Virus record (IMG/VR): IMGVR_UViG_3300027819_000009 | Location: 10,658 to 74,657 of that record | Origin: a virus | Lineage: Duplodnaviria; Caudoviricetes | Reading direction: 5' to 3' (one strand) | Length of the DNA: 64,000 nt | Shown here: piece after piece, positions 1 through 64,000 of the stretch | Layout of the letters: the number at the start of each line of letters is the position of its first letter | Position numbering within the stretch: the first letter of the stretch is position 1 | Program-made: the position numbers and the translations under genes | Notes under the pieces: generated by a model | Seen by the model: only the letters and a program-made list of their open reading frames with translations | Database searches by the model: none | What the model was told of the DNA's origin: nothing

Positions 1-276
1 GTAAAACTGGAGCGACTGCACGATATAACCGAAGAAGGAGCCATTGCGGAGGGGATAGAGCCTTGGGGATCCATTCAAGGTGCATACTTTAGAAACTACT
101 CTAAAAATGCCACCACGTATATTAAACATCCAAATCACGAGTCGCCAGCCTTAAACAGCCCAATTAAAAGCTATAAGTCCCTATGGGATAAAATAAACGG
201 CGCAGGATCGTGGGAAAGCAATCCTTACATCTGGGTTATTAAATTTACTAAAATAGAAAATTATGGGAATGTTTAG
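1..276 (+). CDS. 5'-truncated phage protein, ASCH-like 'ERLxDIxEEDAIAEG...W..NPWVWVI' family
   Basis: Manual translation of frame 1: VKLERLHDITEEGAIAEGIE...LWDKINGAGSWESNPYIWVIKF, stop TAG at 274-276; not in ORF track. Confidence 0.7.
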   Translation, partial: VKLERLHDITEEGAIAEGIEPWGSIQGAYFRNYSKNATTYIKHPNHESPALNSPIKSYKSLWDKINGAGSWESNPYIWVIKFTKIENYGNV

Positions 277-472
277 CGAAATACACGCAGATGGACAATG
301 TAAATCCTACGAGGATATCTTATTGAAAGCCATCGAGACACAAAATGCTGATATAATTAACTTTTGTAAGTTGGTTATTTATCCTAAATACAAATGGGAT
401 TTAGGAGAGGCTTTTAGGGAAGAAGATGAGACAATTAAAAAATGGTTTGCAGATAAATAAAAATAGAAAATT

Positions 473-640
473 ATGGCGGATAATAAAAGTAGTGGTGAGG
501 GTTGTTTTATATGGATTGTTGTTATCCTTATAGGCATGCACTCCTGTGGCGGAAAAGACAATGACGTTTTAACTAAGGAAGTGAATAGCTTAAAAAAAAG
601 AATTGATAAATTAGAGAATTATGGCAAAGAAACGAAATAA
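473..640 (+). CDS. Small putative lipoprotein (55 aa)
   Basis: Manual translation MADNKSSGEGCFIWIVVILIGMHSCGGKD...; hydrophobic stretch then SC lipobox-like site and short coiled coil. Confidence 0.5.
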   Translation: MADNKSSGEGCFIWIVVILIGMHSCGGKDNDVLTKEVNSLKKRIDKLENYGKETK

Positions 641-980
641 ACCATGTTGTCCCCAATGTAATCGGTTTGGTAAAGTATATAGAACTTCTTTATTTACCCA
701 ATTGAATCAGCCGAAATCATGGGCTTGCCGTAAATGCGGAATTTGGTTTGTAGGAAATTATGAAAAATAGAATAGTAGATTTAATAGTGATATTGATAGG
801 GGGATTATACGGTTATTTATATAATCATATTATTTGGGATTACACCCTGATGGGATTGCTTTGTGGATTTTCACTAATTTTCACAATAAGATTATTAAGT
901 TATATTCTTGAAGAATGCGAATAAACAGATAAACACGTGAGGAAAGATAGATTACCGCTAATGCTAAAAACAATATAAAT

Positions 981-1613
981 ATGGAAATGGGATCTAAAAA
1001 GTATGCTGGAAAAATAAACATGTGTTCCGCTGAAGAATTAGGCGAGGATATATTAAGTGTTTTTTCAGCCAAAGAATTAAAAGATTTAGCAGAAAAAAGG
1101 ATTATACCTTATTACGAAGTAGTGAACCCATTAACATTGGAGGTAAAAATATTTTTTAAAAACCACGAATTAAGGGAATGGATCAAAGAAAAATGCACTA
1201 ATAGAAAGATTTCTGTCTACGAGCCGGTTTATAACTTTTTTTCTCCTGATGGGGAACAAATAAACGAATCTACTTGTGTATTTCCAAAAGAACTATCGGC
1301 TGTTAAAAACCTAAGAAGGCTTAGTTTAAATGCCGTTTATACGATGCCTGGAATTTATTTTTTATGTTTAAATGGTAAAATTCAATATATAGGTCAGGCG
1401 GTTTGCGTTATATCTAGGGTAAAAAATCACGAGGATAATCCGCATAAAGAATTTGACTCTTGCTTTTTTATTACCGTTCAAAAAGAATCTTTATTTGAAA
1501 TTGAAAAAGCACTTATAAAGTTTTATCAGCCCCCTTTGAATCAGAAAGAAAAATGCATGAAGTCGCAAACAGAAGAACATAGACAAATAATTAAAGATTT
1601 AATAATACAATAA
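981..1613 (+). CDS. GIY-YIG domain protein
   Basis: GIYFLCLNGKIQYIGQA...RVKNH...E(K)ALIKFYQPPLN in the C-terminal half. Confidence 0.7.
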   Translation: MEMGSKKYAGKINMCSAEELGEDILSVFSAKELKDLAEKRIIPYYEVVNPLTLEVKIFFKNHELREWIKEKCTNRKISVYEPVYNFFSPDGEQINESTCVFPKELSAVKNLRRLSLNAVYTMPGIYFLCLNGKIQYIGQAVCVISRVKNHEDNPHKEFDSCFFITVQKESLFEIEKALIKFYQPPLNQKEKCMKSQTEEHRQIIKDLIIQ

Positions 1614-1614
1614 C

Positions 1615-1830
1615 ATGGCAAACACACCAAAAGAGAAGGCAGAAGAATTAGTTAAATTGTTTAAATTTACAAACGACGGAGATAGATTTAAGAACGACAA
1701 GGACTGCGCATTAATTTGCGCCAATGAATTGCAGTTGTATGCCGGAGGAATGGTATGTGCCATAAATGGCAAAAAGGTTTTAATGTACGATTACTTTGAA
1801 GAGGTAAAAAACGAAATAGAGAAGCTATGA
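1615..1830 (+). CDS. Small phage protein (PKEKAEELV...EEVKNEIEKL family)
   Basis: Paralogous to 61313..61594 and 61591..61827. Confidence 0.55.
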   Translation: MANTPKEKAEELVKLFKFTNDGDRFKNDKDCALICANELQLYAGGMVCAINGKKVLMYDYFEEVKNEIEKL

Positions 1831-2936
1831 AAACACCAATACAGGAATTGATCGACGAGATGCAGAAGCATTACGAATGGCAGCACACTACTTTTCAGGA
1901 GAAAGCCGGAATAGCAATTTGCATGAGTTTTTGCATGAAGAAACTCGCTAACGAAAAGAGAACTATTATTAGCGCTTATCAAGAAGGCTATAAGCAATCT
2001 ATAATAGATAACATCAACACAGAAACAGGACAAGAATCAGAAGAAAAATATCCAGAGCAATATTATAATGATACATTTAAAAACACCCAACCATGAAAAA
2101 ACTAAAATGGGAATTTCAGAAAGAGAGCAAACACTGGTGCGCAGAATACAGGACACCCGATGCCGATTTTAGGATTTCGGTATATGAGTATCTAAAAAAG
2201 AAAGAGTACAGCCTTGAGGTAATGGGGCATCATATATGTGCCTTTAAAAAACTAAACAATGCCAAAAAAGTGGCACAACTAATAAATAACGGATAATATG
2301 ACAACTAAAAAGAAGAAGAAGGGCAAGGGCGGGCCTAAAAAGAAGCCACACGGACTTTTAAAGAGCCGGATAGTACTCTTTATCGAAAACAACAAAATAG
2401 CAGAACGTGGCGGAGAAGAAGCCATTAAAACGTATATCTACTCCCAACTGTAATGAATAAGATAATACCAATAATCGCAGTTTTACTCATAACATTTGGG
2501 CTTGTTATGATTGGATCCATATTTGTCCCCCCAACTTTAACTTGCCAAATAGCATGGTTTTTATGTTGTTTGGCAGTCGGACTTTTTGTAAGAAAGATAA
2601 TAGACAGATTATAAATAAATCAACACAACTTTATGATACAGCCAATCTTACACCGATTTGAATTATACCTTGTTAATTATCTGTACAAGCAGAGCTTTCA
2701 TAGGTTCGGCAGGATAAACAAGATAAAGCGGAAGATAATCTTCGGTTGGTTCGAGTGGAGCCTATTCCAATCCTTTCATTCCCCCAAAGAATGGCTCGTT
2801 TTCTCCATCCTAATACGCTGTTACGGCTATAAGGCATACGAGGAGCAACTTTGCCCATTTCGGCCACTGAAGCAAAAAATAAGCCATACTTGGGGTGAGA
2901 TTCAGGATATCATCCGAGATGCTAAAAAGGTAGGCA

Positions 2937-3176
2937 TTAGGCCTCGCCTTTCGGAGTTATCGAAGGAATCTCCTTTAAACGAGTAGTATCCTTATTAACA
3001 GCCCCGCACAAGTCACAAACTAGCACCGGCTCTTGGTGAAATATATCAGCCACGCTTCCCGCCATAAGTCCTGGTATTCGCTTTAATAATATCTTCGGAA
3101 CGTAAAAAGGATTTCCACATTCGCATATTACGAAAGGAACGGTATTTAAATCTACTGTAATTTTTTTCTCTTCCAT
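2937..3176 (-). CDS. Small zinc-ribbon protein
   Basis: CECGN...CDLCG cysteine pairs. Confidence 0.5.
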   Translation of the reverse strand: MEEKKITVDLNTVPFVICECGNPFYVPKILLKRIPGLMAGSVADIFHQEPVLVCDLCGAVNKDTTRLKEIPSITPKGEA

Positions 3177-3244
3177 GATTTATTATTGTTAAATAAGATA
3201 ATTACAAACTTAAAACAATTATCTTGTAATTCAAAAAAATAGGT

Positions 3245-3252
3245 TAAATTTG
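3245..3252 (+). promoter_or_regulatory. Bacteroidota-type -7 promoter element (TAAATTTG)
   Basis: Matches TAnnTTTG just upstream of the 3271 operon. Confidence 0.55.
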
Positions 3253-3270
3253 TAGCAATATTTATCAAAA

Positions 3271-3603
3271 ATGCAAGAGACGGAAGCGCCAACCAAAACA
3301 GCCGATAAACTACTGATAATAATCTGCAATCGCTTACATATTAAAAAAGAATACCTGAAAACAGAAACTACCCTTGAAGAACTCGGCCTTCGTACTTGGG
3401 AAAAAGAAGATTTGATTTGTAAAATAGCAGAGTCCTTTCTTATACCAATTGATGGCAAACTTTTGAATTTAAATGTAAATGGCACGTATTTAAAGGACAC
3501 GTTTCAGGGGCATTTAAGAAGAATTAAAACAATATGGAATGTGTTGCAGTTTATTGAAAGTAACGATGGATGGAATGGAAAGCCAGCAGCTTATAATATT
3601 TAA
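3271..3603 (+). CDS. Degenerate acyl-carrier-protein-like protein
   Basis: ETTLEELGLRTWEKEDLICKIAESFLIPI aligns with ACP helix II region but lacks the DSL serine. Confidence 0.5.
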   Translation: MQETEAPTKTADKLLIIICNRLHIKKEYLKTETTLEELGLRTWEKEDLICKIAESFLIPIDGKLLNLNVNGTYLKDTFQGHLRRIKTIWNVLQFIESNDGWNGKPAAYNI

Positions 3604-3612
3604 ATTACGATT

Positions 3613-3729
3613 ATGGCAAAGAAAAAGGAAATAAAAAAGGAAAAGGTAAACAAAGAGGACATTGTTCAGTTTGTTAAAAAACTTTTAAAGAAAAACGGGC
3701 CAGCGTTCAGTAAACTAGCACATGAATAA
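3613..3729 (+). CDS. 38-aa putative Doc antitoxin peptide
   Basis: Manual translation MAKKKEIKKEKVNKEDIVQFVKKLLKKNGPAFSKLAHE; overlaps the doc start by 8 nt. Confidence 0.55.
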   Translation: MAKKKEIKKEKVNKEDIVQFVKKLLKKNGPAFSKLAHE

Positions 3730-4126
3730 GAAACGAATTTATCTATATGAGTTCATTGTTCTTTTTGATGCCTTAGTTGCCGGTCAAAAGAAAAACAACG
3801 AGCCGCTCCCAGAAATGTCTAAAAGTAATCTGGATAAAGTGGATAGTTGTTTAAAAACACCGTTTATGACTTTTGATGGCGAGGATTTGTACCCAACCGT
3901 TTATGATAAGGCCGCAATCCTTTTTTATGTTCTAATAAAAAACCACCCATTAAAAAACGGAAACAAAAGGATGGCTTATACGGCACTTTCGTATTTTTTA
4001 AACAAGCACAAGATAGACCTCGATTTAACAAACGACGAGGTTTATAAGTTTACAAAGAAAGTTGCATCTTCGGACGCATCTAGGAAAGATGCAATTATAA
4101 GCTACATTAAAAAGACTATAAAGTAA
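3722..4126 (+). CDS. doc: Death-on-curing (Doc/Fic) family toxin
   Basis: KNHPLKNGNKRMA motif; PTVYDKAAILFY; 134 aa. Confidence 0.85.
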   Translation: MNKKRIYLYEFIVLFDALVAGQKKNNEPLPEMSKSNLDKVDSCLKTPFMTFDGEDLYPTVYDKAAILFYVLIKNHPLKNGNKRMAYTALSYFLNKHKIDLDLTNDEVYKFTKKVASSDASRKDAIISYIKKTIK

Positions 4127-4374
4127 TGGCAAGAGACTTAGTTAAAATAAACATTCAAATTGATGCGAAGGACGACAAAACAATATCTGTTGTTCTTAAA
4201 ATTAACGACGCACAGGATAGCAAGGAGCTTTTTAATGGGAAGTTAAATTACGAAAACAAAGACTTGGCAGACATCTTCGAAAAACTTGATGATTTAATTG
4301 AAGCAACACTATCCTCTTACGGAGACAAATACGGGAGTTAAAAAATGGTCACTAACTTAAAACGAATTATAATT

Positions 4375-4608
4375 ATGGAACAATCAGACAAGGCACAGAG
4401 AGTATTAGCGATTATATCAGCAAAGGCAGATTGCGAAGTTGAAGAGCTGAAGCCTGAAAACACGTGGGCGGAAATCGGATTAGACTCATTGGATACTTTT
4501 GAGCTAGTCATGGATCTTGAAAAGGAATTCTTTATCTCAATCCCAGACGAAGACATCCACAACTTCATGACAGTCGGCGATGCAATCAAATACGTAGAGG
4601 CACACTAA
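4375..4608 (+). CDS. acpP: Acyl carrier protein
   Basis: EIGLDSLDTFELVMDLEKEFFISIPDED...TVGDAIKYVE with intact DSL phosphopantetheine site; start taken at MEQSDK. Confidence 0.93.
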   Translation: MEQSDKAQRVLAIISAKADCEVEELKPENTWAEIGLDSLDTFELVMDLEKEFFISIPDEDIHNFMTVGDAIKYVEAH

Positions 4609-4609
4609 C

Positions 4610-6283
4610 ATGAAAAAGGAAGAATATGCATATATTGGCTTCTTTAAAGATAGGTATTTAATATCCACTCAAAGAATACTACTTTCTGAATTAGGAGAGG
4701 ATGCTCATGCTAAATTATCTGATTACGCATTAGATAACGGATACGAAATAAAAACCATATACAAAGAATTGTATCACAATCATTCTCCATTCGACAAGTA
4801 CTCACTTACTGATTTGGAAGAATATTATAAAAACAAACAATCTAAACAAAAAACCAACAACATGAAAAACTATTACACCCAAATAGGGAACATTATAAAA
4901 GAAGGCGGATCGGAGTTCGAAATAGTCGGACACAAACCAGCTGGACTAATCATAAAGAAGAAATCTAGCATCGAAAAAGACCTGCCAGAACACGAATTAT
5001 CCTTTACAGAGCTTCCTGAATTAATGGCAAGTAAAAAAATCATCGTTTCAAAATGCGAAAACGATATTCTTTGCGATTTGCCTTATGAAAACGAGAGAGA
5101 TAAAATATTGCTTCAAAATGAAATTACAGCAATCGAATTATCGCACAAAAACAAAAGCCTATCTGGTAAAAACGAAGAACTTACATTATCTAAGATTAGT
5201 AAATCTGGCAAAACAGCAAAACTAAAGCATGATTTAAAAGAAAAGGATAAGGCTGTCTCCGAAACAATGGCTGGAGTAGAGGCAATGTTTAAAAATGAAC
5301 TTGCCGATTCTCTTACAAATCAAATACTTGTAAACGGAAAAGATAAATGGAGAATTGAATCAGCCGAAGGAACTGGAACAAAAACAATTAACTTTAAAGC
5401 AATATCGCAAACAGGATCAGAACACTACGGCAACTGGTCAGATAATGAGGTGAGAAGTTTATTGAATGGAGGAAAAGTTGCTGGCTGGAAAGTTTTAGAA
5501 GATAAAAAATTAAGCCGTCCAGAACACATACACAAATTAGTTGATGAATTCGCTAAATTCCCAACATGGCAATCTTCTGGTTTAAGCCAAATAACTCCTG
5601 GTAAATACGAAAAGTTTATTAATGACTTAATCAACAGTACAAACGAATTCACAGATGCTGAGGATTTAGAGAACTTCGTAATGACTAAAATGGATCTTAA
5701 AAAATACGGAGCGGAAGAATCCCCAATTACAAAGCGTAAAAAAGTATCTGTTAAAACCAAAAACTCGAAATGGGATGATAAACTAAATACATTCCTTAAA
5801 AAGTTTCCTAATGACGCAAAAGAATGGGATAAGGCAACCGACGAAATAAGAGATGTTGCCAAACTAATAAGAGATGCTTACAACGAGCAGGTTCTTAATG
5901 TTTTAGAAAACGAAGATGGATATATTAAAGGATTAGAATTTAGAGATTTTAAAACTCCATCACAATGGAATACAGAGGCTAAAAAACAAATACTACATCT
6001 TTGGATTTTGTTGCCAGAAAACGTAAAGAAGAACGTAATTGAAAGTAGAGAAGAATGGTTTGAATCCGAAACAAAAAAAGCAAAGTCTCTAGGAAAAACA
6101 GGCTTCAGGCAACAGGCAAAGGAGAAAAATAAAGGTAAGAAGTCTCCGAAGCGTGGAACTACTACATTATCCGAACGCAAATACATAAGAGCAAACGACA
6201 AGGAGTTTAAAGCACTTAAAGATGCTTACCCTGATTTGACGTACAAACAATTAATAGCCAAGCATAAAAAAACAACTAAATAA
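4610..6283 (+). CDS. Large K/E-rich hypothetical protein
   Basis: 557-aa ORF, basic C-terminus, no recognised motif. Confidence 0.6.
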   Translation: MKKEEYAYIGFFKDRYLISTQRILLSELGEDAHAKLSDYALDNGYEIKTIYKELYHNHSPFDKYSLTDLEEYYKNKQSKQKTNNMKNYYTQIGNIIKEGGSEFEIVGHKPAGLIIKKKSSIEKDLPEHELSFTELPELMASKKIIVSKCENDILCDLPYENERDKILLQNEITAIELSHKNKSLSGKNEELTLSKISKSGKTAKLKHDLKEKDKAVSETMAGVEAMFKNELADSLTNQILVNGKDKWRIESAEGTGTKTINFKAISQTGSEHYGNWSDNEVRSLLNGGKVAGWKVLEDKKLSRPEHIHKLVDEFAKFPTWQSSGLSQITPGKYEKFINDLINSTNEFTDAEDLENFVMTKMDLKKYGAEESPITKRKKVSVKTKNSKWDDKLNTFLKKFPNDAKEWDKATDEIRDVAKLIRDAYNEQVLNVLENEDGYIKGLEFRDFKTPSQWNTEAKKQILHLWILLPENVKKNVIESREEWFESETKKAKSLGKTGFRQQAKEKNKGKKSPKRGTTTLSERKYIRANDKEFKALKDAYPDLTYKQLIAKHKKTTK

Positions 6284-6285
6284 TC

Positions 6286-6591
6286 ATGGCACTAACGAAA
6301 GAAGAGAAAGTTATCCGCCTCAAAAGAGGAATAGCAAGTTCTGAAACATCAGAAGCACTAAGAAAGATTATGCAGGCAGACCTCGACGAATTACTCAATC
6401 CTGAGCCAGTTTACGTAGCTCCTGTAGTAAAAGCAAAACCCGCAGTTAAAAAAGCTGTTAAGGTAAAAGTAGAGCCTGTCGTGGAAGTAAAAGCACCAGA
6501 GCCACCAGCCCTAACCCAAGAGGAGAAAGATGAACAGTTGGCCAGATTAAAGGCTAAGTCGGCCAAAAAAAGAGAAAAACAAGAAGATTAA
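6286..6591 (+). CDS. K/A/V/P-rich hypothetical protein
   Basis: KAKPAVKKAVKVKVEP low-complexity linker. Confidence 0.55.
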   Translation: MALTKEEKVIRLKRGIASSETSEALRKIMQADLDELLNPEPVYVAPVVKAKPAVKKAVKVKVEPVVEVKAPEPPALTQEEKDEQLARLKAKSAKKREKQED

Positions 6592-6621
6592 TTTAATAAC
6601 CATATAAAAAAACCAAACATC

Positions 6622-7011
6622 ATGGCAGAAACAAAAACAACAGTTACTTTTCCGCATCAGGATTTGATTAACGACAACAAGGTAAACGTATCTGAGTTAC
6701 CACAAAAAGTACAAGACAAAATCGCAAAGTTCTCTTCGCTAACCGAGAAAGAAAGTCAAGAGGCGATGGATGAGAGTATCTACGGATCAGTTGAAGATTT
6801 CTTAGAAGCTAAAGCAAAGGCTGAAAAAGCAAACAAAACAAAAGCCAACATTGCCGAGCATAAAAAGAAAAAAGCCGGCATAGACGTGAGTTCAGCAAAT
6901 ACGGCAAAAACCCCCGAAGAATTAGCAAAGGAAGAAGAAGCCGCTCGTAAAGCAGCCGATGCCGCAAAACCTCGCACAGTTTTTAACGCTATTTATCCAG
7001 GACGTAAATAA
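6622..7011 (+). CDS. K/A/E-rich hypothetical protein
   Basis: 129-aa ORF in tight operon. Confidence 0.55.
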   Translation: MAETKTTVTFPHQDLINDNKVNVSELPQKVQDKIAKFSSLTEKESQEAMDESIYGSVEDFLEAKAKAEKANKTKANIAEHKKKKAGIDVSSANTAKTPEELAKEEEAARKAADAAKPRTVFNAIYPGRK

Positions 7012-7024
7012 GTAAAATTATCTT

Positions 7025-8074
7025 ATGGGGGACTTAAAGCCGCAGGATACAGATTTATCATCGACAGAGCCGGTTACAAAGCGTAAACAGGGCAATCCTA
7101 ATCTTAAAAAAGGAGTTAAGAACCCATATTATGCATCAGATAAAAACGCACCTCAAGAACAAAAAAACATGGCAGACGAAAAAGTAGAAGAAGTAAAAGC
7201 AGAAGTTGTAAAAGATACAAGCACAAGTTCTGATGTTTCAGGCGAGAAAAAGGTAATCCCAGACGATACGTTCTCGGACGTTATTCCTGTAGAGGAAACG
7301 CTCCCTTTGGATGGAGAGGTTAAGGTAAAGGATTATGCTACCCTTCAGGATACAACTGCCCCCAAAACAGACGGAGGCGGAACTGGAGGCAATAACAACC
7401 CTCCTCCTCCTCCTCCTAATGCAGACGGCACAACAACTCCTCCGCCAGATCCAAACAATCCGAATCCTACAGCCACCCCAATGCCAGGAGGAGATGTTAA
7501 AACTCCGGAACAAGTAAGGACAGAGGCCGAGCAATTCGTAAAGCTCCTAATAAGAGGCTATGATAAACTTCATGGCGTAATGCGCTGGTATGCTAAAGTT
7601 GATCCAAACGATTTAATGCTAATGCACGAAAAGCGCAAAATCAACCTGGATTACAATTTACCTTTAGGAACCGGAGTTATTGGCCTACGTAAGTTCTTTG
7701 CCGACTATAATTTACAAATAGAGGATGACATCAAGGTATCCGATGATTTTAAAAAGGAAATCGAGCCGCCACTTACACGCATCGCTATTAAAAAAGGATG
7801 GGGATTAGGCGATGAAGGAACCGTTCTTTTATTGCTTTCTGAAGATTTAGGAACTAAAGTAGCTCTTTTATACGGCCTTAAAAAGACCTGTAACATGGTT
7901 TTAGAAAGCTGTATGGCTATAATGAAGAGCCAAAACGAGAGAGCAGATAAAAAAGATAAAGCAAAGAGTGATGATACTGCCGGCACAAATGCCACCGATT
8001 TAAACACAACCGGAAACGAGTGGAGAGAATCTTTAAATAATAACGGAGTTCAGGAAGCTGAAGAGGTAAAATAA
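7025..8074 (+). CDS. Hypothetical protein with Pro/Gly/Asn-rich linker
   Basis: GGGTGGNNNPPPPPPNADG linker between an acidic N-terminus and a helical C-terminal domain. Confidence 0.65.
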   Translation: MGDLKPQDTDLSSTEPVTKRKQGNPNLKKGVKNPYYASDKNAPQEQKNMADEKVEEVKAEVVKDTSTSSDVSGEKKVIPDDTFSDVIPVEETLPLDGEVKVKDYATLQDTTAPKTDGGGTGGNNNPPPPPPNADGTTTPPPDPNNPNPTATPMPGGDVKTPEQVRTEAEQFVKLLIRGYDKLHGVMRWYAKVDPNDLMLMHEKRKINLDYNLPLGTGVIGLRKFFADYNLQIEDDIKVSDDFKKEIEPPLTRIAIKKGWGLGDEGTVLLLLSEDLGTKVALLYGLKKTCNMVLESCMAIMKSQNERADKKDKAKSDDTAGTNATDLNTTGNEWRESLNNNGVQEAEEVK

Positions 8075-8096
8075 AAAGTAAACTTTAACAAACTTG

Positions 8097-8129
8097 AAAG
8101 CCCCGATTATTAGTCGGGGCTCTCTTCTT
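8097..8129. terminator. Intrinsic terminator between convergent operons
   Basis: AGCCCCGA-TTATTAG-TCGGGGCT hairpin with flanking A/T runs. Confidence 0.7.
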
Positions 8130-8521
8130 CCTATCGTTCCCATCCGCATACTTCCTATCAGCTACATAACGGCAGAAGTATAAAAGAGCCGGTTATACTA
8201 AGACTTGCTCGGACTTTATCGGGAACTCACGTGCATTACTTTAAAAGAGCCTTTGCTGCTTCAATTTTTGCAGGATGTTCATTATAATCCTTAATAGTAT
8301 TACCTACACTTCCTACGTTTCCAGATCCCATTGCCGCAACGATATCTTTGTTTTTTAGTAAACAAATCTCGTGCAATAACCAAATCTTAACGTGCTTGTG
8401 ACTTGTTAGCTCAAGGATTTGTTTCTTTTTTGCCTCTAATTCAGCATTCACTTCTGTTGTTACTTCTTGTTCATCAGCCATGATTTTTAGTTTTTAAGGT
8501 TTATATTTAATTGTTAATTAT

Positions 8522-9205
8522 TTATTCAAATTGCATTGTTGGGGCAGAGGCCTTGTTTGTAACTCTTTTTGTTGCCTCCGCATAATATACAGGATCTATT
8601 TCAAACCCTATAAATTGCCGGTTACAATTCAAAGCCGCCATCGCTGTAGTTCCGCTTCCCATGTACGGATCCAAAACTATATCGCCAGGCTTTGTACTTT
8701 TAAGCATCGGCCATTCCATTGCGGACATCGGCTTTTGAGTAGGATGTACATATTCCGCTCCAGCATCCTTCCGGAGCTTCCAAATGGCCCCAGAACGGGG
8801 ACTGTTTAAAATATGGCGCCCTTTTACGGCAAAGATGCATATTTCGAAGTCTACAGCAAATGCCCCTTCCAAATCGCCCATTCCGCCTCCGCCCTTACTC
8901 CAGATGCACATATTTTTTACATCAAAATGTTTTGCTATTTCAGCAACCCACTGTGGGTAAACGTGCCATGAGGTATAAATATAGCAAGCCGAATTAGGCT
9001 TTAGAACTCGGTAAAATTCGGAGAGTATTTCGAAGTCGGCCTCCCCATCGCCGGCAATTACATCAAACTTATCCTTCCGCAGACCGCTTTGGTAATTTAC
9101 GCCGTATGGAGGATCTGTTGAAATTACATCGATGCACTCATCTGGAAGCTGTTTAATAAGCTCCCTAGAATCCCCAAGGGTTATTTTGTTTATAAACTGT
9201 TCCAT
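8522..9205 (-). CDS. DNA methyltransferase (beta class, N6A/N4C)
   Basis: DPPY, HPTQKP and VLDPYMGSGTT motifs. Confidence 0.93.
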   Translation of the reverse strand: MEQFINKITLGDSRELIKQLPDECIDVISTDPPYGVNYQSGLRKDKFDVIAGDGEADFEILSEFYRVLKPNSACYIYTSWHVYPQWVAEIAKHFDVKNMCIWSKGGGGMGDLEGAFAVDFEICIFAVKGRHILNSPRSGAIWKLRKDAGAEYVHPTQKPMSAMEWPMLKSTKPGDIVLDPYMGSGTTAMAALNCNRQFIGFEIDPVYYAEATKRVTNKASAPTMQFE

Positions 9206-9603
9206 TATAACTCCGATTTTAATTGGTTTAAAGTCCCCCAGTTCATTAAGTCATCAAATTCCTTTATCCCCATCCGAACCCACTGGGCAAACTTCTCCTT
9301 TTTACGAGCCGTTGCAAGCTCATCCTGTTTTTCAGAATCCGGCTCAAAAGCAAACTTAGAATAAAAAGAATCTCCAATTTTAACTTGCCCTATTTCATAA
9401 ATAAGCCCACAGTCCAATAAATTACTTATAGAAGGAGTCAATGACTGATGCGCCATAGCCAAAGCCGTCCGCATCTCATGAACCGTAGTTCCATTGTTTC
9501 TAAATATAAAATCCAAAACCTCCATCTGATTGCCTCGGATATTTCCTTCTTGTAATTGGACAAGATAAGTCCTTATTTTTGCCTTGCGATTTTCGTTATT
9601 CAT
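9205..9603 (-). CDS. Winged-helix DNA-binding protein
   Basis: TTVHEMRTALAMAHQSLTPSISNLLDCGLI HTH-wing pattern. Confidence 0.55.
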   Translation of the reverse strand: MNNENRKAKIRTYLVQLQEGNIRGNQMEVLDFIFRNNGTTVHEMRTALAMAHQSLTPSISNLLDCGLIYEIGQVKIGDSFYSKFAFEPDSEKQDELATARKKEKFAQWVRMGIKEFDDLMNWGTLNQLKSEL

Positions 9604-10456
9604 TTGTGGCCTCCTCTTCTGATTCTTCTAAAATAGACTCATGCTCAACTCCGAAAAGAGATGGCTGATTATTGGGTGGAATAAAATTATAAGTAATACA
9701 TTCGGTCTTGTATTTAGTTCCTTCCCTTTTTCCAGTAACCGAAACAATCTGCTTTAAATCTTTAAATCCCCAACCATACTCTTCTCTGAATTTAGTAAGT
9801 AAGTCCGACGGATAAGATGTTAAAATGAATTTTGCCTTGCAGTTAGCTAGTGCATTTAATAGATTTGCAAAGTCCGACTCAGTGTATCCATCATAGTGAG
9901 CCATGTCCGAGTTGAAATAGGGTGGGTCAGCGAAAATTAGTGTATTTTCTCCCTGTCCCTTTAATTTTATCACATCTAACGCATCTCGATTAAACACTTC
10001 ACAGTTCCGGAGTCTATGCATATATCTCTCCGTAAAATTATCTCTCTTGTTTGCGGTGTTTAACCCAGAACCATTCTCCCCGAATGCAAAGCCGCCACCC
10101 AAAATATGTGAGAACGAACATGTACACTGAAACCAAAAAGCCCAAGCTCTTCTTACGGGATCCGCACTTTCATCATTTAAAACAATGTCCGACTCGGTGT
10201 GTAAAATTTCAGAATGCAATGATGCTTGTATTAGTTTCTGAAGTTCTGGAAAATTAGTTTTTACTTGCTGATAAAAATTAGTTATTCTTCCATCGAAATC
10301 ATTTATAACTTCGTTCCGGTGTGGGTTTTTTGCAAAAAAAACAGCACCACCCCCAACAAAACATTCAACATAAGAAACTATCCCATCTGGAATAAGCGGA
10401 AGAATCTCCGGAACCAACCTTTGTTTTCCACCATAATATGCAATCGGGGTCTTCAT
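9596..10456 (-). CDS. Dam-like (D12 class) DNA adenine methyltransferase
   Basis: YYGGKQRL, ECFVGGGAVFF, EVIND and FADPPY motifs. Confidence 0.92.
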   Translation of the reverse strand: MKTPIAYYGGKQRLVPEILPLIPDGIVSYVECFVGGGAVFFAKNPHRNEVINDFDGRITNFYQQVKTNFPELQKLIQASLHSEILHTESDIVLNDESADPVRRAWAFWFQCTCSFSHILGGGFAFGENGSGLNTANKRDNFTERYMHRLRNCEVFNRDALDVIKLKGQGENTLIFADPPYFNSDMAHYDGYTESDFANLLNALANCKAKFILTSYPSDLLTKFREEYGWGFKDLKQIVSVTGKREGTKYKTECITYNFIPPNNQPSLFGVEHESILEESEEEATNE

Positions 10457-10467
10457 AGACTTTTAAT

Positions 10468-10662
10468 TTAAACTAGTTCAACATTAACCGCATTCGGGCC
10501 TTTTTTGCCTTCTGTAATTTCGAAGGTTACCTCGTCGCCTTCTTTTATTGGGCTGTCAACTAAACCGGTTGCATGAACGAATACCTCATCGTTTGTTTCT
10601 TTGTCAATAATAAATCCGAATCCTTTTGCCGAATTGTAGAATTTTACTTTTCCTTTACTCAT
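10468..10662 (-). CDS. cspA: Cold-shock protein
   Basis: KGKVKFYNSAKGFGFI...VFVHATG...GKKGPNAVNV (RNP1/RNP2). Confidence 0.95.
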   Translation of the reverse strand: MSKGKVKFYNSAKGFGFIIDKETNDEVFVHATGLVDSPIKEGDEVTFEITEGKKGPNAVNVELV

Positions 10663-10814
10663 AATAATTGTTTTTTAAATGATTAATAATTTATATTGAT
10701 ACAATAATACAGCTTATTATTGATAGGATATCGAGAAAATTAGGCTGGTTTTCGGAAGTTTTACACAATTACAATGTGTATAAGTTGGATGTGTATAAGA
10801 TTGTGGGTAACTTG

Positions 10815-11657
10815 TTAAAGCTCCATGTTGTTTCCGTAGTATTTATCGAAAAGATCCCTTGTTTTGATTTTTACAGCCTCATCGTATGTGTACATCTTCT
10901 TCCCTAAAGTGTTTTTTCTCTTTTCATATAAAGAAGTTGAACTTGGGTGTTCGTATATGTACTCTTTTATAGCATCAGCAAACATGCGCTCAGAGAATTG
11001 TCCCTTAACTCGTTTAACCATGCGATAAACATCCACATGAAAATATTTGTTTCCTATCCGGAATTGATGGTTCACCAATTTTTCAACAATCGAGAAGATT
11101 TCGTATTCCGATTTAAGCATCTCCTTACAGTCTAAAATTGAGTCTAGCTGATAATGGTAAGAAACGATCTTAGCATTCTGTCTGAGGATTTTTGAGAATC
11201 TTCCAATCGACTGGAAATGAATAACCAAGTCGCAATTTCTGTGACGCACCGTACACAATTTACCAATCACCTCGTCTTTTAAATTATCACCCAAAATGGA
11301 TGACATATCCTCAATTAGAATTGTGCCGCCCCTGAACTCCGTCAGTGTTCTTATAAGAAGTTTTTCAGTCTCTTCCGGCGACATAGGCATCCCGTTCGGA
11401 TGGAACGGGGCAATTCTTCTTACCTCAACTTTAGCTTGCTGTCCGAAAGCAATTATTCCGTTGTGAGGTATGGCTTGGATCCTATGTTTTACTCCGTCGA
11501 TTTCATATTCTGCGTACTCATTTTGACTATCAAAGAGAAGTGTTTTGTTTTTATGCGGAGAAACGTAAGCTCCGTACAGTGCCGCTTTTAACGAACTGTA
11601 TGACTTTCCAATTTCCTGGGCTCCACTTCGAATAAGAATTAACCTTCCTCTTGCCAT
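10815..11657 (-). CDS. A32/FtsK-HerA-like P-loop ATPase, candidate genome-packaging ATPase
   Basis: Walker A GAQEIGKS at the N-terminus, Walker B TILIED, then TVRHRNCDLVIHFQ...ILRQN (RH, Q and R.N motifs typical of A32/P9-type ATPases). Confidence 0.75.
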   Translation of the reverse strand: MARGRLILIRSGAQEIGKSYSSLKAALYGAYVSPHKNKTLLFDSQNEYAEYEIDGVKHRIQAIPHNGIIAFGQQAKVEVRRIAPFHPNGMPMSPEETEKLLIRTLTEFRGGTILIEDMSSILGDNLKDEVIGKLCTVRHRNCDLVIHFQSIGRFSKILRQNAKIVSYHYQLDSILDCKEMLKSEYEIFSIVEKLVNHQFRIGNKYFHVDVYRMVKRVKGQFSERMFADAIKEYIYEHPSSTSLYEKRKNTLGKKMYTYDEAVKIKTRDLFDKYYGNNMEL

Positions 11658-11667
11658 AAGTACTTAA

Positions 11668-12387
11668 TTATTTAATCCCAAAGAATCCTTTTTCCGGTAA
11701 GCGAATAGCCGGAGATGATTCTATATTAAAAGCGATGCAATTGCCTTTAGGCTTCTCAACTGTAAACGGAAAGCCATAGGAACGTAACCTGCCGGTTATT
11801 TCTGCTTCTGTTTTAGTTCCTCCATTTATTGCAAAGCCACAGATATCGTCGTACATTGGACGGTGCTTTTTAAAGATGCTGTGTAAACTATACCCGATTA
11901 CAATTTCCGGATCCGCTAGGGCTTTAGGAAGCTCCTTTTTTACTTCTTCTTTCATATCTATATTATTAGTGTTTATTTTTTCGTTAAATTCTTCTTGGGT
12001 TACGTGTATTGGTTGAACGACGTAAAATATCTTCTCTTTTGAATGCTCTGGCTTTTGATTAGCCCATTCTATATCTTCTTTTGAGGCAGGGTAACCAATG
12101 CCAAGAGTAATTTCTTGAGCCTTTAATTCCTCCGTTAACTCCGCCACTTGTTTATCCTGAAGGCTAGGCGGCTCAAATGGGTAATACTCCTCTTCGTATT
12201 CAACCTCATCGACAATTGTGTAAAAATGAATTAAAAGAATTAAAATAATGCAAATAAGGAAAATTGCCCACTGAACCCATGTTGATGTTTCCTTTTCAAT
12301 TGCTGCATCTACCCATCCGAATACCAGTCCTGCAATTATAATTACTAGCGTAATTGGCCATTTATTCATTAAGGAGAATTTTGTCAT
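11668..12387 (-). CDS. Membrane protein, two N-terminal TM segments
   Basis: WPITLVIIIAGLVFGWV and WAIFLICIILILLIHFY. Confidence 0.6.
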   Translation of the reverse strand: MTKFSLMNKWPITLVIIIAGLVFGWVDAAIEKETSTWVQWAIFLICIILILLIHFYTIVDEVEYEEEYYPFEPPSLQDKQVAELTEELKAQEITLGIGYPASKEDIEWANQKPEHSKEKIFYVVQPIHVTQEEFNEKINTNNIDMKEEVKKELPKALADPEIVIGYSLHSIFKKHRPMYDDICGFAINGGTKTEAEITGRLRSYGFPFTVEKPKGNCIAFNIESSPAIRLPEKGFFGIK

Positions 12388-12518
12388 GATTTATCTTTAT
12401 CTTTTTTTACTTCAATTATTACTTATATTTGTACTGTCCTAAAAAAACTGGTCGGTTAGGTGTCCGATTATAGGCTCGAATAAGATTCACTATACCATCC
12501 TAATCGACCTCTTTTTTG

Positions 12519-12591
12519 AGCGGAAGACAGGGTTCGAACCTGCGACATTTAGAGTGGAAATCTAATACTCTACCAACTGAGCTACTTCCGC
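12519..12591 (-). tRNA. tRNA-Gly(TCC)
   Basis: GCGGAAG/CTTCCGC acceptor, TAGCTCAGTTGGTAGAG D arm, TTAGA-TTTCCAC-TCTAA anticodon arm, GGTTCGAACC T loop, U73; CCA not encoded; TATATTTG promoter at 12617-12624 (-). Confidence 0.93.
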
Positions 12592-13357
12592 TTACAGTTA
12601 TCTTTATCTTTTGTTGCAAATATACCAATTAATTATGTAAAATGCCATTTATGTTTATATCCTAAGATTGGGCTTTTCAAATAGTTACATTATGTAAGGT
12701 GGATTTTATTTCCAGATACAATTATAGCTGTGCTTGTGTTGCCCTTGTGGCATATAGCCTTAAACATCTTCGAATCTGTATCAAAGAACTCATCGTTCCT
12801 TCCTTTATCTTTCTTTATTAATAAGCCTTTAATTTCGTAGTATTTGCCGGCCGTGTCCACCGCTGTTTTCTCATCATCTAGTATTGTTACCATCATGTTA
12901 TTTATAGTTTAATGAGTCTGTTTTACATTTAATTATATTCGGGCGCCAAGGCTTATGCTGCTCTGTTGGCGTTTCCATGCACTGATATCGTCCAGAAGCC
13001 TTTTTTAGGCAATATCCGCCTATTACTATAAAGTCCCCGAATAGGTCGCGTTCTTTATCTTTTATCTCCACAAGGCGCTCTATTTCCAGATTAGTATCAA
13101 ACTGCTGTAGGAACTTATCCATCTGATTTTCGGATAGGAGTTGGTATAGTTTTAGCTTTTTCATTCCTCTAGTATTACTTTATACCCGTTTAATTCTAAT
13201 ATTTGCTTTACATCATTTTTTGTTAGCTCTACCGTAATAATCCTGTCTGATCCATACGTGTGCTTACTGGCCAGCATTTTAGTGTGGTAAATACCAAAGA
13301 TAGTCCTTGTCTCGTGGTTAAGATTTACATATACCGGCTTTATGTATTTGTATAATT

Positions 13358-14134
13358 TCATTTTCTTAACTCTTCGTGGTTTTTAGATATTGCATAAATT
13401 ATAGCACCAAGACCATCTAATCCAAATTTTATCTGCGCATCTTGCTCTGGAATCATACAGTAAGAAGGCGACAAGTCTTTTACTTTCCAGTCGGGGTATT
13501 CGTATTTAACAATTTTGTTTGCAAAGGCATTAGTATGGGCCTCATCGTTATGCTCGCAAATTATACCAATCTTATAATCATCGTCGATGTTGCCGGCTAA
13601 AACTCGGCTCATTTCCAAAAATTTATCCGTCTTGCCTCCGTTAAATCCACCGCATACATAACGCTCCTTTAGGTTATCCTCCAAATAAGCCTTAGATGCT
13701 GTGTGTACGTTTTGACTTCCCCATTCGCTGTTGTTCCAAAAGCCAGGGTGTCTAGTGAAAATTAAATCAACCCATTCTTCATCTTTAAATAAAATCTCAT
13801 CTGTCACATCTCCAACCATTCGCATATCTACGTCTGAATAAAATACATGAGAGCAAATTTTCATTTTATCTGCTGCCTGGGTAAAGAATTTATAGCGGAA
13901 CAGAGTACTTGCAGGCCAAGGCTCGTGTTTTGTTGGGATTATAATTAAAGAGATTCTCTTTGGGAGTTTTAACTGGTAAAATGGCTTATCTCCAAAAAGG
14001 TACACAACGATGTCATCCAAAGGAAAGAAGTGTTTATTCACACTCTCAATCAAAGGCTCTAAAAACTGGTCATAGCGTCCTGTTGCGATGAGTAATAATC
14101 CTATTGTTTTCTTTTTGTAATCTTTATTTTCCAT
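13358..14134 (-). CDS. Glycosyltransferase family 6 (ABO-type alpha-1,3-Gal/GalNAc transferase)
   Basis: LLIATGRYDQF, YSDVDM, HPGFW, GGFNGG, HNDEAHTN. Confidence 0.88.
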   Translation of the reverse strand: MENKDYKKKTIGLLLIATGRYDQFLEPLIESVNKHFFPLDDIVVYLFGDKPFYQLKLPKRISLIIIPTKHEPWPASTLFRYKFFTQAADKMKICSHVFYSDVDMRMVGDVTDEILFKDEEWVDLIFTRHPGFWNNSEWGSQNVHTASKAYLEDNLKERYVCGGFNGGKTDKFLEMSRVLAGNIDDDYKIGIICEHNDEAHTNAFANKIVKYEYPDWKVKDLSPSYCMIPEQDAQIKFGLDGLGAIIYAISKNHEELRK

Positions 14135-15089
14135 TTGTTTTCTCCTCTAAAATATTCATTAAGCTATTAATTCTTTCGCTGTGGAATTCTGCTCCTGCCC
14201 AATTACTTGAGTTTATAAAGTGCATAAATAACCCATCTCCTATTTCGCTGTAAAAGTTATAAAAGGACTTTGTGAAATTAGGATTCTGAACGTGTATCTC
14301 GTTTAAGAACGGACAGGCCTCTTTTCCGTATTTTTCTATTATTCTAAAACTAAAACCTCCCGTATCTAATTTTAACTCATGCGAACAGGAGAAGTCCACA
14401 AGGCTTTGGTCTATATCTCCATTATTAAAGGCATAACATCCTGGCCAAAAGTACTCTATCCCGTCCTTATTCTGGCCCATACCGATTGCCATCTTTCCGG
14501 CGAGCATTTCTTTTATTGAAAAGGGGCGAGTCGGGAAGCAATCAAAGTCCAAGAAGAGAAAGTACTTATACTCATTTTTATAAGTAAGATAGGCTATGTT
14601 TGCCGAAAAACTATGGGACTCAGATCCATTCTTTGAGGTAGCATCTGTTTTTAAGTAAAGGCATTTTAATTCTGTATCGTTATAATACTTGATGGCTTTA
14701 ATTGTATCTTCATCCGTTGAATTATCTACAATGATTACATCAACCGTCTCTTTATGGAACTTTCGAATAAGCTCTACCTGGCGTTTTATTAAATTAGCAT
14801 TATTATAAGTGATTATTACAATGGCTGTATCATTCTGATTTTCATTCATTACTATTTCTGTTTTATGTTGGCCCCGTTTAAGTTTTCCTATTTCATTAAT
14901 TAAATGCCCAAGCTCATCTCTCTTCTCCAATGCGAAATCAACCATCTCATCTGTTTTCTCCTGAATCTGCGATTTAAGCCTATTGTTTTCATTCCGAAGA
15001 GCCTCACACTCCGCCTCTTTTGCATTAAAGGCATTGTTTATCTTATTTAACTCTTCCTCTATTTCGGATATCTTTTTTAGTAAATCCAT
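14124..15089 (-). CDS. GT2-like glycosyltransferase with N-terminal coiled coil
   Basis: IVIITYNN, VIIVDNS and LFLDFDCFP motifs. Confidence 0.75.
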   Translation of the reverse strand: MDLLKKISEIEEELNKINNAFNAKEAECEALRNENNRLKSQIQEKTDEMVDFALEKRDELGHLINEIGKLKRGQHKTEIVMNENQNDTAIVIITYNNANLIKRQVELIRKFHKETVDVIIVDNSTDEDTIKAIKYYNDTELKCLYLKTDATSKNGSESHSFSANIAYLTYKNEYKYFLFLDFDCFPTRPFSIKEMLAGKMAIGMGQNKDGIEYFWPGCYAFNNGDIDQSLVDFSCSHELKLDTGGFSFRIIEKYGKEACPFLNEIHVQNPNFTKSFYNFYSEIGDGLFMHFINSSNWAGAEFHSERINSLMNILEEKTNGK

Positions 15090-15303
15090 TATTTCTTAGT
15101 TATAATATTTTATTAAAAACTACAAATTTATAAGTTCTCTTTCCTGTTATTGGCGGATTCTGCGAGGACATTGTTGTTAGATAATGAGTCTCGTTTTGAA
15201 AATCATCAAAACTGTTTCCGTATGCCTTCTCTGCGTTGCTGTACTTATTTAGCATATCGCATATTTGGCAAAGTTGATTTGTTGTATATGTTTCCATTAT
15301 TCT

Positions 15304-16185
15304 TTAAGCATAAATAAAATTAGTATCATTGTATGCTTCACCTCTTAGCCTTCTTGCTAGAATGTTAGGACTTTTAATGTTATTAACAGAGTTAACGGCA
15401 TTTTGAAGTCCAATATAAAAAATACCAGTTTGTGTATTTAATATAATTCTACTTTTAGCTTCTATTGTTTTTTGAGAATGTTTTTTTCCAAAGAAATGGT
15501 TTTTTTCACCCTTACTTGATTCGCTAATCCTTCGCCTTACATCTTCCGAATGTTTTTTTCCAAACATTCCATTCCCCTCTCCGCTATTGGCTATGCTTAT
15601 TTTTTCTCCAGTTTCTTTTGGTCGTTTTCTGCCTTTATGAAATTTACTTACCTTAAGCCTCGCTTCTTTAGAATGCGATTTCCCAAACATAGGATGCTTG
15701 TCGCCTGAAACGGCATCGCTTTGTTTTTTCCTAGTTTCAATACTCGCCTTTCTGCCTGTATGGATTAATGATATTTTTTTTCTTGTTTCTAAAGATGGGG
15801 ATTTGCCAAAATTATGATTTTTGTTGCCTTTTTGCGCCTCACTCATTAAACGTTTAGTTTCAGGAGAATGACTACCTTTACTACCGCCACATTTTCTTAA
15901 GTTTAAACCATTTTCTCCGTACACATTGTATAGTTCTCCATAATATATTTCAAGTAAATTTAATTCCTCTTTGTTATAAATACCGAGTATATGTATGATT
16001 TCTTTTTTATGGGAGTCCCATCCGTATTTTTTCAATGAATTATATAGCCTTCTTTGAGTTTTGCAATTATAATTACAATATCTATCAATCCATGCTTGAT
16101 ATATATGTGTAGATTGCCCAATGTAAATTCTTCCTGTTGGAGATGTTAATTTATATATTCCTATTATTTTTTCTTTTTTATTCAT
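15304..16185 (-). CDS. GIY-YIG homing endonuclease with NUMOD3 repeats
   Basis: GIYKLTSPTGRIYIGQS; repeated HSxETRKKISE/GxKNxMFGK motifs. Confidence 0.9.
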   Translation of the reverse strand: MNKKEKIIGIYKLTSPTGRIYIGQSTHIYQAWIDRYCNYNCKTQRRLYNSLKKYGWDSHKKEIIHILGIYNKEELNLLEIYYGELYNVYGENGLNLRKCGGSKGSHSPETKRLMSEAQKGNKNHNFGKSPSLETRKKISLIHTGRKASIETRKKQSDAVSGDKHPMFGKSHSKEARLKVSKFHKGRKRPKETGEKISIANSGEGNGMFGKKHSEDVRRRISESSKGEKNHFFGKKHSQKTIEAKSRIILNTQTGIFYIGLQNAVNSVNNIKSPNILARRLRGEAYNDTNFIYA

Positions 16186-16321
16186 AACAAAAAACTACCT
16201 ACTCCAAATGCAAAGGAACCCCAGTTGCACGAGAGTGCTATGGCAATGCAGATGGGTAGGATTATTTTAAATGTTTTCATACTGAGGTTCATGGCAAATA
16301 TAAACAATCATATTTAAATAA

Positions 16322-16915
16322 TCAAGTTTTAGTTATTAGTGCAGATACCATATTTTGGTTATCAAAAAAATTCATCGTGCATTCTGCGTTTACTTCTAAT
16401 ATATGCTTAGAAAAAAGATTATATAACGTATAAGGGCTAAACCAAAAAAAATGGTCTCTGTGTATTTTTTCTGTAAATATACCATTCGCATAAGTCGCTT
16501 GTTCATAAACTTTGTAATTCGGGACAAGAACAAACATCTTTTTAAAGTTTAAAGAAAAAAGCTCATCCACAATTTTACCAGGATTAACAAGATGCTCTAT
16601 AATATTAGGAACCAAAACAACATCATATTCTGTTTGTCGCAACATTGGCTCTGTAAGATTTTTAAAGTACTTACCTTCAGGATAATGTTTAATAAGTTCT
16701 TCTATCCCATTCGGATCCACTCCATGTAATTCTTTACAGAACTCCGACAGGAATATATGCATATTCCCTTTAGGATTGAATATAGGCCAGTCCGAGCATC
16801 CGATATGAAGTACTTTTTTATCTCGGCATAAGTCCTTACAGAAGCTCCATGAATGTAGGTCTATATTTCCTACAGCTAGTTTTTGTGTAAAGAAGTCGTC
16901 TGTTTTAGTTTCCAT
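16322..16915 (-). CDS. Class I SAM-dependent methyltransferase
   Basis: KKVLHIGCSD, YDVVLVPNIIEHLVNP. Confidence 0.75.
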   Translation of the reverse strand: METKTDDFFTQKLAVGNIDLHSWSFCKDLCRDKKVLHIGCSDWPIFNPKGNMHIFLSEFCKELHGVDPNGIEELIKHYPEGKYFKNLTEPMLRQTEYDVVLVPNIIEHLVNPGKIVDELFSLNFKKMFVLVPNYKVYEQATYANGIFTEKIHRDHFFWFSPYTLYNLFSKHILEVNAECTMNFFDNQNMVSALITKT

Positions 16916-17570
16916 TTGTTCTTATATAAAAATCGTTAATATCCAGCCTCTTGTCCGCAACATATCCTTGCCTATCCATATATTCGTAGTATTCGGGATT
17001 GCTTGGGATATTTTCCGCAATAAGCAACTTTGGTTTTAATTTATCAAATCTAATGCCCTTAAAAACATCCAATTCAAAACCCTCAACATCAATTATAATA
17101 GCATCAATTTCTTTTAAGTCCGGATGGTGTCTTTTTAAAATAGTATCTAGAGTCAAAGCCTCTACCTTTATAGTTTTTGTGTTCCCGTTTTTAGGAAAGA
17201 ATTCCCAATCAAACGATTCAGATAAACCGTTTCCTTTTGCTGTATATATGTTATATTCGCCAGTTAAGTCTGGCTTAACCACACTCTCTACGCCTTTTAT
17301 AACAAGCATAGATGCAGATATTCCATTCGGGGTAACCATAAAATCTGTATCACCGGCATCTGAACTATAACAGGCGTATCTTAGAATTGGGTAATTCAGG
17401 GCTTTGTATTCGGCACAAAAAACAGGGTTAGGCTCTATTGAAATTATATCCCATCCTTTTTCTCTTAGGCCAAATATAGGATTGCCGAGTTTAGGAAAGC
17501 CTGCGCCTATTTCAATTATAGTTCCTTTGTATCCTTCAGGAAAGTATTTAAGTATCTCTTCAGTCAGCAT
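16905..17570 (-). CDS. FkbM-family methyltransferase
   Basis: IIEIGAG, ISIEPNP, IIIDVEGFELDVFKG. Confidence 0.85.
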   Translation of the reverse strand: MLTEEILKYFPEGYKGTIIEIGAGFPKLGNPIFGLREKGWDIISIEPNPVFCAEYKALNYPILRYACYSSDAGDTDFMVTPNGISASMLVIKGVESVVKPDLTGEYNIYTAKGNGLSESFDWEFFPKNGNTKTIKVEALTLDTILKRHHPDLKEIDAIIIDVEGFELDVFKGIRFDKLKPKLLIAENIPSNPEYYEYMDRQGYVADKRLDINDFYIRTNGN

Positions 17571-18510
17571 TTTTTAGTTTTTCTATTTTTTCATTCATTA
17601 AACTATTTGTTGGATAGGACTCCTTTGTTGTTCCGTTCCATAAGTTCCGGCTAAGAATTTCAAGAGAAGGCGCTTTGTTTGCCTTTGCTAGATTTACCAT
17701 CTCCTCAATAAGTTCATCCGAATAATCCTCGTTTATCTTGTTTAAATAATAAGAGTACATCTTAGGCATTTGGTTAAGCACTGTTAATGCTTCCCTGTGG
17801 CTCCCGAAATGGAAAACACAATCTTCTATGAGTCTACCAAACGAGGGTTCAATATAACCAGTTATGGCGAGGCCTAGCTTGTCAGCGACTCTATGTTTAT
17901 CTTGCCAATGAAAAGCCACCACGTCGTCGTCTGACCCCCTTGATTGATAATCTTCGGATGCCCAAGTTGCCCAATCAGAAGATGCCCATTCCATTCCTGA
18001 ATCTTTACGATTATGAAACCTACAAAACCCCGGAATCATCGCAAGCTCTCTGTAAATATGCGTAGGAGCCACGTTGTAACATTGGGCCATTGCAAAGAAT
18101 TTATCCGGAGGGTATATTGAAGCCTTGCCATCTGCTATAAATTGTAATTGCCCTACGAAAGCCAACTTGCTCTCTTCAATTAAAGTTATCGGCATCATGA
18201 TCCAATTTTTAGAGACAGGCAGGACATCAGTGTGAATTTGAACTATATATTCATATTTACTCAAATCTTCGTTTCTAAATAAATAGTCCAGCCCATACCC
18301 CGAATAAAGCGGTTTTGTTCCTATAATTGTAACATCGTTTTCATAAATATAATCTTCAAATAGTTTAACATAAGTCGACTCACAACTTTGATCAATTATA
18401 AAAATATGTTGGTTTATTTTCTCGTGCTTATACTTTCTGATTTGACGAATAGATGCCCTCAAAAACTGGAGCGATTCGAAATGTGATATTACTATAGCGA
18501 CTGATTTCAT
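17560..18510 (-). CDS. GT-A fold glycosyltransferase (GT2-like)
   Basis: VAIVISHFES, IFIIDQS, QIHTDVLP. Confidence 0.6.
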   Translation of the reverse strand: MKSVAIVISHFESLQFLRASIRQIRKYKHEKINQHIFIIDQSCESTYVKLFEDYIYENDVTIIGTKPLYSGYGLDYLFRNEDLSKYEYIVQIHTDVLPVSKNWIMMPITLIEESKLAFVGQLQFIADGKASIYPPDKFFAMAQCYNVAPTHIYRELAMIPGFCRFHNRKDSGMEWASSDWATWASEDYQSRGSDDDVVAFHWQDKHRVADKLGLAITGYIEPSFGRLIEDCVFHFGSHREALTVLNQMPKMYSYYLNKINEDYSDELIEEMVNLAKANKAPSLEILSRNLWNGTTKESYPTNSLMNEKIEKLKNAD

Positions 18511-18523
18511 AATTTATTTTTAG

Positions 18524-18632
18524 TGCAAAAGGATGGATTCGAACCACCGACTTGGGCCAAATAAGGCATGGCTATTATTTCCCCATCTCCTTTTTCTCAA
18601 TGCCGACCGCTCTACCGCTGAGCTACTTTTGC
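18524..18632 (-). ncRNA. tRNA-like element with ~37-nt insertion in the anticodon arm
   Basis: GCAAAAG/CTTTTGC acceptor, TAGCTCAGCGGTAGAGC D arm, GGTGG-TTCGAAT-CCATC T arm; 60 nt between the D and T arms versus ~23 in a standard tRNA. Confidence 0.7.
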
Positions 18633-18635
18633 GTT

Positions 18636-19577
18636 TTATATTGTTTTCCATACCTTATCCTTTGAAATTTCACTGTAAACTTGTCTTATCCCGTCCTGTA
18701 AGTCAATCTTATGCCGCCATCCAAGACTATGCAGTTTACTTACATCAAGCATTTTACTTAAATTCCCATCCGGCATATTTGAATTGAATTTTATCTCCCC
18801 ATTGTACCCAACAATCCCCTTAATTGTATAAGCCAAATCATTAATACTAATCTCCTCCTGTGGCCCTACATTTATAGGCTCTCTGTCGCTGTAGTTTTCC
18901 ATAAGGAACAAACAGGCATCAGCCAAATCATCCGAGTGCATAAATTCTCTCTTACTTAAGCCAGATCCCCACACTTCAACAAACTCGCTGTTTTTCTCTT
19001 TAGCCGTATGAAACTTAGAAAGTAACGCCGGCATTACGTGGCTTGTTTCGAGATTATAATTATCTCCACTTCCATACATATTTACAGGTAAAGCCGTTAT
19101 AAAATTACATCCGTATTGATCCCTATAAGCCTGGCACATCTTTATTCCGGCAATTTTAGCAATCGCATAAAACTCTGTGGTTGGCTCCAGTTTTCCAGCA
19201 AGCAGATATTCCTCCTTAATCGGCAAAGTACAAAGTTTAGGATACAAACAATTACTCCCTAAAAACAATAACTTCTTAACTTTATTTACATAACTCGCAT
19301 GTATTACATTGCATTGCATAGCTAAGTTGTCGTATATGAAATCTGCTCTGTAGGTATTATTAGCATGAACGCCTCCTACTTTAGCCGCAGCCATAATTAC
19401 ATATTCCGGCTGTTCTTTTTTAAAGAAAGAGTCCACAGCCTCCTGGCAACGCAAATCTAAGTACTTAGACTGTGCTGTAATTATACCTGTATAGCCATCC
19501 TCTATTAGTCTGCGGAGGATTGCGGAGCCGACTAAACCGGTATGGCCAGATAAAAATATGCGTGAGTTCTTGTTCAT
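18636..19577 (-). CDS. fcl: GDP-L-fucose synthase
   Basis: SGHTGLVGSAI, AAAKVGGVHAN, LGSNCLYP, YAIAK, PVNMYG, WGSGLSKREFMH. Confidence 0.95.
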   Translation of the reverse strand: MNKNSRIFLSGHTGLVGSAILRRLIEDGYTGIITAQSKYLDLRCQEAVDSFFKKEQPEYVIMAAAKVGGVHANNTYRADFIYDNLAMQCNVIHASYVNKVKKLLFLGSNCLYPKLCTLPIKEEYLLAGKLEPTTEFYAIAKIAGIKMCQAYRDQYGCNFITALPVNMYGSGDNYNLETSHVMPALLSKFHTAKEKNSEFVEVWGSGLSKREFMHSDDLADACLFLMENYSDREPINVGPQEEISINDLAYTIKGIVGYNGEIKFNSNMPDGNLSKMLDVSKLHSLGWRHKIDLQDGIRQVYSEISKDKVWKTI

Positions 19578-20251
19578 TAGTTTTTTATAAAGTGTAAAAG
19601 CCCGAAAGTGTAAAAAACATCTTTTACGGGGCTACAGAATTCTGGCGTAATCACCCACTCGCTAGTTGTCCAGTCTATTTCTGAAGTTAATCGCAATCCT
19701 ACTTTTTCCATTTCAGAAACTAATCTCTCAACATCTTCTCGGCACAAAATATTCCAGTCAAGTGAAAACAACTTCATTCCTTCTGTTTTCATTTTTGGTT
19801 CTGCGTAATCAAAGCTACAAAAGAGATCCCCACCTGATTGTAAAATACGACTTGCTTCTTTTGCAAATGCAGTGTAGTTTATCTCATGTTCCAAAACCGA
19901 CAAACAGCAGGCCTGACCGAACTCTCCGTCTGCAAATGGAGTCTGTGTAAGTGGCCCAACAAAGTATTCAGCATCTCCAATTCTATCATGATCTGCCACT
20001 GGAACTAAATCTATTCCTACTCTGCGAGATTTAAATCCCAATACGGAATGGTTGTGCAGAATAAAACTTCCGGCGGCTCCCATATCTATCAGAGGAGTAT
20101 CTTTTAAATATGGCACAATATTTCTGATGTCAAAATTTTTGCAACTTAAGCCGTGTAATTTAAGACTCGCACGAGTTAAATCCTCAGTGCATTGATTCAC
20201 TTCCTCCCTACTTTGGAGGAACTTGTTTAATGGTAGTTTTGTTAATTGCAT
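19577..20251 (-). CDS. Class I SAM-dependent methyltransferase
   Basis: LIDMGAAGS, CCLSVLEH, ILQSGGDLF. Confidence 0.75.
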   Translation of the reverse strand: MQLTKLPLNKFLQSREEVNQCTEDLTRASLKLHGLSCKNFDIRNIVPYLKDTPLIDMGAAGSFILHNHSVLGFKSRRVGIDLVPVADHDRIGDAEYFVGPLTQTPFADGEFGQACCLSVLEHEINYTAFAKEASRILQSGGDLFCSFDYAEPKMKTEGMKLFSLDWNILCREDVERLVSEMEKVGLRLTSEIDWTTSEWVITPEFCSPVKDVFYTFGLLHFIKN

Positions 20252-20252
20252 A

Positions 20253-20519
20253 TTATAGTTTTAAATTATCTGCCGTTGGTTCGATTTTTGTTCCAGTAGA
20301 CGAGTCCTTACTTGATGGATAAGGATTTGCCTCACCCAGTCGTTTTAAGTCCATCCCAAGCCACATTACGCCTTCCTGTAGCTTTGTAATCGATAATGAT
20401 TTCTCACGAGAAGTTGGTTGGTTTTTAATCCTTTGAATAATATCGTCCGTATCCTTGCGTAACTGTTTAATACTTACAACTTCTTGTTCGTATGCTGTTA
20501 TTTCTTTTTGCTCTTCCAT
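20253..20519 (-). CDS. Small helical-hairpin protein resembling the Acb2/Tad1 hairpin motif
   Basis: TSREKSLSITKLQEGVMW resembles the Tad1 SRENACALTHVEEALMW segment. Confidence 0.45.
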   Translation of the reverse strand: MEEQKEITAYEQEVVSIKQLRKDTDDIIQRIKNQPTSREKSLSITKLQEGVMWLGMDLKRLGEANPYPSSKDSSTGTKIEPTADNLKL

Positions 20520-21039
20520 GTTTTTATTTTTAAATTGTGTTTATTTCTTTTTCAATATAGCCTTTAGTTCTTAAAATTACATAACAACTATTCCATATTC
20601 TATCTTCCAATTTAGTTTTATTTTTTATTGTTTCAAATTGATGGTAATTGCCATCTTCTAATTCTTTCAATATTATAATAAAATTATGAACAGCAAAACC
20701 TTTATGTTTTTTATAACCATAATCAAGAAACGAAAGCCCGTCTTGTGTTATTTTAATTGGCGGATGTTTTTTCATGGTGTTTTATTTTTTTCCTAAAATT
20801 ACCTCTTTAATTAATGCCTTGCCAAACGTTTTAGGGATAATACCATTCATTTTATTCATTATTTTTAATAAATCAACTTGATTTTTCCCATGTGCTATTA
20901 GTGTTTTGTGGAAATCTTTAGTTTTTTTATGGCAATCATCAATGTACTTAGTAAATATTTCTCTTTTTTTAGTTGGTAGTTTCACTAACTTTTTGCCAAC
21001 CATTTGTTTGTTAAAATCTGTTCTCATATTATATAGGTT

Positions 21040-22125
21040 TTAAATTGTTTCTAATACTTCGCTAAGTTTTTGGTAAAATTCGGTATCTGCCACTTCTTTT
21101 GATTTTCCGTCCGTCGTCACTAATTCTATTGGCCCGTTTGCTATTCCTACAGTGGAGCATTTTTTACTTCCGCAGTATTGGAGCTTTTTTACAGGCTTTA
21201 ATCCCCAAGCCGAAGTCGCACAAGATACCCCCGACGACATACAAACCATAAGGTCGCAGTAATTTATTAGCAGACCAGCTTGTCGTACAGTAAAATGAGC
21301 AGCAGATACAACTCCTTCTTCATCTATAAACATATCGTGAGGCAAGCCCTCGTTATTGGGGCCTCCTTTGTGCTTATGTGATGCGAAAATAAAGTTTGTT
21401 GGGCCAAGTTTCTCTCTGCAAATAGCCATTATCTTCTTTGTGGTAAACTCATCCCAATAGCACGATTGTCCAGAACCACAAAACGTTTCCATTAGGATTG
21501 TTTTTCTGAATGGTATTTCCGGTAACTTCATTACAAAGTCATGTATTTGTTTCTCTTCTTCTGCACTCCAGTTTAATACAGGCTTCCACTCCCACTCTTT
21601 AGGAACTCCAAAAATCATCTTACTACAATCAGTGTAATCGATTCCGTCTTGTTTTTCAGAAGGAATCATGTGAGGGGCTGGAAAAAAACCATTTTGAAGG
21701 TCTTTAGTATCTTCGAAGTCTTTTGCAATATCTAATTTTAATTGGTTTTCTGAATTACAAAGGAACTTATCATAGTCGGGGCATCCGACTGGCAAATGAT
21801 TTCCAGACCAAGGCCATCTTCTTACTTCTGAAACATTGCTGTACTTAAGCGCATCGGCGTTTGGGAAATTTGCGAACCAAATTATCTCCTTATTTGGAAA
21901 TAAAACATCTATGTATTTTAAAACCGAAGTCGCAGTTATTAAATCTCCTGCCTGCCCGAAAAGAAAGCATCCAATCTTGCCAGTCTTTTCTCCTGTCGAA
22001 GGAGTAAGTGTTTGGTTGAGTTCTTTTATTAGTTCATCGTTCATTATTCCGTATTTTTCAGTTTCTTTTATTGTCCAACTTCTATTTAATTTATTTTGAC
22101 CAATTAAAAAATCAATTATTCGCAT
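21040..22125 (-). CDS. GT9-like (GT-B) glycosyltransferase
   Basis: GQAGDLITATSVLKYI...FPNKEIIW; LINYCDLMVCMSSGVSCATSAWG. Confidence 0.6.
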   Translation of the reverse strand: MRIIDFLIGQNKLNRSWTIKETEKYGIMNDELIKELNQTLTPSTGEKTGKIGCFLFGQAGDLITATSVLKYIDVLFPNKEIIWFANFPNADALKYSNVSEVRRWPWSGNHLPVGCPDYDKFLCNSENQLKLDIAKDFEDTKDLQNGFFPAPHMIPSEKQDGIDYTDCSKMIFGVPKEWEWKPVLNWSAEEEKQIHDFVMKLPEIPFRKTILMETFCGSGQSCYWDEFTTKKIMAICREKLGPTNFIFASHKHKGGPNNEGLPHDMFIDEEGVVSAAHFTVRQAGLLINYCDLMVCMSSGVSCATSAWGLKPVKKLQYCGSKKCSTVGIANGPIELVTTDGKSKEVADTEFYQKLSEVLETI

Positions 22126-22131
22126 GGGTTT

Positions 22132-23031
22132 TTAAATTGTAATTTTCATTTGTGTCTGAATTATCTTGCCATTCTTTTTATTATTATCCACAGACCAAAG
22201 TGGTTGTAAATTTGTATAGTGGCAAAGCAAAGTAAGCCCTTCGATTGTCTTTGCAGAAGATAATGGTATTGCGTGGTCTATCTCCCAATAAGTTAACCCG
22301 CTTTTTTTACCGTAATTACCCCATGACATTCCTGGTAAAAATAGCCTTTCTAAATGTTTCTTAACTGTTTCATAATCTACACCAAGCATTTCTTCTGTTT
22401 TTGAATCTTTAGTGTATCCGCCCCTATCAAAAACCTTAGATGTTCTTGATCTTAAGTTAAGAGTCATTCTGTACAGTGGATTTTCCTCTCTTTTTTTAAC
22501 TTCAAATGCATTTCTTTTAGGCTTCCTTCTTTCTCTTTGTCTCTTACTCTGTTCTTTTACGCATGGATTGTTCTTGTTTTTATGATATCTTTCATTGTCC
22601 TGTTTTCTGTATTTTTCAGGATTTTGTTTTCGCTTTTGTTTTGCTATTTCATTAAGCTCTTTCGCTTTGTCTGGATTTTCTAAGTTATACTGCCTTCTTT
22701 TAGCATTTCTAATATCTTTTGTTTTATCTCGTCTTATTTTTGAATTAGCCCTGTATTCTGGTGTTTTCCTTTTAGATGATACTTTTTCTTTATTTTTATG
22801 CTCCCAATCTCTTTGAGATTTTCTCCTTTTAGACCTATTGTTTTTGCCCCACTCATAACTCCTTCTTTTTGCTTTTTCTGGATCTTTTAAATAGTGCTTT
22901 TTTGCTATGTTAGCAACGCACTCCTTACAGTCTTTACGTCTCTTTATTGTTCCTGATTTGTCTTTTTTATCTCTTCTTTCGTAAAACTCCGATTCTTCTT
23001 TTGGAACTTTACACTTGCTACAAGTTTTCAT
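22132..23031 (-). CDS. HNH-type endonuclease with N-terminal Zn finger and K/R-rich linker
   Basis: KTCSKCK...CKEC; WGNYG..WEIDHAIPL...HYTNLQPLWSVDNNKK; start moved to MKTCSK. Confidence 0.8.
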   Translation of the reverse strand: MKTCSKCKVPKEESEFYERRDKKDKSGTIKRRKDCKECVANIAKKHYLKDPEKAKRRSYEWGKNNRSKRRKSQRDWEHKNKEKVSSKRKTPEYRANSKIRRDKTKDIRNAKRRQYNLENPDKAKELNEIAKQKRKQNPEKYRKQDNERYHKNKNNPCVKEQSKRQRERRKPKRNAFEVKKREENPLYRMTLNLRSRTSKVFDRGGYTKDSKTEEMLGVDYETVKKHLERLFLPGMSWGNYGKKSGLTYWEIDHAIPLSSAKTIEGLTLLCHYTNLQPLWSVDNNKKNGKIIQTQMKITI

Positions 23032-23165
23032 TTTGATTAAAATAATGTTGCTCCCTACGCCAACGTGCTTTAACTCCAACCCAGAGGAAGGAATATCGTT
23101 AGTTTCAGGAGCAAGTTTATTTTTTTGTGAATTCATGGATTGAAGTTAAAGCGATATAAATATAC

Positions 23166-23804
23166 TTACTTTCTTTTGAAAATCCAAAGACCGCAGTGAA
23201 TAAACATAGCAGATATCATTCGGCTAAATTCAGGAACGGCAGGCTCCGTAGATGGGTGGTCAATACAAAAGTTTTGTTCACCGCACATACCCCTGCCGGC
23301 TACGTTTATATGATAAGGTAAATCAGCAAAGAAATTATAAGCCTTAGTTCTTCCGTTAGGCTCAAATGCTCCACTATAGTGCTCAGAAAAAATACAGTGT
23401 GTGTCTTCCAGCATATACAGAGATCCAGATTTCATTTTAGGAAATACATATTTAAATGTGTCGATCATATCTTGCCCAACGTGACTTCCATCTTCGATAA
23501 GGATATCCGGAACTCCTATTTCGGAAAATAATTTATCTAAGAAGGCGTGGTCTGTTTGTGATCCAATATGTACATTCGGAACATATCCGGCGCAATCTGG
23601 ATTAATATCAATTCCATGCAGGTTTGCCTTGGGGAATCCTTCTTTCCACATTTTCATTGATGACCCGCCGGCTACCCCCACCTCTAAAAGATTAAACTCT
23701 TTATCTCTTAGGTGTCCAAGATAATGTTCGTAGGTGTCCATGTAAAAATGTGTGGTAGCTTTGTCTGTGGTGTGTCGCAATCCAATCTGTTGTAGTGTTT
23801 CCAT
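23166..23804 (-). CDS. Class I SAM-dependent O-methyltransferase (sugar O-MT-like)
   Basis: TDKATTHFY, LLEVGVAGGSSMKMW, DILIEDGSH, YMLED. Confidence 0.82.
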   Translation of the reverse strand: METLQQIGLRHTTDKATTHFYMDTYEHYLGHLRDKEFNLLEVGVAGGSSMKMWKEGFPKANLHGIDINPDCAGYVPNVHIGSQTDHAFLDKLFSEIGVPDILIEDGSHVGQDMIDTFKYVFPKMKSGSLYMLEDTHCIFSEHYSGAFEPNGRTKAYNFFADLPYHINVAGRGMCGEQNFCIDHPSTEPAVPEFSRMISAMFIHCGLWIFKRK

Positions 23805-23807
23805 AAT

Positions 23808-25040
23808 TTATAAATCGTTTTTAGTTATTATTTTAAACTCAGGCATAATGCAGATAAATTTAGTTCCAGACTCCAATAGTTCCCTCTCCCGTTCCATAAA
23901 CTCAGATAAGAAATGGGCAGGGCCTAAAATAAGAAAATCCGGCTTTTCTAAACGCATCTGCTCTTCGGAGATTATATTTATATTACTCCCAACAGTCCTT
24001 CTTCCGTATTTAGCTGGAGAACGCTCTGCTATAGATGTTATAAGAGAAGAATCTAACCCGAAGTATTGAAGAACTGTGTTAAATTTGGTACTCGCCCCGT
24101 ATCCGTAAATCTTCTTCCCTTTACTTACTTCTTCTTTAATGAAATCAACAGTCTTTTTCTTTAGCTCTTCGATTGCGTAAAAAAAGCATTTCCATGTTGT
24201 CTCTTGGTCTAAGCCTAATGTTTTCTCGTAAGCCAATAAAGATTCTATTCGGAAGTTGCAGACGTCCCTATGGGTGGCTGTTCCAAACTTATTTATATCG
24301 GCATCTTTTTTCATTGCGAAAACTCTAAATGAACCGGCGTTGGTATTATTTAAAGAAACATCCATGATGCGAAAATTGTGTTTTTCCAATAATGCTTTCA
24401 GGTTAAAGAAGGAGTAATATCGAGCGTGTTCGTGGCACACGTTTCCTATTTCTAACTGCTTTATCATAAGCGGAGAGTGGCTCATTTGTAAAACAAAAAG
24501 TCCATCAGGATTCATTATTTCATGAACGTCATTTAAAAACTTTTCAGGAGAGGCGAGGTCATAAAACATAGAAATGCAACTTACTATATCTGTTTTAATT
24601 TTAGTTGTATTAAAATACTCCTGCGAACTAAAATACTTATGGATAACTTCATTGCAATTTTCGTCCGCCTCCTTAAAATAGTCTGGATTTTCACAAACAG
24701 GATCTATATTTATTCTCCAAAAATCATCAGGAACTTGCGACAGCATATAGCCCGTATTTCCTGCAATATCTACCCAATACGGAGCGATTGGCGCTTTAAA
24801 TACCGATAAAACCTCCCGAACAACATCTTTTAACTGTTCCTTCATGACGCCGGAAATTGAGCTAGAGTACCAGTACCTTTTGCCCCATAAAACATTAGCC
24901 GGCGCCATTTCACTTAGCTTTACAATACCATCATCGTCGAGTATAAGTTTTAATTCCACTGGCTCACAAAGCGGCTGTTCTTCCGGTAAGAGAAAATCTG
25001 AGGGATAAAGTTTGCCTAGGCTAAATAATTCTTTGCTCAT
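23808..25040 (-). CDS. NDP-hexose C-methyltransferase-like protein
   Basis: YWYSSSIS, VDIAGNTG, CHEHARYYS, YGYGASTK, IAERSPAKYG. Confidence 0.85.
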   Translation of the reverse strand: MSKELFSLGKLYPSDFLLPEEQPLCEPVELKLILDDDGIVKLSEMAPANVLWGKRYWYSSSISGVMKEQLKDVVREVLSVFKAPIAPYWVDIAGNTGYMLSQVPDDFWRINIDPVCENPDYFKEADENCNEVIHKYFSSQEYFNTTKIKTDIVSCISMFYDLASPEKFLNDVHEIMNPDGLFVLQMSHSPLMIKQLEIGNVCHEHARYYSFFNLKALLEKHNFRIMDVSLNNTNAGSFRVFAMKKDADINKFGTATHRDVCNFRIESLLAYEKTLGLDQETTWKCFFYAIEELKKKTVDFIKEEVSKGKKIYGYGASTKFNTVLQYFGLDSSLITSIAERSPAKYGRRTVGSNINIISEEQMRLEKPDFLILGPAHFLSEFMERERELLESGTKFICIMPEFKIITKNDL

Positions 25041-26071
25041 TTTTTATTTAATTTCTTTAAGTCGTCCATTGTCTTTGACATAATCTCTCCGCCAATTTTA
25101 ATCATCTCAAATTCAACCATCTGCTTTATTAATTCTAATACCGTAACCTTCGGCTGCCATTTAAGCTCAAGTTTAATCTTTTTGTTGTTGGCACAAAGGC
25201 TCCACATGTCCTTCTTGCGGGTGAATTCCGGCACTTGCTCAATGTGTTCCATATAATCGAGCTGTTGGTAAGCAAATGCCTCCCTAACAAAGAATTCTGT
25301 GCTAGTTAGTACTCCGCTTCCTATAACATAATCTTCAGGCTTCTCTGCCGTCATCATTCTGTAAATAGCATCAACCGCATCTTCACAAGCCATCCAATCC
25401 CGCATGTGACTAATATCTCCAAGTTTTAACTTGTCTTTCTTTACCCCCATTTTTATTTCGGCCACAGCTTTTGCGACCTTACGGGTAAAAAAGCCCTCTC
25501 CTCTTCGGCTTGACTCTGTTGGGAATAAAATGCCGGAACAGGCGAATAAGCCAAATGAATCTCTAAATGCCATCACTATATTGTCGGCATAATTTTTCGA
25601 GGCACCATACGCCCACAGAGGTGATCGTGGAGTTGCTTCGTTTTGAAAGCCAGTCTTGTCCTTTCCGAATACCAGGCAGGATGAAGCCTGGAAATAGCGG
25701 ATGTTTTTATCTGTAGTAACTATTGTTTCAAGTATTCGCTGTGGGAACTTGGCATTTAAATCTAAAACAGAATCTATATCTGCCCAAGGCTGGAACGTAT
25801 TAGTTACGCCGATAAAATTGTAGATGCACTCAGGTCTTAAATTATTTATAATCATCGAAAGCTCTAGTGTCTTTGCGATGTCTATTTTGTAGATGGCGAT
25901 ATTTGGAACTAAAGACTTTATCCATTCTATTCTTTCGGGAGATGTATTTTTCCGGACAACACCATGTACTTCGTAGCCCTTGGAGTAAAGAAGCTCGGCT
26001 AAAAATGAACCCATCTGGCCCAAAACTCCAAGCACCAATGCCGTCTTTTTTATGTTAGTTTCCTGTTTCAA
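25037..26071 (-). CDS. gmd: GDP-mannose 4,6-dehydratase
   Basis: GVLGQMGSFLAELL, FQASSCLVFG, YGASK, ESSRRGEGFFTRK, LGDISHMRDW. Confidence 0.88.
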   Translation of the reverse strand: MKQETNIKKTALVLGVLGQMGSFLAELLYSKGYEVHGVVRKNTSPERIEWIKSLVPNIAIYKIDIAKTLELSMIINNLRPECIYNFIGVTNTFQPWADIDSVLDLNAKFPQRILETIVTTDKNIRYFQASSCLVFGKDKTGFQNEATPRSPLWAYGASKNYADNIVMAFRDSFGLFACSGILFPTESSRRGEGFFTRKVAKAVAEIKMGVKKDKLKLGDISHMRDWMACEDAVDAIYRMMTAEKPEDYVIGSGVLTSTEFFVREAFAYQQLDYMEHIEQVPEFTRKKDMWSLCANNKKIKLELKWQPKVTVLELIKQMVEFEMIKIGGEIMSKTMDDLKKLNKK

Positions 26072-26564
26072 ATTCTTTTTCGACTAGTTTATAAAGTTCT
26101 TGTTTGTTTTTGCTTAATCTATTGTGTATTTTATTTAAAAGCACATCTTTTTTATCTGCCCTCTCTTTTACAGCATCCGTTGTTTCTATACTTAAAGGAA
26201 GGAATGTTAGATAGATTATATCCAGCAAATTCTCGTCTTCTTTTATTTCATTAATTAATCTTTTCTTTAATATTAGATTTGGGTCACTCTCCCATACCGA
26301 TTTAAAAACTTTATCTTTGTTATTTTCGTCCATAGCTTTTATTACTTCCGTATAGTTTCTGTTTCATTCCGTCTGCCAAATCATTTAAAGCCAAATCAAT
26401 CTCGTCGATTAAGTTATTCCTCTGTACATTAAGAACATTTGTTTTACGAGTAGCATCGGCCACAACTTTATCTGTAGCTTTTGGATCCCGCTTAATATCC
26501 TCGGCCATGTAAATTTTCAAATTACAAATCGAAAGTTGGTCTATCATATTTCCAATAGTCATTT

Positions 26565-27206
26565 TCATGAGTTGTTCTGTTTAGAAACTTTTCCGTTGTG
26601 TATTCTATAGTGAAGCAGAAATTCCGGCGCAATCGCAAATTTATAATCATTCCCACTATCAAAGCTCCTCCGCCATAGCTTAAAATCATCAAAAGGAATC
26701 TCGTCAGGATTTAACTTTGTGCAAGTTGTCCAGAACTTCCGAGAGTAAGCCAATACAGGATGTGCCAAGATGTTGTGGCCTTTATTTGCCTCCTCTATAA
26801 GATTTAAATTAGACATCCACATTTGATCCATTAGCCTTCCTTCGGAATCTATATTGTAAAAATTAGAGGATATAACGTCGAATCCTGCCCGCATGTACTT
26901 CATTTGAACTTCGAGCCGGTTTAATGAAAACCAGTCGTCCACGTTTACATTACAAACATAATCGAAATCCAATTTAAAAGCCTCGTCTAAAAGGTAGTTG
27001 TGGGCCAAGGCGTGATTATCGAGTTCGAAGGTAGAGAAATGGCTGTCCGGATAAATCTGAGTGTTTGTATTTCCGTAATCAAGCTCAAAAACTTCAAATT
27101 CCTTATAAGTCTGCTTTTGGATAGACTCGACGCATTTTTTAATCCACTCAGGATTATAGTTCTGGACGTTCTTGTGATAAATTATAAAGCAGACTTTTGG
27201 ATTCAT
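26565..27206 (-). CDS. GT2 glycosyltransferase
   Basis: CVESIQKQTYKEFEV, CNVNVDDW, DDFKLW, LLHYRIH. Confidence 0.8.
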   Translation of the reverse strand: MNPKVCFIIYHKNVQNYNPEWIKKCVESIQKQTYKEFEVFELDYGNTNTQIYPDSHFSTFELDNHALAHNYLLDEAFKLDFDYVCNVNVDDWFSLNRLEVQMKYMRAGFDVISSNFYNIDSEGRLMDQMWMSNLNLIEEANKGHNILAHPVLAYSRKFWTTCTKLNPDEIPFDDFKLWRRSFDSGNDYKFAIAPEFLLHYRIHNGKVSKQNNS

Positions 27207-27421
27207 TTCTTTTTACCTTTTTTAGCCTTGTGTTCGTTAACCACATCCCACAGCTTTAACCTTATAAAATCAGATAAGTTCCGGCGATCATCTTTAGCCA
27301 TTACCTTCAGTTCCTTTTTTAATTCAGGCTCAACTCTCGTCATTAATAGCTCATTTTTCATAGCCACAATATTACAAAATATTACATCGGATAGTAAGGC
27401 TGTAATTACAAAGTTATACAA
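27203..27421 (-). CDS. Ribbon-helix-helix DNA-binding protein
   Basis: LLMTRVEPELKKELKVMAKDDRRNLSDFIRLKL. Confidence 0.65.
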   Translation of the reverse strand: MYNFVITALLSDVIFCNIVAMKNELLMTRVEPELKKELKVMAKDDRRNLSDFIRLKLWDVVNEHKAKKGKKK

Positions 27422-27436
27422 GAGTTTTACACAATT

Positions 27437-28216
27437 TTATCTAAGCGATCTCGGCAACATAAGAAGGAACGGAAGGCATAAATCCATATTTGTTGCGTAG
27501 TAATCTATCCCAATATTAATGTTTTTATAGTAATCTTGCTTTCTTATAGAGTAGTATTTTTCGCTTTTTATAGACCATGCGTTTTGTCCTATTTTTTCAA
27601 CTAAAAACCACTTCTCTAATAGCCGGCCAGCCCTTCCGTTGCCATCTGTGAATGGATGTATTTTCTCAAATCTAAGGTGAATCATAGATGCGTAATAAAA
27701 CATTTCTTTATAGGATAAATCCCGACTCATAAGTTCTTTAACATCAAAGAACAGTTTATCCATTTCTTTTTTAATAAATTGACTTTCTATAGCGACGTAA
27801 TGAACCCTTTCAGAGCTAACCACCCCCATTATTCCAGTTCTAAACCTTCCTCTTTCATGTTCTTTTTTAAGGAGATTCTTACTTAGTATTTTATGTGAAT
27901 TTAAAAACGATGATGCTGTTAGTTTATTTTCTTTAGCATAGTTATATGCATTTACCAAATCATCAATTTCGGCAGTTTCTTTAGGTTTAGATTTTACTCC
28001 GAATGTTTTTATTTTTAAATAATCATCCGGCGTTATGGTATTGCCCTCTATGTTAGATGAGTAGGTTGCCGAAACCATAATCATGTGTTTAAAATCCTCG
28101 GCGGTAAACTTATCTCTACCCCTAAGTCTATTAAACACGTCTTGCCAATCAATAGTTACCTCATTAGAGTATTCCTCTAAGTATTTTGCTGTTAGTATTT
28201 TTAAATGCTTTGCCAT
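27437..28216 (-). CDS. Fic family protein
   Basis: Canonical IHPFTDGNGRAGR motif; SSNIEGN. Confidence 0.9.
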   Translation of the reverse strand: MAKHLKILTAKYLEEYSNEVTIDWQDVFNRLRGRDKFTAEDFKHMIMVSATYSSNIEGNTITPDDYLKIKTFGVKSKPKETAEIDDLVNAYNYAKENKLTASSFLNSHKILSKNLLKKEHERGRFRTGIMGVVSSERVHYVAIESQFIKKEMDKLFFDVKELMSRDLSYKEMFYYASMIHLRFEKIHPFTDGNGRAGRLLEKWFLVEKIGQNAWSIKSEKYYSIRKQDYYKNINIGIDYYATNMDLCLPFLLMLPRSLR

Positions 28217-28963
28217 AATTAAAAAGATGCCCTACTCAAAACTAATGGCAAAATCAGTCTGACGAGGAGTCAAAAAGAACATTAATCTTTTTCGGGCAAT
28301 TGTTTAAATTTCATTTTTGTAACCTGATTTTGCATAACAAATATAGTGAATTATAATATATAATCCAAATTACCAACGAGAAAGCCCCACTTTTTAGGGT
28401 GAGGCTCTCCGTTGTGACTTAGGTGTCTATGAAACCACTAATTCAAGGTAGGGCAAATATAAATCAAACTTTCGGAATAAAAAAATCCCCCAGAAGAGAC
28501 CTTAAAACTCTTGACTCTGGAGGATTATTGTAACGACTTGGCAATCTTTACTATTACAAACCTAATTAAATAATAGTAAATAACCAAATCAAATTATGAG
28601 TTTAGTTTTTATTTAAATCTTCTATATCATACCATGCATACTGTGGGAATGGCGGCATTAGGGGGTTTCTGTTTTTAATCAAACTTTCCAATGTAATCTT
28701 TTTCGCATCTATAAGCCTTGCATGTTTGGCACAAGGAATAAAGCCGGTAAACTTCCCATTTATACAGCCGGCATCGTATTTTAATCTACCATCTGGCAAT
28801 GGAACTCCTTTTATTTTAAACCACCGAATTATAATTGGAGGATATTGTCCAAACTCTCTAATACAACACTTCGGATAGCCCAAATCTATCCCTAATGGCT
28901 CATTTAATTTATACCATGCCTTTCCATGCTTTCTGAATTTTAGTATGAATTTTATTAGCTTAA

Positions 28964-29782
28964 TCATATCTTTATCCAATTTTCAGGTAGTAAATCTTTA
29001 GTATTATTGTTCTTTCCGGTTTCTCCGAACCAGTTATTTGGGCATACAACTTTTTTATTCGGGTTCTTGTTCAACATGGCAGACCACCAACTAAAAGATG
29101 AATTTGCTATTATATTATCTGAACATTTAGCCATTAAATACATATCAATGATATCGTAATCCTCCTTGCAAGAGGCCATCGATTGAGTTTCTGAAAAATA
29201 AGTGTTCTCTCCCAATCCTTTAAACCACTCTTTACACCATCCGATATCGTCAGAGCAAATAATAAACATTGTTTTAGATGCGGATATGTCGTATGGGTAT
29301 AAAACCTCGCTTATAGCGGCTGTATAGTAATCAATTGGCAAAACACCATGATACTCATTTGTTCCTGGATTTAAATAATCCGATCTACGTACATGAATAG
29401 CGCAAGTATGCAAACCATTAGGATTAATCTTTTCGTAAAGCTCATCGATGCTCTCCTTCCAGTTGTCTTTTAGTTCAAATAAAATAGTAGGATCCAAATC
29501 ATCGTGGTATAAGTGGCTCTGGAAATAACCCTCAAGACTAACGTTACCTTCAAAAAACGGAATCTCAGAATAATGAAAATGCGGCTCATTGTAATGATGC
29601 GCAGATACAATATTGTCACTCGTAGGAAACGGAAAATCAAAATATTTAAAATACTTCCACTCCGGAAACAATACTGTCTTATTGTGTTTTAAAGCATAAG
29701 CCCATGTTGCTATTATCTGATGAAGCGAGTTGCCACACCTGCCCATGTTGCCTAGCTGCGGAAAAGATACTACTCCACTCAT
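28964..29782 (-). CDS. GT11 alpha-1,2-fucosyltransferase
   Basis: GRCGNSLHQ, EGYFQS, IHVRRSDY, IANSSFSWWSA; start moved to MSGVVSF. Confidence 0.9.
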   Translation of the reverse strand: MSGVVSFPQLGNMGRCGNSLHQIIATWAYALKHNKTVLFPEWKYFKYFDFPFPTSDNIVSAHHYNEPHFHYSEIPFFEGNVSLEGYFQSHLYHDDLDPTILFELKDNWKESIDELYEKINPNGLHTCAIHVRRSDYLNPGTNEYHGVLPIDYYTAAISEVLYPYDISASKTMFIICSDDIGWCKEWFKGLGENTYFSETQSMASCKEDYDIIDMYLMAKCSDNIIANSSFSWWSAMLNKNPNKKVVCPNNWFGETGKNNNTKDLLPENWIKI

Positions 29783-30913
29783 TTCAAAATCCTCCCTTCC
29801 TTCTCTGCTATTTTCGCATACCATTTAGAATGATATGTCTTTCTCTTCGGCTGATGCTCCTTCAGCTTACCGGCTTTTAAATCCCGCAGCCACAATTCAA
29901 ATGGGCCAATGTTTGCTATCTTCATTTTTTACTTACTGTTTTTACGTGTTTTTGCATCTCTAATAAAATATCGTGTTTCATGTTCGAAATCTGAGTCCCT
30001 AATTCCGTCCTTATGTTCTTTAAAATACCATCTCTTAACTGTATGCTAGTATGTATTTCTTTAATCCTATCCGCAAGAACAGTTTTTAATTCTTTCCTAT
30101 TCCAAATCTTAGAATTGGCAGCTTCTAATTTTTGATACTGAACATCGTTTTCATTCCGCAGCCTAAGAACCTTCTTTTCCAAATGCTGGCTATATAGGAA
30201 GTAAGCGATAGCGGTCGCTAAAAGACACCCAATCAACGCATCTTTATTTAAAAAGAAAACACCTAACTCTTGGTTAAAATAGCCAATAACAAACGATGCT
30301 ATAATCCCAACTATTACTAAAACTCTTGTTTTTCCGTACATATATTTATTTTTCGTTTACTAATTTTACTTCTATTATTGATGTTTCGTTTACATTAAAT
30401 AAAGACTTGAATTTTTTAATCGCATGAACATCAGACTTTGCATATAAAATACAAAAATGTTCTATTTTCTTTATGAAATATTTAATCTTATACTGCCTCA
30501 TTAAATCCGATGCTGTGTGTTCGTTTCTTTTTCCAAATCTAATCCCATTAGTATAGCAAATGCCAAGAACAAAAGTCCCGCCCCTATAAGAAGTGTAAAT
30601 GCCTCCTGTGCCGTTAGATCATGATTCTCGCCTGCGTGATTAAATTTAACCCAGTCCTTGCCATCCTTTTTATATACCTCGTATGGGTATTTAGTGTTTT
30701 TTATTTCTGTAACTTTCATTTATTTTATATGCTGTTTAATCTCATCTTCATTTAAAACCCTAAACACCCGCCAGTTTCCGCCTTCCCAAAACGGAATGTT
30801 GCCATACTTATATCCAGACCAACCGTACTCTGTAACATGAGTTACTTTAGTTATTCCAGATGGGGTAAACATGTAATCTCCGACTTTTGGCTTAACCCAT
30901 GCCTTCATTTCTA

Positions 30914-31651
30914 TTAAATCTTTGTCCATTCCCATTCTGATACGTATTTTTCTAAGGATTTTTTATCCATATTCTTAACCTTTAAATACTCCACGTTATT
31001 TGATGTCGCATAAGGATTAGCCTTGCTGTCCTTTGATGGTGGATGCATTATATGATAGCAGTCTCCTTCAACTCTTCCGATGAGATAGCCTAAGTTTTTA
31101 ACCCTCTCATAGCGCTCCTTATCTTCTGGCACATGCGCTCCAAGAAGATGTTCGTTTTCGAGTCCGCATTTTAAATAGTGTTCTCGATTCAAAAAACAAG
31201 CACCACCGCAACTTCCGGTTACATAAGAATTGTGCTTTTTAATTACACCGTCAGTAATGTAGCTTCTTTCTATGTCATAAAAGGATCCGTAGTATGGATA
31301 AGTTAGGGTTAATCCTTCCCGAAGCAACTGAACGGCCTTTAGAATGTTTTCAGGCTCAAATACACAGTCTGTGTCGTAAATTGCGATGTAGGGAGTTTCT
31401 GCATTTATAATTCCATAATTAATAACTTTTGTTCTATGAAAATCATCTCCAAATAAAATACTATGCTTATATCCTTTGTCTGGCGAATTGTAAACACTTA
31501 TTTGACTTCCCGATTCCACTAAGTTAATTTTAGTATCAAAGTTGTCTTTTAAAAACTTCAGAATACATTGCAGATTCTCCCCCCTCTCCAGCGAATCTCG
31601 GAAGTAAGGAATTATGAATGTCACGTCAGATAAGTCTATTCGAGATTTCAT
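30914..31651 (-). CDS. GT2/GT7-type galactosyltransferase-like protein
   Basis: TFIIPYFRD, HRTKVINYG, IYDTDCV, GLENE...EDKERYER, YHIMHP. Confidence 0.8.
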   Translation of the reverse strand: MKSRIDLSDVTFIIPYFRDSLERGENLQCILKFLKDNFDTKINLVESGSQISVYNSPDKGYKHSILFGDDFHRTKVINYGIINAETPYIAIYDTDCVFEPENILKAVQLLREGLTLTYPYYGSFYDIERSYITDGVIKKHNSYVTGSCGGACFLNREHYLKCGLENEHLLGAHVPEDKERYERVKNLGYLIGRVEGDCYHIMHPPSKDSKANPYATSNNVEYLKVKNMDKKSLEKYVSEWEWTKI

Positions 31652-32079
31652 TTGTTTTTAATTAATGCTTGCAATGTTTTTAATCTTTCTCTATTATGTT
31701 CTGTCGGAGCATGTTTTACCATTTGAATCCAATTAGTAAATAAGCCCTTCATTCCGTATTTCTCTACATACTTATTAGATGCAAATAAATCAGCAGATGA
31801 ATCTGAGTTAACTAAAAACCGATTGTAAGCATAAAACAACAACCATAAGCGAAACTTTTTATCAAACTGTTTAAATCGTTTGTAGTTTATTTCAATGTTG
31901 CCAGATATAGCCCCGACTCTAATTGGATTTCTAACACTTACTACCGTAGGATCGGAACGGTCAGCCATTTCTGGATTACAGAAGATTAATCTTCCGCTAT
32001 CCAACACAAAAACCGAATCACTCTTTATGAGGTCTTTTTCGGCTAGCTCCTGTAGCATTTCTAAATCGAGTTTATTCAT
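31648..32079 (-). CDS. Probable inactive paralogue of the HExxH protease at 37626
   Basis: Gapless hand alignment RNPIRVGAISGNIEINYK vs RTPLRVNSKSKIMEIAKK; HEFAH replaced by YAYNR. Confidence 0.5.
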   Translation of the reverse strand: MNKLDLEMLQELAEKDLIKSDSVFVLDSGRLIFCNPEMADRSDPTVVSVRNPIRVGAISGNIEINYKRFKQFDKKFRLWLLFYAYNRFLVNSDSSADLFASNKYVEKYGMKGLFTNWIQMVKHAPTEHNRERLKTLQALIKNK

Positions 32080-33037
32080 TTCTTTTAGTTTTACAATCCA
32101 CTATAACAAACCTTCCCATTAATATAGATGTTAATGGTGTTTACAAACTCATGTGCCAATATTTTACTTCCAAACTCATGGCGAAGTTCCTGTTTTCCGG
32201 TTAGCCCATTCATTTGATTTACTATATACACACTCTTCTCTTTGCGAGGCTCTGTATAATATACGCTTGGTGTTTTGCTCATAGTTATTTATTTTGGTAA
32301 ACGTTAGTTAAAAAATTCAAATGCCCCTTAAGCTCGAAATACAGCTCGTTCCTTCGCTCCTGGCTAATACCCACCATCTCAGCCTTATAAGCCTCAACAA
32401 GCGGCCCTATTTTCGACGTAACCCCCATAGGCTCCTTACCAATCCACTTGCTTATTTCGGTTATTAGCTTATCCAATCTTAAGTTAGCCTCCGCAGACTC
32501 TAATTCAAATTCGGCCATCCTCTGCTTCTTTAAGATTTCCTGTTTGCTCTCTCCTATAGCAATCGCCGATTCCTTATCCATCTTCCGGAGATTTAATAAA
32601 AACTCCACCGATTTTGGATCGTTCTTTATTCTAAGTAAGTCGTTGATATCCTCAACCTCTTTCTTATACTTCGAGAGCTTCTCTTCGTTCTGTGCTATTT
32701 GCGCTTTCAAATTCATGCCTCTTCCTCCTCTTCATCATCGGCGAAAATTCCACCAAAGTCTATAAATACACCATGCGGACGGGTATCCTCTTCGTTTTCA
32801 AAAAATCCAATTACAGAATAAGCACCATCTCCGTACAGTGTACTCGTACAAATACCCTCTTTAAATACCTTTAGATTATCGTCACCTAGTATATCACAAA
32901 ACTCATCCCAGTTCTTACCGAGAGATTTAGGAACGCCATCTTCGTTGTGTAAAATATAGCATGGGTCTCCTATCCATACTATTCCGGCATCCACCGTTAT
33001 ATACCCCAACTCTCGTGGTATAAAGTTTTTTAGTTTT

Positions 33038-33907
33038 TTAATCTTGTCTTTCATATTCTAATATTGGTTTAAAATCGTATTCCACTAACTCATGCAACTT
33101 TTCTATTGGTGTGCTTAGCCAAATCTCTAAATGTTTAGGGTTAAACTTTCCATTCTTTTGTAAGTTTTCCTTTTCCCACATAGGGCGATAATTAGCCCAG
33201 TGAAATGCTCTTTGCTGACACTCCGTAATCTTCATATCAAATGCAACTAAGGGTATCCGATGTTCAAAATGCCACCCATTTTTTCCGTAATTTTCCCAAG
33301 TCATACCTTCTAAAAACAACGATTCAATATGTTTAATAAAAAATCCTATTGTGCAATCAAGCAACCAAAATGTTTTATTTTTCTTACCGCCCATTAAAAC
33401 AGCCCTTCTTACATATCCTCTAAGTAAATCCGAAACCCTATACTGAAGATTTTCTTTTCTTAGCTTGTTTTTTTGTAATCTTCTTGCGTTTTTCGCTTCT
33501 GGAGTTTGCGCTCTTATCTTGTTTTTTTCACGAATCGATTCTTTGTTTTTTTCTTCGTATATTCTGCGCTTTTCCAATACTACATCTCTGTTTTCTTCGT
33601 AGTATTTTTTTCCGTAATCATAATGATACTGTTTTCTTTTTTTAGATTTCTTATTCCATTCTAGTCTTTTGCATATTTTACAAACTACACCTCTTCCTTT
33701 AGGGAATTCAGTTAGTGGCTTTTCTTCCTTGCAATTGTTGCAGTTTTTGGTTTCTTTTTTTATTTTTATTATAGAAATACGTCCGATGTCTTTTGTTTTT
33801 TTAGGCCTTCGTTTATTATAGTTTGCCACACAAGACCTACATCGTGTCTGCTTTTTACTAAAAGCTGAATCTTCTTTTTCTGTTTTACACTTACTGCAAA
33901 ATTTCAT
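33038..33907 (-). CDS. HNH-type endonuclease, paralogue of 22132
   Basis: KFCSKCK; WENYGKNGWHFEHRIPL...HWANYRPMWEKENLQK. Confidence 0.78.
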   Translation of the reverse strand: MKFCSKCKTEKEDSAFSKKQTRCRSCVANYNKRRPKKTKDIGRISIIKIKKETKNCNNCKEEKPLTEFPKGRGVVCKICKRLEWNKKSKKRKQYHYDYGKKYYEENRDVVLEKRRIYEEKNKESIREKNKIRAQTPEAKNARRLQKNKLRKENLQYRVSDLLRGYVRRAVLMGGKKNKTFWLLDCTIGFFIKHIESLFLEGMTWENYGKNGWHFEHRIPLVAFDMKITECQQRAFHWANYRPMWEKENLQKNGKFNPKHLEIWLSTPIEKLHELVEYDFKPILEYERQD

Positions 33908-33908
33908 T

Positions 33909-34559
33909 TTAATTCGATTCTAAATGTGAAATATTAGAGTGGTGAATAACATAGCCACACCCGTATAACTTGACTTTGTTTTTGTACTTATCTAGTAGTT
34001 GTTTATTGAATGCTTTATTGTCTTGTAATCCATTCGCTCCAACCCACGTAACATCTAAATCTTTGCGCCAAATTACATTAGTGGTAAACAAAGAATCTAA
34101 ATCAGGAGTCGCACTAAGCAATTCTTCAATCCCTTTTAAATTATCTAGTTTCCTGTAAACATTAAAATAGGCCCACTGGTACATAGTAGGATCGAATGCT
34201 GTTTTAATGTTCCATAGATGGTTGGGTAAAAACGAATCATCTGCATCTAAATTCACTAATACAACTCCAGAAGCCCTATCTATACCGGTTTGCCTCACTC
34301 TGCCGTCGAATGCCTCGTGTTTTGGAAGTTCGATTAGCTTTATTTTTCCAGATTTCAAATATTGATTATACTCAGTTTTGAGTATTTTGTTAGTCTCTTG
34401 ACATCCGTCGCTAATAATAATAAGCTCAAAGTTAGTATAAGACTGGTTTAGTGCCGAATTAACCGCTCGCCGGAATTTTTTAGGCAAATTGTCGGTTCTA
34501 TCTGCCCTAACCCCCAAAAAACTAGGCATAATAACAGATATTTTATAATTATTACTCAT
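33909..34559 (-). CDS. GT2 glycosyltransferase
   Basis: ISVIMPSF, ELIIISDGC, LDADDSFLPNHL. Confidence 0.85.
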   Translation of the reverse strand: MSNNYKISVIMPSFLGVRADRTDNLPKKFRRAVNSALNQSYTNFELIIISDGCQETNKILKTEYNQYLKSGKIKLIELPKHEAFDGRVRQTGIDRASGVVLVNLDADDSFLPNHLWNIKTAFDPTMYQWAYFNVYRKLDNLKGIEELLSATPDLDSLFTTNVIWRKDLDVTWVGANGLQDNKAFNKQLLDKYKNKVKLYGCGYVIHHSNISHLESN

Positions 34560-34878
34560 CCTTTTCCTGTTTTTTTACCCAATCTCGCATTACACCAATG
34601 ACCAACTGAGTAATTGATGCCTCCCCTTTTAGGGCGTATAAATCCTGGTATAGGGATTCTGGCCATTTCATTTGCCTAGGACATACTTTTTCTTTTACTG
34701 CGCTCGGAGGGAAATCAACAAGCGCTTCTTTAAATTTTTTTCTTCCTGCCATGTTGGGTATAAATATATATAACAACACTGTATTATCCAAATATGGTGT
34801 CAAAAAGATTTGAGTTTTCCTTGTGGATAACTTTATATATCCCCAACTTTGCTTTTAAACAATTTGAAAATTTCAATC

Positions 34879-34971
34879 ATGAAAGAAAACGCGATTTTAG
34901 GCCTTGTTATTGTACTATCAATAGTAGTTGCATTACAGGCTAACAAACAACTTGATAAATTAACTGCTTAA
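34879..34971 (+). CDS. 30-aa single-TM peptide heading the structural operon
   Basis: Manual translation MKENAILGLVIVLSIVVALQANKQLDKLTA. Confidence 0.55.
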   Translation: MKENAILGLVIVLSIVVALQANKQLDKLTA

Positions 34972-35026
34972 TTGACTCTGTAGTCAACAGCAATTAATCA
35001 TCAATGATGAAAAACAAAAAAGAACA

Positions 35027-35716
35027 ATGAAAAAAAGAAACACGCCAGTAAACCCTCATAATGAGTGGTTCTCGGCAAATGGAGATCAAGATTGGAACAG
35101 TGCAGATGAGTGGAGAGGTGCTGATTCTAGTTGGGACGCAAATGGCGGAGATCGCCAAGCAGTGCAAACACACTCAAGCGCACCTTACATTTTACAAATT
35201 GTTAACGCATGTACAAGTGCAATAGCAGATGTAGATATTGGAGATGCAGCAAGAAACCGCACAAGCGCAACGTTCAACCTAAACTCGAACATCACAGTTA
35301 CATCAACTGTGCAGGGTATTAACTACCTTGAGTATTTGGCTATGTCAGAATCTCAACCGTTTTTAGTAGGTGCAACGATGATTATTTCAACAAGCGCCGG
35401 GCAACTGGATCAGACTGTTAAAATAACTCACCGTAATCCTTCTGGGGACGACTGGGGCCACGTAATTACGCCCACCCTCACTTTGAACCAAAACCAAACG
35501 GATCGTGTAATTGATGACTATGAGTATCTTATGACATCAATGACTCGTTTGAGATGGAACCAAATCAATGCATCTGCGACAGTAACTTGTCGTCAGTACT
35601 TGAAAGGCAAATTTGCAGCAAATCAAATTTTAGTTGGACGTCCTGCTTTGCAGGGTTACGGACAGCCGAATGTTGTGGCAAATGCTAAAGGTATCCAAAC
35701 GTTGATTCGCGGTTAA
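35027..35716 (+). CDS. Candidate major capsid protein (predicted beta-rich, single jelly-roll-like) with W-x-x-A-[ND] repeat leader
   Basis: First large gene of the structural operon, followed by its own terminator; alternating beta-strand pattern; codons skewed to AAC/ATC/CGT relative to its paralogue; fold is inferred. Confidence 0.6.
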   Translation: MKKRNTPVNPHNEWFSANGDQDWNSADEWRGADSSWDANGGDRQAVQTHSSAPYILQIVNACTSAIADVDIGDAARNRTSATFNLNSNITVTSTVQGINYLEYLAMSESQPFLVGATMIISTSAGQLDQTVKITHRNPSGDDWGHVITPTLTLNQNQTDRVIDDYEYLMTSMTRLRWNQINASATVTCRQYLKGKFAANQILVGRPALQGYGQPNVVANAKGIQTLIRG

Positions 35717-35741
35717 TTTAGTAGCGATTATTTAATTTAAA

Positions 35742-35775
35742 AGGGCAGGCATCTGTATGTTCTGCTCTTTTTTTT
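35742..35775 (+). terminator. Intrinsic terminator after the candidate major capsid gene
   Basis: AGGGCAGGCAT/ATGTTCTGCTCT stem followed by a long T tract. Confidence 0.75.
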
Positions 35776-35805
35776 AAACTAAACGATTTAATTCCATTTC
35801 GCCAG

Positions 35806-36420
35806 ATGAACAACACAGAATTTTTTAACAACGAGTCGTCCCAAAATAGGGATATTTGGCGTTATGCGAATGGTAGTAATATTTCAAAGGAAGATTTAAT
35901 TAAAGGGCCGGCGCCTTTTATTTTTCAGATTGTAAACGATCAGTCTGCTCCGGAGCCAGCGATAGCAGATGTGGATATTGGGGATGCTGCGAGAAACAGA
36001 ACAAGTGCAACGTTCAATTTAAATTCACACATTACAGTTACATCAGCGGTTCAGGGCATTAATTACAGAGAGTTTTTAGCCATATCAGAGAATAGTCCAT
36101 TCTTGGTAGGTGCAATTATGATTATTTCAACAAGTGCAGGTCAGCTTGACCAAACTGTTAAAATAACTCATAGAAACGCAAGCGGAGATGAGGTTGGACA
36201 CGTTATCTCGCCAACGATTACATTAAATCAAAGACAGACGGATAGAGTGGCGGATGATTATGAGTTTATGTTTGATTCTCTTACTAGAATTAGATTTAAC
36301 CAGATTAATGCCGGTGCAACTGTTACGATAAGGATTTATCCTAAAGAGATTTATTCTTCTGCGGATTTATTAGCGAGAAGAGGTGAAATTGAAAGATTTG
36401 GCAAACCAAGACTTTATTAA
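35806..36420 (+). CDS. Paralogue of the candidate capsid protein (second/minor capsid protein)
   Basis: About 100 of 123 core residues identical to 35027..35716 by hand count. Confidence 0.6.
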   Translation: MNNTEFFNNESSQNRDIWRYANGSNISKEDLIKGPAPFIFQIVNDQSAPEPAIADVDIGDAARNRTSATFNLNSHITVTSAVQGINYREFLAISENSPFLVGAIMIISTSAGQLDQTVKITHRNASGDEVGHVISPTITLNQRQTDRVADDYEFMFDSLTRIRFNQINAGATVTIRIYPKEIYSSADLLARRGEIERFGKPRLY

Positions 36421-36564
36421 ATGACAGATAAAGAAATTGAAATATCGGAAAAACAACATGCTGAAGTAATTCGGCAGATGAAAATAAGCAATATCACAAG
36501 TGGTATTATTGCCACAGCTTCTTTATTTACATTGATTACAATTTTTGTAAAACTTACAAAATGA
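36421..36564 (+). CDS. 47-aa protein with C-terminal TM
   Basis: Manual translation ...SGIIATASLFTLITIFVKLTK. Confidence 0.5.
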   Translation: MTDKEIEISEKQHAEVIRQMKISNITSGIIATASLFTLITIFVKLTK

Positions 36565-37034
36565 TTTATTTAAAACATAATCTACAGCAGAATATAGCGA
36601 GTGCGAATAGCACGAAGGATCCTGCTATGCGTGAGGATATTGTTTTATCTGAGATAGGCAAGCGGATTGCTGTTCGGCCGGAGGTTGTTATTGGGTTTTT
36701 AAAAAAATCAGATATTAATGTTTCTGATACGGCATCTACTGGCAAGATGGTTAGTCTTGTTTCAAAGAACATTGGTAAAAACAAAAACCTAATTGTTTTA
36801 TTTGCTAAAGATATTGGGGCGGGAGAAGGCTCGGAGTTAATGGCGAAGTCTATTTATGAGGTTTTTAAAAAGCCAGGAGCGGAGAGTGAATTAATGAAAT
36901 ACACTAAGGCGATTAAGGGAATAGCTCTTAGCGCTGATGGCGGGGACGATATTAAATGGGGGGCGAGGGTTGCTGTTGGGATTGTTGTTGTTTTAGGGAT
37001 AGGATTTGCAGTTTATAAATATAAGAATGGGTAA
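36561..37034 (+). CDS. Putative virion membrane protein, C-terminal TM
   Basis: LSADGG motif then VAVGIVVVLGIGFAVYKYK. Confidence 0.65.
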   Translation: MIYLKHNLQQNIASANSTKDPAMREDIVLSEIGKRIAVRPEVVIGFLKKSDINVSDTASTGKMVSLVSKNIGKNKNLIVLFAKDIGAGEGSELMAKSIYEVFKKPGAESELMKYTKAIKGIALSADGGDDIKWGARVAVGIVVVLGIGFAVYKYKNG

Positions 37035-37278
37035 GAGTTTGGATGATAAAAAATTAGAGGAGGCTGTGCAGGCGATGTATAGCGGGAGCCTTGGGGCGAA
37101 GATTAAGAAAAACTCGTCGTATGTGATTACGGGGATGTTTATAGGGGGGGTTGCTGGGCTAATGATTGCAAGTTTTATGGGTAAGAGTAAATTGTGGGGT
37201 GCGGTGATTGGGGCGGGAGTTTCGGGAATTGGAGGATATATAGTTTCGAATAATACTAAAAATAAAGAAGATGAGTAA
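37027..37278 (+). CDS. Two-TM glycine-zipper membrane protein
   Basis: GMFIGGVAGLMIA and GAVIGAGVSGIGG. Confidence 0.65.
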   Translation: MGKSLDDKKLEEAVQAMYSGSLGAKIKKNSSYVITGMFIGGVAGLMIASFMGKSKLWGAVIGAGVSGIGGYIVSNNTKNKEDE

Positions 37279-37621
37279 CACAGCAGAAGAAGTAATGGAA
37301 AAGGCTGGAACTAATCAGCACACCGGATCGTATGGTAATACGAAAGGCAAATCTGCTAATTCTCTTTATAAGAGTTATAAAACGTTCGTTACAGATAGGG
37401 GACAGAAACCGCTAGATTTTACTCCTTGGTTAAAATGGGCAAAGGCTAAAGGTATTGTTCCGGCTAATGTAAGTGAGAAAGAAGAGTTTAAGGCTGATGC
37501 GGAAAACAATAATACTAATGTTACTACAGATTCTATTCCTACTTGGAAAATTGCGGTTGGAGTTGTGTTGGTGGTTGGCATAGGAGTGGCTATTTATATG
37601 AATTATAAAAAACCTTCATAA
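37271..37621 (+). CDS. Putative virion membrane protein, C-terminal TM
   Basis: FKADAE motif then IAVGVVLVVGIGVAIY. Confidence 0.65.
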   Translation: MSNTAEEVMEKAGTNQHTGSYGNTKGKSANSLYKSYKTFVTDRGQKPLDFTPWLKWAKAKGIVPANVSEKEEFKADAENNNTNVTTDSIPTWKIAVGVVLVVGIGVAIYMNYKKPS

Positions 37622-37625
37622 AAAA

Positions 37626-38411
37626 ATGAAATTCGGAGTTGCGAGAAAATACGGAGACCAGCAGATTATAATTCCTGTTCGCACAAGGAGCAAGGAGAGG
37701 ATTGTTGTTAGGATATCGCATCCAACTAAACCTAATACGGTTTATTTCGATATTGCTCCAATTATAAACGGGGAAGATGTTATTGTGGCGAAGATACCAA
37801 AGATGCCGGAAACGGTAATAATGGAGGTTTATAACGAGGCTAATGGGCATACAGATAAGGATGGCTCGTTCCAAATTAAAGAACCGAGGATAATGCCTAT
37901 TATTCAGGGCTTTGCAGTTAAGCGATTGATGGATCCGAATGTTAATCGGTTTGCTATGTTCTTGGATGATTTTGCGGAGAATGCGGCGATTATTTCGGCA
38001 CAGAATAGTATTTATAGGAGTCCGGACGGAAAATTTGAGATTCATTATAAGGATGTTATTCGGGATGATAAAGGAAATGAATTAAGGACGCCATTGCGTG
38101 TGAATAGTAAAAGCAAGATAATGGAGATTGCAAAAAAATACTACATTACCTATACTGTTCCTGGGCGTAAGATGTGGGCTTGGCATGAGTTTGCTCATGT
38201 TTGGATAAACAATAATCCGGCAGATGAACTTGAGGCTGATAAGCATGCTATAAAAATTTACTTGGGTTATGGAAATCCAATCGCAGAGGCTTATAATGTG
38301 GTGTTGAAGGTTTTTAAGAATACGCCGTCGGATTTAAATAAGCAGAGATACTTGGCACTAAACGATTATATAAAGAATTTTAACAAAGAAATGACTAAAA
38401 ACTTATCATAA
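37626..38411 (+). CDS. Zinc metallopeptidase (HExxH...ExxAD), candidate maturation protease
   Basis: WHEFAHVWINNNPADELEADKHA; the only soluble enzyme-like gene among the membrane genes. Confidence 0.75.
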   Translation: MKFGVARKYGDQQIIIPVRTRSKERIVVRISHPTKPNTVYFDIAPIINGEDVIVAKIPKMPETVIMEVYNEANGHTDKDGSFQIKEPRIMPIIQGFAVKRLMDPNVNRFAMFLDDFAENAAIISAQNSIYRSPDGKFEIHYKDVIRDDKGNELRTPLRVNSKSKIMEIAKKYYITYTVPGRKMWAWHEFAHVWINNNPADELEADKHAIKIYLGYGNPIAEAYNVVLKVFKNTPSDLNKQRYLALNDYIKNFNKEMTKNLS

Positions 38412-38421
38412 ACTAAAAAAC

Positions 38422-38751
38422 ATGAATAAAGTAGCAATTGGAGCATCATTATTACTAGCATTTGGTATAGGGTATGCCATAGCGAGTAGAAACAAAATCC
38501 CAGAAGGGATAGTTGTTGATTACATTAATAAGAAAAACAGAACGTTTGATGTGTTCGTTAACTATGGCGGACAGGTTTCTTATGCTGATGAGGCGAAATG
38601 GGATCAGATTCACATCCTAACGCCGATTAATGATAACGGAAAGTATTCTTTTGGTATTGATTATGAAGGAAACAAAACGTATATAACAATTAAAGAAAGA
38701 TTAACTGGAAAAGTTATTCAAGAAAAAGTTATTGATTGGGATAAAGTTTAA
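38422..38751 (+). CDS. N-terminal TM protein
   Basis: VAIGASLLLAFGIGYAIA then a beta-rich domain. Confidence 0.6.
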   Translation: MNKVAIGASLLLAFGIGYAIASRNKIPEGIVVDYINKKNRTFDVFVNYGGQVSYADEAKWDQIHILTPINDNGKYSFGIDYEGNKTYITIKERLTGKVIQEKVIDWDKV

Positions 38752-38762
38752 AAACTAATATT

Positions 38763-39254
38763 ATGGAAAAAGGAGCGAAAATAGCATTAGTGGTTGGTGG
38801 GATTGTTGTTGCCATATGTGCAGCAATAGGAATATACTATGCCACAAGGCCTAAAGATACAACATCTGGAAATACCGGTGGTGGTTCTGGTGATGGAAGC
38901 GGAAGTGGCGGAACTGGACTGAATTTAAACATAGACCAGATAAAAGATGTTCTTGGCCAATTTGCTCAAGCGACAAAAGAGAAGTTTCCCTTCCGGATTG
39001 GTATGTACGGGCCGAATATAAAAGCTATGCAGACGGCGTTAAAGAATAAGTTCGGGCAGGATTTGAAAACTGATGGTATTTTTGGAGTTAAAACATTTAA
39101 TGCTTTGAAAAAGACTGGTTATGCTACTCTTTTGGAGAATACTATAAATGACGAGAAGTTTTTAGATATCATTGATGGTAAAAAGATAACAGGCTTTTCG
39201 GCGAATGGCGCGAAGAATGTATTAATGCCATCTGGTAATTATATGCCGATTTAA
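38763..39254 (+). CDS. Membrane-anchored peptidoglycan-binding protein
   Basis: N-terminal TM, G/S linker, GMYGPNIKAMQTAL...DGIFGVKTFNAL (PG_binding_1 pattern). Confidence 0.8.
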   Translation: MEKGAKIALVVGGIVVAICAAIGIYYATRPKDTTSGNTGGGSGDGSGSGGTGLNLNIDQIKDVLGQFAQATKEKFPFRIGMYGPNIKAMQTALKNKFGQDLKTDGIFGVKTFNALKKTGYATLLENTINDEKFLDIIDGKKITGFSANGAKNVLMPSGNYMPI

Positions 39255-39266
39255 AAATAAGAAATT

Positions 39267-39713
39267 ATGACAAAAGGACAAGTTGTATTATTAACAGGAG
39301 GGGCATTGGCTACAATAGCTATTGTTTACTTCGGCTTCATTAAGGAAGATGCCGCAGGGCTTACTTGGCTTGAGAGACTTAAGTTAGGTAATGAGGGTGA
39401 TGCGATTGGTGGCGGAAGTGAAACTCAAAAAGAAAACTTTGAAAAACTGCTTGTTAATACTGGATTAAAACCAACAGGAAAGGATTCTGGCGGTAAAGAT
39501 GTTTTAACGATTAAATTTAACGGGGATAAAAACGTGGCAGATTTTTATACTAATAGTAGGGTTTGGATTTATATGCTTTCTCCTACGGGGGCGAAGTCTA
39601 CTCCTCGCAAGGCAACTTATAGCGATGGGGGTAAAACTTTTTTAATGGATAAGGACGGAAGTCAAATAACAAAAAGCAGTGTTTTTGCAACTTTACTAGA
39701 GGCGATAAAATAA
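39267..39713 (+). CDS. N-terminal TM protein
   Basis: VVLLTGGALATIAIVYFGF. Confidence 0.6.
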   Translation: MTKGQVVLLTGGALATIAIVYFGFIKEDAAGLTWLERLKLGNEGDAIGGGSETQKENFEKLLVNTGLKPTGKDSGGKDVLTIKFNGDKNVADFYTNSRVWIYMLSPTGAKSTPRKATYSDGGKTFLMDKDGSQITKSSVFATLLEAIK

Positions 39714-39714
39714 A

Positions 39715-40215
39715 ATGGCAGATTTAGTTATACCATATAATTCACAACCTGACTATGATGAATGGGGGTCGGACACGTTTTGGCCTTTAGCGACATGGGT
39801 TGCTTGGCATAGGGGACTAGTGAAAAAATACGGCAGGTCTTTAAATCCTGGCGGATATCCTTTTGCGGATGCTATTTGGTTGAATGCGTGGAGTAAGCAG
39901 AGTTACGGAGCGAGTCCTTTACTAGCAATTGGTCAGCCGAGTAGATTTAAAGAGGAGACGGATTATTTAAAGAAGTTTCCTTTGCTGTACGAATACACAG
40001 GATTAAAAAAGCATGAAACAGGAATAAATCCTATTGATGCTACATATAAGCTGATTCAGAAATCAGCGACGGCTTTGCAGGATTTGGGAGAGGGAGTTAC
40101 GGATACGATTTCCGGAGTTGGATCTGGACTTAGCGTTTTAAAGTATGCGATTCCTGTTGTTCTTGTGATTGTAATAGGAACGGGTTTATACATTGGTTAC
40201 AAAAAATTAGCGTAA
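39715..40215 (+). CDS. C-terminal TM protein
   Basis: YAIPVVLVIVIGTGLYIGY. Confidence 0.6.
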   Translation: MADLVIPYNSQPDYDEWGSDTFWPLATWVAWHRGLVKKYGRSLNPGGYPFADAIWLNAWSKQSYGASPLLAIGQPSRFKEETDYLKKFPLLYEYTGLKKHETGINPIDATYKLIQKSATALQDLGEGVTDTISGVGSGLSVLKYAIPVVLVIVIGTGLYIGYKKLA

Positions 40216-40955
40216 TGGCAGACATTAAATATATAATTCCTTTTACTTATAAGTGGGAGGGCGGTTTAAGTAGAGCAACAACAGACTCGGCTTCGAAAAA
40301 CCCTGCCAATATAAGTCCATACACTATTAATGGTCAAACTGGCTGGCATACAAATAAGGGAATTACTTATTCGGTATTTAAAGCCGGAGCATCTAAGTAT
40401 GGGTATCAAGATACTTTAAATAATTGGAAAGATATGCCACACGATATTTGGTTAAAAATAACTAAGAGTGGGTATTGGGATAGATTAAAACTTGACACCT
40501 ATAATAGCCAGCCCGTAGCAAATGTAATGTTTTCATGGGTTTGGGGATCTGGATTAGCATGGCAACCAAGAATGGAGAGATATTTAAAAACGAAAGGTAT
40601 TAATTGGGCTCGTAATAATTTTGGAGACTTGGCTACAAATTTAAATGGCCTAGTTACAAAAGATGGGGAGAAAAAAATATTTGATGAGTTGGTTGAGCAG
40701 AAAAAACAGTTTTTACTATCCTTAAAGGGAACAGACTCTAATCCAGTAACTGATGCAAAGCCTCAAGGGGTTTATACAGATGGGTGGATGAATAGACTTA
40801 GGGATTTACAGACGTATAGTTATACTCTGCTTAGTAAAACGATTACGGATATAGGCGAGGGTTTAAAGAACAACAGTGGAAAGATAATAGTGTTTTTTTT
40901 TGCTTTCTCGATTATAGCGGGGGGAATAGTTTTATATAATAATGCGAAAAGTTAA
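40215..40955 (+). CDS. GH108-family lysozyme with C-terminal TM anchor
   Basis: WEGGLS...TNKGIT catalytic motif, GWMNRL C-terminal motif, IIVFFFAFSIIAGGIVLY anchor. Confidence 0.8.
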   Translation: MADIKYIIPFTYKWEGGLSRATTDSASKNPANISPYTINGQTGWHTNKGITYSVFKAGASKYGYQDTLNNWKDMPHDIWLKITKSGYWDRLKLDTYNSQPVANVMFSWVWGSGLAWQPRMERYLKTKGINWARNNFGDLATNLNGLVTKDGEKKIFDELVEQKKQFLLSLKGTDSNPVTDAKPQGVYTDGWMNRLRDLQTYSYTLLSKTITDIGEGLKNNSGKIIVFFFAFSIIAGGIVLYNNAKS

Positions 40956-40960
40956 ATAAA

Positions 40961-41698
40961 ATGGCAGAATCAAATAATAACAGACAGTACTTTAACAGCG
41001 AGGCTTCGAAAAATCGGGATACTTGGAAGTATGCTGATGCCGGTACTGAGCGAACTCTAAGGATTGGTAATGTAAGGACAAACCTATATGCCACAGGAAA
41101 GTTTGATGATGTGCTACGTGCTGAAAAATGGCATAATGCAGATAGCGAGTCGGAAAACGAAGATTCAGTTGAGTATGAAAACGAACTTCCCGAAGAGGAA
41201 TTTACAGAGGAGGAACTTCCGAAATTTCGTCATTTAGTTCGTGCAAAGAAATTAGAATATAAGGCGCAATACGGAAAGGCTCATTTACAAACAAAAACGG
41301 CTTATAAGAAAGTTTGTTTAGGCGGATGGGTAGATATTAAGGGAGACGGTAAGGGGCCTATATGGAAATCGGATATTAATTGCACGAATATTCCTTATCC
41401 ACAAATCACATGGGTTTGGGGATGGAGAAAAAAGTGGAGAGAGTTTAAACAGGCTGGTGGATTAGCACAGTTAAAAATGCAATCTAAAGGAACGGCACCA
41501 ATACCAGGATACGTGCCTGATGCTAATGCGGGAAATGGAAGTGGAACTGGGACTGGCACAGGAACAGGAAACAAGCCACCAAAACCAGATATTACGCTTG
41601 ATTTACCTGAAAAACAAGAGGCATCAATGGTTACTAATGTAGTTGGTGGCATTTTAGTTGTTGGGCTTTTAATTGGAATATTTAAAACTTTAAAATAG
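40961..41698 (+). CDS. Putative virion membrane protein with capsid-like leader, C-terminal TM
   Basis: YFNSEASKNRDTWKYADAG leader; GT repeat linker; C-terminal TM. Confidence 0.6.
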   Translation: MAESNNNRQYFNSEASKNRDTWKYADAGTERTLRIGNVRTNLYATGKFDDVLRAEKWHNADSESENEDSVEYENELPEEEFTEEELPKFRHLVRAKKLEYKAQYGKAHLQTKTAYKKVCLGGWVDIKGDGKGPIWKSDINCTNIPYPQITWVWGWRKKWREFKQAGGLAQLKMQSKGTAPIPGYVPDANAGNGSGTGTGTGTGNKPPKPDITLDLPEKQEASMVTNVVGGILVVGLLIGIFKTLK

Positions 41699-41704
41699 AA
41701 AAAA

Positions 41705-42271
41705 ATGGTAAACAAATTCAGTATATTAAAATTTGATGATGCCGTAGTGGCATCGTATCATTCGGCAGATGGGCCAGTCCCAGAGGAATTTAATTTATCA
41801 AAATACAATGGCGTGTTAGGTCAAGGATACACAGACTCTAATCTTGTGTTTTTAATTGATAATACTTACTTGCCAGAAGTAAACGGGTTAATACAACAGT
41901 ATAAAGAGAAGAAGATGGTATTGGGCTCTAGTCCACAAAATAGCTTTTTAAAACAACAATATGCTGATTATATAGCAACTATGTCGCAGGTTAAGAGTGA
42001 GTTGACTATTATAAGAAATGCTGCAAAAGGTAGGATTCAATATGCTGTTGATCACCCACAGTCTGTTATTGGAGAGGGGACAGATCTTGGGCAGGTAAAT
42101 CTTAATTTTGGTAGCCCCAAAACAGATGGTGGTAAGGGAAGGAATGTTGGCGAGACGGTTAATGTTGATTTAAATTTACCAAAAACACAAAAAGCATCGC
42201 TTACAGGGAATATAATCGGAACAGTCCTTATTTTAGGATTAGTTTTCGGAGCAATAAAATTTATGAAATAA
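41705..42271 (+). CDS. Putative virion membrane protein, C-terminal TM
   Basis: YHSADGP; LNLPKTQKASLTGNIIG resembles LDLPEKQEASMVTNVVG of the upstream gene. Confidence 0.6.
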   Translation: MVNKFSILKFDDAVVASYHSADGPVPEEFNLSKYNGVLGQGYTDSNLVFLIDNTYLPEVNGLIQQYKEKKMVLGSSPQNSFLKQQYADYIATMSQVKSELTIIRNAAKGRIQYAVDHPQSVIGEGTDLGQVNLNFGSPKTDGGKGRNVGETVNVDLNLPKTQKASLTGNIIGTVLILGLVFGAIKFMK

Positions 42272-42278
42272 AAACATT

Positions 42279-42683
42279 ATGCCAGGAACATTAGAAAATC
42301 CATCAGGAAACACAGGAAGGGGATCTGCTCCAACATCTGAACAGTATGCTCAGTGGGCGCAACAGTCTGCTGCTCTTGCGGCTCAAATCGCAGAGGCTAA
42401 AAATAAGAGAGATGCTTTAATGGCTCAGACGGGATGTAAAAAGCCGTTAATAATGGCTGGTAAAAAGAAAAAAGCGTATTTGGCATGTTTGGAGAATTAC
42501 AAAGCAAAAGTTGAGGCAGCAAAACAAGCGGATAGAGATTTGGTTCGTATGCAACTGGAAATGAGAAGGCTTGATGCTCTGCAAAATAAAGGCTTAAGTA
42601 CCGGCGCATGGATAGCGATATCGGTTGGTGCAGCATTGTTAATTACCGGAGTTGTGGTATTGGTAGTAAAATTAAAAAAATAA
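42279..42683 (+). CDS. Coiled-coil protein, C-terminal TM
   Basis: AWIAISVGAALLITGVVVLVV. Confidence 0.6.
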   Translation: MPGTLENPSGNTGRGSAPTSEQYAQWAQQSAALAAQIAEAKNKRDALMAQTGCKKPLIMAGKKKKAYLACLENYKAKVEAAKQADRDLVRMQLEMRRLDALQNKGLSTGAWIAISVGAALLITGVVVLVVKLKK

Positions 42684-42687
42684 AATT

Positions 42688-43869
42688 ATGACAACAGAAG
42701 AACGCAGAATTAAAATACTTGAAAAGCGACTAAGGCTTTTAGGTGAGTATCTTGAGAGATTCTCTGATGGCGATGGGCCATCATTTGCCGAGTTTGCAAA
42801 ATCGAAAGATATTACTTATGAGATGTTTGTTAAAGACTTGCCTCCTGGATTTGAGAATGTTCCGGCGAGTGGATACGATAATGTTTTAGAATATGCCCTA
42901 CAGCTAAATGAGCTTCTTAACGGACAGCGTAACCTTTCCGAAATGGAGGAGATAGCGGCTGATGGAAACAACCTTGAAAGAGGAGTAACTGACTATTATG
43001 GGCAGTATATCAGAGAGGATTGCGGATGTGGTGGTGGTAGTGAAGATGATAATAGTGCTAGTGCTGACGGGGATGAATTTTCGGCAGCAGGATGTGGTTT
43101 GCCTCCAGTTCCGCCTCCGTTTCCAAATCCTAAAAAGACAAATAATGCCATTACTAGAGCGGCGAGAAAATCATGGGATAAGTATAAAGAAAAACATGCT
43201 AAATACAGAAGGTGTGTGAACGCTCAAAAAGAAAAGAGAAAAGGATATTCTCTTAACGATAAGGCATCTCACGCTCTGCATCTTTCAAATCCATCAGAGG
43301 CTATCGGACGGGTGGCGTTTTTAAAACTAATAGCATTAAATATTTTTGGATTAGCTCAGACTTATGAAAGAATGAGAAGTCATCCGAATCAAACCCATTG
43401 GGACAGAATGAAAAAATTATGGTACAGGCTCGGTGGATCGGAGGTAAAATTAGATAAAAACATAAGCATTGGAAGAGGAAAAAAGCCTATATTTAGACCG
43501 AAAGGATGGAAACCAAAACCATTAAATGCGGATGGGGGGATTTACTCGGCGGATGGTGGTGTTTGGCATAATGCTTACGATGGGATTGCTATCGGTGGAA
43601 TGATTACTGCGGCCACTGGATTGATTGGATCTGTTGCTCCGATTATAAAATCCTTCAAAAAGGATAACGCAGAGCCCGATGCCGACACTTATGACCCTTT
43701 AAATCCAGACATGAGGCTTCCTGAAGACACCGAACTCCCAGATGATACCGGAGTTGATGGAGATGGGCTAACCACTAATCAATGGATTGGAATATCGGCA
43801 GGGGTAGCTGTGGTTCTTGGGGTTATTATATTTGCAGGATATAAAATGAGTAAAGAAATAATAAATTAA
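42688..43869 (+). CDS. Large putative virion membrane protein with multiple ADG motifs
   Basis: AADGN, SADGD, NADGG, SADGG, NAYDG; C-terminal TM. Confidence 0.65.
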   Translation: MTTEERRIKILEKRLRLLGEYLERFSDGDGPSFAEFAKSKDITYEMFVKDLPPGFENVPASGYDNVLEYALQLNELLNGQRNLSEMEEIAADGNNLERGVTDYYGQYIREDCGCGGGSEDDNSASADGDEFSAAGCGLPPVPPPFPNPKKTNNAITRAARKSWDKYKEKHAKYRRCVNAQKEKRKGYSLNDKASHALHLSNPSEAIGRVAFLKLIALNIFGLAQTYERMRSHPNQTHWDRMKKLWYRLGGSEVKLDKNISIGRGKKPIFRPKGWKPKPLNADGGIYSADGGVWHNAYDGIAIGGMITAATGLIGSVAPIIKSFKKDNAEPDADTYDPLNPDMRLPEDTELPDDTGVDGDGLTTNQWIGISAGVAVVLGVIIFAGYKMSKEIIN

Positions 43870-44234
43870 ACATCAATAAATAAAGGTAATTATATATTTA
43901 TTGATACAAAAAAATGAGAAAGCTAATTAGAAATATAAAATATGGGTTAGATTTCCGTAAAACAGCTAATAACTTGCGGAAAATAATCGAAGCCACTTTT
44001 ATTACAGAATTTAAAATTACTAATCCTAAAATAAAGGTTAATTTTCGGTTTGGGTACGCACAATATTTTTATAGACCATCTGTGTGGTTTGGAACAAGGC
44101 AAATTGGTATTATAAGGGAAGATTACCAAGATTCTGGGTGGGTTTCTTCATTTTATACAATAAAACAGTATTTAGAACTGAAGAAAAAATTAGTATCAAC
44201 AAATATATAGTTACCTAAATAAAAAACAAATAAT

Positions 44235-44585
44235 ATGGAAAAAGGAATGAAAATAGGGTTAGGGATTGGTGGAGCCGCCCTTGCTATCGCTGTAATTTAC
44301 TTTGGTTTTACAGAAAAGGGTAAACAACAATGGTCTGTAATGTTTGACCCAACAAAAGGAGGTACAAATGTTCCGCCAAGAACAGGAACAGCCGAAGATG
44401 GGGGCAAGAGCAGAGATGTTGGTGCGGATGGGTTAAATACACGCATAAGAAAAGGATCAGGTTCTGTCGGTTCTGGAAAGTGGATTATTAAAGGTGATAT
44501 GATAGGAAAATCATGTCCGTCTGGTCAATATCCAATATATCTAGAGGGAGAGAAAAAATGGGTTTGTGCCATATCTGATAGATAA
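44235..44585 (+). CDS. N-terminal TM protein with C-terminal cysteine pair
   Basis: IGLGIGGAALAIAVIYFGF; CPSGQY...WVC. Confidence 0.55.
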   Translation: MEKGMKIGLGIGGAALAIAVIYFGFTEKGKQQWSVMFDPTKGGTNVPPRTGTAEDGGKSRDVGADGLNTRIRKGSGSVGSGKWIIKGDMIGKSCPSGQYPIYLEGEKKWVCAISDR

Positions 44586-44649
44586 TTTATAATCTTTTAT
44601 AATAAAGTTGTATTTTTGAGGCTTTAAACCTATTAATACAATCTCTATC

Positions 44650-45381
44650 ATGGCGGAAGTAAAAAACAATGTCTTTGCTGATAAACTAGCGGGGCTTAAA
44701 TTAGATTATGAAGATTATGGGCGTTTACCGATGCGAATGGATGTCCAAGCTCTTGTTGCACCAGATGGTAAAAACACAGCAGATGTTGTTTCGCAATTTG
44801 ATAAACTTCAGTACATAAGAGAGCATTTAAAAAAGATTGATGATTACATTAAGGCAAAAACGAATGTTCCTATTAATGAGTGGAGTGCAAAGAATAACAA
44901 AAATCTAAGCACTAAAGTTCTTTCAAAGCTAAAAGGTCATACTAACGAAACTGGAGGTATTTCAAAATACTTTCATGATTTACAAACTATTTATGACTCC
45001 GAAGAGGCTCTTTATGATAAAATGGAGGCCGACTGCAAATCGGACGAGGCATCAAATAAGATGTTTTACGGAATGCGGGCGGATAGGGATGAGAAGAGAA
45101 AAACAAGATCCGCAGAGAGAAAACTTTTAGTAAAGGATTTAAAGAAAGACGGGAAGGGATTCTTGTTTGTTGAAGTTGAGGAAGCGCCGGTTGCGAAAGA
45201 GGAAGTGAAAAAAGAAGAGAAGGAAAATGAACATGCTGCCGATGGGGATTCGAAGGAGAAAATTGAAAAGGAAGTTGATAAGATACAAAAGACCACAAAG
45301 AACGTGGGGATTTACATTGCCGGCTTTACAATACTGCTTACTGCGGTTATAGTTGTAGCCTCGGCAACAAAAGAAAAATAA
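44650..45381 (+). CDS. Charged protein with C-terminal TM
   Basis: HAADGD motif; IYIAGFTILLTAVIVVA; TATTTTTG promoter-like element at 44611-44618. Confidence 0.6.
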   Translation: MAEVKNNVFADKLAGLKLDYEDYGRLPMRMDVQALVAPDGKNTADVVSQFDKLQYIREHLKKIDDYIKAKTNVPINEWSAKNNKNLSTKVLSKLKGHTNETGGISKYFHDLQTIYDSEEALYDKMEADCKSDEASNKMFYGMRADRDEKRKTRSAERKLLVKDLKKDGKGFLFVEVEEAPVAKEEVKKEEKENEHAADGDSKEKIEKEVDKIQKTTKNVGIYIAGFTILLTAVIVVASATKEK

Positions 45382-45382
45382 A

Positions 45383-45922
45383 ATGAGCAGAGTTTGGAGA
45401 AATATAGCGGCTGTAGGTGTGGCAATAGTAGTGCCACTTGGCTTCTATGCATACTTTTCAGTTAAACTTCTAACTCAAATCGCTGTTAGTGTTTTTAGTA
45501 TAAAAATTAAAAGTGTAGGGGCGGGATTTATTGATTTAGTGCTTACTCTTCGAGTTGAGAATCCCGCAAATGTAGGGGTTTCTATTGAGGGGTATGATAT
45601 GAAAATAAAGATTAACGGGGCAGATGTGGCTGATATAAAAAACACAACTAGTAAAAAACTCGAATCGAAGGCCGTATCTTACCTTGATATTCCGATTACA
45701 ATAAAATATCCAGAGTTTGCTAGTAAGGTAAAATTTAATGAAATACTTCAGTACTTATTACTGAGTAAATTTGAGAAAATTTCGTTAACTTTGGATGGCG
45801 CCATTTTAGGATCCGTTGCTAAAGTTCCGGTTGCTACAAGTATAAAGGCTACTCTTACAATGCGGGACATAATGGATAAGAAGGATCCGAAATTTGATAT
45901 TGGTAAAATAAAGTTTTTTTAA
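45383..45922 (+). CDS. LEA_2 (LEA14/WHy)-like membrane-anchored protein
   Basis: N-terminal TM; LTLRVENPANVGVSIEGYDMKIKING. Confidence 0.75.
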   Translation: MSRVWRNIAAVGVAIVVPLGFYAYFSVKLLTQIAVSVFSIKIKSVGAGFIDLVLTLRVENPANVGVSIEGYDMKIKINGADVADIKNTTSKKLESKAVSYLDIPITIKYPEFASKVKFNEILQYLLLSKFEKISLTLDGAILGSVAKVPVATSIKATLTMRDIMDKKDPKFDIGKIKFF

Positions 45923-46341
45923 TTATGGGATTTATAGACAACAAAGTAAAAAAGACATTTGAAAAGATTTTTAAAGGCGTTGCAAAAGAAATCAACTGCG
46001 ATGTATCTGAGGTAAAAATTGGAATCGTTTATAAAGACGGTCAGATTGTTTACGAGGCTTATAGGGGGAATGAAAAAGAAAAGGACATTAAACTATCTGA
46101 CTATTTAAATATGTTTGACTCTGCTCCACATGTAATTGAGGCAACAATAGGACAAGCGAGCGGAAGATATGCCTCAGAGGTTGCTACAAAGTTAAACAAG
46201 GAAGTGCATCCGAATGATGTAAGTATAATTTTTAAAGATGTCCCAGGAGAAATTCCACGTGCTGTTTTAATGGCATTCGGACAAAAACAAAGAGAAATTG
46301 ATGTAAAAACAGAATTTTCACAAAGTTAAAAAAATAAAAAG

Positions 46342-46704
46342 ATGCCGAGTCAGATACCTATTATATTTTTCAACAGGGAGGTTACCAACACCCTTGTTTT
46401 AGTTGCTTCAGGAAGGGTTACTCTTGTTGGATGGTTGCTATCGAATCATAGCACTGCCGCTTATTTAAAACTTTATAATGCAGCAGCAATAACAGATGTT
46501 GCGCTGGCATCAACTGTTCCTAATAAAATTCTACCAATACCAACAGGGCCTGGAGGATTATTTTTTCTTAGTAATGAGGATAAGTTTCAACAGAATTTTA
46601 ATTTAGGTTTGGTTATAGCTGTTGTTTCTACACTAACCGAATCTGCAACGGCACCGGCACAAGCATGTAGCGTGGAGTTGTCTTACGATAATATTAGTCA
46701 ATAG
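46342..46704 (+). CDS. Small beta-rich structural protein (vertex/spike-base candidate)
   Basis: AYLKLYNAAA...GLVIAV beta pattern; lies directly before the spike-like genes. Confidence 0.4.
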   Translation: MPSQIPIIFFNREVTNTLVLVASGRVTLVGWLLSNHSTAAYLKLYNAAAITDVALASTVPNKILPIPTGPGGLFFLSNEDKFQQNFNLGLVIAVVSTLTESATAPAQACSVELSYDNISQ

Positions 46705-46710
46705 AAAGAT

Positions 46711-47997
46711 ATGGGATCATTCGCAACTAGCAACCCCACAGGGGGATCAGATATAACAGGAAGCGGAACGGCCAATCAAGTTGCTGTTTTTGCATCGGCA
46801 TCATCTATAGGAAATCCTACTATTTCATTTACGTCTAGTGCAACTGGCTTTACTATAGGCTCGCTTACGGCAGAGCCGGCTGGAATACTTACACTTACAT
46901 CTATTACACAGGGGTTTATTCCTCCAAGACTTACGTCAGCACAAAGAAATGCAATGCCGGCGGTTCTAGTTGGGATGTCTATATTTAACACAACAAGAGA
47001 TACAATTGATATTTATACAGAAGGTGGCGGGGTTCCAGCTTGGGCATCACTGATTACATCTACGATGTATCCAACGGCGTTTACTGTTGGTGCGCTTTTA
47101 ATGGCCAATACAACAACCACTATCACCACATTATCTGCTGGGGCGGGAGTCGGTTCGTATTTAAGGTCGGCTGGAGCGGCAACAGAGTTGGTGTGGAGCG
47201 TTTTAACACTTCCTAACGCCGCTACCGTAGGAGATATTTTTTACTCAGATACGACTAATGTAATGGGTAGGCTTGCCTCTGGGGCAACGGCTGGAATGTT
47301 TTTAAGAAACGTAGGGGCATCAACGGCTCCGGTATGGAGTACGCTTATACTTCCGAATGCTGCAACAGCTAATCAAATAGTTTATGCTTCAGCCACCAAC
47401 ACATACGGAGGCACAACAACGTTTTTATTTAACGGCACATCGTTTTTAGTAGGTACAGCGACTCAAATAGGCGCAGGAAATATTTGTGACTTTTTTAGAA
47501 ATCAGAATGGCGCAACGTCTGTGTGGACTACTAATAATACATCGGGAACTGCCGCTTTTGCTATGAATGCAGTAACGGCGGATAATGGGACAACCAATAC
47601 AAGTATGCGCTCATTAAGCGCAGGTTATACTACGTCAGGAATGCTTGTGGCTAGTACTGGTGTTGTATTAACAACCTGTACTGCCGGAATGAACCTTGGT
47701 ACTTTTTCTAACACACAATTGTCTTTTTGGACAAATAATACACAACAATGGAGCATAACATCCGGCGGCATATTAACGGCTGTGGATGCTAAAGATATAG
47801 CGTTTGGAACCACAACAGGAACAAAAATAGGCACAGCGACATCGCAAAAATTAGCTTTTTATAACGCCACGCCTATTGTTCAGGGGGCAAGCATAGCGGA
47901 TGCTTCTGGTGGGGCAATTATAGATGCCGAGGCAAGGACGGCTATAAACGCTCTTATATCAAGAATCGAGGCAACTGGACTTATAGCAACGGTTTAA
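46711..47997 (+). CDS. Fibre/spike-like protein with internal repeats
   Basis: T/G/A-rich; GFIPPRLTSAQR; two repeats LR..GA....VWS.L.LPNAAT; KLAFYNATPIVQ. Confidence 0.65.
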   Translation: MGSFATSNPTGGSDITGSGTANQVAVFASASSIGNPTISFTSSATGFTIGSLTAEPAGILTLTSITQGFIPPRLTSAQRNAMPAVLVGMSIFNTTRDTIDIYTEGGGVPAWASLITSTMYPTAFTVGALLMANTTTTITTLSAGAGVGSYLRSAGAATELVWSVLTLPNAATVGDIFYSDTTNVMGRLASGATAGMFLRNVGASTAPVWSTLILPNAATANQIVYASATNTYGGTTTFLFNGTSFLVGTATQIGAGNICDFFRNQNGATSVWTTNNTSGTAAFAMNAVTADNGTTNTSMRSLSAGYTTSGMLVASTGVVLTTCTAGMNLGTFSNTQLSFWTNNTQQWSITSGGILTAVDAKDIAFGTTTGTKIGTATSQKLAFYNATPIVQGASIADASGGAIIDAEARTAINALISRIEATGLIATV

Positions 47998-48023
47998 AAA
48001 TAATAAAATGTGCAAAACTAATT

Positions 48024-49232
48024 ATGGCAATAGGATTTATAAGATCTACACCCGTTAATATTCCATTGCCTATTGGTAATCTAATTAATGATTCATTTTC
48101 TGGCGCAGCATTAAGCTCCAACTGGACAGCAACAAATCCAAATACTACAATTACAGTTAGTGGGGGGGATTTGCTTTTAAATAGGTCGGTTGGAGGCGGA
48201 TATCAGCTTAATAGCGATTACTTATTATACACTGGATATGGTGGGACTTGTCTTGAGGATTGGACAATTACAGTTCCTTTTAAAATAACAGAAACAAGCG
48301 CAACGAGTACCGGCTTTGCTATTGGTGTTAAGTCGACTGCAAATTGGTATTCTAACTATTGGTATCTAGTTCAGTTTAACACAAATAGTGGCGCTGGAAA
48401 TAAAAAGCTGTATTTTTATATGGCTGGCGCAACAACCGCCACTACAATATCCTCAACGGCACTAACGGCAGCACTAAATGATGAGTGTACTCTTACTGTT
48501 ACTAGGTCGGCAGATACCACAAATGGACAAAAAATAACAGCTACAGTTACAAATTTAACTAATCCCAACAGCGTAAGCCACTCCTATACATTTACAGAGG
48601 CGTATCAGATTACTGTCGGATCGCCACCCACATGCTACTTCGCTATTTTCCCATTCGTTGGGCAAATAACGCTTCACTCCTTTACAGTTAGCACAGCTTA
48701 TTATAAAAACTGCAATATAATTACAAGGGGAGATAGTATAACTAGGGGTGTTTATGCTTTATCCTACACGAACAGATGGACTACTTTATTCTTTGGAAGC
48801 TCTCTTAAAAAAAACTATTCGTGTGGTGGCCCAGGAGACAGAACAACATCTGTACTGGACAATATACCGGAATTGCTTTTATTTAAGCCTAAGTTTGTTG
48901 TTTTAATGATTGGAGGGAACGACCTAGCTGGCGGCGTGGCAATAGGCACAGTGCAGACCAATTACCAAAGTATAGTAACTCAGCTTATAGCCGGCGGTAT
49001 CACAGTGTGGCATTGTATGACTCCGCCGAGAAATGGTTATGATTATACAACGTGGAACAGCTGGTTAAGCTCAACTTATTTAAATGTAGTCAACACATTT
49101 ACTAATTTAAAAGCTGCTGTTGGAACTGGATTAAATGCCGCATACAATAGCGGAGATGGAACACATGAAAACACAGCTGGCCACGCATTAATAGCATCCG
49201 ACTGCACATCATCTATAGGAAGTTTAGTATAA
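48024..49232 (+). CDS. Beta-domain plus SGNH/GDSL hydrolase (candidate receptor-modifying spike)
   Basis: GDSIT (block I), GPGDRT (II), IGGND (III), DGTHEN (V). Confidence 0.85.
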   Translation: MAIGFIRSTPVNIPLPIGNLINDSFSGAALSSNWTATNPNTTITVSGGDLLLNRSVGGGYQLNSDYLLYTGYGGTCLEDWTITVPFKITETSATSTGFAIGVKSTANWYSNYWYLVQFNTNSGAGNKKLYFYMAGATTATTISSTALTAALNDECTLTVTRSADTTNGQKITATVTNLTNPNSVSHSYTFTEAYQITVGSPPTCYFAIFPFVGQITLHSFTVSTAYYKNCNIITRGDSITRGVYALSYTNRWTTLFFGSSLKKNYSCGGPGDRTTSVLDNIPELLLFKPKFVVLMIGGNDLAGGVAIGTVQTNYQSIVTQLIAGGITVWHCMTPPRNGYDYTTWNSWLSSTYLNVVNTFTNLKAAVGTGLNAAYNSGDGTHENTAGHALIASDCTSSIGSLV

Positions 49233-49244
49233 AATAAATAAATT

Positions 49245-49655
49245 ATGAGAAGAACTCGGCAAGGATTTGATACAGCGTTAAGAAACTCGACAAGGGGAGA
49301 TGTTGAGGATTTAGCAGATAGTTTTTATAACTTACTCTCTGATGGGGCGGTTCAGCCACTTACAGACGGAGCAACTATATCTTGGGACACAGAATCTGGC
49401 ATGAATGCCTCAGTGACATTAACTGGAAACAGAGTATTATCAATACTAAACCCATTAGCTGGTTGTTTTTATACAATACGAGTTTCGCAAGATTCAACCG
49501 GATCAAGAACACTCTCGCTCCCATCGCCAAGCAAGGTTGTTAATGGTGGGGCTGGGGCAGTAACCCTTACCCCAACAGCCAATGCAATAGATATACTAAC
49601 CGCATATTATGATGGGACTACGTATTATTGGACTTATGTATTAAACTTTACTTAA
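49245..49655 (+). CDS. Phage fibre-associated beta-sandwich protein
   Basis: VTLTGNRVL...IRVSQDSTGSRTL...NAIDILTAYYDG motif common in fibre proteins. Confidence 0.6.
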   Translation: MRRTRQGFDTALRNSTRGDVEDLADSFYNLLSDGAVQPLTDGATISWDTESGMNASVTLTGNRVLSILNPLAGCFYTIRVSQDSTGSRTLSLPSPSKVVNGGAGAVTLTPTANAIDILTAYYDGTTYYWTYVLNFT

Positions 49656-49692
49656 AAAATTATTTATATATTTGTATAAATAGATTGAATCT

Positions 49693-50160
49693 ATGAAAAA
49701 GAAAATTACCTATAAAAAACTTCAAGAATTTGATAAAATGGCAACAAACTACCTAGTTAAAAACGGGTACTTTACTCCAGCTGTTTTTAAAGATGGCCAC
49801 CCTGTATCTGCCGGCGAATTTACAAACAAAGAGCAGACGAAACTTGTGGCTAATATGAAAAACATAGTTAAGCAAGGGAAAAAAGCATTCGAGGAGTTTA
49901 CAGAATTACAAAACAATATATACATCGATAATTGTGCTGTAGATGAAAAAACGAAGGTTATGATTTTAGATGCGAAAGGCGGATACCAGTTTACTCCTGA
50001 AAAACAAAAAGAGGTAAATAAAAAAATCAAAGAGCTTGTTATTTCTGAAATTGAAATACACGCAAGAATTACAGAAGGAGAGTGGGGATTAACGGACGAG
50101 GAGAAAGAGGCATTTAACGGAATAATTATACCGGAATTTAAAACAGAAGAAACTGAATAG
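49693..50160 (+). CDS. Hypothetical protein (possible fibre chaperone)
   Basis: Helical and acidic; own TATATTTG element upstream. Confidence 0.45.
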   Translation: MKKKITYKKLQEFDKMATNYLVKNGYFTPAVFKDGHPVSAGEFTNKEQTKLVANMKNIVKQGKKAFEEFTELQNNIYIDNCAVDEKTKVMILDAKGGYQFTPEKQKEVNKKIKELVISEIEIHARITEGEWGLTDEEKEAFNGIIIPEFKTEETE

Positions 50161-50167
50161 AACTCTT

Positions 50168-50392
50168 ATGGATATACACACACACGATGCCGACTTTAGT
50201 GTAAGTACAAACAATAAACTTACAATACTATTTCTTTTATTCAGCGGATTGTTTCATTGGATGCAGACGCTAAGTGCTGATGTAATTTATATTTGGTTTT
50301 TTAGAACCCTTACGGTTATCTCTGTTATGTTAGTTATCGTGCTAAATTTAATTAAACTTATAGAGTGGTATAAATCAAAAAAAACAAAATAG
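50168..50392 (+). CDS. Holin-like two-TM protein
   Basis: Two hydrophobic segments and a basic C-terminus (WYKSKKTK). Confidence 0.55.
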   Translation: MDIHTHDADFSVSTNNKLTILFLLFSGLFHWMQTLSADVIYIWFFRTLTVISVMLVIVLNLIKLIEWYKSKKTK

Positions 50393-50393
50393 A

Positions 50394-50627
50394 ATGAAAA
50401 AGTATAAAGTTCATTTTTCAATTTTCAACATCTTCTCCGATAGCCAATCGGAGGTTGTGAAATTACAAACTGTTTTTAAATCTATATCTGCAGCCGTTGT
50501 TGGGACTGTTTGGTATGAGTCAAACTCTACTAATGCCCTTTATTTTGCAATTGGAGGATGTGTTGTAGATGCTATTCTGGCGTGTTTCTATTTCGAGCAT
50601 ATAAATAAGGACGAGTTAAAGCCATAA
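50394..50627 (+). CDS. Holin-like small membrane protein
   Basis: Two moderately hydrophobic segments; lies next to spanin-like genes. Confidence 0.4.
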   Translation: MKKYKVHFSIFNIFSDSQSEVVKLQTVFKSISAAVVGTVWYESNSTNALYFAIGGCVVDAILACFYFEHINKDELKP

Positions 50628-50779
50628 AACATGAAATCAATGAAATTTTTATTTGTATTTATAGGACTTGGATTTATTTGTTATGGAATAAATAGGTGCG
50701 ATAAAGAAAATCAAGATTGTGTTTCTGTAAAAACAGAAACTTCCATTGTGGATTCATTAAAAACAGACTCACTGAAATA

Positions 50780-51112
50780 ATGCGGAAGGAAGTTTTAAAA
50801 TACACACTAATTATTGTTGGTGTTTTTATATTAGTTCGGCTGTATGACTTTGTAACCAAAAAGCCGGCGCCGATTGAAAGAACGGTAGATCCCAGAATTT
50901 TAAGGCTAGATTCTGAAATTACAGTCCTTAAAAAAGAAATGGAGCTATCAGCCAAAGAAAGGGCAGTTAGGGACTCAAACATTAACTCTCGTTTTGATAG
51001 TATAAGAACGGATCGCCAAAAAGCAAATAATGAAAAAAAGAAGTTATATAAAATTCCAGATTCGGAGCTTATTCGTATCCGTGATTCTATTCGGAAAGTT
51101 AACGGCTTATAG
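50780..51112 (+). CDS. Inner-membrane spanin-like protein
   Basis: N-terminal TM then coiled coil; start moved to MRKEVLK; overlaps the next ORF in another frame. Confidence 0.5.
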   Translation: MRKEVLKYTLIIVGVFILVRLYDFVTKKPAPIERTVDPRILRLDSEITVLKKEMELSAKERAVRDSNINSRFDSIRTDRQKANNEKKKLYKIPDSELIRIRDSIRKVNGL

Positions 51113-51461
51113 CCAGGCTGGTGAGGTAATTTGCCTTACCCCCAATGAATACCGGTTCTATGCAGGAGCAGTTATTGATAGGCAAGCGATGGCTAAAGAT
51201 ACCACTCGGTTAAAAGAGGCTATATTTGACTTAAAAACCAATAATGCGTCCCTAGAGTCGGACTTGGCGAAATCTCGCGACGTAGAGGCTAAAATGGGCG
51301 AAAAAGAGGCTATTTACGTACATAAGATAGATACACTTTCGGATGCTGTGGATAAGTATAAAATAAAAACTGTCCGGAATAGGCGGATGGCTATTGTTGG
51401 TGGAGGAGTTTCGGTTTTAGAAACAGTGCTTATTGTTTTGGGACTTATTTTAATTTTTTAG
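51030..51461 (+). CDS. Spanin-partner-like coiled-coil protein
   Basis: Signal peptide ending AYS-Q, coiled coil, hydrophobic C-terminus; 83-nt overlap with the upstream ORF. Confidence 0.45.
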   Translation: MKKRSYIKFQIRSLFVSVILFGKLTAYSQAGEVICLTPNEYRFYAGAVIDRQAMAKDTTRLKEAIFDLKTNNASLESDLAKSRDVEAKMGEKEAIYVHKIDTLSDAVDKYKIKTVRNRRMAIVGGGVSVLETVLIVLGLILIF

Positions 51462-51960
51462 TTAGTTTTTCAAATTCTTGCAAGAATGTGTTTTTCGCAT
51501 AACCCCTATCCCAACACTCCGTTTTTGGATCGTTCTTAATCATTATAGTCTCCCATTCAAATTCCAAAAGCATCACATCGGCATGTTTTACCTTCTCATG
51601 CATTGGCCAATCGAAACCAAACTTCTCGGCTATTTTATGCATTAAATTCTCCTCGATGTTTTTATATTCCGGCATATTTGCTTTTATAGGCTTTGGGATA
51701 TCCATTAAAAAACTTTCTGACGCATCATGTAATAGGGCTTGAAGTTTTAATTCCTCATTTTCCATATACCTCATTACCATTACGGAATGCTGTGCTACAG
51801 AGTAAAATCTTGGAAGGTGGCCCGCAAATCTGCATTGTTGGGAAAGACTATGTGCTATATCTAAGATGTCTATTGTTTCCAGCTTCGGGTCAAATACATT
51901 TATATATTTTCCGGTAAAAGTTCTGATGTGGTCTTTCGTGTATAGGTTTTCTTTTGTCAT
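51445..51960 (-). CDS. HD-domain 5'-deoxynucleotidase (YfbR-like)
   Basis: DIAHSLSQQCRFAGH...YSVAQHS...LLHDASES. Confidence 0.85.
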   Translation of the reverse strand: MTKENLYTKDHIRTFTGKYINVFDPKLETIDILDIAHSLSQQCRFAGHLPRFYSVAQHSVMVMRYMENEELKLQALLHDASESFLMDIPKPIKANMPEYKNIEENLMHKIAEKFGFDWPMHEKVKHADVMLLEFEWETIMIKNDPKTECWDRGYAKNTFLQEFEKLTKKLK

Positions 51961-53411
51961 TCTATTTGGTTTAAAAAATCATTATTGCTTTCTAATTGTT
52001 TTATTGGTTCTGGAGATTCTATTACGGCCTGCTCGTATTGATTTTTAAATTTCATTAACTCTCCAATCCATTTAAGGTATATTTCTTTTGTGGCCCCGTG
52101 CCTGTTTTTTGCATTTATAATTTGAACAATGCCTTGTGTTGAGTTTCCTTCAGCATCTTGTGTTATGCCATAGGATGATGGGTTATAAATAAAGAATACC
52201 ATATCCGCATCCTGTTCTATACTTCCACTATCTCTTAAATCGGAAAGCTGTGGGCGTTTATCGGGGCGCAATTCAACGGCCCTACTTAACTGCGACAATG
52301 CTATAATTGGGATTTCTAATTCTTTTGCAAGTGATTTTATCCCCCTACTAATAACACTTATCTCTTGCTCTCTATTTCCTTCTTTGCCGGTTCCAGACAT
52401 TAACTGAAGGTAATCTATTATTATAAGGCTTATATTCTCCTCTCTTTTTAATTTCCTTGCCTTGTTTCGTAATTCAAAAATACTTAATCCTCCAGAATCA
52501 TCTATAAAAAGAGGTGCATCTTTTAAAATCTGCATATCTCTTTTAAATAGTTTTTCTGTGTCATCATCCATTCCGTTTTTAACCAACTCGTGTGGTATTT
52601 CGGTCTCTTGTGCGGCCATTCTTATATAAAGTTGTTCTGCCGACATCTCCATGCTAAAAATAGCGGTTGGGCTTCCGGACAACACTGCGTTTTTTGCTAA
52701 ACAAAGAGCGAGTGCTGTTTTGCCCTGTCCTGGGCGGGCGGCTAAAATAATTAAATCTGATTTTTGCCAACCCCTCATTAGTTTATTAAATTCAACAAAC
52801 CCTGTTTCAACTCCAATTACTATATTTGGGTTTTCTCTAATTTGCTTATTCCTTTCTAGTAACAGCGAGTATAGTGTACTTGATTTTACACCTTTCGAAG
52901 TGTTAAACCCAGAAACTATTCCTGTTATTTCCTTTTCATGCTCCTCAAGTAAATCAAAGCAGTCTGTGCCTTCTTCATAAGCAGACTTTATTGTTGCAGT
53001 TCCTATTCGTATTAATTCTCTTTGTATAAACTTCTGAGCCACAATTCTAGCGTGGAATTCAATATTAGCAGAAGATGCTATTCTATTTGTTAGTTGTGAA
53101 ACGTAATAGGATCCACCAACAAACTCAAGCTCCCCTGTTCTTTTAAGCTCTTGGGTAACTGTTAGAATATCAATAGGACTGTTTATTTTAAATAAATTAA
53201 CTATCGCATTAAATACCTTTCCGTTTTGTTCTTTATAAAAACTTGCGGGGGTTAATATATCAATAACTACACTTAAACCTTCTTTCTCAAGAAGTACTGC
53301 TCCTAATACAGCCTCTTCAAGTTCTACTGATTGGGGTGGAAGTTTGCCAATCTCGCTTATAGGCGTTCCAGTGGCTATTATGGTACGTTTCCTTGTTTTT
53401 TGTTCGTTCAT
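51957..53411 (-). CDS. dnaB: Replicative DNA helicase
   Basis: LPPQSVELEEAVLG, AARPGQGKT, IIDYLQLM, LSQLSR, DLRDSGSIEQDAD, AKNRHG. Confidence 0.97.
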   Translation of the reverse strand: MNEQKTRKRTIIATGTPISEIGKLPPQSVELEEAVLGAVLLEKEGLSVVIDILTPASFYKEQNGKVFNAIVNLFKINSPIDILTVTQELKRTGELEFVGGSYYVSQLTNRIASSANIEFHARIVAQKFIQRELIRIGTATIKSAYEEGTDCFDLLEEHEKEITGIVSGFNTSKGVKSSTLYSLLLERNKQIRENPNIVIGVETGFVEFNKLMRGWQKSDLIILAARPGQGKTALALCLAKNAVLSGSPTAIFSMEMSAEQLYIRMAAQETEIPHELVKNGMDDDTEKLFKRDMQILKDAPLFIDDSGGLSIFELRNKARKLKREENISLIIIDYLQLMSGTGKEGNREQEISVISRGIKSLAKELEIPIIALSQLSRAVELRPDKRPQLSDLRDSGSIEQDADMVFFIYNPSSYGITQDAEGNSTQGIVQIINAKNRHGATKEIYLKWIGELMKFKNQYEQAVIESPEPIKQLESNNDFLNQIE

Positions 53412-53428
53412 GGCTTAAAGTGGCTTTT

Positions 53429-54130
53429 CTATTTGTTTTTAAAGGGTTTAAATGAGGCTGGTGCGACTGCGGTTGTGGTCTGTGTTGAGTGCTTTCCGTT
53501 TTGATTGTTTTTTAAATGAGGTATTGTGTTTAGTATTTTTGTTTTCCAATTTTTTATTTTATTTCCAAACCCATCATTCCATTCATCCTGAACCCACTGT
53601 TGGTATTTTGCTTTTAAACTAAACTCTAATCCCTGATACTCGTCTGGAATTGATTTTTTACAGTATTCTAAAAATTCAATTTCGGAAGGCTTTATATACT
53701 TACTTATACTTTCATTTTCATCTTCATCTTCAGTGTTTGGCTTTAATTTTGCTTTTGTTTTGCTTTTGTTTTGCTTTTTATTCTTCTTATTACCCCTCCC
53801 TCCCTTAGCCCCATTTTCACTATAAGTCTTTGATTTTAAGGCTTCTTTAAGCATTCTTCTACTTTCTATTTTAATCTTTTTATCTGGTAAAAACTCTATA
53901 TCTAATACATCATTATCCTTCAATTCTTGTATAATTTTAACCGCATTATCCTCGCTTTTTTTAAGCAAAAATGCAATTTGCTGAAAGCTAATCGAAAGCA
54001 AACCTTTAGTTGGACTTTTCCATAATTTAAATATTAATTTAATAAGGGCGCCTTCAGCCTCAATACTAATACAATTAGTGTCCTGCTCCCAGTCGCCTAT
54101 ATAAATAGGTATATAAGGCAATTTACCCAT
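53429..54130 (-). CDS. Phage replication initiator-like protein
   Basis: KLPYIPIYIGDW N-terminus, low-complexity linker, position directly upstream of dnaB. Confidence 0.65.
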   Translation of the reverse strand: MGKLPYIPIYIGDWEQDTNCISIEAEGALIKLIFKLWKSPTKGLLSISFQQIAFLLKKSEDNAVKIIQELKDNDVLDIEFLPDKKIKIESRRMLKEALKSKTYSENGAKGGRGNKKNKKQNKSKTKAKLKPNTEDEDENESISKYIKPSEIEFLEYCKKSIPDEYQGLEFSLKAKYQQWVQDEWNDGFGNKIKNWKTKILNTIPHLKNNQNGKHSTQTTTAVAPASFKPFKNK

Positions 54131-54470
54131 TAATATCTCCTGTTTTATCTACATTAATTTTAATTCTCCTAAGTATTTCCTTCCATTTACCAACCATTTC
54201 TTTACCATCTCTATTCCAAACAGCAGATATTAAAAACTTCTCTATTGGACTAAATTTTATATGTAAAAAATCATGGCAATCTTCACATACAGTAGATAAA
54301 CACTCATCTGGAGTTTCCCAGGGCTCATCTCCACTAAAATACATTTCGTGATGAACATGAAGGGTTGATTTACTATCTCCACAATACCAACAGCTAAAAT
54401 TATCTCTATTAAGAATTTCTAATCGCTTTTTCTGCCAGCGAGGATCTTTTAATTTTTCAGAGTAAGTCAT
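54123..54470 (-). CDS. HNH-like endonuclease
   Basis: LKDPRWQKKRLEILNRDNFSCWYC...LHVHH...CEDCH. Confidence 0.8.
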   Translation of the reverse strand: MTYSEKLKDPRWQKKRLEILNRDNFSCWYCGDSKSTLHVHHEMYFSGDEPWETPDECLSTVCEDCHDFLHIKFSPIEKFLISAVWNRDGKEMVGKWKEILRRIKINVDKTGDING

Positions 54471-54727
54471 TTTAATTGGGGCTCAACATCGGGGGGAACC
54501 GGTAACGTACTGTTCGGCAATACGAGTTATTCCCCCTTCAGTTGAGTTATTTTTAGCTAGTTTGTTTTGAATTTTCCGAACATTAAGAATAATTTTTTAC
54601 CGTTAACTATTGGCAATATTACTACCTTTTATTTAAACCAACAAATAATTACAATATTCCTTATTAAAAAGATGTACACATTGGATTGTGAATAAAAGAT
54701 AGTACGAAATGGGTACGGAAATAGTAT

Positions 54728-54735
54728 TATATTTG
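54728..54735 (+). promoter_or_regulatory. Bacteroidota-type promoter of the tmRNA (TATATTTG)
   Basis: TAnnTTTG 5 nt upstream of the predicted acceptor-piece 5' end. Confidence 0.65.
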
Positions 54736-54740
54736 CTTCG

Positions 54741-55066
54741 GAAATTCGTATTAAGGATTAGTTCTTTAAAATATTTGTATAATGAGTTTATTTGGACGAG
54801 GGTTCGAATCCCTCCGAGTCCACTCTCTTCGCCGAGAAGAACCGATAGAAAATAAAGGGTGTTATTACGTCCGGCTATCGGTTGGTTTTATTGGGCTCGC
54901 TCGGTTTTGACAGTAAACAAGAAGTCTGCAATGAGAATTTCTAAGTCGTAAAAGACAAAAAAGAAGCAAAAGTGATTGCTTTCGTGCCAAAGGCAGAAGC
55001 ACCACGTGTGGAAATGAAAATTGCCGCATAAGCGCATTACCCCTAGCATTATATGTTGGGGGTTTT
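54741..55066 (+). ncRNA. ssrA: Circularly permuted (two-piece) tmRNA
   Basis: T arm and acceptor 3' strand CGAGTCC-A (54798-54822) precede the 5' strand GGGCTCG and GGTTTTGAC D loop (54893-54911); G3.U70 pair; tag frame ...EMKIAA-TAA ends at 55031. Confidence 0.88.
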
Positions 55067-55073
55067 GTTTTTT
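55039..55073 (+). terminator. Intrinsic terminator closing the tmRNA coding piece
   Basis: ACCCCTAGCAT/ATGTTGGGGGT stem plus T tract. Confidence 0.75.
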
Positions 55074-55339
55074 GTATATAAAATAGTTGTATATTTATCT
55101 CACAATCATTTTATATTCCATAAGCGCTGCAACGCTGGTAAAAGCCCACTTATATGTGGGCTTTTATTATTCCAGCGGTTCAAGTAAGTAAAATTACCCA
55201 ACCCGATAAAATTCTATGGCTGATTATCAAGAAGTTAGCCAACTTTACCAACTATTTACACTATTCTTATAGCGATTTGTATTGCTATTTGTAAAAACGG
55301 ATGTATATTTGTGTAAAGTTTAACGAAAACCAATATAAA

Positions 55340-55543
55340 ATGATATTAGAAGTTGAAACGAAAAAAAGGTGGAAGAAGCTACGGGAGTGGGGGATTATTA
55401 AGAAAATTGAATCCGAAACAGGACTATCTCGGCCAACCATTATAAAAGCATTGGATACCGGAGAAATGACGATTACTGTATTCGAAAAACTAAGCGAGTT
55501 CTTTAATAAGCATGAAGCAAAACTAAAATCTGAAAATGTTTAA
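55340..55543 (+). CDS. Cro-like HTH regulator
   Basis: IKKIESETGLSRPTIIKAL HTH; TATATTTG at 55304-55311; start moved to MILEV. Confidence 0.65.
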   Translation: MILEVETKKRWKKLREWGIIKKIESETGLSRPTIIKALDTGEMTITVFEKLSEFFNKHEAKLKSENV

Positions 55544-56769
55544 TAAGATATGACAAAGTTGGATTTCATAAGGGAAGAAGAGGAGCATGGCCAAATACTT
55601 ATCGGCACGAATGCTAACGATATGGTTTTACTCTGCGATTGGTATTTGGGAATTACCGGCAGCGTTCCTACAAGCGAAATTATTAAAATGGAAAACTTAA
55701 ACTAAAAAATATGAACGACTATTTAAAGACAATGTTTTGGGATCATTTTGATTGGACTTTGTACTTAAGAATTTTACAAGCAAAAGCAAAAAAAGAAAAC
55801 CTAATTAGAAAACAAAAATAATGTTTTTGGAAAACACACCCCATAACAACCAAGCCGGAATCTCCGAGATTTTAACCTCAGAGAGGTCTTGCGATTTATG
55901 TGCCATTAAAAAGGACGTAATAGACTTGGCCCCTTGTCCAACCGGCAACGGCTTTTACTGCGAGGACTGCGTAAAGAATGGCGATGTTGAATCGTACCTG
56001 AAACGAAAAACAAAAATCAGCAAATATCAAATCACCAAATTTTTAAATAGTATAATGTTATGACCGACGAGAAAATCATAATCCCAAAATCCTTAATGAA
56101 CTCTATAATCGAAAAGTACCGAGGCGGAGTAACCATTATGAATTTAAGTGACGAGTACAATATACCTTACGATGTTCTTAGGTTCCGGCTGAATGATTAC
56201 AAAATAAACGTCCACGATTTTGAATCGGAGAACTGTGGAAAGATAATGTTGGCAGAGAGTAAACTGGTAACGGGCAGTTTTCCTAACTATAAACTAAGTC
56301 CAGAATATGATGGTTAAAAGTTTATGTCGCTTTTATTTTACTATGCACATTCAGATCTCAATTCTGGATACGTCGCAATTACTAATAGACTTTTAAGCTA
56401 ATGAAAACATACACAGATAAGGAGTTTAATAAACTTAAAAAGAAGTATCTAACCAATGAGGAGTTGCATTGGCTAGACTGTTTTCCTATATTATTTTTAT
56501 TATTCACTCACGGATGGGAGGAGATAGTTTACAACTTCGCATTATTAATTAGAGCAGCAGAAGGAGACTTGTAAAATGGAATCGCAGCAATATAAAACCA
56601 TAATTGAAACCAACCATTATAGGATGTCTTATATGGCGGATAATAAAAAAAACGAGTATTTTGAGGAGTTTGGAAAACATTTAGAGGCCGGATTATCTAT
56701 TCAGGAAGCCATTAATAGGTGTTGGGAGAAATTTAAACCACAGGAAATAACTAAAAAATAAATATATAC

Positions 56770-57660
56770 ATGGAAACGAAAACACAAGCAAAGCCGGCAC
56801 TTACAATCAAATCCATAATGGATCGCGAAGATGTGCAAAGTAAAATTCAAAAAATGATGGGTAAAAAAGCCGCAGGATTTGTATCCTCCGCCCTTCAGAT
56901 AGTATCTAACGGATTACTTGCGAAAGCCGATCCAATGTCGGTATATGCAGGGATAATGACTGCTGCCTCCCTGGACTTATCTTTAAATCCAGCGATTGGC
57001 CACGCTCATTTAGTACCTTTTAATATAACGAACCCAGACAAAAGCAAAACAGTAAAAGCCGTTTTTATAATCGGATACCTTGGGCTGATTGAACTTTGCC
57101 AGCGTTCAGGTCAATACAAAAACATTTCCGCAACACCAATCTTTAAAGGACAGCTTATTGAATCAAATCCTTTAACTGGCTTTAAGTTTGACTTCAGTAA
57201 AACAAGTAAAGAAGTAATAGGGTATGCAGCCTATATAGAGCTTGTGTCGGGTTTTCAAAAGACTTTATATATGACCAAACAGGAAGTTTTGGATCATGCC
57301 AAGAAGTACAGTAAGACTTACGGAAAATCAGGAAGCGCATGGACGACGGACGAGGACAAAATGTGCTGCAAGACTGTTTTAAGGGCATTACTTAAATATG
57401 GCCCAAAATCAATCGACGTACAACGTGCCGAATCAATCGATGAGTTTATTCCTGATGCGGCGCCGGACGATAGCACATTTGTAGATGCTGTATATACAGA
57501 AACAAACGAGGAGAGGGAGAAGTTGGTAAAGGAAATCGAAAAGGCAAATTCGGCTGAAGAATTAGCAGTATTAAAAATGCAAATCGGAACGGATGATTAC
57601 TTGGATTTACAAGAAGCAATCGATGCGAAGATTGAAAAAATAAACACTAAAAAGAAGTAA
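56770..57660 (+). CDS. recT: RecT/Redbeta-family single-strand annealing protein
   Basis: AASLDLSLNPAIGHAHLVPF, FIIGYLGLIELCQRSGQY, MCCKTVLRALLKYGP. Confidence 0.9.
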   Translation: METKTQAKPALTIKSIMDREDVQSKIQKMMGKKAAGFVSSALQIVSNGLLAKADPMSVYAGIMTAASLDLSLNPAIGHAHLVPFNITNPDKSKTVKAVFIIGYLGLIELCQRSGQYKNISATPIFKGQLIESNPLTGFKFDFSKTSKEVIGYAAYIELVSGFQKTLYMTKQEVLDHAKKYSKTYGKSGSAWTTDEDKMCCKTVLRALLKYGPKSIDVQRAESIDEFIPDAAPDDSTFVDAVYTETNEEREKLVKEIEKANSAEELAVLKMQIGTDDYLDLQEAIDAKIEKINTKKK

Positions 57661-58636
57661 AATCATGGGAACATTATTTAACCAAAAAGAAAGACCAACA
57701 CTAAACACAGGAAGCGATCATCTCATCGATTACATTGAGATTTTAAAAAACGTTTCAAAAGTAACAGAAGTGCCCCTTTCAGATGTAATTAAAGCCGCCG
57801 AAGTAAAAGAATTAATCCGAAAAAATGATTTATATGTAATTAACGGAGATATTCATGATGAGCAAATGCAGGGGCTTGGTGAATTGATAAAATCCGCATT
57901 CGCTATATCGGAGGGCTGTCCGTCTGCATTAGAAGCAATAGCCATCCAGTTAGGTTATGGCCCAGACGGATCGCCAGCATTAGATGCGATAGCAGATGGC
58001 AATCAACAAATAGCAGATGCCCTTTTAGAAATAGCAAAAGAGATTAACAATAAAGAAGATTAACTATGGATGCTAAACAAATGTTTGAAAACGGGGCGGT
58101 TCTTATCCGAGACTATAAAGGACACGAACAAATGCTAATGAATGAAGGTACATTTATAGCAATAATGGATGAGTTGATTGAAATTAACAACAGCAACAAT
58201 CAAAAAATAAACGAACTCGGAATTACAATGGACTCGGCTATTAAAAGAATCAACGAGTTAAAATCAAAAATAAGATGAGTAATGAGTATTTAGCAACCAA
58301 AGAAGGTCTTTTTAAAGACGGTAAAAAAGTCCCACTTGAGTTTGGGAACAAAGAACAAATACGGGCAGTCCGGAAATACGAAAGAGAGGCTGGAATGTTG
58401 GATTCAGAAGAAGGATTTAAGGTAGAGCCGGAATATCAATGTAAAGCGGAAGGCGACTTCTCCTGTACTTGTGGGCGGAAGGTTTATTATGAATTTGATT
58501 GTGATGGGAATGGCGATGTGGATCCTTTTGTTGGCGAAACTGTAAATTGCCATGCTTGCGGAAATGAGTATCAGTTTACCGTAGATGAATCAGATGAAGT
58601 TTATGTTAAACGCTATTATAATTTAGAAGAAGAACT

Positions 58637-59032
58637 ATGAGTTTAGAAGAAGCGGTTCAAATAGCCGAGCAGGATTACATTCTAATCCCGAAGGTAAAGA
58701 GTCCTGAAACAATTAACGGAAATGTAGTATTGGATGTGACTACAGCTCTAATTTGTAAAGAGTTCGGATTTACTTTAGAAGAGATTAAAAGCCGGAGTCG
58801 GGCTGGTTATTTACCAAGAGCCAGATACAGGATATTCTATATTACAAAAAAAATATTTCCTAATATGGGAATAAGGGCTATGGGGAGGAAGTTTAATCTT
58901 AGTGAGAATAATGCACACTCGAATGTTATACACGGCATGAAGCAGATGGAAGGGGAGATAAGGATGATGCCGAAAATCAAGGAGGAGTTGGAGTACTTAG
59001 AAAAAAGAGTTCGGGAGGAACTAGCGAAATGA
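58637..59032 (+). CDS. Stand-alone DnaA C-terminal (domain IV)-like HTH protein
   Basis: EEIKSRSR...PRAR...GRKF...HSNVIHG. Confidence 0.7.
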   Translation: MSLEEAVQIAEQDYILIPKVKSPETINGNVVLDVTTALICKEFGFTLEEIKSRSRAGYLPRARYRIFYITKKIFPNMGIRAMGRKFNLSENNAHSNVIHGMKQMEGEIRMMPKIKEELEYLEKRVREELAK

Positions 59033-59470
59033 AACTAAGCTATCAGGAACAGATAATAGATTATGTAATAAATAATCCAAGAGGCTCAACCATAGAGCAT
59101 CATTACCAGTTTTTTGATGCCACGAAAGACTGCTTTGCTATTTCGAGATTGGAAGCGGAAATAGATTATTTTCATAACGACGTCGTGGTTTTTGATGACA
59201 TCCGGCGAAAGGAAATGGCAGAAGCATACGAGCAGCTACAGGAAATTTTAACTAAATACGGAATAAAAGCAGAGTAATGTACGAGAACATCGCAATAGAA
59301 AAATGCACTGAATGCCACAAGGAGATGGATATCCGTATGCATAATTACGGAACGCCGGAATATCCCTGTTGCATCCACTGCTATAACTTGGCAAACGGAT
59401 CTTTTGAAGATGATGATTACACTCAAGATTTCGTTGACGATTTAAGAGATGGTACTTTAATACAAAGCAA

Positions 59471-60070
59471 ATGAAAAGGCACACAAACGATAATGAGAAA
59501 GTGAGTTATATTGTATATTCATTGTTTTGTCCAATATCTAAAACATATAAATACATAGGATACACATCCTATATTAATCCTAAATTATTCACTTATACAG
59601 ATGAATTTAAAAAAATTCATTCATTATTCGGCTTCTCGCCACCAAAACCAATTAATGATGTATTAGCCGATGCGTTAAATGCCGCTTTGAAAAAAAGATT
59701 AGACAAGCATAGAGGTAGTCCAACAAACGCTTTAATGTACGAATGGATAGATACTCTTTCTCAAAACAACAGTATTCCAGAAATTGAAGCATTAGATTAT
59801 TGCGAAAAAGAAAATGTAAAAGAAATGGAATCGTATTGGATTAATCAATTTAATACATGGGGATTTAATTTACTAAACATAACCCCAAAAACGAAACTCG
59901 TTAATGCGACTAAAAGAGAGGAATTGAAAATAATAGATGAATCTGAAATGGCCGAAGCTAAAAAATATAAAATAACAAGAGAGCAAGAGTATCAGGAAAA
60001 ATTGAATAAAATGGGAGAATTTGAACGACAAACTCAATCTTGGACTGGCAAAATTATACAAGGATGGTAA
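59471..60070 (+). CDS. GIY-YIG-like nuclease domain protein
   Basis: YIVYSLFCP...YKYIGYT...ESYWINQF...GFNLLN. Confidence 0.65.
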   Translation: MKRHTNDNEKVSYIVYSLFCPISKTYKYIGYTSYINPKLFTYTDEFKKIHSLFGFSPPKPINDVLADALNAALKKRLDKHRGSPTNALMYEWIDTLSQNNSIPEIEALDYCEKENVKEMESYWINQFNTWGFNLLNITPKTKLVNATKREELKIIDESEMAEAKKYKITREQEYQEKLNKMGEFERQTQSWTGKIIQGW

Positions 60071-61823
60071 GCGGTAAGCGGACTTACCCAACGTAAAGAG
60101 TATTAATAAACTAAAAATAAACAATGGAAACAAAAGTAAAAACACCACGTAAGATTTTTGAGGTAATGATTAGAGATAGTTATTACGATGTTTACGATAT
60201 TGATGGCAAAGAGCATGCTGGATATAATGATACGCCTAAAACTTGGTGGATTTACCACGACGATAGATTGCCAGAAGGGCTTATTCCGCCATCCGATTCG
60301 GAAGCCTTTAAACCTTGGGATGTTGGTATTTTAAGAAGAGTTTGGGATATTCGAATAAAGCAAACCAACTCAACAAAGCATAAATGGGGCGAGACTGATT
60401 TCAGAAACCATACAAACGTCGAGATGTGGTGTAATGGGAAGTTGGTTTATTCTTTTGGGACTTTCGGCACAACCTTCGCATTTGCCAAAGTTCAGTATTT
60501 ACAAACGATATTATCTGAGCATTGCTATAATTTCTTTGAGCCGTCAAAAGAAGATGGCCGTAAGATATATTGGAAAGGACTGCCAGCCACAGTTAAAGTA
60601 AAGAGTTCGACTTGGGAAATTGGAGTTATTCCGGATTATACTGATGGGCTTAATAAAAAGGAATGGTGGGCGGCGCATAAAGAAAGAAGCAAAAAACTAG
60701 GAAACAATAAGCCTTCCGGATATAATTTGGATCAAGCAGAGTTGGATAAGGAAGAAGAGGAAGAATACAACGAGGATGAACAACAAGACTATATTAACTG
60801 GGGAGATGCATTATCCGATCAATACATAGATTGGTTTAGACATTAAAAAATAATTTATGACTGATAAATACGACCAACTAGTAAGATTGCAGAAGGAGAC
60901 TGCCGGCGCCACGTTTAACATGGGCTATTCGACAAAAAGAAACATGCACTATGTTTACGTTATTCAAAAAAAGAAAAGGTTTGAAAGCAAGAAAGACCTA
61001 TCCGAATGCATAGATCATGCAACGGCTTATATCATGGAAAACAGAGTTGAAAACACTTTTAATGAAATACGGTGGACGCTAAACGAGTTTAAATACTAAA
61101 GATATGAATGCACACGAAATAAATAAAAGATGGGGCGGACAAATGCTAACCTCTCTAACAGTTCAAGATGCTGCAATAGTTTTTTGTCTTGGAATTAAGA
61201 AGGATGGTAAACTTGCCGTTAGTATGACGTCCGATATTGCAAACCACCTTCAGAAAGAGGCACTGCTAAAATCAATTGAATTATTACAGGAACAAGTTTT
61301 AAAAATGAAATAATGGAAGCAAAAGAGAAGGCTAAAGAGTTGTATGGTAAATTCTATGGATTACATGGATGCAGAAAGCCAGTTTTAAATGGGTGGTTAC
61401 AAGAAGATAACAGGACGGATTCTATGCAGACTAAAACTAGCGTTTTAATTTGTATTGATGAGCAAATACAATTACTTAAAGAACTAGCCGTTAAATTTGA
61501 TAACAACAGCGATGAGTCTTGGTGGTACATTGGTGAATGCGATAATAAGATAGAGTTCTTGGAAGAAGTTAAATCCGAAATAGAAAAGTTATGAGAGCCG
61601 ACCAAGTAGCAAAACAATTGTTCGATGATTACATGGAAGAGATGGATATTCAACATCCTCCAAACGCTAAATATATGGCTATCCGATGCGTAAACTTCTC
61701 CATTGGAAGATTAAAAGCAACGTACTTAAAAAACTACGCCAATACGGTAGATTTTAAGGCGACAAGCGCATATTCAAACGAAATAAAGTTTTTAAATGAA
61801 GTTTTAGAAGAACTAGATAAACT

Positions 61824-62783
61824 ATGATAGGAGACGAGATAATACACGTAACCGGCGATGACATGCCGGAGTTGCATAAGGTAAAAACACTGGAGGACTA
61901 CATTAAGGACTTCTTGGATCAGCACGATGTCCGCCCTGCATCAAGAGAAAGGTATAAGAAATCCCTTAAAAGATTCAGCGAATATGTAAAGCAGAAAAAC
62001 ATCCAGCAAATTACAAAAGCCGAGTTGAAAAACTATAAAGAATACTTAATCGACGACAAACAAGGCCTAAGTAATTTAACCGTTGGCGCCTATATTATAG
62101 CCGTCCGATTGTTTTTTGCCTATTTATATGAGGAGGACATTATTCCAAAAGATATCGCTAAGAAGATTAGCTCTCCGGAAAAGTCTAAAACCCACCAAAG
62201 ACACGCTCTTACCGTAGAGGAATGCACAGCCCTATTAAACTACTACAAGCCAAAGTCACTAAGGGATTACGCTATGATTAATCTTATGCTCCGGACTGGC
62301 CTTCGTACAATAGAGGTGGTTCGTGCCAACATCGAGGATATAGCAATTGTCGGCGGAAAGAGAAGGATATGGGTTCATGGAAAAGGCCGGACAAGCAAGA
62401 CTGATTTCGTATTACTTGAGGATCCTGCCTTTGAGCCACTTACAAAGTATCTGGAATCTAGGCAATGGCACAGTAAATCGGAGCCTCTTTTTGTTTCGGA
62501 ATCTTCGAATAAAAGCAAGGGGACTCGCCTTACTACAAAAACAGTAAGCCTTACGGCAAGAACCGGCTTAAACGCCATTGGACTTACAGGAGAGGAATAT
62601 ACAGCCCACAGCTGCCGGAATACCTTCGGAACGCTGTTGTTGGCAAGCGGAGTGAAATTAGAAAGGGTTCAGCAATTAATGAGACATCACAACATCCAAA
62701 CAACACAGGGGTATGTGGCCGATGCAGAGGAGCAGAGCCGCATAAGTGATGCGCCGGAATCTGTATTAAATAATTTGTTTTAA
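61824..62783 (+). CDS. Tyrosine recombinase/integrase
   Basis: TGLRTIE, VHGKG, HSCRNTF, LMRHHNIQTTQGY (R-K-H-R-H-Y set) plus SAM-like N-domain. Confidence 0.93.
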   Translation: MIGDEIIHVTGDDMPELHKVKTLEDYIKDFLDQHDVRPASRERYKKSLKRFSEYVKQKNIQQITKAELKNYKEYLIDDKQGLSNLTVGAYIIAVRLFFAYLYEEDIIPKDIAKKISSPEKSKTHQRHALTVEECTALLNYYKPKSLRDYAMINLMLRTGLRTIEVVRANIEDIAIVGGKRRIWVHGKGRTSKTDFVLLEDPAFEPLTKYLESRQWHSKSEPLFVSESSNKSKGTRLTTKTVSLTARTGLNAIGLTGEEYTAHSCRNTFGTLLLASGVKLERVQQLMRHHNIQTTQGYVADAEEQSRISDAPESVLNNLF

Positions 62784-62785
62784 AT

Positions 62786-63568
62786 ATGGAATTAAATAAA
62801 ATATATAACGAGGACTGCAACATTACCATGCAGAACATTGATACAAAAAGCGTTGACTGCATAATTACATCTCCACCATATAATACAGCCAGGACAGGAA
62901 CGAACGAAAGGTCTTTTAAAAATTACGAGAATAGATATGATGTTCACCTTGATAACAAAACAGACGCCGAATACTTAGAATGGAGCGTGGCCCTATTTAA
63001 TGGTTATGATAAGATATTAAAGCCTAATGGAAGTATTTTATACAACATTAGTTATTCAAGCGAGAACACAGACCTTATATGGAAGTTTGTGGCTGAAATA
63101 ATTAAATGCACCAATTTTACAACCGCCGACACTATTGTATGGAAAAAGGACTGCGCAATACCAAACAACACGAGTCATAATAAATTAACAAGAATTTGTG
63201 AGTTTGTGTTTGTTTTCGCTAGAAAAACGGAATTAGGAACATTCTTTATGAATAAAGAGGTTAGTAGTACGGCAAGCACAGGGCAGAAATTTTATGAGAA
63301 TAAATTCAACTTCATTGAGGCAAAAAACAACGATGGCAGCAATGATTTAAATAAGGCCACTTTCAGCAGCGACTTTTGCCGGAACCTAATATTGCTTTAT
63401 ACCAGGCCTGGCGCCGTAGTTTATGATAGTTTCATGGGAACCGGCACAACAGCAGAGGCATGTGTAATTGAGGGCCGGCAATACATAGGATCCGAGTTAT
63501 CAGAAGAGCAGTGTAGATATGCTGAAAAAAGGTTAGGGATAAGAATTTCTGCACCGACATTATTTTAA
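62786..63568 (+). CDS. DNA methyltransferase (beta class, probably N4C)
   Basis: ITSPPYN; VYDSFMGTGTT. Confidence 0.92.
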   Translation: MELNKIYNEDCNITMQNIDTKSVDCIITSPPYNTARTGTNERSFKNYENRYDVHLDNKTDAEYLEWSVALFNGYDKILKPNGSILYNISYSSENTDLIWKFVAEIIKCTNFTTADTIVWKKDCAIPNNTSHNKLTRICEFVFVFARKTELGTFFMNKEVSSTASTGQKFYENKFNFIEAKNNDGSNDLNKATFSSDFCRNLILLYTRPGAVVYDSFMGTGTTAEACVIEGRQYIGSELSEEQCRYAEKRLGIRISAPTLF

Positions 63569-63874
63569 TGTACTGCCACAATATGGGCCGTTACAAGGAG
63601 CCTATAGCATCCATAGGCCCAACCACCAATGGCCTATTTAAAGCCAACACGAGCCAAACTACGCCCCTTATATAAAAACATAACTGTTTGAAACACAATA
63701 AAGATAGCATTGGAGGTATCTGAACTTACCGAACGTGCTATTGATGCGGTTTTATTTATCTTTTTTAAACAATAAAATATTTTATAAAAAATTTGGAAAT
63801 AAAGAATTCTTGGTGTATATTTACTCGTTAATAAACGTATGGCGAATTTTAAGCGATATATAGTAACCGGCACC

Positions 63875-64000
63875 GCGATCCGCTTTGCGAATGGCTTTGG
63901 CTTTTGTCAAAGCGAGTGTTCCCCGAAGGCCTCTGGCCGGCGGGGCTTCGAGAAGCGGATCGCATTCCCCAAAAGCAGGGAGGGGGCGCTTGCGCCAGGA
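63875..64000. other. GC-rich multi-stem structured element (possible ncRNA or boundary), truncated by the window end
   Basis: Perfect 11-bp GCGATCCGCTT/AAGCGGATCGC stem enclosing two hairpins. Confidence 0.45.

Follow-up and report, generated by a model that had tools for sequence, protein, structure and literature searches.

A candidate morphogenesis module of an uncultured bacterial virus, probably tailless and membrane-containing, with a genome of about 74.55 kb

The question raised by this locus is what kind of virus particle it encodes. The window, a stretch of 64,000 nucleotides from the IMG/VR record IMGVR_UViG_3300027819_000009, contains a plus-strand block (35027-51461) that the first-pass annotation had assigned to a tailless, membrane-containing virus of the jelly-roll type. 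As judged from sequence and structure models, this block probably (at roughly 70%) serves particle morphogenesis in an uncultured bacterial dsDNA virus, represented by a complete genome, whose particle is tailless and icosahedral with an internal membrane. The earlier assignment is supported on both points proposed for its refutation: a jelly-roll fold was predicted for the first gene product, and no terminase, portal or HK97 module was found elsewhere on the element.

Genome and gene order

The record, from groundwater, is 74,657 bp long with identical ends of 104 bp, and is classed in IMG/VR as having direct terminal repeats. The window lies inside it; the other 10.6 kb were also scanned. 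The terminal repeat indicates a complete genome of about 74.55 kb, despite the CheckV completeness estimate of 66%, and the size previously given as above 64 kb is borne out. The replication genes seen earlier (DnaB, RecT, integrase) were recovered by profile scan as DnaB, RecT and two tyrosine recombinases. The accessory genes are virus-like and include, apart from RecT and DnaB, homing endonucleases, DNA methylases, one tRNA and one tmRNA. In the complete genome the Walker A motif occurs in three ORFs only, the ATPase at 10815, DnaB and a glycosyltransferase. The largest ORF (557 aa) lacks it. This ORF and those of 361, 349 and 316 aa have no family match, and half of the 349-aa ORF is low-complexity. 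The features are as follows.

10815..11657, minus strand: putative genome-packaging ATPase of the FtsK-HerA superfamily, B204/A32-like, 280 aa (motifs, AF2, structure searches)
11668..12387, minus strand: 239-aa protein, candidate membrane partner of the packaging vertex (TM residues 6-24 and 41-59)
12690..34803, minus strand: glycan-synthesis island in the same block as the ATPase (Pfam, PHROG)
34804..35026, no strand: intergenic region from which the glycan/ATPase operon and the capsid operon diverge (ORF map)
35027..35716, plus strand: single jelly-roll protein 1, candidate major capsid protein, 229 aa (AF2 fold, jelly-roll matches)
35806..36420, plus strand: single jelly-roll protein 2, faster-evolving paralogue, 204 aa (BLASTP against protein 1, family tree)
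36421..37621, plus strand: four small TM proteins, one with a glycine zipper (TM scan)
37626..38411, plus strand: 261-aa protein bearing a motif like the metal site of zincins, candidate metallopeptidase for maturation or the cell wall (conservation, invariant residues)
38422..40215, plus strand: four TM-anchored proteins, including a weak PG-binding protein (TM scan, profile scans)
40215..40955, plus strand: C-terminally TM-anchored GH108 lysozyme that may act at entry as a muramidase of the virion membrane, or as an endolysin (Pfam, PHROG, TM scan)
40961..45922, plus strand: tail-anchored or N-anchored membrane proteins, among them a multi-TM protein of 393 aa and one with a LEA_2 domain (TM scan)
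45925..46704, plus strand: two small soluble proteins, 134 and 120 aa (conserved in the relative L002)
46711..49655, plus strand: candidate vertex spike or receptor-binding genes, 428, 402 and 136 aa (domain matches, composition)
49693..51461, plus strand: small proteins that may form a lysis cassette, TM segments in four (TM scan)

GC skew switches sign in the divergent region. The layout suggests that late transcription would proceed from this region in both directions, starting at about 34.9 kb.

Jelly-roll paralogues, membrane proteins and vertex

The module opens, as had been noted, with two beta-rich paralogues (60% identity, E 3e-83 in BLASTP). The AF2 model of protein 1 (pLDDT 70.8) is an eight-stranded jelly roll with the beta sandwich at residues 46-205; the N-terminus is disordered and Trp/Asp-rich. 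The top structural matches are all jelly-roll proteins (Z 5-7.2). Those at Z 5.2-7.2 include the penton protein P31 of PR772/PRD1, the capsid and penton proteins of FLiP, phiCjT23, SPV1, the STIV turret and plant-virus capsids. Equal scores were obtained for carbohydrate-binding modules, nucleoplasmin and TNF-like proteins. Thus the proposed fold was recovered by generic matches (Z below 8), and the capsid role is assigned from context. The two small proteins, placed first in the rightward operon as suits an abundant product, would form the shell.

The family of protein 1 is large and diverse (63 clusters in the 90% database, 232 among the 50% representatives), and all members are unnamed metagenome proteins; some have 100-280 aa inserted in loops or are fused in tandem. 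In the family tree protein 2 is the sister of protein 1 on a long branch. The paralogues are a lineage-specific pair, either recent duplicates or gene-converted copies, unlike the ancient divergent pair of sphaerolipoviruses. In one relative the second jelly-roll gene is rearranged and encodes 465 aa. Given this form and the close relationship of the pair, a two-protein capsomer is not established.

At least one TM segment (Kyte-Doolittle, 19-aa window, threshold 1.6) was predicted in 20 of the 31 plus-strand module ORFs, compared with 11 of 121 in the rest of the genome. In the interval 36421-45922 such segments are present in 17 of 19 ORFs, mostly as a single C- or N-terminal anchor, in agreement with the approximately 17 anchored proteins counted previously. 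One of them (37006-37278) matches Gly-zipper_Omp (1.4e-5); the LEA_2 match has an E-value of 1.1e-7, and several proteins from 40961..45922 are conserved in the relatives L002 and L006. About 20 single-pass proteins with computed TM segments would reside in an internal lipid vesicle. The PG-binding protein of the first-pass annotation was found as a weak PG_binding_3 match (38763-39254, 1.2e-4, under the curated cut-off), accompanied by weak endolysin PHROG matches. The membrane-anchored lysozyme matches GH108 in Pfam (3.9e-10) and endolysin in PHROG (4.8e-12), has a TM segment at residues 222-240, and is conserved in relatives. It would open the cell wall at entry, similarly to P7 of PRD1, a membrane-associated muramidase used at that stage. 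The small proteins of 49693..51461 belong to no families in profile scans and may constitute a lysis cassette.

The best conserved protein of the module is the 261-aa one, with 53-58% identity in relatives. Its family comprises 79 clusters, all of 206-303 aa except one 160-aa fragment. It has no Pfam, PHROG or PDB match; residues H187, E188, H191, E201 and D205 are invariant across 30 sequences. This HExxH...E protein may process virion proteins.

The beta-rich 120-aa protein of 45925..46704 is a candidate penton base. An hhalign comparison with the capsid profile yielded nothing. The relatives have an ORF of 120-121 aa at the same position, followed in L010 by a fibre-like protein. The spike-like genes reported earlier were located as a fibre-like protein rich in Thr, Ser, Gly and Ala and belonging to no family (46711-47997), a protein with a C-terminal SGNH esterase (48024-49232; Lipase_GDSL_2, 5.7e-16) and a tip-like protein with a weak match to tail-fibre tips (49245-49655). 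Their PHROG tail-protein matches arise in the esterase region and the tip, and the L010 counterpart bears PF26696 PTL_trimer. The vertex may consist of the penton-like protein followed by fibre and esterase spikes that would bind and modify a surface glycan receptor.

One possibility is that the virus is of a similar kind and the jelly-roll pair serves at the vertex, in a spike or as decoration, while the actual capsid protein or particle shape (e.g. pleomorphic, enveloped) has escaped recognition. Vertex proteins (PRD1 P31 and P5, FLiP penton), tail-needle knobs and lectins do match at capsid-like Z, the second copy is fast-evolving and rearranged in relatives, as often in receptor-binding proteins, and the 261-aa protein is better conserved than the pair. 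However, no other soluble ORF of the module suits a capsid protein: the 261-aa protein has the invariant metal site, the 428-aa protein is fibre-like and the 402-aa protein bears an esterase. Double jelly-roll capsid HMMs (PRD1 P3, NCLDV) produced no match in a six-frame search of the whole record, a B204/A32-type motor implies a preformed icosahedral procapsid, and the first operon position fits an abundant product. We consider this possibility unlikely and retain the pair as candidate shell proteins.

Packaging ATPase and glycan island

The A32/P9-like ATPase proposed at 10815 was confirmed at the level of a structure model (AF2, pLDDT 90.6). It has the Walker A motif GAQEIGKS and the Walker B-like motif LIED. 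In the Foldseek PDB search the top 11 rows listed are B204 of STIV and STIV2 (E 7.5e-7, approximately 75-fold better than the next family). The best solved match by VIA is STIV2 B204 (4kfr_A; Z 17.3, rmsd 2.8 A, 187 of 204 residues or 92%, 14% identity). HerA and VirB4 follow; HerA and the C-domain of DndH (Z 16.1) are only about one Z unit below B204. The top BFVD matches are A32-like ATPases of medusavirus, Corticoviridae, haloarchaeal PH1 and virophages, and adenovirus IVa2. Some homologues carry PF01935 (HerA) or Zot, and the ATPase is conserved in L002 and L006. In the model its nearest structural counterparts are packaging ATPases of the B204/A32 type, which occur in icosahedral viruses with a membrane. 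The product of the adjoining gene, assigned to no Pfam or PHROG family, may be its membrane partner.

The glycan island encodes GDP-mannose dehydratase, an epimerase, glycosyltransferases GT2, GT6 and GT11, C- and FkbM-type methyltransferases and a Fic protein, and is interrupted by homing endonucleases. The leftward operon of about 21 kb ends in the ATPase gene, whose product would pump the genome through a unique vertex into preformed membrane-lined procapsids. Glycan genes lie between those for the capsid and the packaging motor, which suggests that virion components are glycosylated by the virus itself; the host surface is another potential target.

The same genes could belong to a circular plasmid-like or mobile element, with a surface-glycan pathway, a membrane complex and an ATPase for DNA transfer or defence. 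The resemblance of the ATPase to HerA, DndH, VirB4 and TrwB (Z 12.8-16.1), the large glycan cluster, the recombinases and the many membrane proteins agree with this, and a pattern-based search yielded no relative in IMG/VR viral contigs. On the other hand, none of the scans revealed a relaxase, a coupling protein, a pilin family or an ATPase of VirB4 size, and, as in B204, the ATPase consists of one minimal domain (280 aa). Phage-like features are the jelly-roll family, lysozyme, fibre/esterase, homing endonucleases and RecT/DnaB, and the source database lists the record as a virus with terminal repeats. A non-viral element is thus very unlikely.

The absence of tailed-phage genes, claimed earlier for 64 kb, extends to the complete record, the 10.6 kb beyond the window included. 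None of the Pfam or PHROG scans gave a match to a terminase, portal, HK97 capsid or tail family, and six-frame searches with Terminase_6N, TerL_ATPase, Terminase_3, Phage_portal, SPP1_portal and HK97 capsid HMMs produced nothing at E up to 1, whereas identical searches of control genomes gave matches. A tailed phage with these genes diverged past recognition is very unlikely, although DnaB, RecT, integrase and methylase genes look like those of tailed phages, the spikes have weak tail-fibre matches and the larger ORFs lack families. The 557-aa maximum leaves nothing of tape-measure or portal-plus-terminase size, the ORF of that length is without a Walker A motif, low-complexity sequence fills half of the 349-aa ORF, and the sole non-replicative P-loop protein is the B204-like ATPase.

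Known systems, host and relatives

The largest bacterial virus of this architecture that we found described is SSIP-1 (43.8 kb), which already exceeds the ceiling of 10-35 kb assumed for prokaryotic members in the first-pass annotation; the genome considered here is 1.7 times larger. SSIP-1 is a tailless, internal-membrane phage with circular dsDNA; a particle of similar type is proposed here. Two capsid protein types are reported for SSIP-1 (PMC6356626), and its structural proteins, at about 210-240 aa, resemble the jelly-roll pair in size. However, hhalign of the capsid profile with SSIP-1 gp44, gp45 and gp46 gave probabilities below 1%. The SSIP-1 record has no annotated glycan island, and its habitat is hypersaline.

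Helvetiavirae (Sphaerolipoviridae, Simuloviridae, Matsushitaviridae), in the realm Singelaviria since 2025 (PMC12714852), are described as viruses whose capsids are built from two small proteins of the single jelly-roll type around an internal membrane with many small TM proteins, with a packaging ATPase of the FtsK-HerA/A32 type, a virion-associated lysozyme and vertex spikes (PMC12643093, PMC12642351). The P23-77 annotation agrees with this architecture, which our element would share. Their genomes are smaller (16-31 kb). In them the ATPase gene and the two capsid genes lie together in a single tight block, whereas in our element 23 kb and a change of strand separate the ATPase from the capsid genes. 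Their capsid pair is old and divergent. The capsid candidates have no sequence similarity to VP16/VP17 of P23-77 (hhalign probability below 1%), whose structures are absent among the best 50 fold matches. The hosts of Helvetiavirae are haloarchaea and Thermus.

The ATPase shares its fold, Walker A/B motifs and single small domain with B204 of STIV and STIV2, PRD1 P9 and vaccinia A32. It is about 60 aa longer than B204-type ATPases, with an extra C-terminal helical region (residues 223-273 of the model). The capsid proteins of Turriviridae, PRD1 and vaccinia are double jelly rolls, whereas the candidates here are single. PRD1 and PM2 have an internal membrane full of small virus-coded TM proteins, vertices with a small jelly-roll penton and a spike, and special-vertex packaging by a P9-type ATPase. 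However, their capsid protein has both jelly rolls in one chain, and their genomes of 10-15 kb have protein-primed or rolling-circle replication, compared with the DnaB/RecT module here. Chloroviruses and mimiviruses are similar in their many sugar-nucleotide and glycosyltransferase genes (GDP-mannose dehydratase, epimerase, fucosyl-type GT11, methyltransferases), jelly-roll-based capsid and internal membrane, but they are giant viruses of eukaryotes and their capsid proteins are double jelly rolls.

The combination, which had not been recognized from described families, remains distinct: the capsid candidate, ATPase and 261-aa protein have no tblastn match in 50,697 GenBank phage records, including SSIP-1. 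Bacteroidota is an unproven host. The scarcity of Shine-Dalgarno sites and the Phage_int_SAM_5 integrase domain fit it; DnaB relatives are of mixed affiliation, a tmRNA of permuted type is present, and relatives have been binned with CPR, Planctomycetota and Nanoarchaeota MAGs. A temperate lifestyle, suggested by the XerC/D-like recombinases as its sole basis, is likewise unproven. Metagenomic relatives were found on contigs between about 15 and 76 kb in length, and one contig of 43 kb is labelled circular. Their layout is the same: a glycan operon ending in the ATPase diverges from the capsid/membrane operon, and the glycosyltransferase cluster is kept between the capsid genes and the ATPase.

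Probable structural module and jelly-roll capsid candidates

The plus-strand ORFs at 35027-51461 are read here, with a probability of about 0.7, as the morphogenesis module of bacterial viruses that form a lineage not yet described, being large and tailless, containing a membrane and belonging to the jelly-roll type; the evidence is wholly computational. ORF, domain and transmembrane scans bear out the first-pass annotation, which had described this region as paralogues followed by transmembrane proteins, an anchored lysozyme, a PG-binding protein and spike-like genes.

Features of the module and the ATPase gene
10815-11657, minus strand: ATPase, 280 aa
35027-35716, plus strand: jelly-roll capsid candidate, 229 aa
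35806-36420, plus strand: paralogous capsid candidate, 204 aa
37006-37278, plus strand: glycine-zipper domain protein (domain scan)
37626-38411, plus strand: conserved 261-aa protein
38763-39254, plus strand: weak PG-binding match (domain scan)
40215-40955, plus strand: GH108 lysozyme with a C-terminal anchor (domain and transmembrane scans)
45383-45922, plus strand: LEA_2-domain protein (domain scan)
46342-46704, plus strand: 120-aa protein

The two capsid candidates are paralogues with 60% identity (E 3e-83). A set of 5.8 billion proteins contains 63 clusters of homologues of the 229-aa protein, all of them metagenomic and none with a family name, and an exhaustive search with the 204-aa paralogue gave 232 clusters at 50% identity. 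The AlphaFold2 model of the 229-aa protein (34-sequence alignment, pLDDT 70.8) shows disorder up to residue 45 and, at 46-205, a beta sandwich with eight or more strands. Foldseek with this model gave no match below E 1e-3. Comparison by VIA-align with 48,161 PDB representatives gave matches with Z 5.2-7.2, and all leading ones are jelly rolls, as had been predicted for this gene from sequence. The matches include the plant viruses grapevine fanleaf virus, CPMV, SPMV and STMV, the penton protein P31 of PR772 and PRD1, PRD1 P5, the STIV turret protein, phiCjT23, FLiP capsid and penton proteins, and SPV1. Non-viral jelly rolls, namely AlgX and other carbohydrate-binding modules, nucleoplasmin and TNF/C1q proteins, score equally. 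Thus the fold match is generic, and the capsid role of the pair rests on context.

The hhalign probability of the capsid profile against P23-77 VP16 and VP17 is below 1%, and the chains of these proteins are absent from the 50 best fold matches, though a distant kinship may still exist. The same profile has no hhalign similarity to SSIP-1 gp44-46, with single sequences only as templates, and the PRD1 P3 and NCLDV capsid HMMs have no match in the record.

When the 63 homologues are placed in a maximum-likelihood tree, the two copies of this genome are sisters (P0001 with P0045, support 100/98), the second being long-branched, and the pair of one other genome likewise clusters together. Thus the pair of this genome arose by lineage-specific duplication, or has been homogenised by gene conversion; two ancient clades with one copy each per genome are ruled out by this clustering. 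An HMM scan for domain variants found insertions of 100-280 aa inside the barrel in three family members (P0070, P0072, P0197) and two or three tandem jelly-roll copies per ORF in four distant ones (P0068, P0193, P0214, P0127). The second gene of the related contig L002 (10793-12190) is rearranged: it encodes 465 aa, and its first part matches only the C-terminal two thirds of the domain.

By hydropathy scan, 20 of the 31 plus-strand module ORFs contain transmembrane segments versus 11 of 121 elsewhere. In the run at 36421-45922 they occur in 17 of 19 ORFs, mostly as single C- or N-terminal anchors. These segments hint, indirectly, at a putative internal lipid membrane. The distal soluble proteins are a beta-rich 120-aa penton candidate, for which hhalign gave no match to the capsid profile; a Thr/Ser/Gly-rich 428-aa fibre candidate with no significant match to PDB sequences; a 402-aa protein that ends in an SGNH esterase domain; and a 136-aa protein that weakly matches a tail-fibre tip. 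Consensus promoters and terminators were no more numerous in the module than in shuffles.

The 261-aa protein is the best conserved in the module (79 clusters, contigs up to 75.8 kb). Its family members have 206-303 aa in all clusters save one 160-aa fragment. Residues H187, E188, H191, E201 and D205 are invariant and make up a predicted zincin-type metal site; neither the protein nor its profile has a significant match to PDB sequences. Within 5,353 module residues (35027-45381, plus strand) there are 11 copies of the motif [SNYGAH]-A-[DN]-G, versus 4 in 17,857 residues elsewhere; it is often located in the N-termini of jelly-roll proteins or just before C-terminal transmembrane anchors. Since the operon also encodes the invariant HExxH protein, the motif may serve in processing or interaction. 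The structural operon of relatives also encodes a SET-domain protein of about 100-110 aa (16977-17306 of contig L010; the 42.9-kb Logan contig). Its position corresponds to 43914-44210 in the window, where a 98-aa ORF without a Pfam match is located.

Candidate packaging ATPase and the search for tailed-phage genes

The ATPase consists of a single small P-loop domain with a Walker A motif GAQEIGKS at residue 12 and a Walker B motif LIED at 114-117; K18, E116 and D117 do not vary among 25 homologues. Its own sequence matches Zot only below the threshold, PF01935 (HerA) or Zot is present in a few homologues, and neither the single sequence nor the profile has a significant match to PDB sequences. 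The model of the protein has pLDDT 90.6 and pTM 0.86. In a Foldseek search of the PDB with this model, the top 11 rows listed are the B204 genome-packaging NTPase of STIV/STIV2 (E 7.5e-7, TM by target 0.63), and the next family is RecA, from 5.7e-5. VIA-align also ranks B204 first (Z 17.3, rmsd 2.8 A, 187/204 residues), versus 16.1 for HerA, 16.1 for the DndH C-domain, 15.0 for VirB4, 12.8 for TrwB and 11.1 for FtsK. The best BFVD matches are A32-like ATPases of medusavirus, a Corticoviridae NTPase, the ATPase of the haloarchaeal virus PH1, virophage ATPases and adenovirus IVa2. The modelled fold places the protein in the FtsK-HerA superfamily, with the packaging motors of membrane-containing icosahedral viruses, and not terminases or AAA+ proteins, as its predicted nearest relatives, in agreement with the A32/P9-like assignment proposed earlier.

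The ATPase is 37-48% identical to its counterparts in L002 and L006, two contigs of relatives. Genome-wide, other Walker A motifs occur only in DnaB and, as a chance match, in one glycosyltransferase; thus the ATPase is the sole candidate packaging motor. It lies 23 kb from the capsid genes on the opposite strand, and 7-8 kb from them in relatives, again on the opposite strand.

With HMMs for Terminase_6N, TerL_ATPase, Terminase_3, Phage_portal, SPP1_portal and the HK97 Phage_capsid, no match at E up to 1 was obtained in any of the six frames over the full record; the same searches do match in control genomes. The absence of these genes, first noted for the window, therefore extends to the 10.6 kb outside it, which contain small ORFs and one 394-aa tyrosine recombinase, and nothing else. 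Pfam and PHROG searches with about 80 ORFs gave no head, tail or packaging family except domain-level lysozyme, esterase and fibre-tip matches. The largest ORF (557 aa) is Lys/Glu-rich and has neither a P-loop nor a family, and half of a 349-aa ORF conserved near the ATPase is of low complexity. Neither of the two has a usable family in the ESM Atlas, whose models of them are of low confidence. Neither of the two outcomes that would have overturned the earlier interpretation, a fold other than a jelly roll for the capsid candidate modelled or a terminase, portal or HK97 module elsewhere on the element, was observed.

The window covers bases 10658-74657 of the 74,657-bp record, whose first 104 bases are identical to the last 104; in the source database the record is entered as a virus with direct terminal repeats. 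It is thus treated as a complete genome of about 74.55 kb, circular or terminally redundant. Its reference-based CheckV completeness is only 66%. The 104-bp overlap with adjoining bases (1-120 of the whole record; 63897-64000 of the window) is far GC-richer than the genome (36% GC).

Comparison with known membrane-containing viruses

Tailless membrane-containing phages are thought to be abundant, and few isolates are known. The architecture resembles that of Helvetiavirae, vertical single jelly-roll viruses that have been the realm Singelaviria since 2025 (PMC12714852). Here too there are small proteins with one jelly roll as capsid candidates, an A32-type ATPase and a putative internal membrane. 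However, homology of the capsid candidates to VP16/VP17 (VP4/VP7) is not seen at the sequence level. The core block of Helvetiavirae, consisting of the ATPase and the small and large capsid proteins, is contiguous (adjacent in P23-77), whereas here it is broken up. The capsid pair of sphaerolipoviruses is ancient and divergent, whereas the pair here consists of lineage-specific sisters. The genome is 2.4 to 4.6 times the size of those of Helvetiavirae.

In double jelly-roll viruses (Varidnaviria: Tectiviridae, Corticoviridae, Turriviridae and others) one chain of the capsid protein holds two jelly rolls, whereas here the two candidates come from separate genes for about 200 aa each. PRD1 and PM2 offer a parallel both for the membrane-anchored muramidase and for the candidate penton plus spike. 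Genomes of the compared families (Sphaerolipoviridae, Simuloviridae, P23-77) have 16-31 kb. The nearest precedent in size is SSIP-1, which is circular, has 43.8 kb and two capsid protein types; in the phage collection, tblastn with the capsid candidate, the 261-aa protein or the ATPase gave no match to it. Complete genomes of 43-76 kb in a widespread groundwater lineage with small jelly rolls and an A32-type motor would raise the size ceiling. They would also mean that such an architecture has room for replication genes of tailed-phage style, tRNA, tmRNA and a large glycan pathway.

Relatives, glycan block and host

All relatives examined share one layout, with a glycosyltransferase cluster on one side and structural genes on the other: capsid gene(s), transmembrane proteins, the 261-aa protein, GH108, LEA_2, the protein of about 120 aa and then the fibre. 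In the related contig L007 the glycan cluster leads straight into the ATPase and a Dam methylase, as in this genome.

Contigs of relatives
42.9-kb Logan contig
43.1-kb ENA contig, labelled circular
15.8-kb ENA contig, from the same sample as the 43.1-kb contig
22.8-kb contig, binned as Woesebacteria
46.9-kb contig, binned as Planctomycetota
75.8-kb NCBI metagenome contig

By tblastn, neither the capsid candidate nor the ATPase nor the 261-aa protein has a match among GenBank phages, and some relatives are deposited within CPR, Planctomycetota and Nanoarchaeota MAGs as hypothetical proteins. Thus the lineage has been missed or mis-binned. Capsid-pattern searches gave no confirmed relative in IMG/VR and two MAG contigs only in GTDB genomes. 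No description of the lineage was found in a literature search that missed most subscription journals. In a sequencing-run search, DNA of the record was present in groundwater metagenomes of several studies, two of which may be the source sample, and no RNA runs containing it were listed.

The minus-strand block from 34803 down to 8236 runs divergently from the capsid operon. Its later part contains tRNA-Gly, then a two-TM protein, the ATPase and two DNA methylases.

Features of the glycan island in the minus-strand block
Minus strand: sugar enzymes (GDP-mannose 4,6-dehydratase, epimerase)
Minus strand: glycosyltransferases (GT2, GT6, GT11)
Minus strand: methyltransferases (C-methyltransferase, FkbM-type, others)
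27437-28216, minus strand: Fic/DOC-domain protein within the island (1.9e-14)
15304-16185, 22132-23136 and 33038-33907, minus strand: three homing-endonuclease-like genes among the glycan genes (NUMOD3; HNH/endonuclease VII-like)

The island recalls chloroviruses and mimiviruses. A broader joint reading, which we consider tentative and rather unlikely, is that of a new high-rank lineage of bacterial internal-membrane viruses that glycosylate themselves and whose capsid family spans jelly-roll forms. Under it, the virus's own 21-kb glycan machinery in the morphogenesis region would act on the capsid or membrane, and the lineage would parallel, in prokaryotes, the self-glycosylation of chloroviruses and mimiviruses. 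One lineage would also keep single, duplicated, insertion-bearing and tandem-fused jelly rolls, making the step from single to double directly testable. Such fused and unfused forms bear on the debate behind the ICTV decision of 2025 to put single and double jelly-roll viruses in separate realms.

A Shine-Dalgarno-like core precedes only 15 of 110 genes versus 8.4 expected by chance, and the leaders are A-rich. One recombinase has a Phage_int_SAM_5 domain, which is common in Bacteroidota elements. Both observations are compatible with a Bacteroidota host but are not proof of it. The nearest phage relatives of DnaB by tblastn have Streptococcus, Riemerella, Listeria and Cellulophaga as hosts, and those of the integrase Bacillus and Gordonia; these hosts are mixed. 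A temperate lifestyle may be supposed from two XerC/D-like tyrosine recombinases alone.

A second tRNA at 18524-18632 (minus strand), between two genes of the glycan island, matches the full Rfam model over 109 nt with 46.7 bits, ARAGORN being silent; its added length suggests an intron or insertion. A permuted (two-piece) tmRNA at 54761-55031 (plus strand) was found both by Rfam (RF04321, 53.7 bits) and by ARAGORN, and its tag peptide ends in MKIAA.

Follow-up and report, generated by a model that had tools for sequence, protein, structure and literature searches.

A conserved S-A-[D/N]-G motif recurs in the capsid-like and membrane proteins of an undescribed virus that also encodes a predicted zinc metallopeptidase

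In a 64,000-nucleotide window (positions 10,658 to 74,657 of the viral record IMGVR_UViG_3300027819_000009; all coordinates below refer to this window), we show that a five-residue peptide motif, Phi-S-A-[D/N]-G with Phi a hydrophobic residue, recurs far above chance in the region 35027-45381 and across related genomes. The proteins carrying it are capsid-like and membrane proteins of an undescribed virus, whose genome is 74.7 kb with direct terminal repeats and which also encodes a predicted zinc metallopeptidase. The motif is probably a processing or assembly signal, although no cleavage has been shown.

Enrichment of the motif in the structural module

A first-pass annotation, made from the sequence alone, claimed that an A-[D/N]-G motif recurs in leaders or next to membrane anchors of otherwise unrelated proteins in this region, often with an aromatic residue three positions before the Ala, and inferred that a zinc metalloprotease encoded there (37626) cleaves at or near it during assembly. 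Overall, its observation is confirmed and could be sharpened. Every peptide it listed is present in the gene to which it was assigned, and so is HEFAH...ELEAD in 37626. However, some of the listed items (FKADAE, WHNAYDG and the ANG inside 37626) are weak or not conserved, and the aromatic residue three positions before Ala is a feature of the leaders, while elsewhere the conserved flank is a hydrophobic residue two positions before Ala.

Enrichment over the rest of the proteome and in homologous genomes had been set beforehand as a test, and we performed it with a greedy set of open reading frames (148 genes) and shuffles within each protein. A-[D/N]-G is observed 13 times against 2.7 expected inside 35027-45381 (3346 aa), compared with 12 against 7.1 in the other 19,514 aa of the genome. 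W-x-x-A-[D/N] is observed 6 times against 0.54 expected inside, and once outside. The sharper core S-A-[D/N]-G is observed 6 times against 0.16 expected inside and never outside, and it still occurs 5 times against 0.14 once the two capsid-like proteins are removed. The enrichment is 35-40 fold and specific to the module. In an unbiased count of all 4-mers found in three or more proteins, SADG ranks first, which reduces the concern that the motif was chosen after the fact. The codons at the motif vary (GCA/GCT/GCG/GCC and GGA/GGC/GGT/GGG), so selection acts on the peptide and not on a DNA word. In addition, the core recurs in related contigs (18 vs 0.9), and replication in six related contigs gave 40 against 11.6 expected on the structural side and 7 against 4.6 on the glycosyltransferase side.

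Placement of the motif in leaders and linkers

The features of the region are collected in Table 1, where L001 to L014 denote related loci. On the whole, 16 of the 19 proteins in the region, plus 45383 just downstream, carry a predicted TM helix.

Table 1. Coordinates of the motif-bearing and context genes, with residue numbers counted within each protein
Gene (strand)	Predicted product	Motif and other landmarks	Relatives
35027..35716 (+)	Capsid-like jelly-roll protein 1 (229 aa)	Disordered leader (residues 1-42): basic N-terminus, then four W-x-x-A-[D/N]-x units, residues 14-41 (nt 35066-35149)	63 homologues, 59 with 1-5 such units
35806..36420 (+)	Capsid-like jelly-roll protein 2, a paralogue	Type-2 leader (residues 1-23, nt 35806-35874) ending in W-R-Y-A-N-G	Same leader type heads 40961 and, in L001/L004, the orthologue of 36561
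36561..37034 (+)	Tail-anchored membrane protein	L-S-A-D-G-G at residues 123-128 (nt 36927-36944), just before the TM helix and basic tail; S-A-N-S at residues 14-17	S-A-N-S aligns with S-A-[D/N]-G in orthologues
37271..37621 (+)	Tail-anchored membrane protein	K-A-D-A, a weak instance	M-S-A-D-G and H-S-A-D-A in the L001 and L008 orthologues, at the end of the conserved domain
37626..38411 (+)	Predicted zinc metallopeptidase, no TM segment (261 aa)	N-terminal beta sandwich (1-94); M48/M78-like catalytic half (107-256); HExxH at 187-191 (nt 38184-38198); ExxxD at 201-205 (nt 38226-38240)	Family of 461 clusters
38763..39254 (+)	Membrane protein with N-terminal TM helix and peptidoglycan-binding-like domain	F-S-A-N-G at residues 145-149 (nt 39195-39209), after that domain	Position conserved as S-A-D-G, T-A-D-G or A-A-S-G in L003/L006/L007 and S-A-D-G in L014
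40215..40955 (+)	GH108 lysozyme with C-terminal TM helix	No motif	GH19 takes this position in L006-L008
40961..41698 (+)	Tail-anchored membrane protein	Type-2 leader ending in W-K-Y-A-D-A (residues 1-27, nt 40961-41041); second unit W-H-N-A-D-S at residues 57-62
41705..42271 (+)	Tail-anchored membrane protein	Y-H-S-A-D-G at residues 18-23 (nt 41756-41773)	N-V-D-G-P at this site in the L014 orthologue; the site is variable
42688..43869 (+)	Largest membrane protein (393 aa)	x-A-D-G at Ala 91, 126, 281 and 288, all in linkers between conserved blocks	x-A-D-G in 13 of 13 family members at the site after the K-P-I-F-R-P-K-G-W-K-P-K block
44235..44585 (+)	Membrane protein with N-terminal TM helix	G-A-D-G (Ala 64, nt 44421-44432) between the anchor and a Cys-containing C-terminal domain	N-S-A-D-G at the same place in the L014 orthologue
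44650..45381 (+)	Tail-anchored membrane protein	A-A-D-G (Ala 197, nt 45235-45246) in the charged linker before the TM helix	L-A-A-D-G at 193 in L014; absent in L008 and L001
10815..11657 (-)	ATPase, candidate packaging ATPase	Walker A motif near its N-terminus	Core gene of the virus group

All 63 homologues of the 35027 protein are metagenomic. The hexapeptides in their disordered N-terminal leaders (W-x-S-A-D-G, or more loosely the units of Table 1) are mostly in tandem, with 2-5 copies at a 6-residue period in 46 of the 63. The most conserved positions are Trp, the small residues and [D/N]-G. In the AF2 model of 35027 the leader has pLDDT below 50 while the core is a beta sandwich with pLDDT 80-92. 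Structure comparison with VIA gave Z 6.5 to PR772 P31, 5.7 to the FLiP MCP and 5.2 to phiCjT23, with plant-virus jelly rolls also in the range of 5-6.5, but non-viral sandwiches score alike and the Foldseek E-values are all above 1e-3. Capsid paralogues without the leader exist in L013 and L014, so the leader is dispensable for the fold.

A second type of leader, ending in W-x-x-A-D-G, heads three unrelated protein families, and it is found on different proteins in different genomes, as a portable signal would be. The single motifs sit at borders of domains and linkers and are kept at matching positions in orthologues, with conservation stopping right after A-D-G. Motif positions shift within linkers between orthologues, yet at least one copy is usually kept.

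The predicted zinc metallopeptidase

The 37626 protein is very probably a zinc metallopeptidase. The pattern HExxH-x9-ExxxD is invariant in its family; among 138 aligned members H187, E188, H191, E201 and D205 do not vary, and R241 and P58 are also invariant. The model has pLDDT 94.6 and places HExxH on helix 178-194, with E201 and D205 at the start of helix 201-214, the latter being read from the helix assignment of the model and not from ligand geometry. The catalytic half resembles M48/M78 gluzincins: VIA aligned model residues 107-256 to BepA (6sar_A) with Z 8.3 and rmsd 4.2 over 120 residues, and to 3c37 with Z 6.4, while the structure rows of the Atlas include an M78-bearing cluster with TM 0.76 by target, and M48 clusters. 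The Z value is moderate for a helical domain. However, only 9 residues separate HExxH from the acidic motif, against about 60 in BepA, where the ligand is Glu-201 against His-136/140 (10.1101/2020.07.07.192476). No Pfam model is passed by 37626, distant members reach only 12-15 bits against cut-offs of 20-31 for Peptidase_M48, M56, M78 and PhageMetallopep, and NCBIfam gives no hit, and therefore we do not assign it to any curated family.

An orthologue of 37626 is present in every locus that covers this part of the module (L001-L004, L006-L010 and L012-L014), and it is a core gene even in relatives only 26-27% identical. It is also the only protease-like gene found, and no HK97 capsid, terminase, S78 or ClpP was detected in the genome.

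Possible roles of the motif and related systems

We consider the region 35027-45381 to be the virion module of an undescribed group of viruses that appear to be tailless, membrane-containing and of the jelly-roll type. Our analysis establishes the motif, its conservation and its placement, together with the peptidase signature and fold, while cleavage itself, the link between enzyme and substrate, the scissile bond and the timing are inferred. The interpretation of the first-pass annotation is thus partly supported, since a conserved, module-specific motif and a very probable peptidase both hold, whereas cutting of the one by the other remains a hypothesis. Our preferred mechanism, held tentatively and at less than even confidence, is that the motif, which in leaders takes the form W-x-S-A-[D/E/N]-[G/A], is the recognition and cleavage signal of 37626. 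In this view the enzyme would remove or shred the leaders of the capsid-like proteins and free domains from their anchors during assembly, and if the cut lies between Ala and Asp/Asn/Glu, it would have an Asp-N-like preference for an acidic or amide P1' residue. In favour of it are the module-specific enrichment and its replication in relatives, the placement in disordered leaders and at the ends of conserved domains, the leader shared by three unrelated families, the existence of leaderless capsid paralogues, the usual retention of at least one copy where positions shift, the invariant signature and M48-like fold of 37626 as a core gene, and the lack of any S78 or ClpP protease found in the genome. 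Several facts speak against it. Up to five tandem copies in one leader is more than removal of a leader needs. Two carriers, 38763 and 44235, have N-terminal anchors, and their motifs may lie on the far side of the membrane from an enzyme with no TM segment and no signal peptide recognizable by eye. In the distant relative L010 the protease keeps all its invariant residues while S-A-D-G is degenerate, with only a faint F-D-G-N recurrence. The gap between HExxH and the presumed third ligand is much shorter than in BepA, and 37626 passes no Pfam threshold. A more specific form of this view, in which an undescribed clade of large viruses of this apparent type matures its virions with an M48-like zinc metallopeptidase cutting at Phi-S-A-|-D/N-G, is possible but somewhat less likely still. 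If true, it would be the first maturation protease and the first consensus cleavage code in a prokaryotic jelly-roll virus, evolved independently of the adenain-type protease of the eukaryotic lineage.

The closest rival, somewhat less likely than cleavage, is that the motif is an uncleaved docking or assembly signal, bound by a common partner that would recruit membrane proteins and capsid subunits to the assembling particle. Candidate partners are the base of the capsid protein, an assembly factor, or the beta-sandwich domain of 37626. The tandem copies in the capsid leader would give avidity and fit multivalent docking at least as well as cleavage; the flexible linkers and plastic positions are typical of binding motifs, and the protease is retained where the motif is degenerate. 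However, no partner is identified, leaderless capsid paralogues exist, and a conserved peptidase with no other obvious substrate sits in the middle of the same operon.

It is unlikely that the motif is a structural element with no dedicated reader, although Asp-Gly and Asn-Gly favour tight turns, and Trp with acidic residues could sit at the membrane interface or bind Ca2+, the leader then tying the shell to the internal membrane. The conserved positions of the leader units, the basic N-terminus before the repeats and the many predicted TM helices agree with this, but it does not explain why Trp-less single copies are kept at linker positions of unrelated proteins or why a whole leader is shared between unrelated families, and the AF2 model gives the leader no structure.

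A modification site, for example O-glycosylation of the Ser by glycosyltransferases of the virus, which all relatives encode next to the capsid gene, is more doubtful. A conserved glycosyltransferase island does lie directly upstream, transcribed divergently, in most of the related loci. However, among 166 leader units the Ser position is S in 105, N in 26 and G in 11, with Thr almost never seen, and the Asp position mixes D, E and N, neither of which suits an O- or N-glycan acceptor; nor does the motif match the Bacteroidota sequon D-[S/T]-[A/I/L/V/M/T]. Still less likely is a host-interaction epitope acting at entry or against a host defence, supported only by a resemblance in composition to colicin TolB-box-like (D-G-S-G-W) or GW-type hooks, such as the GW repeats of Argonaute binders; the spacing differs, the Trp-less copies in membrane proteins are left unexplained, and capsid N-termini of jelly-roll viruses usually face inward. 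A chance or compositional artefact, for which one could cite only the post-hoc definition of the motif and the looseness of several listed instances, is effectively refuted, since shuffles keeping each protein's composition never reached the observed counts, the rest of the genome has no copy of the core, and replication and positional conservation in relatives are strong.

Among described systems, the T4 prohead protease gp21 with its capsid targeting sequences and the phiKZ/201phi2-1 head protease cut at L/I-x-E and S/A/G-x-E, respectively. There, a short consensus motif is likewise shared by many otherwise unrelated virion proteins, at the end of N-terminal leaders and at internal sites, and a portable leader heads different proteins; those enzymes, however, are serine proteases of tailed phages with HK97-type capsids, whereas the candidate here is a zinc metallopeptidase and its cleavage is unproven. 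Adenovirus AVP, poxvirus I7 (A-G-X) and G1 metalloprotease, and ASFV pS273R (G-G-X) mature large dsDNA viruses, several of the jelly-roll lineage, by cuts at one short motif rich in small residues in many virion proteins. These are cysteine proteases except G1, which has an inverted HxxEH motif and no defined site, and all belong to eukaryotic viruses. In the evolutionary model summarised in PMC6260650, the ancestral PRD1-like phage is listed with a capsid protein, polymerase and ATPase, and the maturation protease comes from a eukaryotic transposable element.

The M48/minigluzincin peptidases (BepA, HtpX, Ste24) and M78 ImmA/IrrE share with 37626 an HExxH helix followed by a helix carrying an acidic ligand (E-x-x-x-D, presumed in 37626), but 37626 has the shorter spacing, an extra N-terminal beta sandwich and a viral, structural genomic context. 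C-terminal sorting signals (LPXTG/sortase, PEP-CTERM/exosortase, GlyGly-CTERM) resemble 36561 only, where the pentapeptide ending in Gly is followed directly by a TM helix and a basic tail. In most carriers the motif is at the N-terminus or 20 or more residues from the anchor, some anchors are N-terminal, and we saw no membrane-embedded sorting enzyme.

Prokaryotic viruses with internal membranes and jelly-roll capsid proteins (PRD1/PR772, FLiP, phiCjT23, and sphaerolipoviruses with two capsid proteins) have genomes far smaller than 74.7 kb; here the two capsid-like genes are recent paralogues, the fold matches are only moderate, and no sequence relation to any named virus was found. What is shared with them are jelly-roll-like capsid candidates, a long run of small membrane proteins, membrane-anchored lysozymes and an ATPase with an N-terminal Walker A. 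The ATPase here is 30-48% identical to those in L009, L010 and L013, and in L009 and L010 they lie next to the capsid-like gene.

Gene content of the region and its surroundings

The sequence belongs to a virus record of 74,657 bp, the ends of which overlap by 104 bp, and the record is classed in IMG/VR as having direct terminal repeats. From 35027 to about 51.5 kb nearly all genes are on the + strand, while a minus-strand island rich in glycosyltransferases lies directly upstream, an arrangement that also has its counterparts in related loci (here numbered with the prefix L). In 35027-45381 we count 19 ORFs, hereafter named by their first nucleotide. Among them, 16 carry a predicted TM helix, in most cases at the extreme C-terminus followed by a basic tail and in some at the N-terminus, and 45383 just downstream has one too. 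Pfam and PHROGs recognise only a GH108 lysozyme (40215), a peptidoglycan-binding-like stretch (38763) and, just beyond the region, a LEA_2 domain (45383). The features with coordinates are collected in the table below.

A tailed-phage identity has no support. Six-frame searches of the whole genome find no HK97-type capsid, terminase, S78 protease or ClpP, and PHROGs gives only marginal tail-protein hits on two proteins just outside the region. In addition, an ATPase with Walker A at residue 12 is 30-48% identical to the ATPases found in distant relatives, which in L009 and L010 lie beside the capsid-like gene. It hits no Pfam, PHROG or PDB sequence, and together with its neighbour, a protein with two TM helices, it is a candidate membrane-associated packaging machinery. 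We therefore read the region as the virion module of a membrane-containing, probably tailless virus, although this remains an inference. Concerning the surrounding genes, the membrane-anchored lysozyme is GH108 here and in L001, L003 and L014, but GH19 in L006-L008; the module has been swapped at a fixed position. The small ORF after the 42688 gene has no TM segment and no Pfam hit here, whereas the gene at the same position in two relatives hits the SET methyltransferase domain. Further downstream, the repeat-rich protein and the protein with a C-terminal GDSL/SGNH esterase are probably a spike and a receptor-modifying enzyme, and the gene at the corresponding position in L014 hits PF26696 (PTL_trimer).

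Coordinates of features in the window and in related loci
Sequence	Position	Strand	Feature
Window	10815-11657	-	ATPase
Window	10815-12387	-	ATPase and adjacent 239-aa protein with two TM helices
Window	54731-55122 and 12518-12591		Permuted tmRNA-like gene (tag peptide ending in A-A) and tRNA-Gly(TCC), called by ARAGORN
Window	40215-40955		Membrane-anchored lysozyme, GH108
L006	14711-15496		Lysozyme at the same position, GH19
L007	14923-15690		Lysozyme at the same position, GH19
L008	7667-8398		Lysozyme at the same position, GH19
Window	42688-43869		Membrane protein with Cys/Gly-rich variable linker (residues ~110-135)
Window; L014	43914-44210; 11164-11493		Small ORF after the 42688 gene and gene at the same position
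Window	46711-49232		428-aa repeat-rich protein followed by 402-aa protein with C-terminal GDSL/SGNH esterase
L013	18774-19364		Capsid-like paralogue without any leader
L014	2353-2913		Capsid-like paralogue without any leader
L001	10793-12190		Second capsid-like gene of enlarged size
L012	10770-12434		Second capsid-like gene of enlarged size

Recurrence and conservation of the motif

The first-pass annotation had reported a recurring A-[D/N]-G motif across the structural proteins, and this observation holds. Every peptide it listed is present. Based on a greedy ORF set and within-protein shuffles, A-[DN]-G occurs 13 times in the region against 2.7 expected, while the rest of the proteome has 12 against 7.1 expected. 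W-x-x-A-[DN] occurs 6 times against 0.54, with 1 outside. The sharper core S-A-[DN]-G occurs 6 times against 0.16 and never outside, and it still occurs 5 times against 0.14 when both capsid-like proteins are left out. Moreover, an unbiased ranking of all 4-mers present in at least three proteins puts SADG first. The codons at the motif differ from instance to instance, so that the constraint is on the peptide, and a DNA-level motif such as a Chi-like word or a methylation site is rejected.

We then examined the motif in relatives. The 35027 protein has 63 homologues, 40-100% identical and with the window's two own paralogues among them, all of which are from metagenomes and none of which is named. 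A search of IMG/VR with the capsid alignment found no relatives, and a blastn search of phage records found nothing. The N-terminal leaders of the homologues are built alike: a basic start is followed by 1-5 hexapeptides W-x-[S/N/G]-A-[D/E/N]-[G/A/S], and then by about 12 residues before the conserved core. On the whole, 59 of 63 have at least one unit and 46 have two or more, and the Trp-to-Trp spacing is 6 in 101 of 182 pairs. A PDB sequence search with the repeat leader found nothing. A second leader type reads roughly M-N-N-x-x-F-F-N-x-E-x3-N-R-D-x-W-x-x-A-D-G, and it heads the paralogue 35806, the unrelated membrane protein 40961 and, in L001 and L004, the orthologue of 36561, with similarity stopping right after A-D-G. 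A search restricted to the 40-residue leader of 40961 returned only the protein itself. Leaderless capsid paralogues occur in L013, where the protein starts directly at the first core strand (M-E-P-A-Q-P-F-I-I-Q-V-V), and in L014, where the second capsid gene seems to start at M-S-S-G-Q-P-F-S-I-K.

In six related contigs the motif is enriched on the structural side (40 against 11.6) but not on the glycosyltransferase side (7 against 4.6), and S-A-[DN]-G occurs there 18 times against 0.9. Single copies sit at the ends of conserved domains or in linkers, and are kept at matching positions in orthologues. In the 38763 family, [F/L/V]-[S/T]-A-[D/N]-G follows the peptidoglycan-binding-like domain. 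In the 42688 family there are three linker sites, one of them x-A-D-G in 13 of 13 members, and the Cys/Gly-rich variable linker (C-G-C-G-G-G type), which could bind metal or form disulphides, is flanked by two A-D-G sites in most family members. The copies in 44235 and 44650 are conserved in L014. In other families the motif moves within the linker or appears only in some members, which is usual for short linear motifs. In the distant locus L009 the motif persists (F-H-N-A-D-G, F-R-S-A-D-G). In L010, the most distant relative, it is degenerate, and the top recurrent 4-mer of the structural genes is F-D-G-N, found in three proteins against 0.03 expected, with one copy in the capsid leader. This may be a shifted version of the motif, but the recurrence is faint, and as a sign of co-variation of motif and protease across clades it is only a hint, too thin to use.

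The predicted peptidase and the capsid-like proteins

An exhaustive HMMER search with the 37626 protein finds 461 clusters (at 50% identity) with E <= 1e-3. In 138 aligned members H187, E188, H191, E201, D205 and R241 are invariant, and P58 is invariant in all but one, which gives HExxH-x9-ExxxD. The AF2 model is confident, with pLDDT 94.6. In this model residues 1-94 form a beta sandwich that resembles carbohydrate-binding and GOLD domains (Z 7-8), while residues 107-256 match E. coli BepA (M48) best, with Z 8.3 over 120 residues, and also the M48-like 3c37 with Z 6.4. The ESM Atlas lists viral clusters of the same fold, plus M78- and M48-bearing clusters for the catalytic half. The zinc ligands of BepA are the two His of HExxH and a Glu on a later helix (10.1101/2020.07.07.192476), and here the acidic motif follows much sooner. 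No Pfam or NCBIfam model is passed, the protease profile against PDB sequences gave only noise, and Foldseek against PDB and BFVD with the model was dominated by the N-terminal sandwich. We therefore call the protein an M48/M78-like gluzincin by fold and signature, not a member of a curated family. It has no TM segment, and it is conserved in every related locus that covers this part of the module, down to 26% identity.

The model of the 35027 protein has a disordered leader (residues 1-42, pLDDT about 40) and a beta-sandwich core. The best structural matches are moderate and mixed, including PR772 P31 at Z 6.5, FLiP capsid protein at 5.7, phiCjT23 at 5.2, plant-virus jelly rolls, and also non-viral sandwiches. 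The jelly-roll reading is likely, while a capsid role is inferred from the position of the gene next to the ATPase in relatives, its high conservation, and its place as the first gene of the module. Homology between the beta sandwich of the protease and the capsid jelly roll is rejected (hhalign probability 2%). In some relatives, L001 and L012, the second capsid-like gene is 465-554 aa, twice the usual size, and may be a jelly roll fused to an extra domain.

Possible roles of the motif

The analysis establishes that the motif is a real, conserved peptide signal specific to virion proteins, that it is placed where a reader protein could reach it, and that a conserved, predicted zinc peptidase is encoded among its carriers, whereas cleavage at the motif by that peptidase is inferred. 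The proposal of the first-pass annotation, that a zinc metalloprotease cuts at or near the motif during assembly, is thus supported only in part. Nevertheless we tentatively prefer cleavage. A short motif shared by many virion proteins, at leader ends and linkers, is the classical signature of maturation proteases in T4, phiKZ, adenovirus, poxviruses and ASFV, and a portable leader on unrelated proteins resembles the capsid targeting sequences of T4. In addition, leaderless paralogues show that the leader is not part of the fold, and the enzyme has no other evident substrate. On the other hand, the copies in the capsid leader are tandem, which fits multivalent docking, some carriers may expose the motif on the far side of the membrane, and the protease persists where the motif decays. 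Docking without cleavage, somewhat less likely, remains the closest alternative, followed by the unlikely readings of a structural or interfacial element and, still less probably, of a modification site, and by the very unlikely one of a host-interaction mimic. Asn-driven autocleavage is unlikely, because Asp is far commoner than Asn at that position, and chance is effectively excluded.

In the preferred view the system would work like the consensus-site maturation systems of large dsDNA viruses. The candidate enzyme, however, is a predicted metallopeptidase, and the host virus appears to be a prokaryotic jelly-roll virus, a lineage not known to use a maturation protease (PMC6260650). Actually, prokaryotic jelly-roll viruses with internal membranes are thought to assemble without one, and in the model reviewed there the protease comes from a eukaryotic transposable element, not from the PRD1-like ancestor (PMC6260650). 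A conserved peptide code on capsid leaders and on a dozen membrane proteins, sitting beside a conserved, predicted zinc peptidase, makes a direct test possible in a virus group with no cultured or named member. If the motif is instead a docking signal, it would be a rare handle on how viral membrane proteins are selected for the internal vesicle. Either way, the motif and the two leader types are practical markers for finding and annotating this virus group in metagenomes, where its contigs are currently unnamed, labelled as tailed phages, or binned into bacterial MAGs. For example, L012 (LCET01000007.1) and L013 (NVWA01000041.1) are deposited inside MAGs labelled Candidatus Woesebacteria and Planctomycetota, which is probably a binning artefact, so these labels should not be read as hosts. 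One relative sits on a 75.8-kb contig of GCA_034680565.1.
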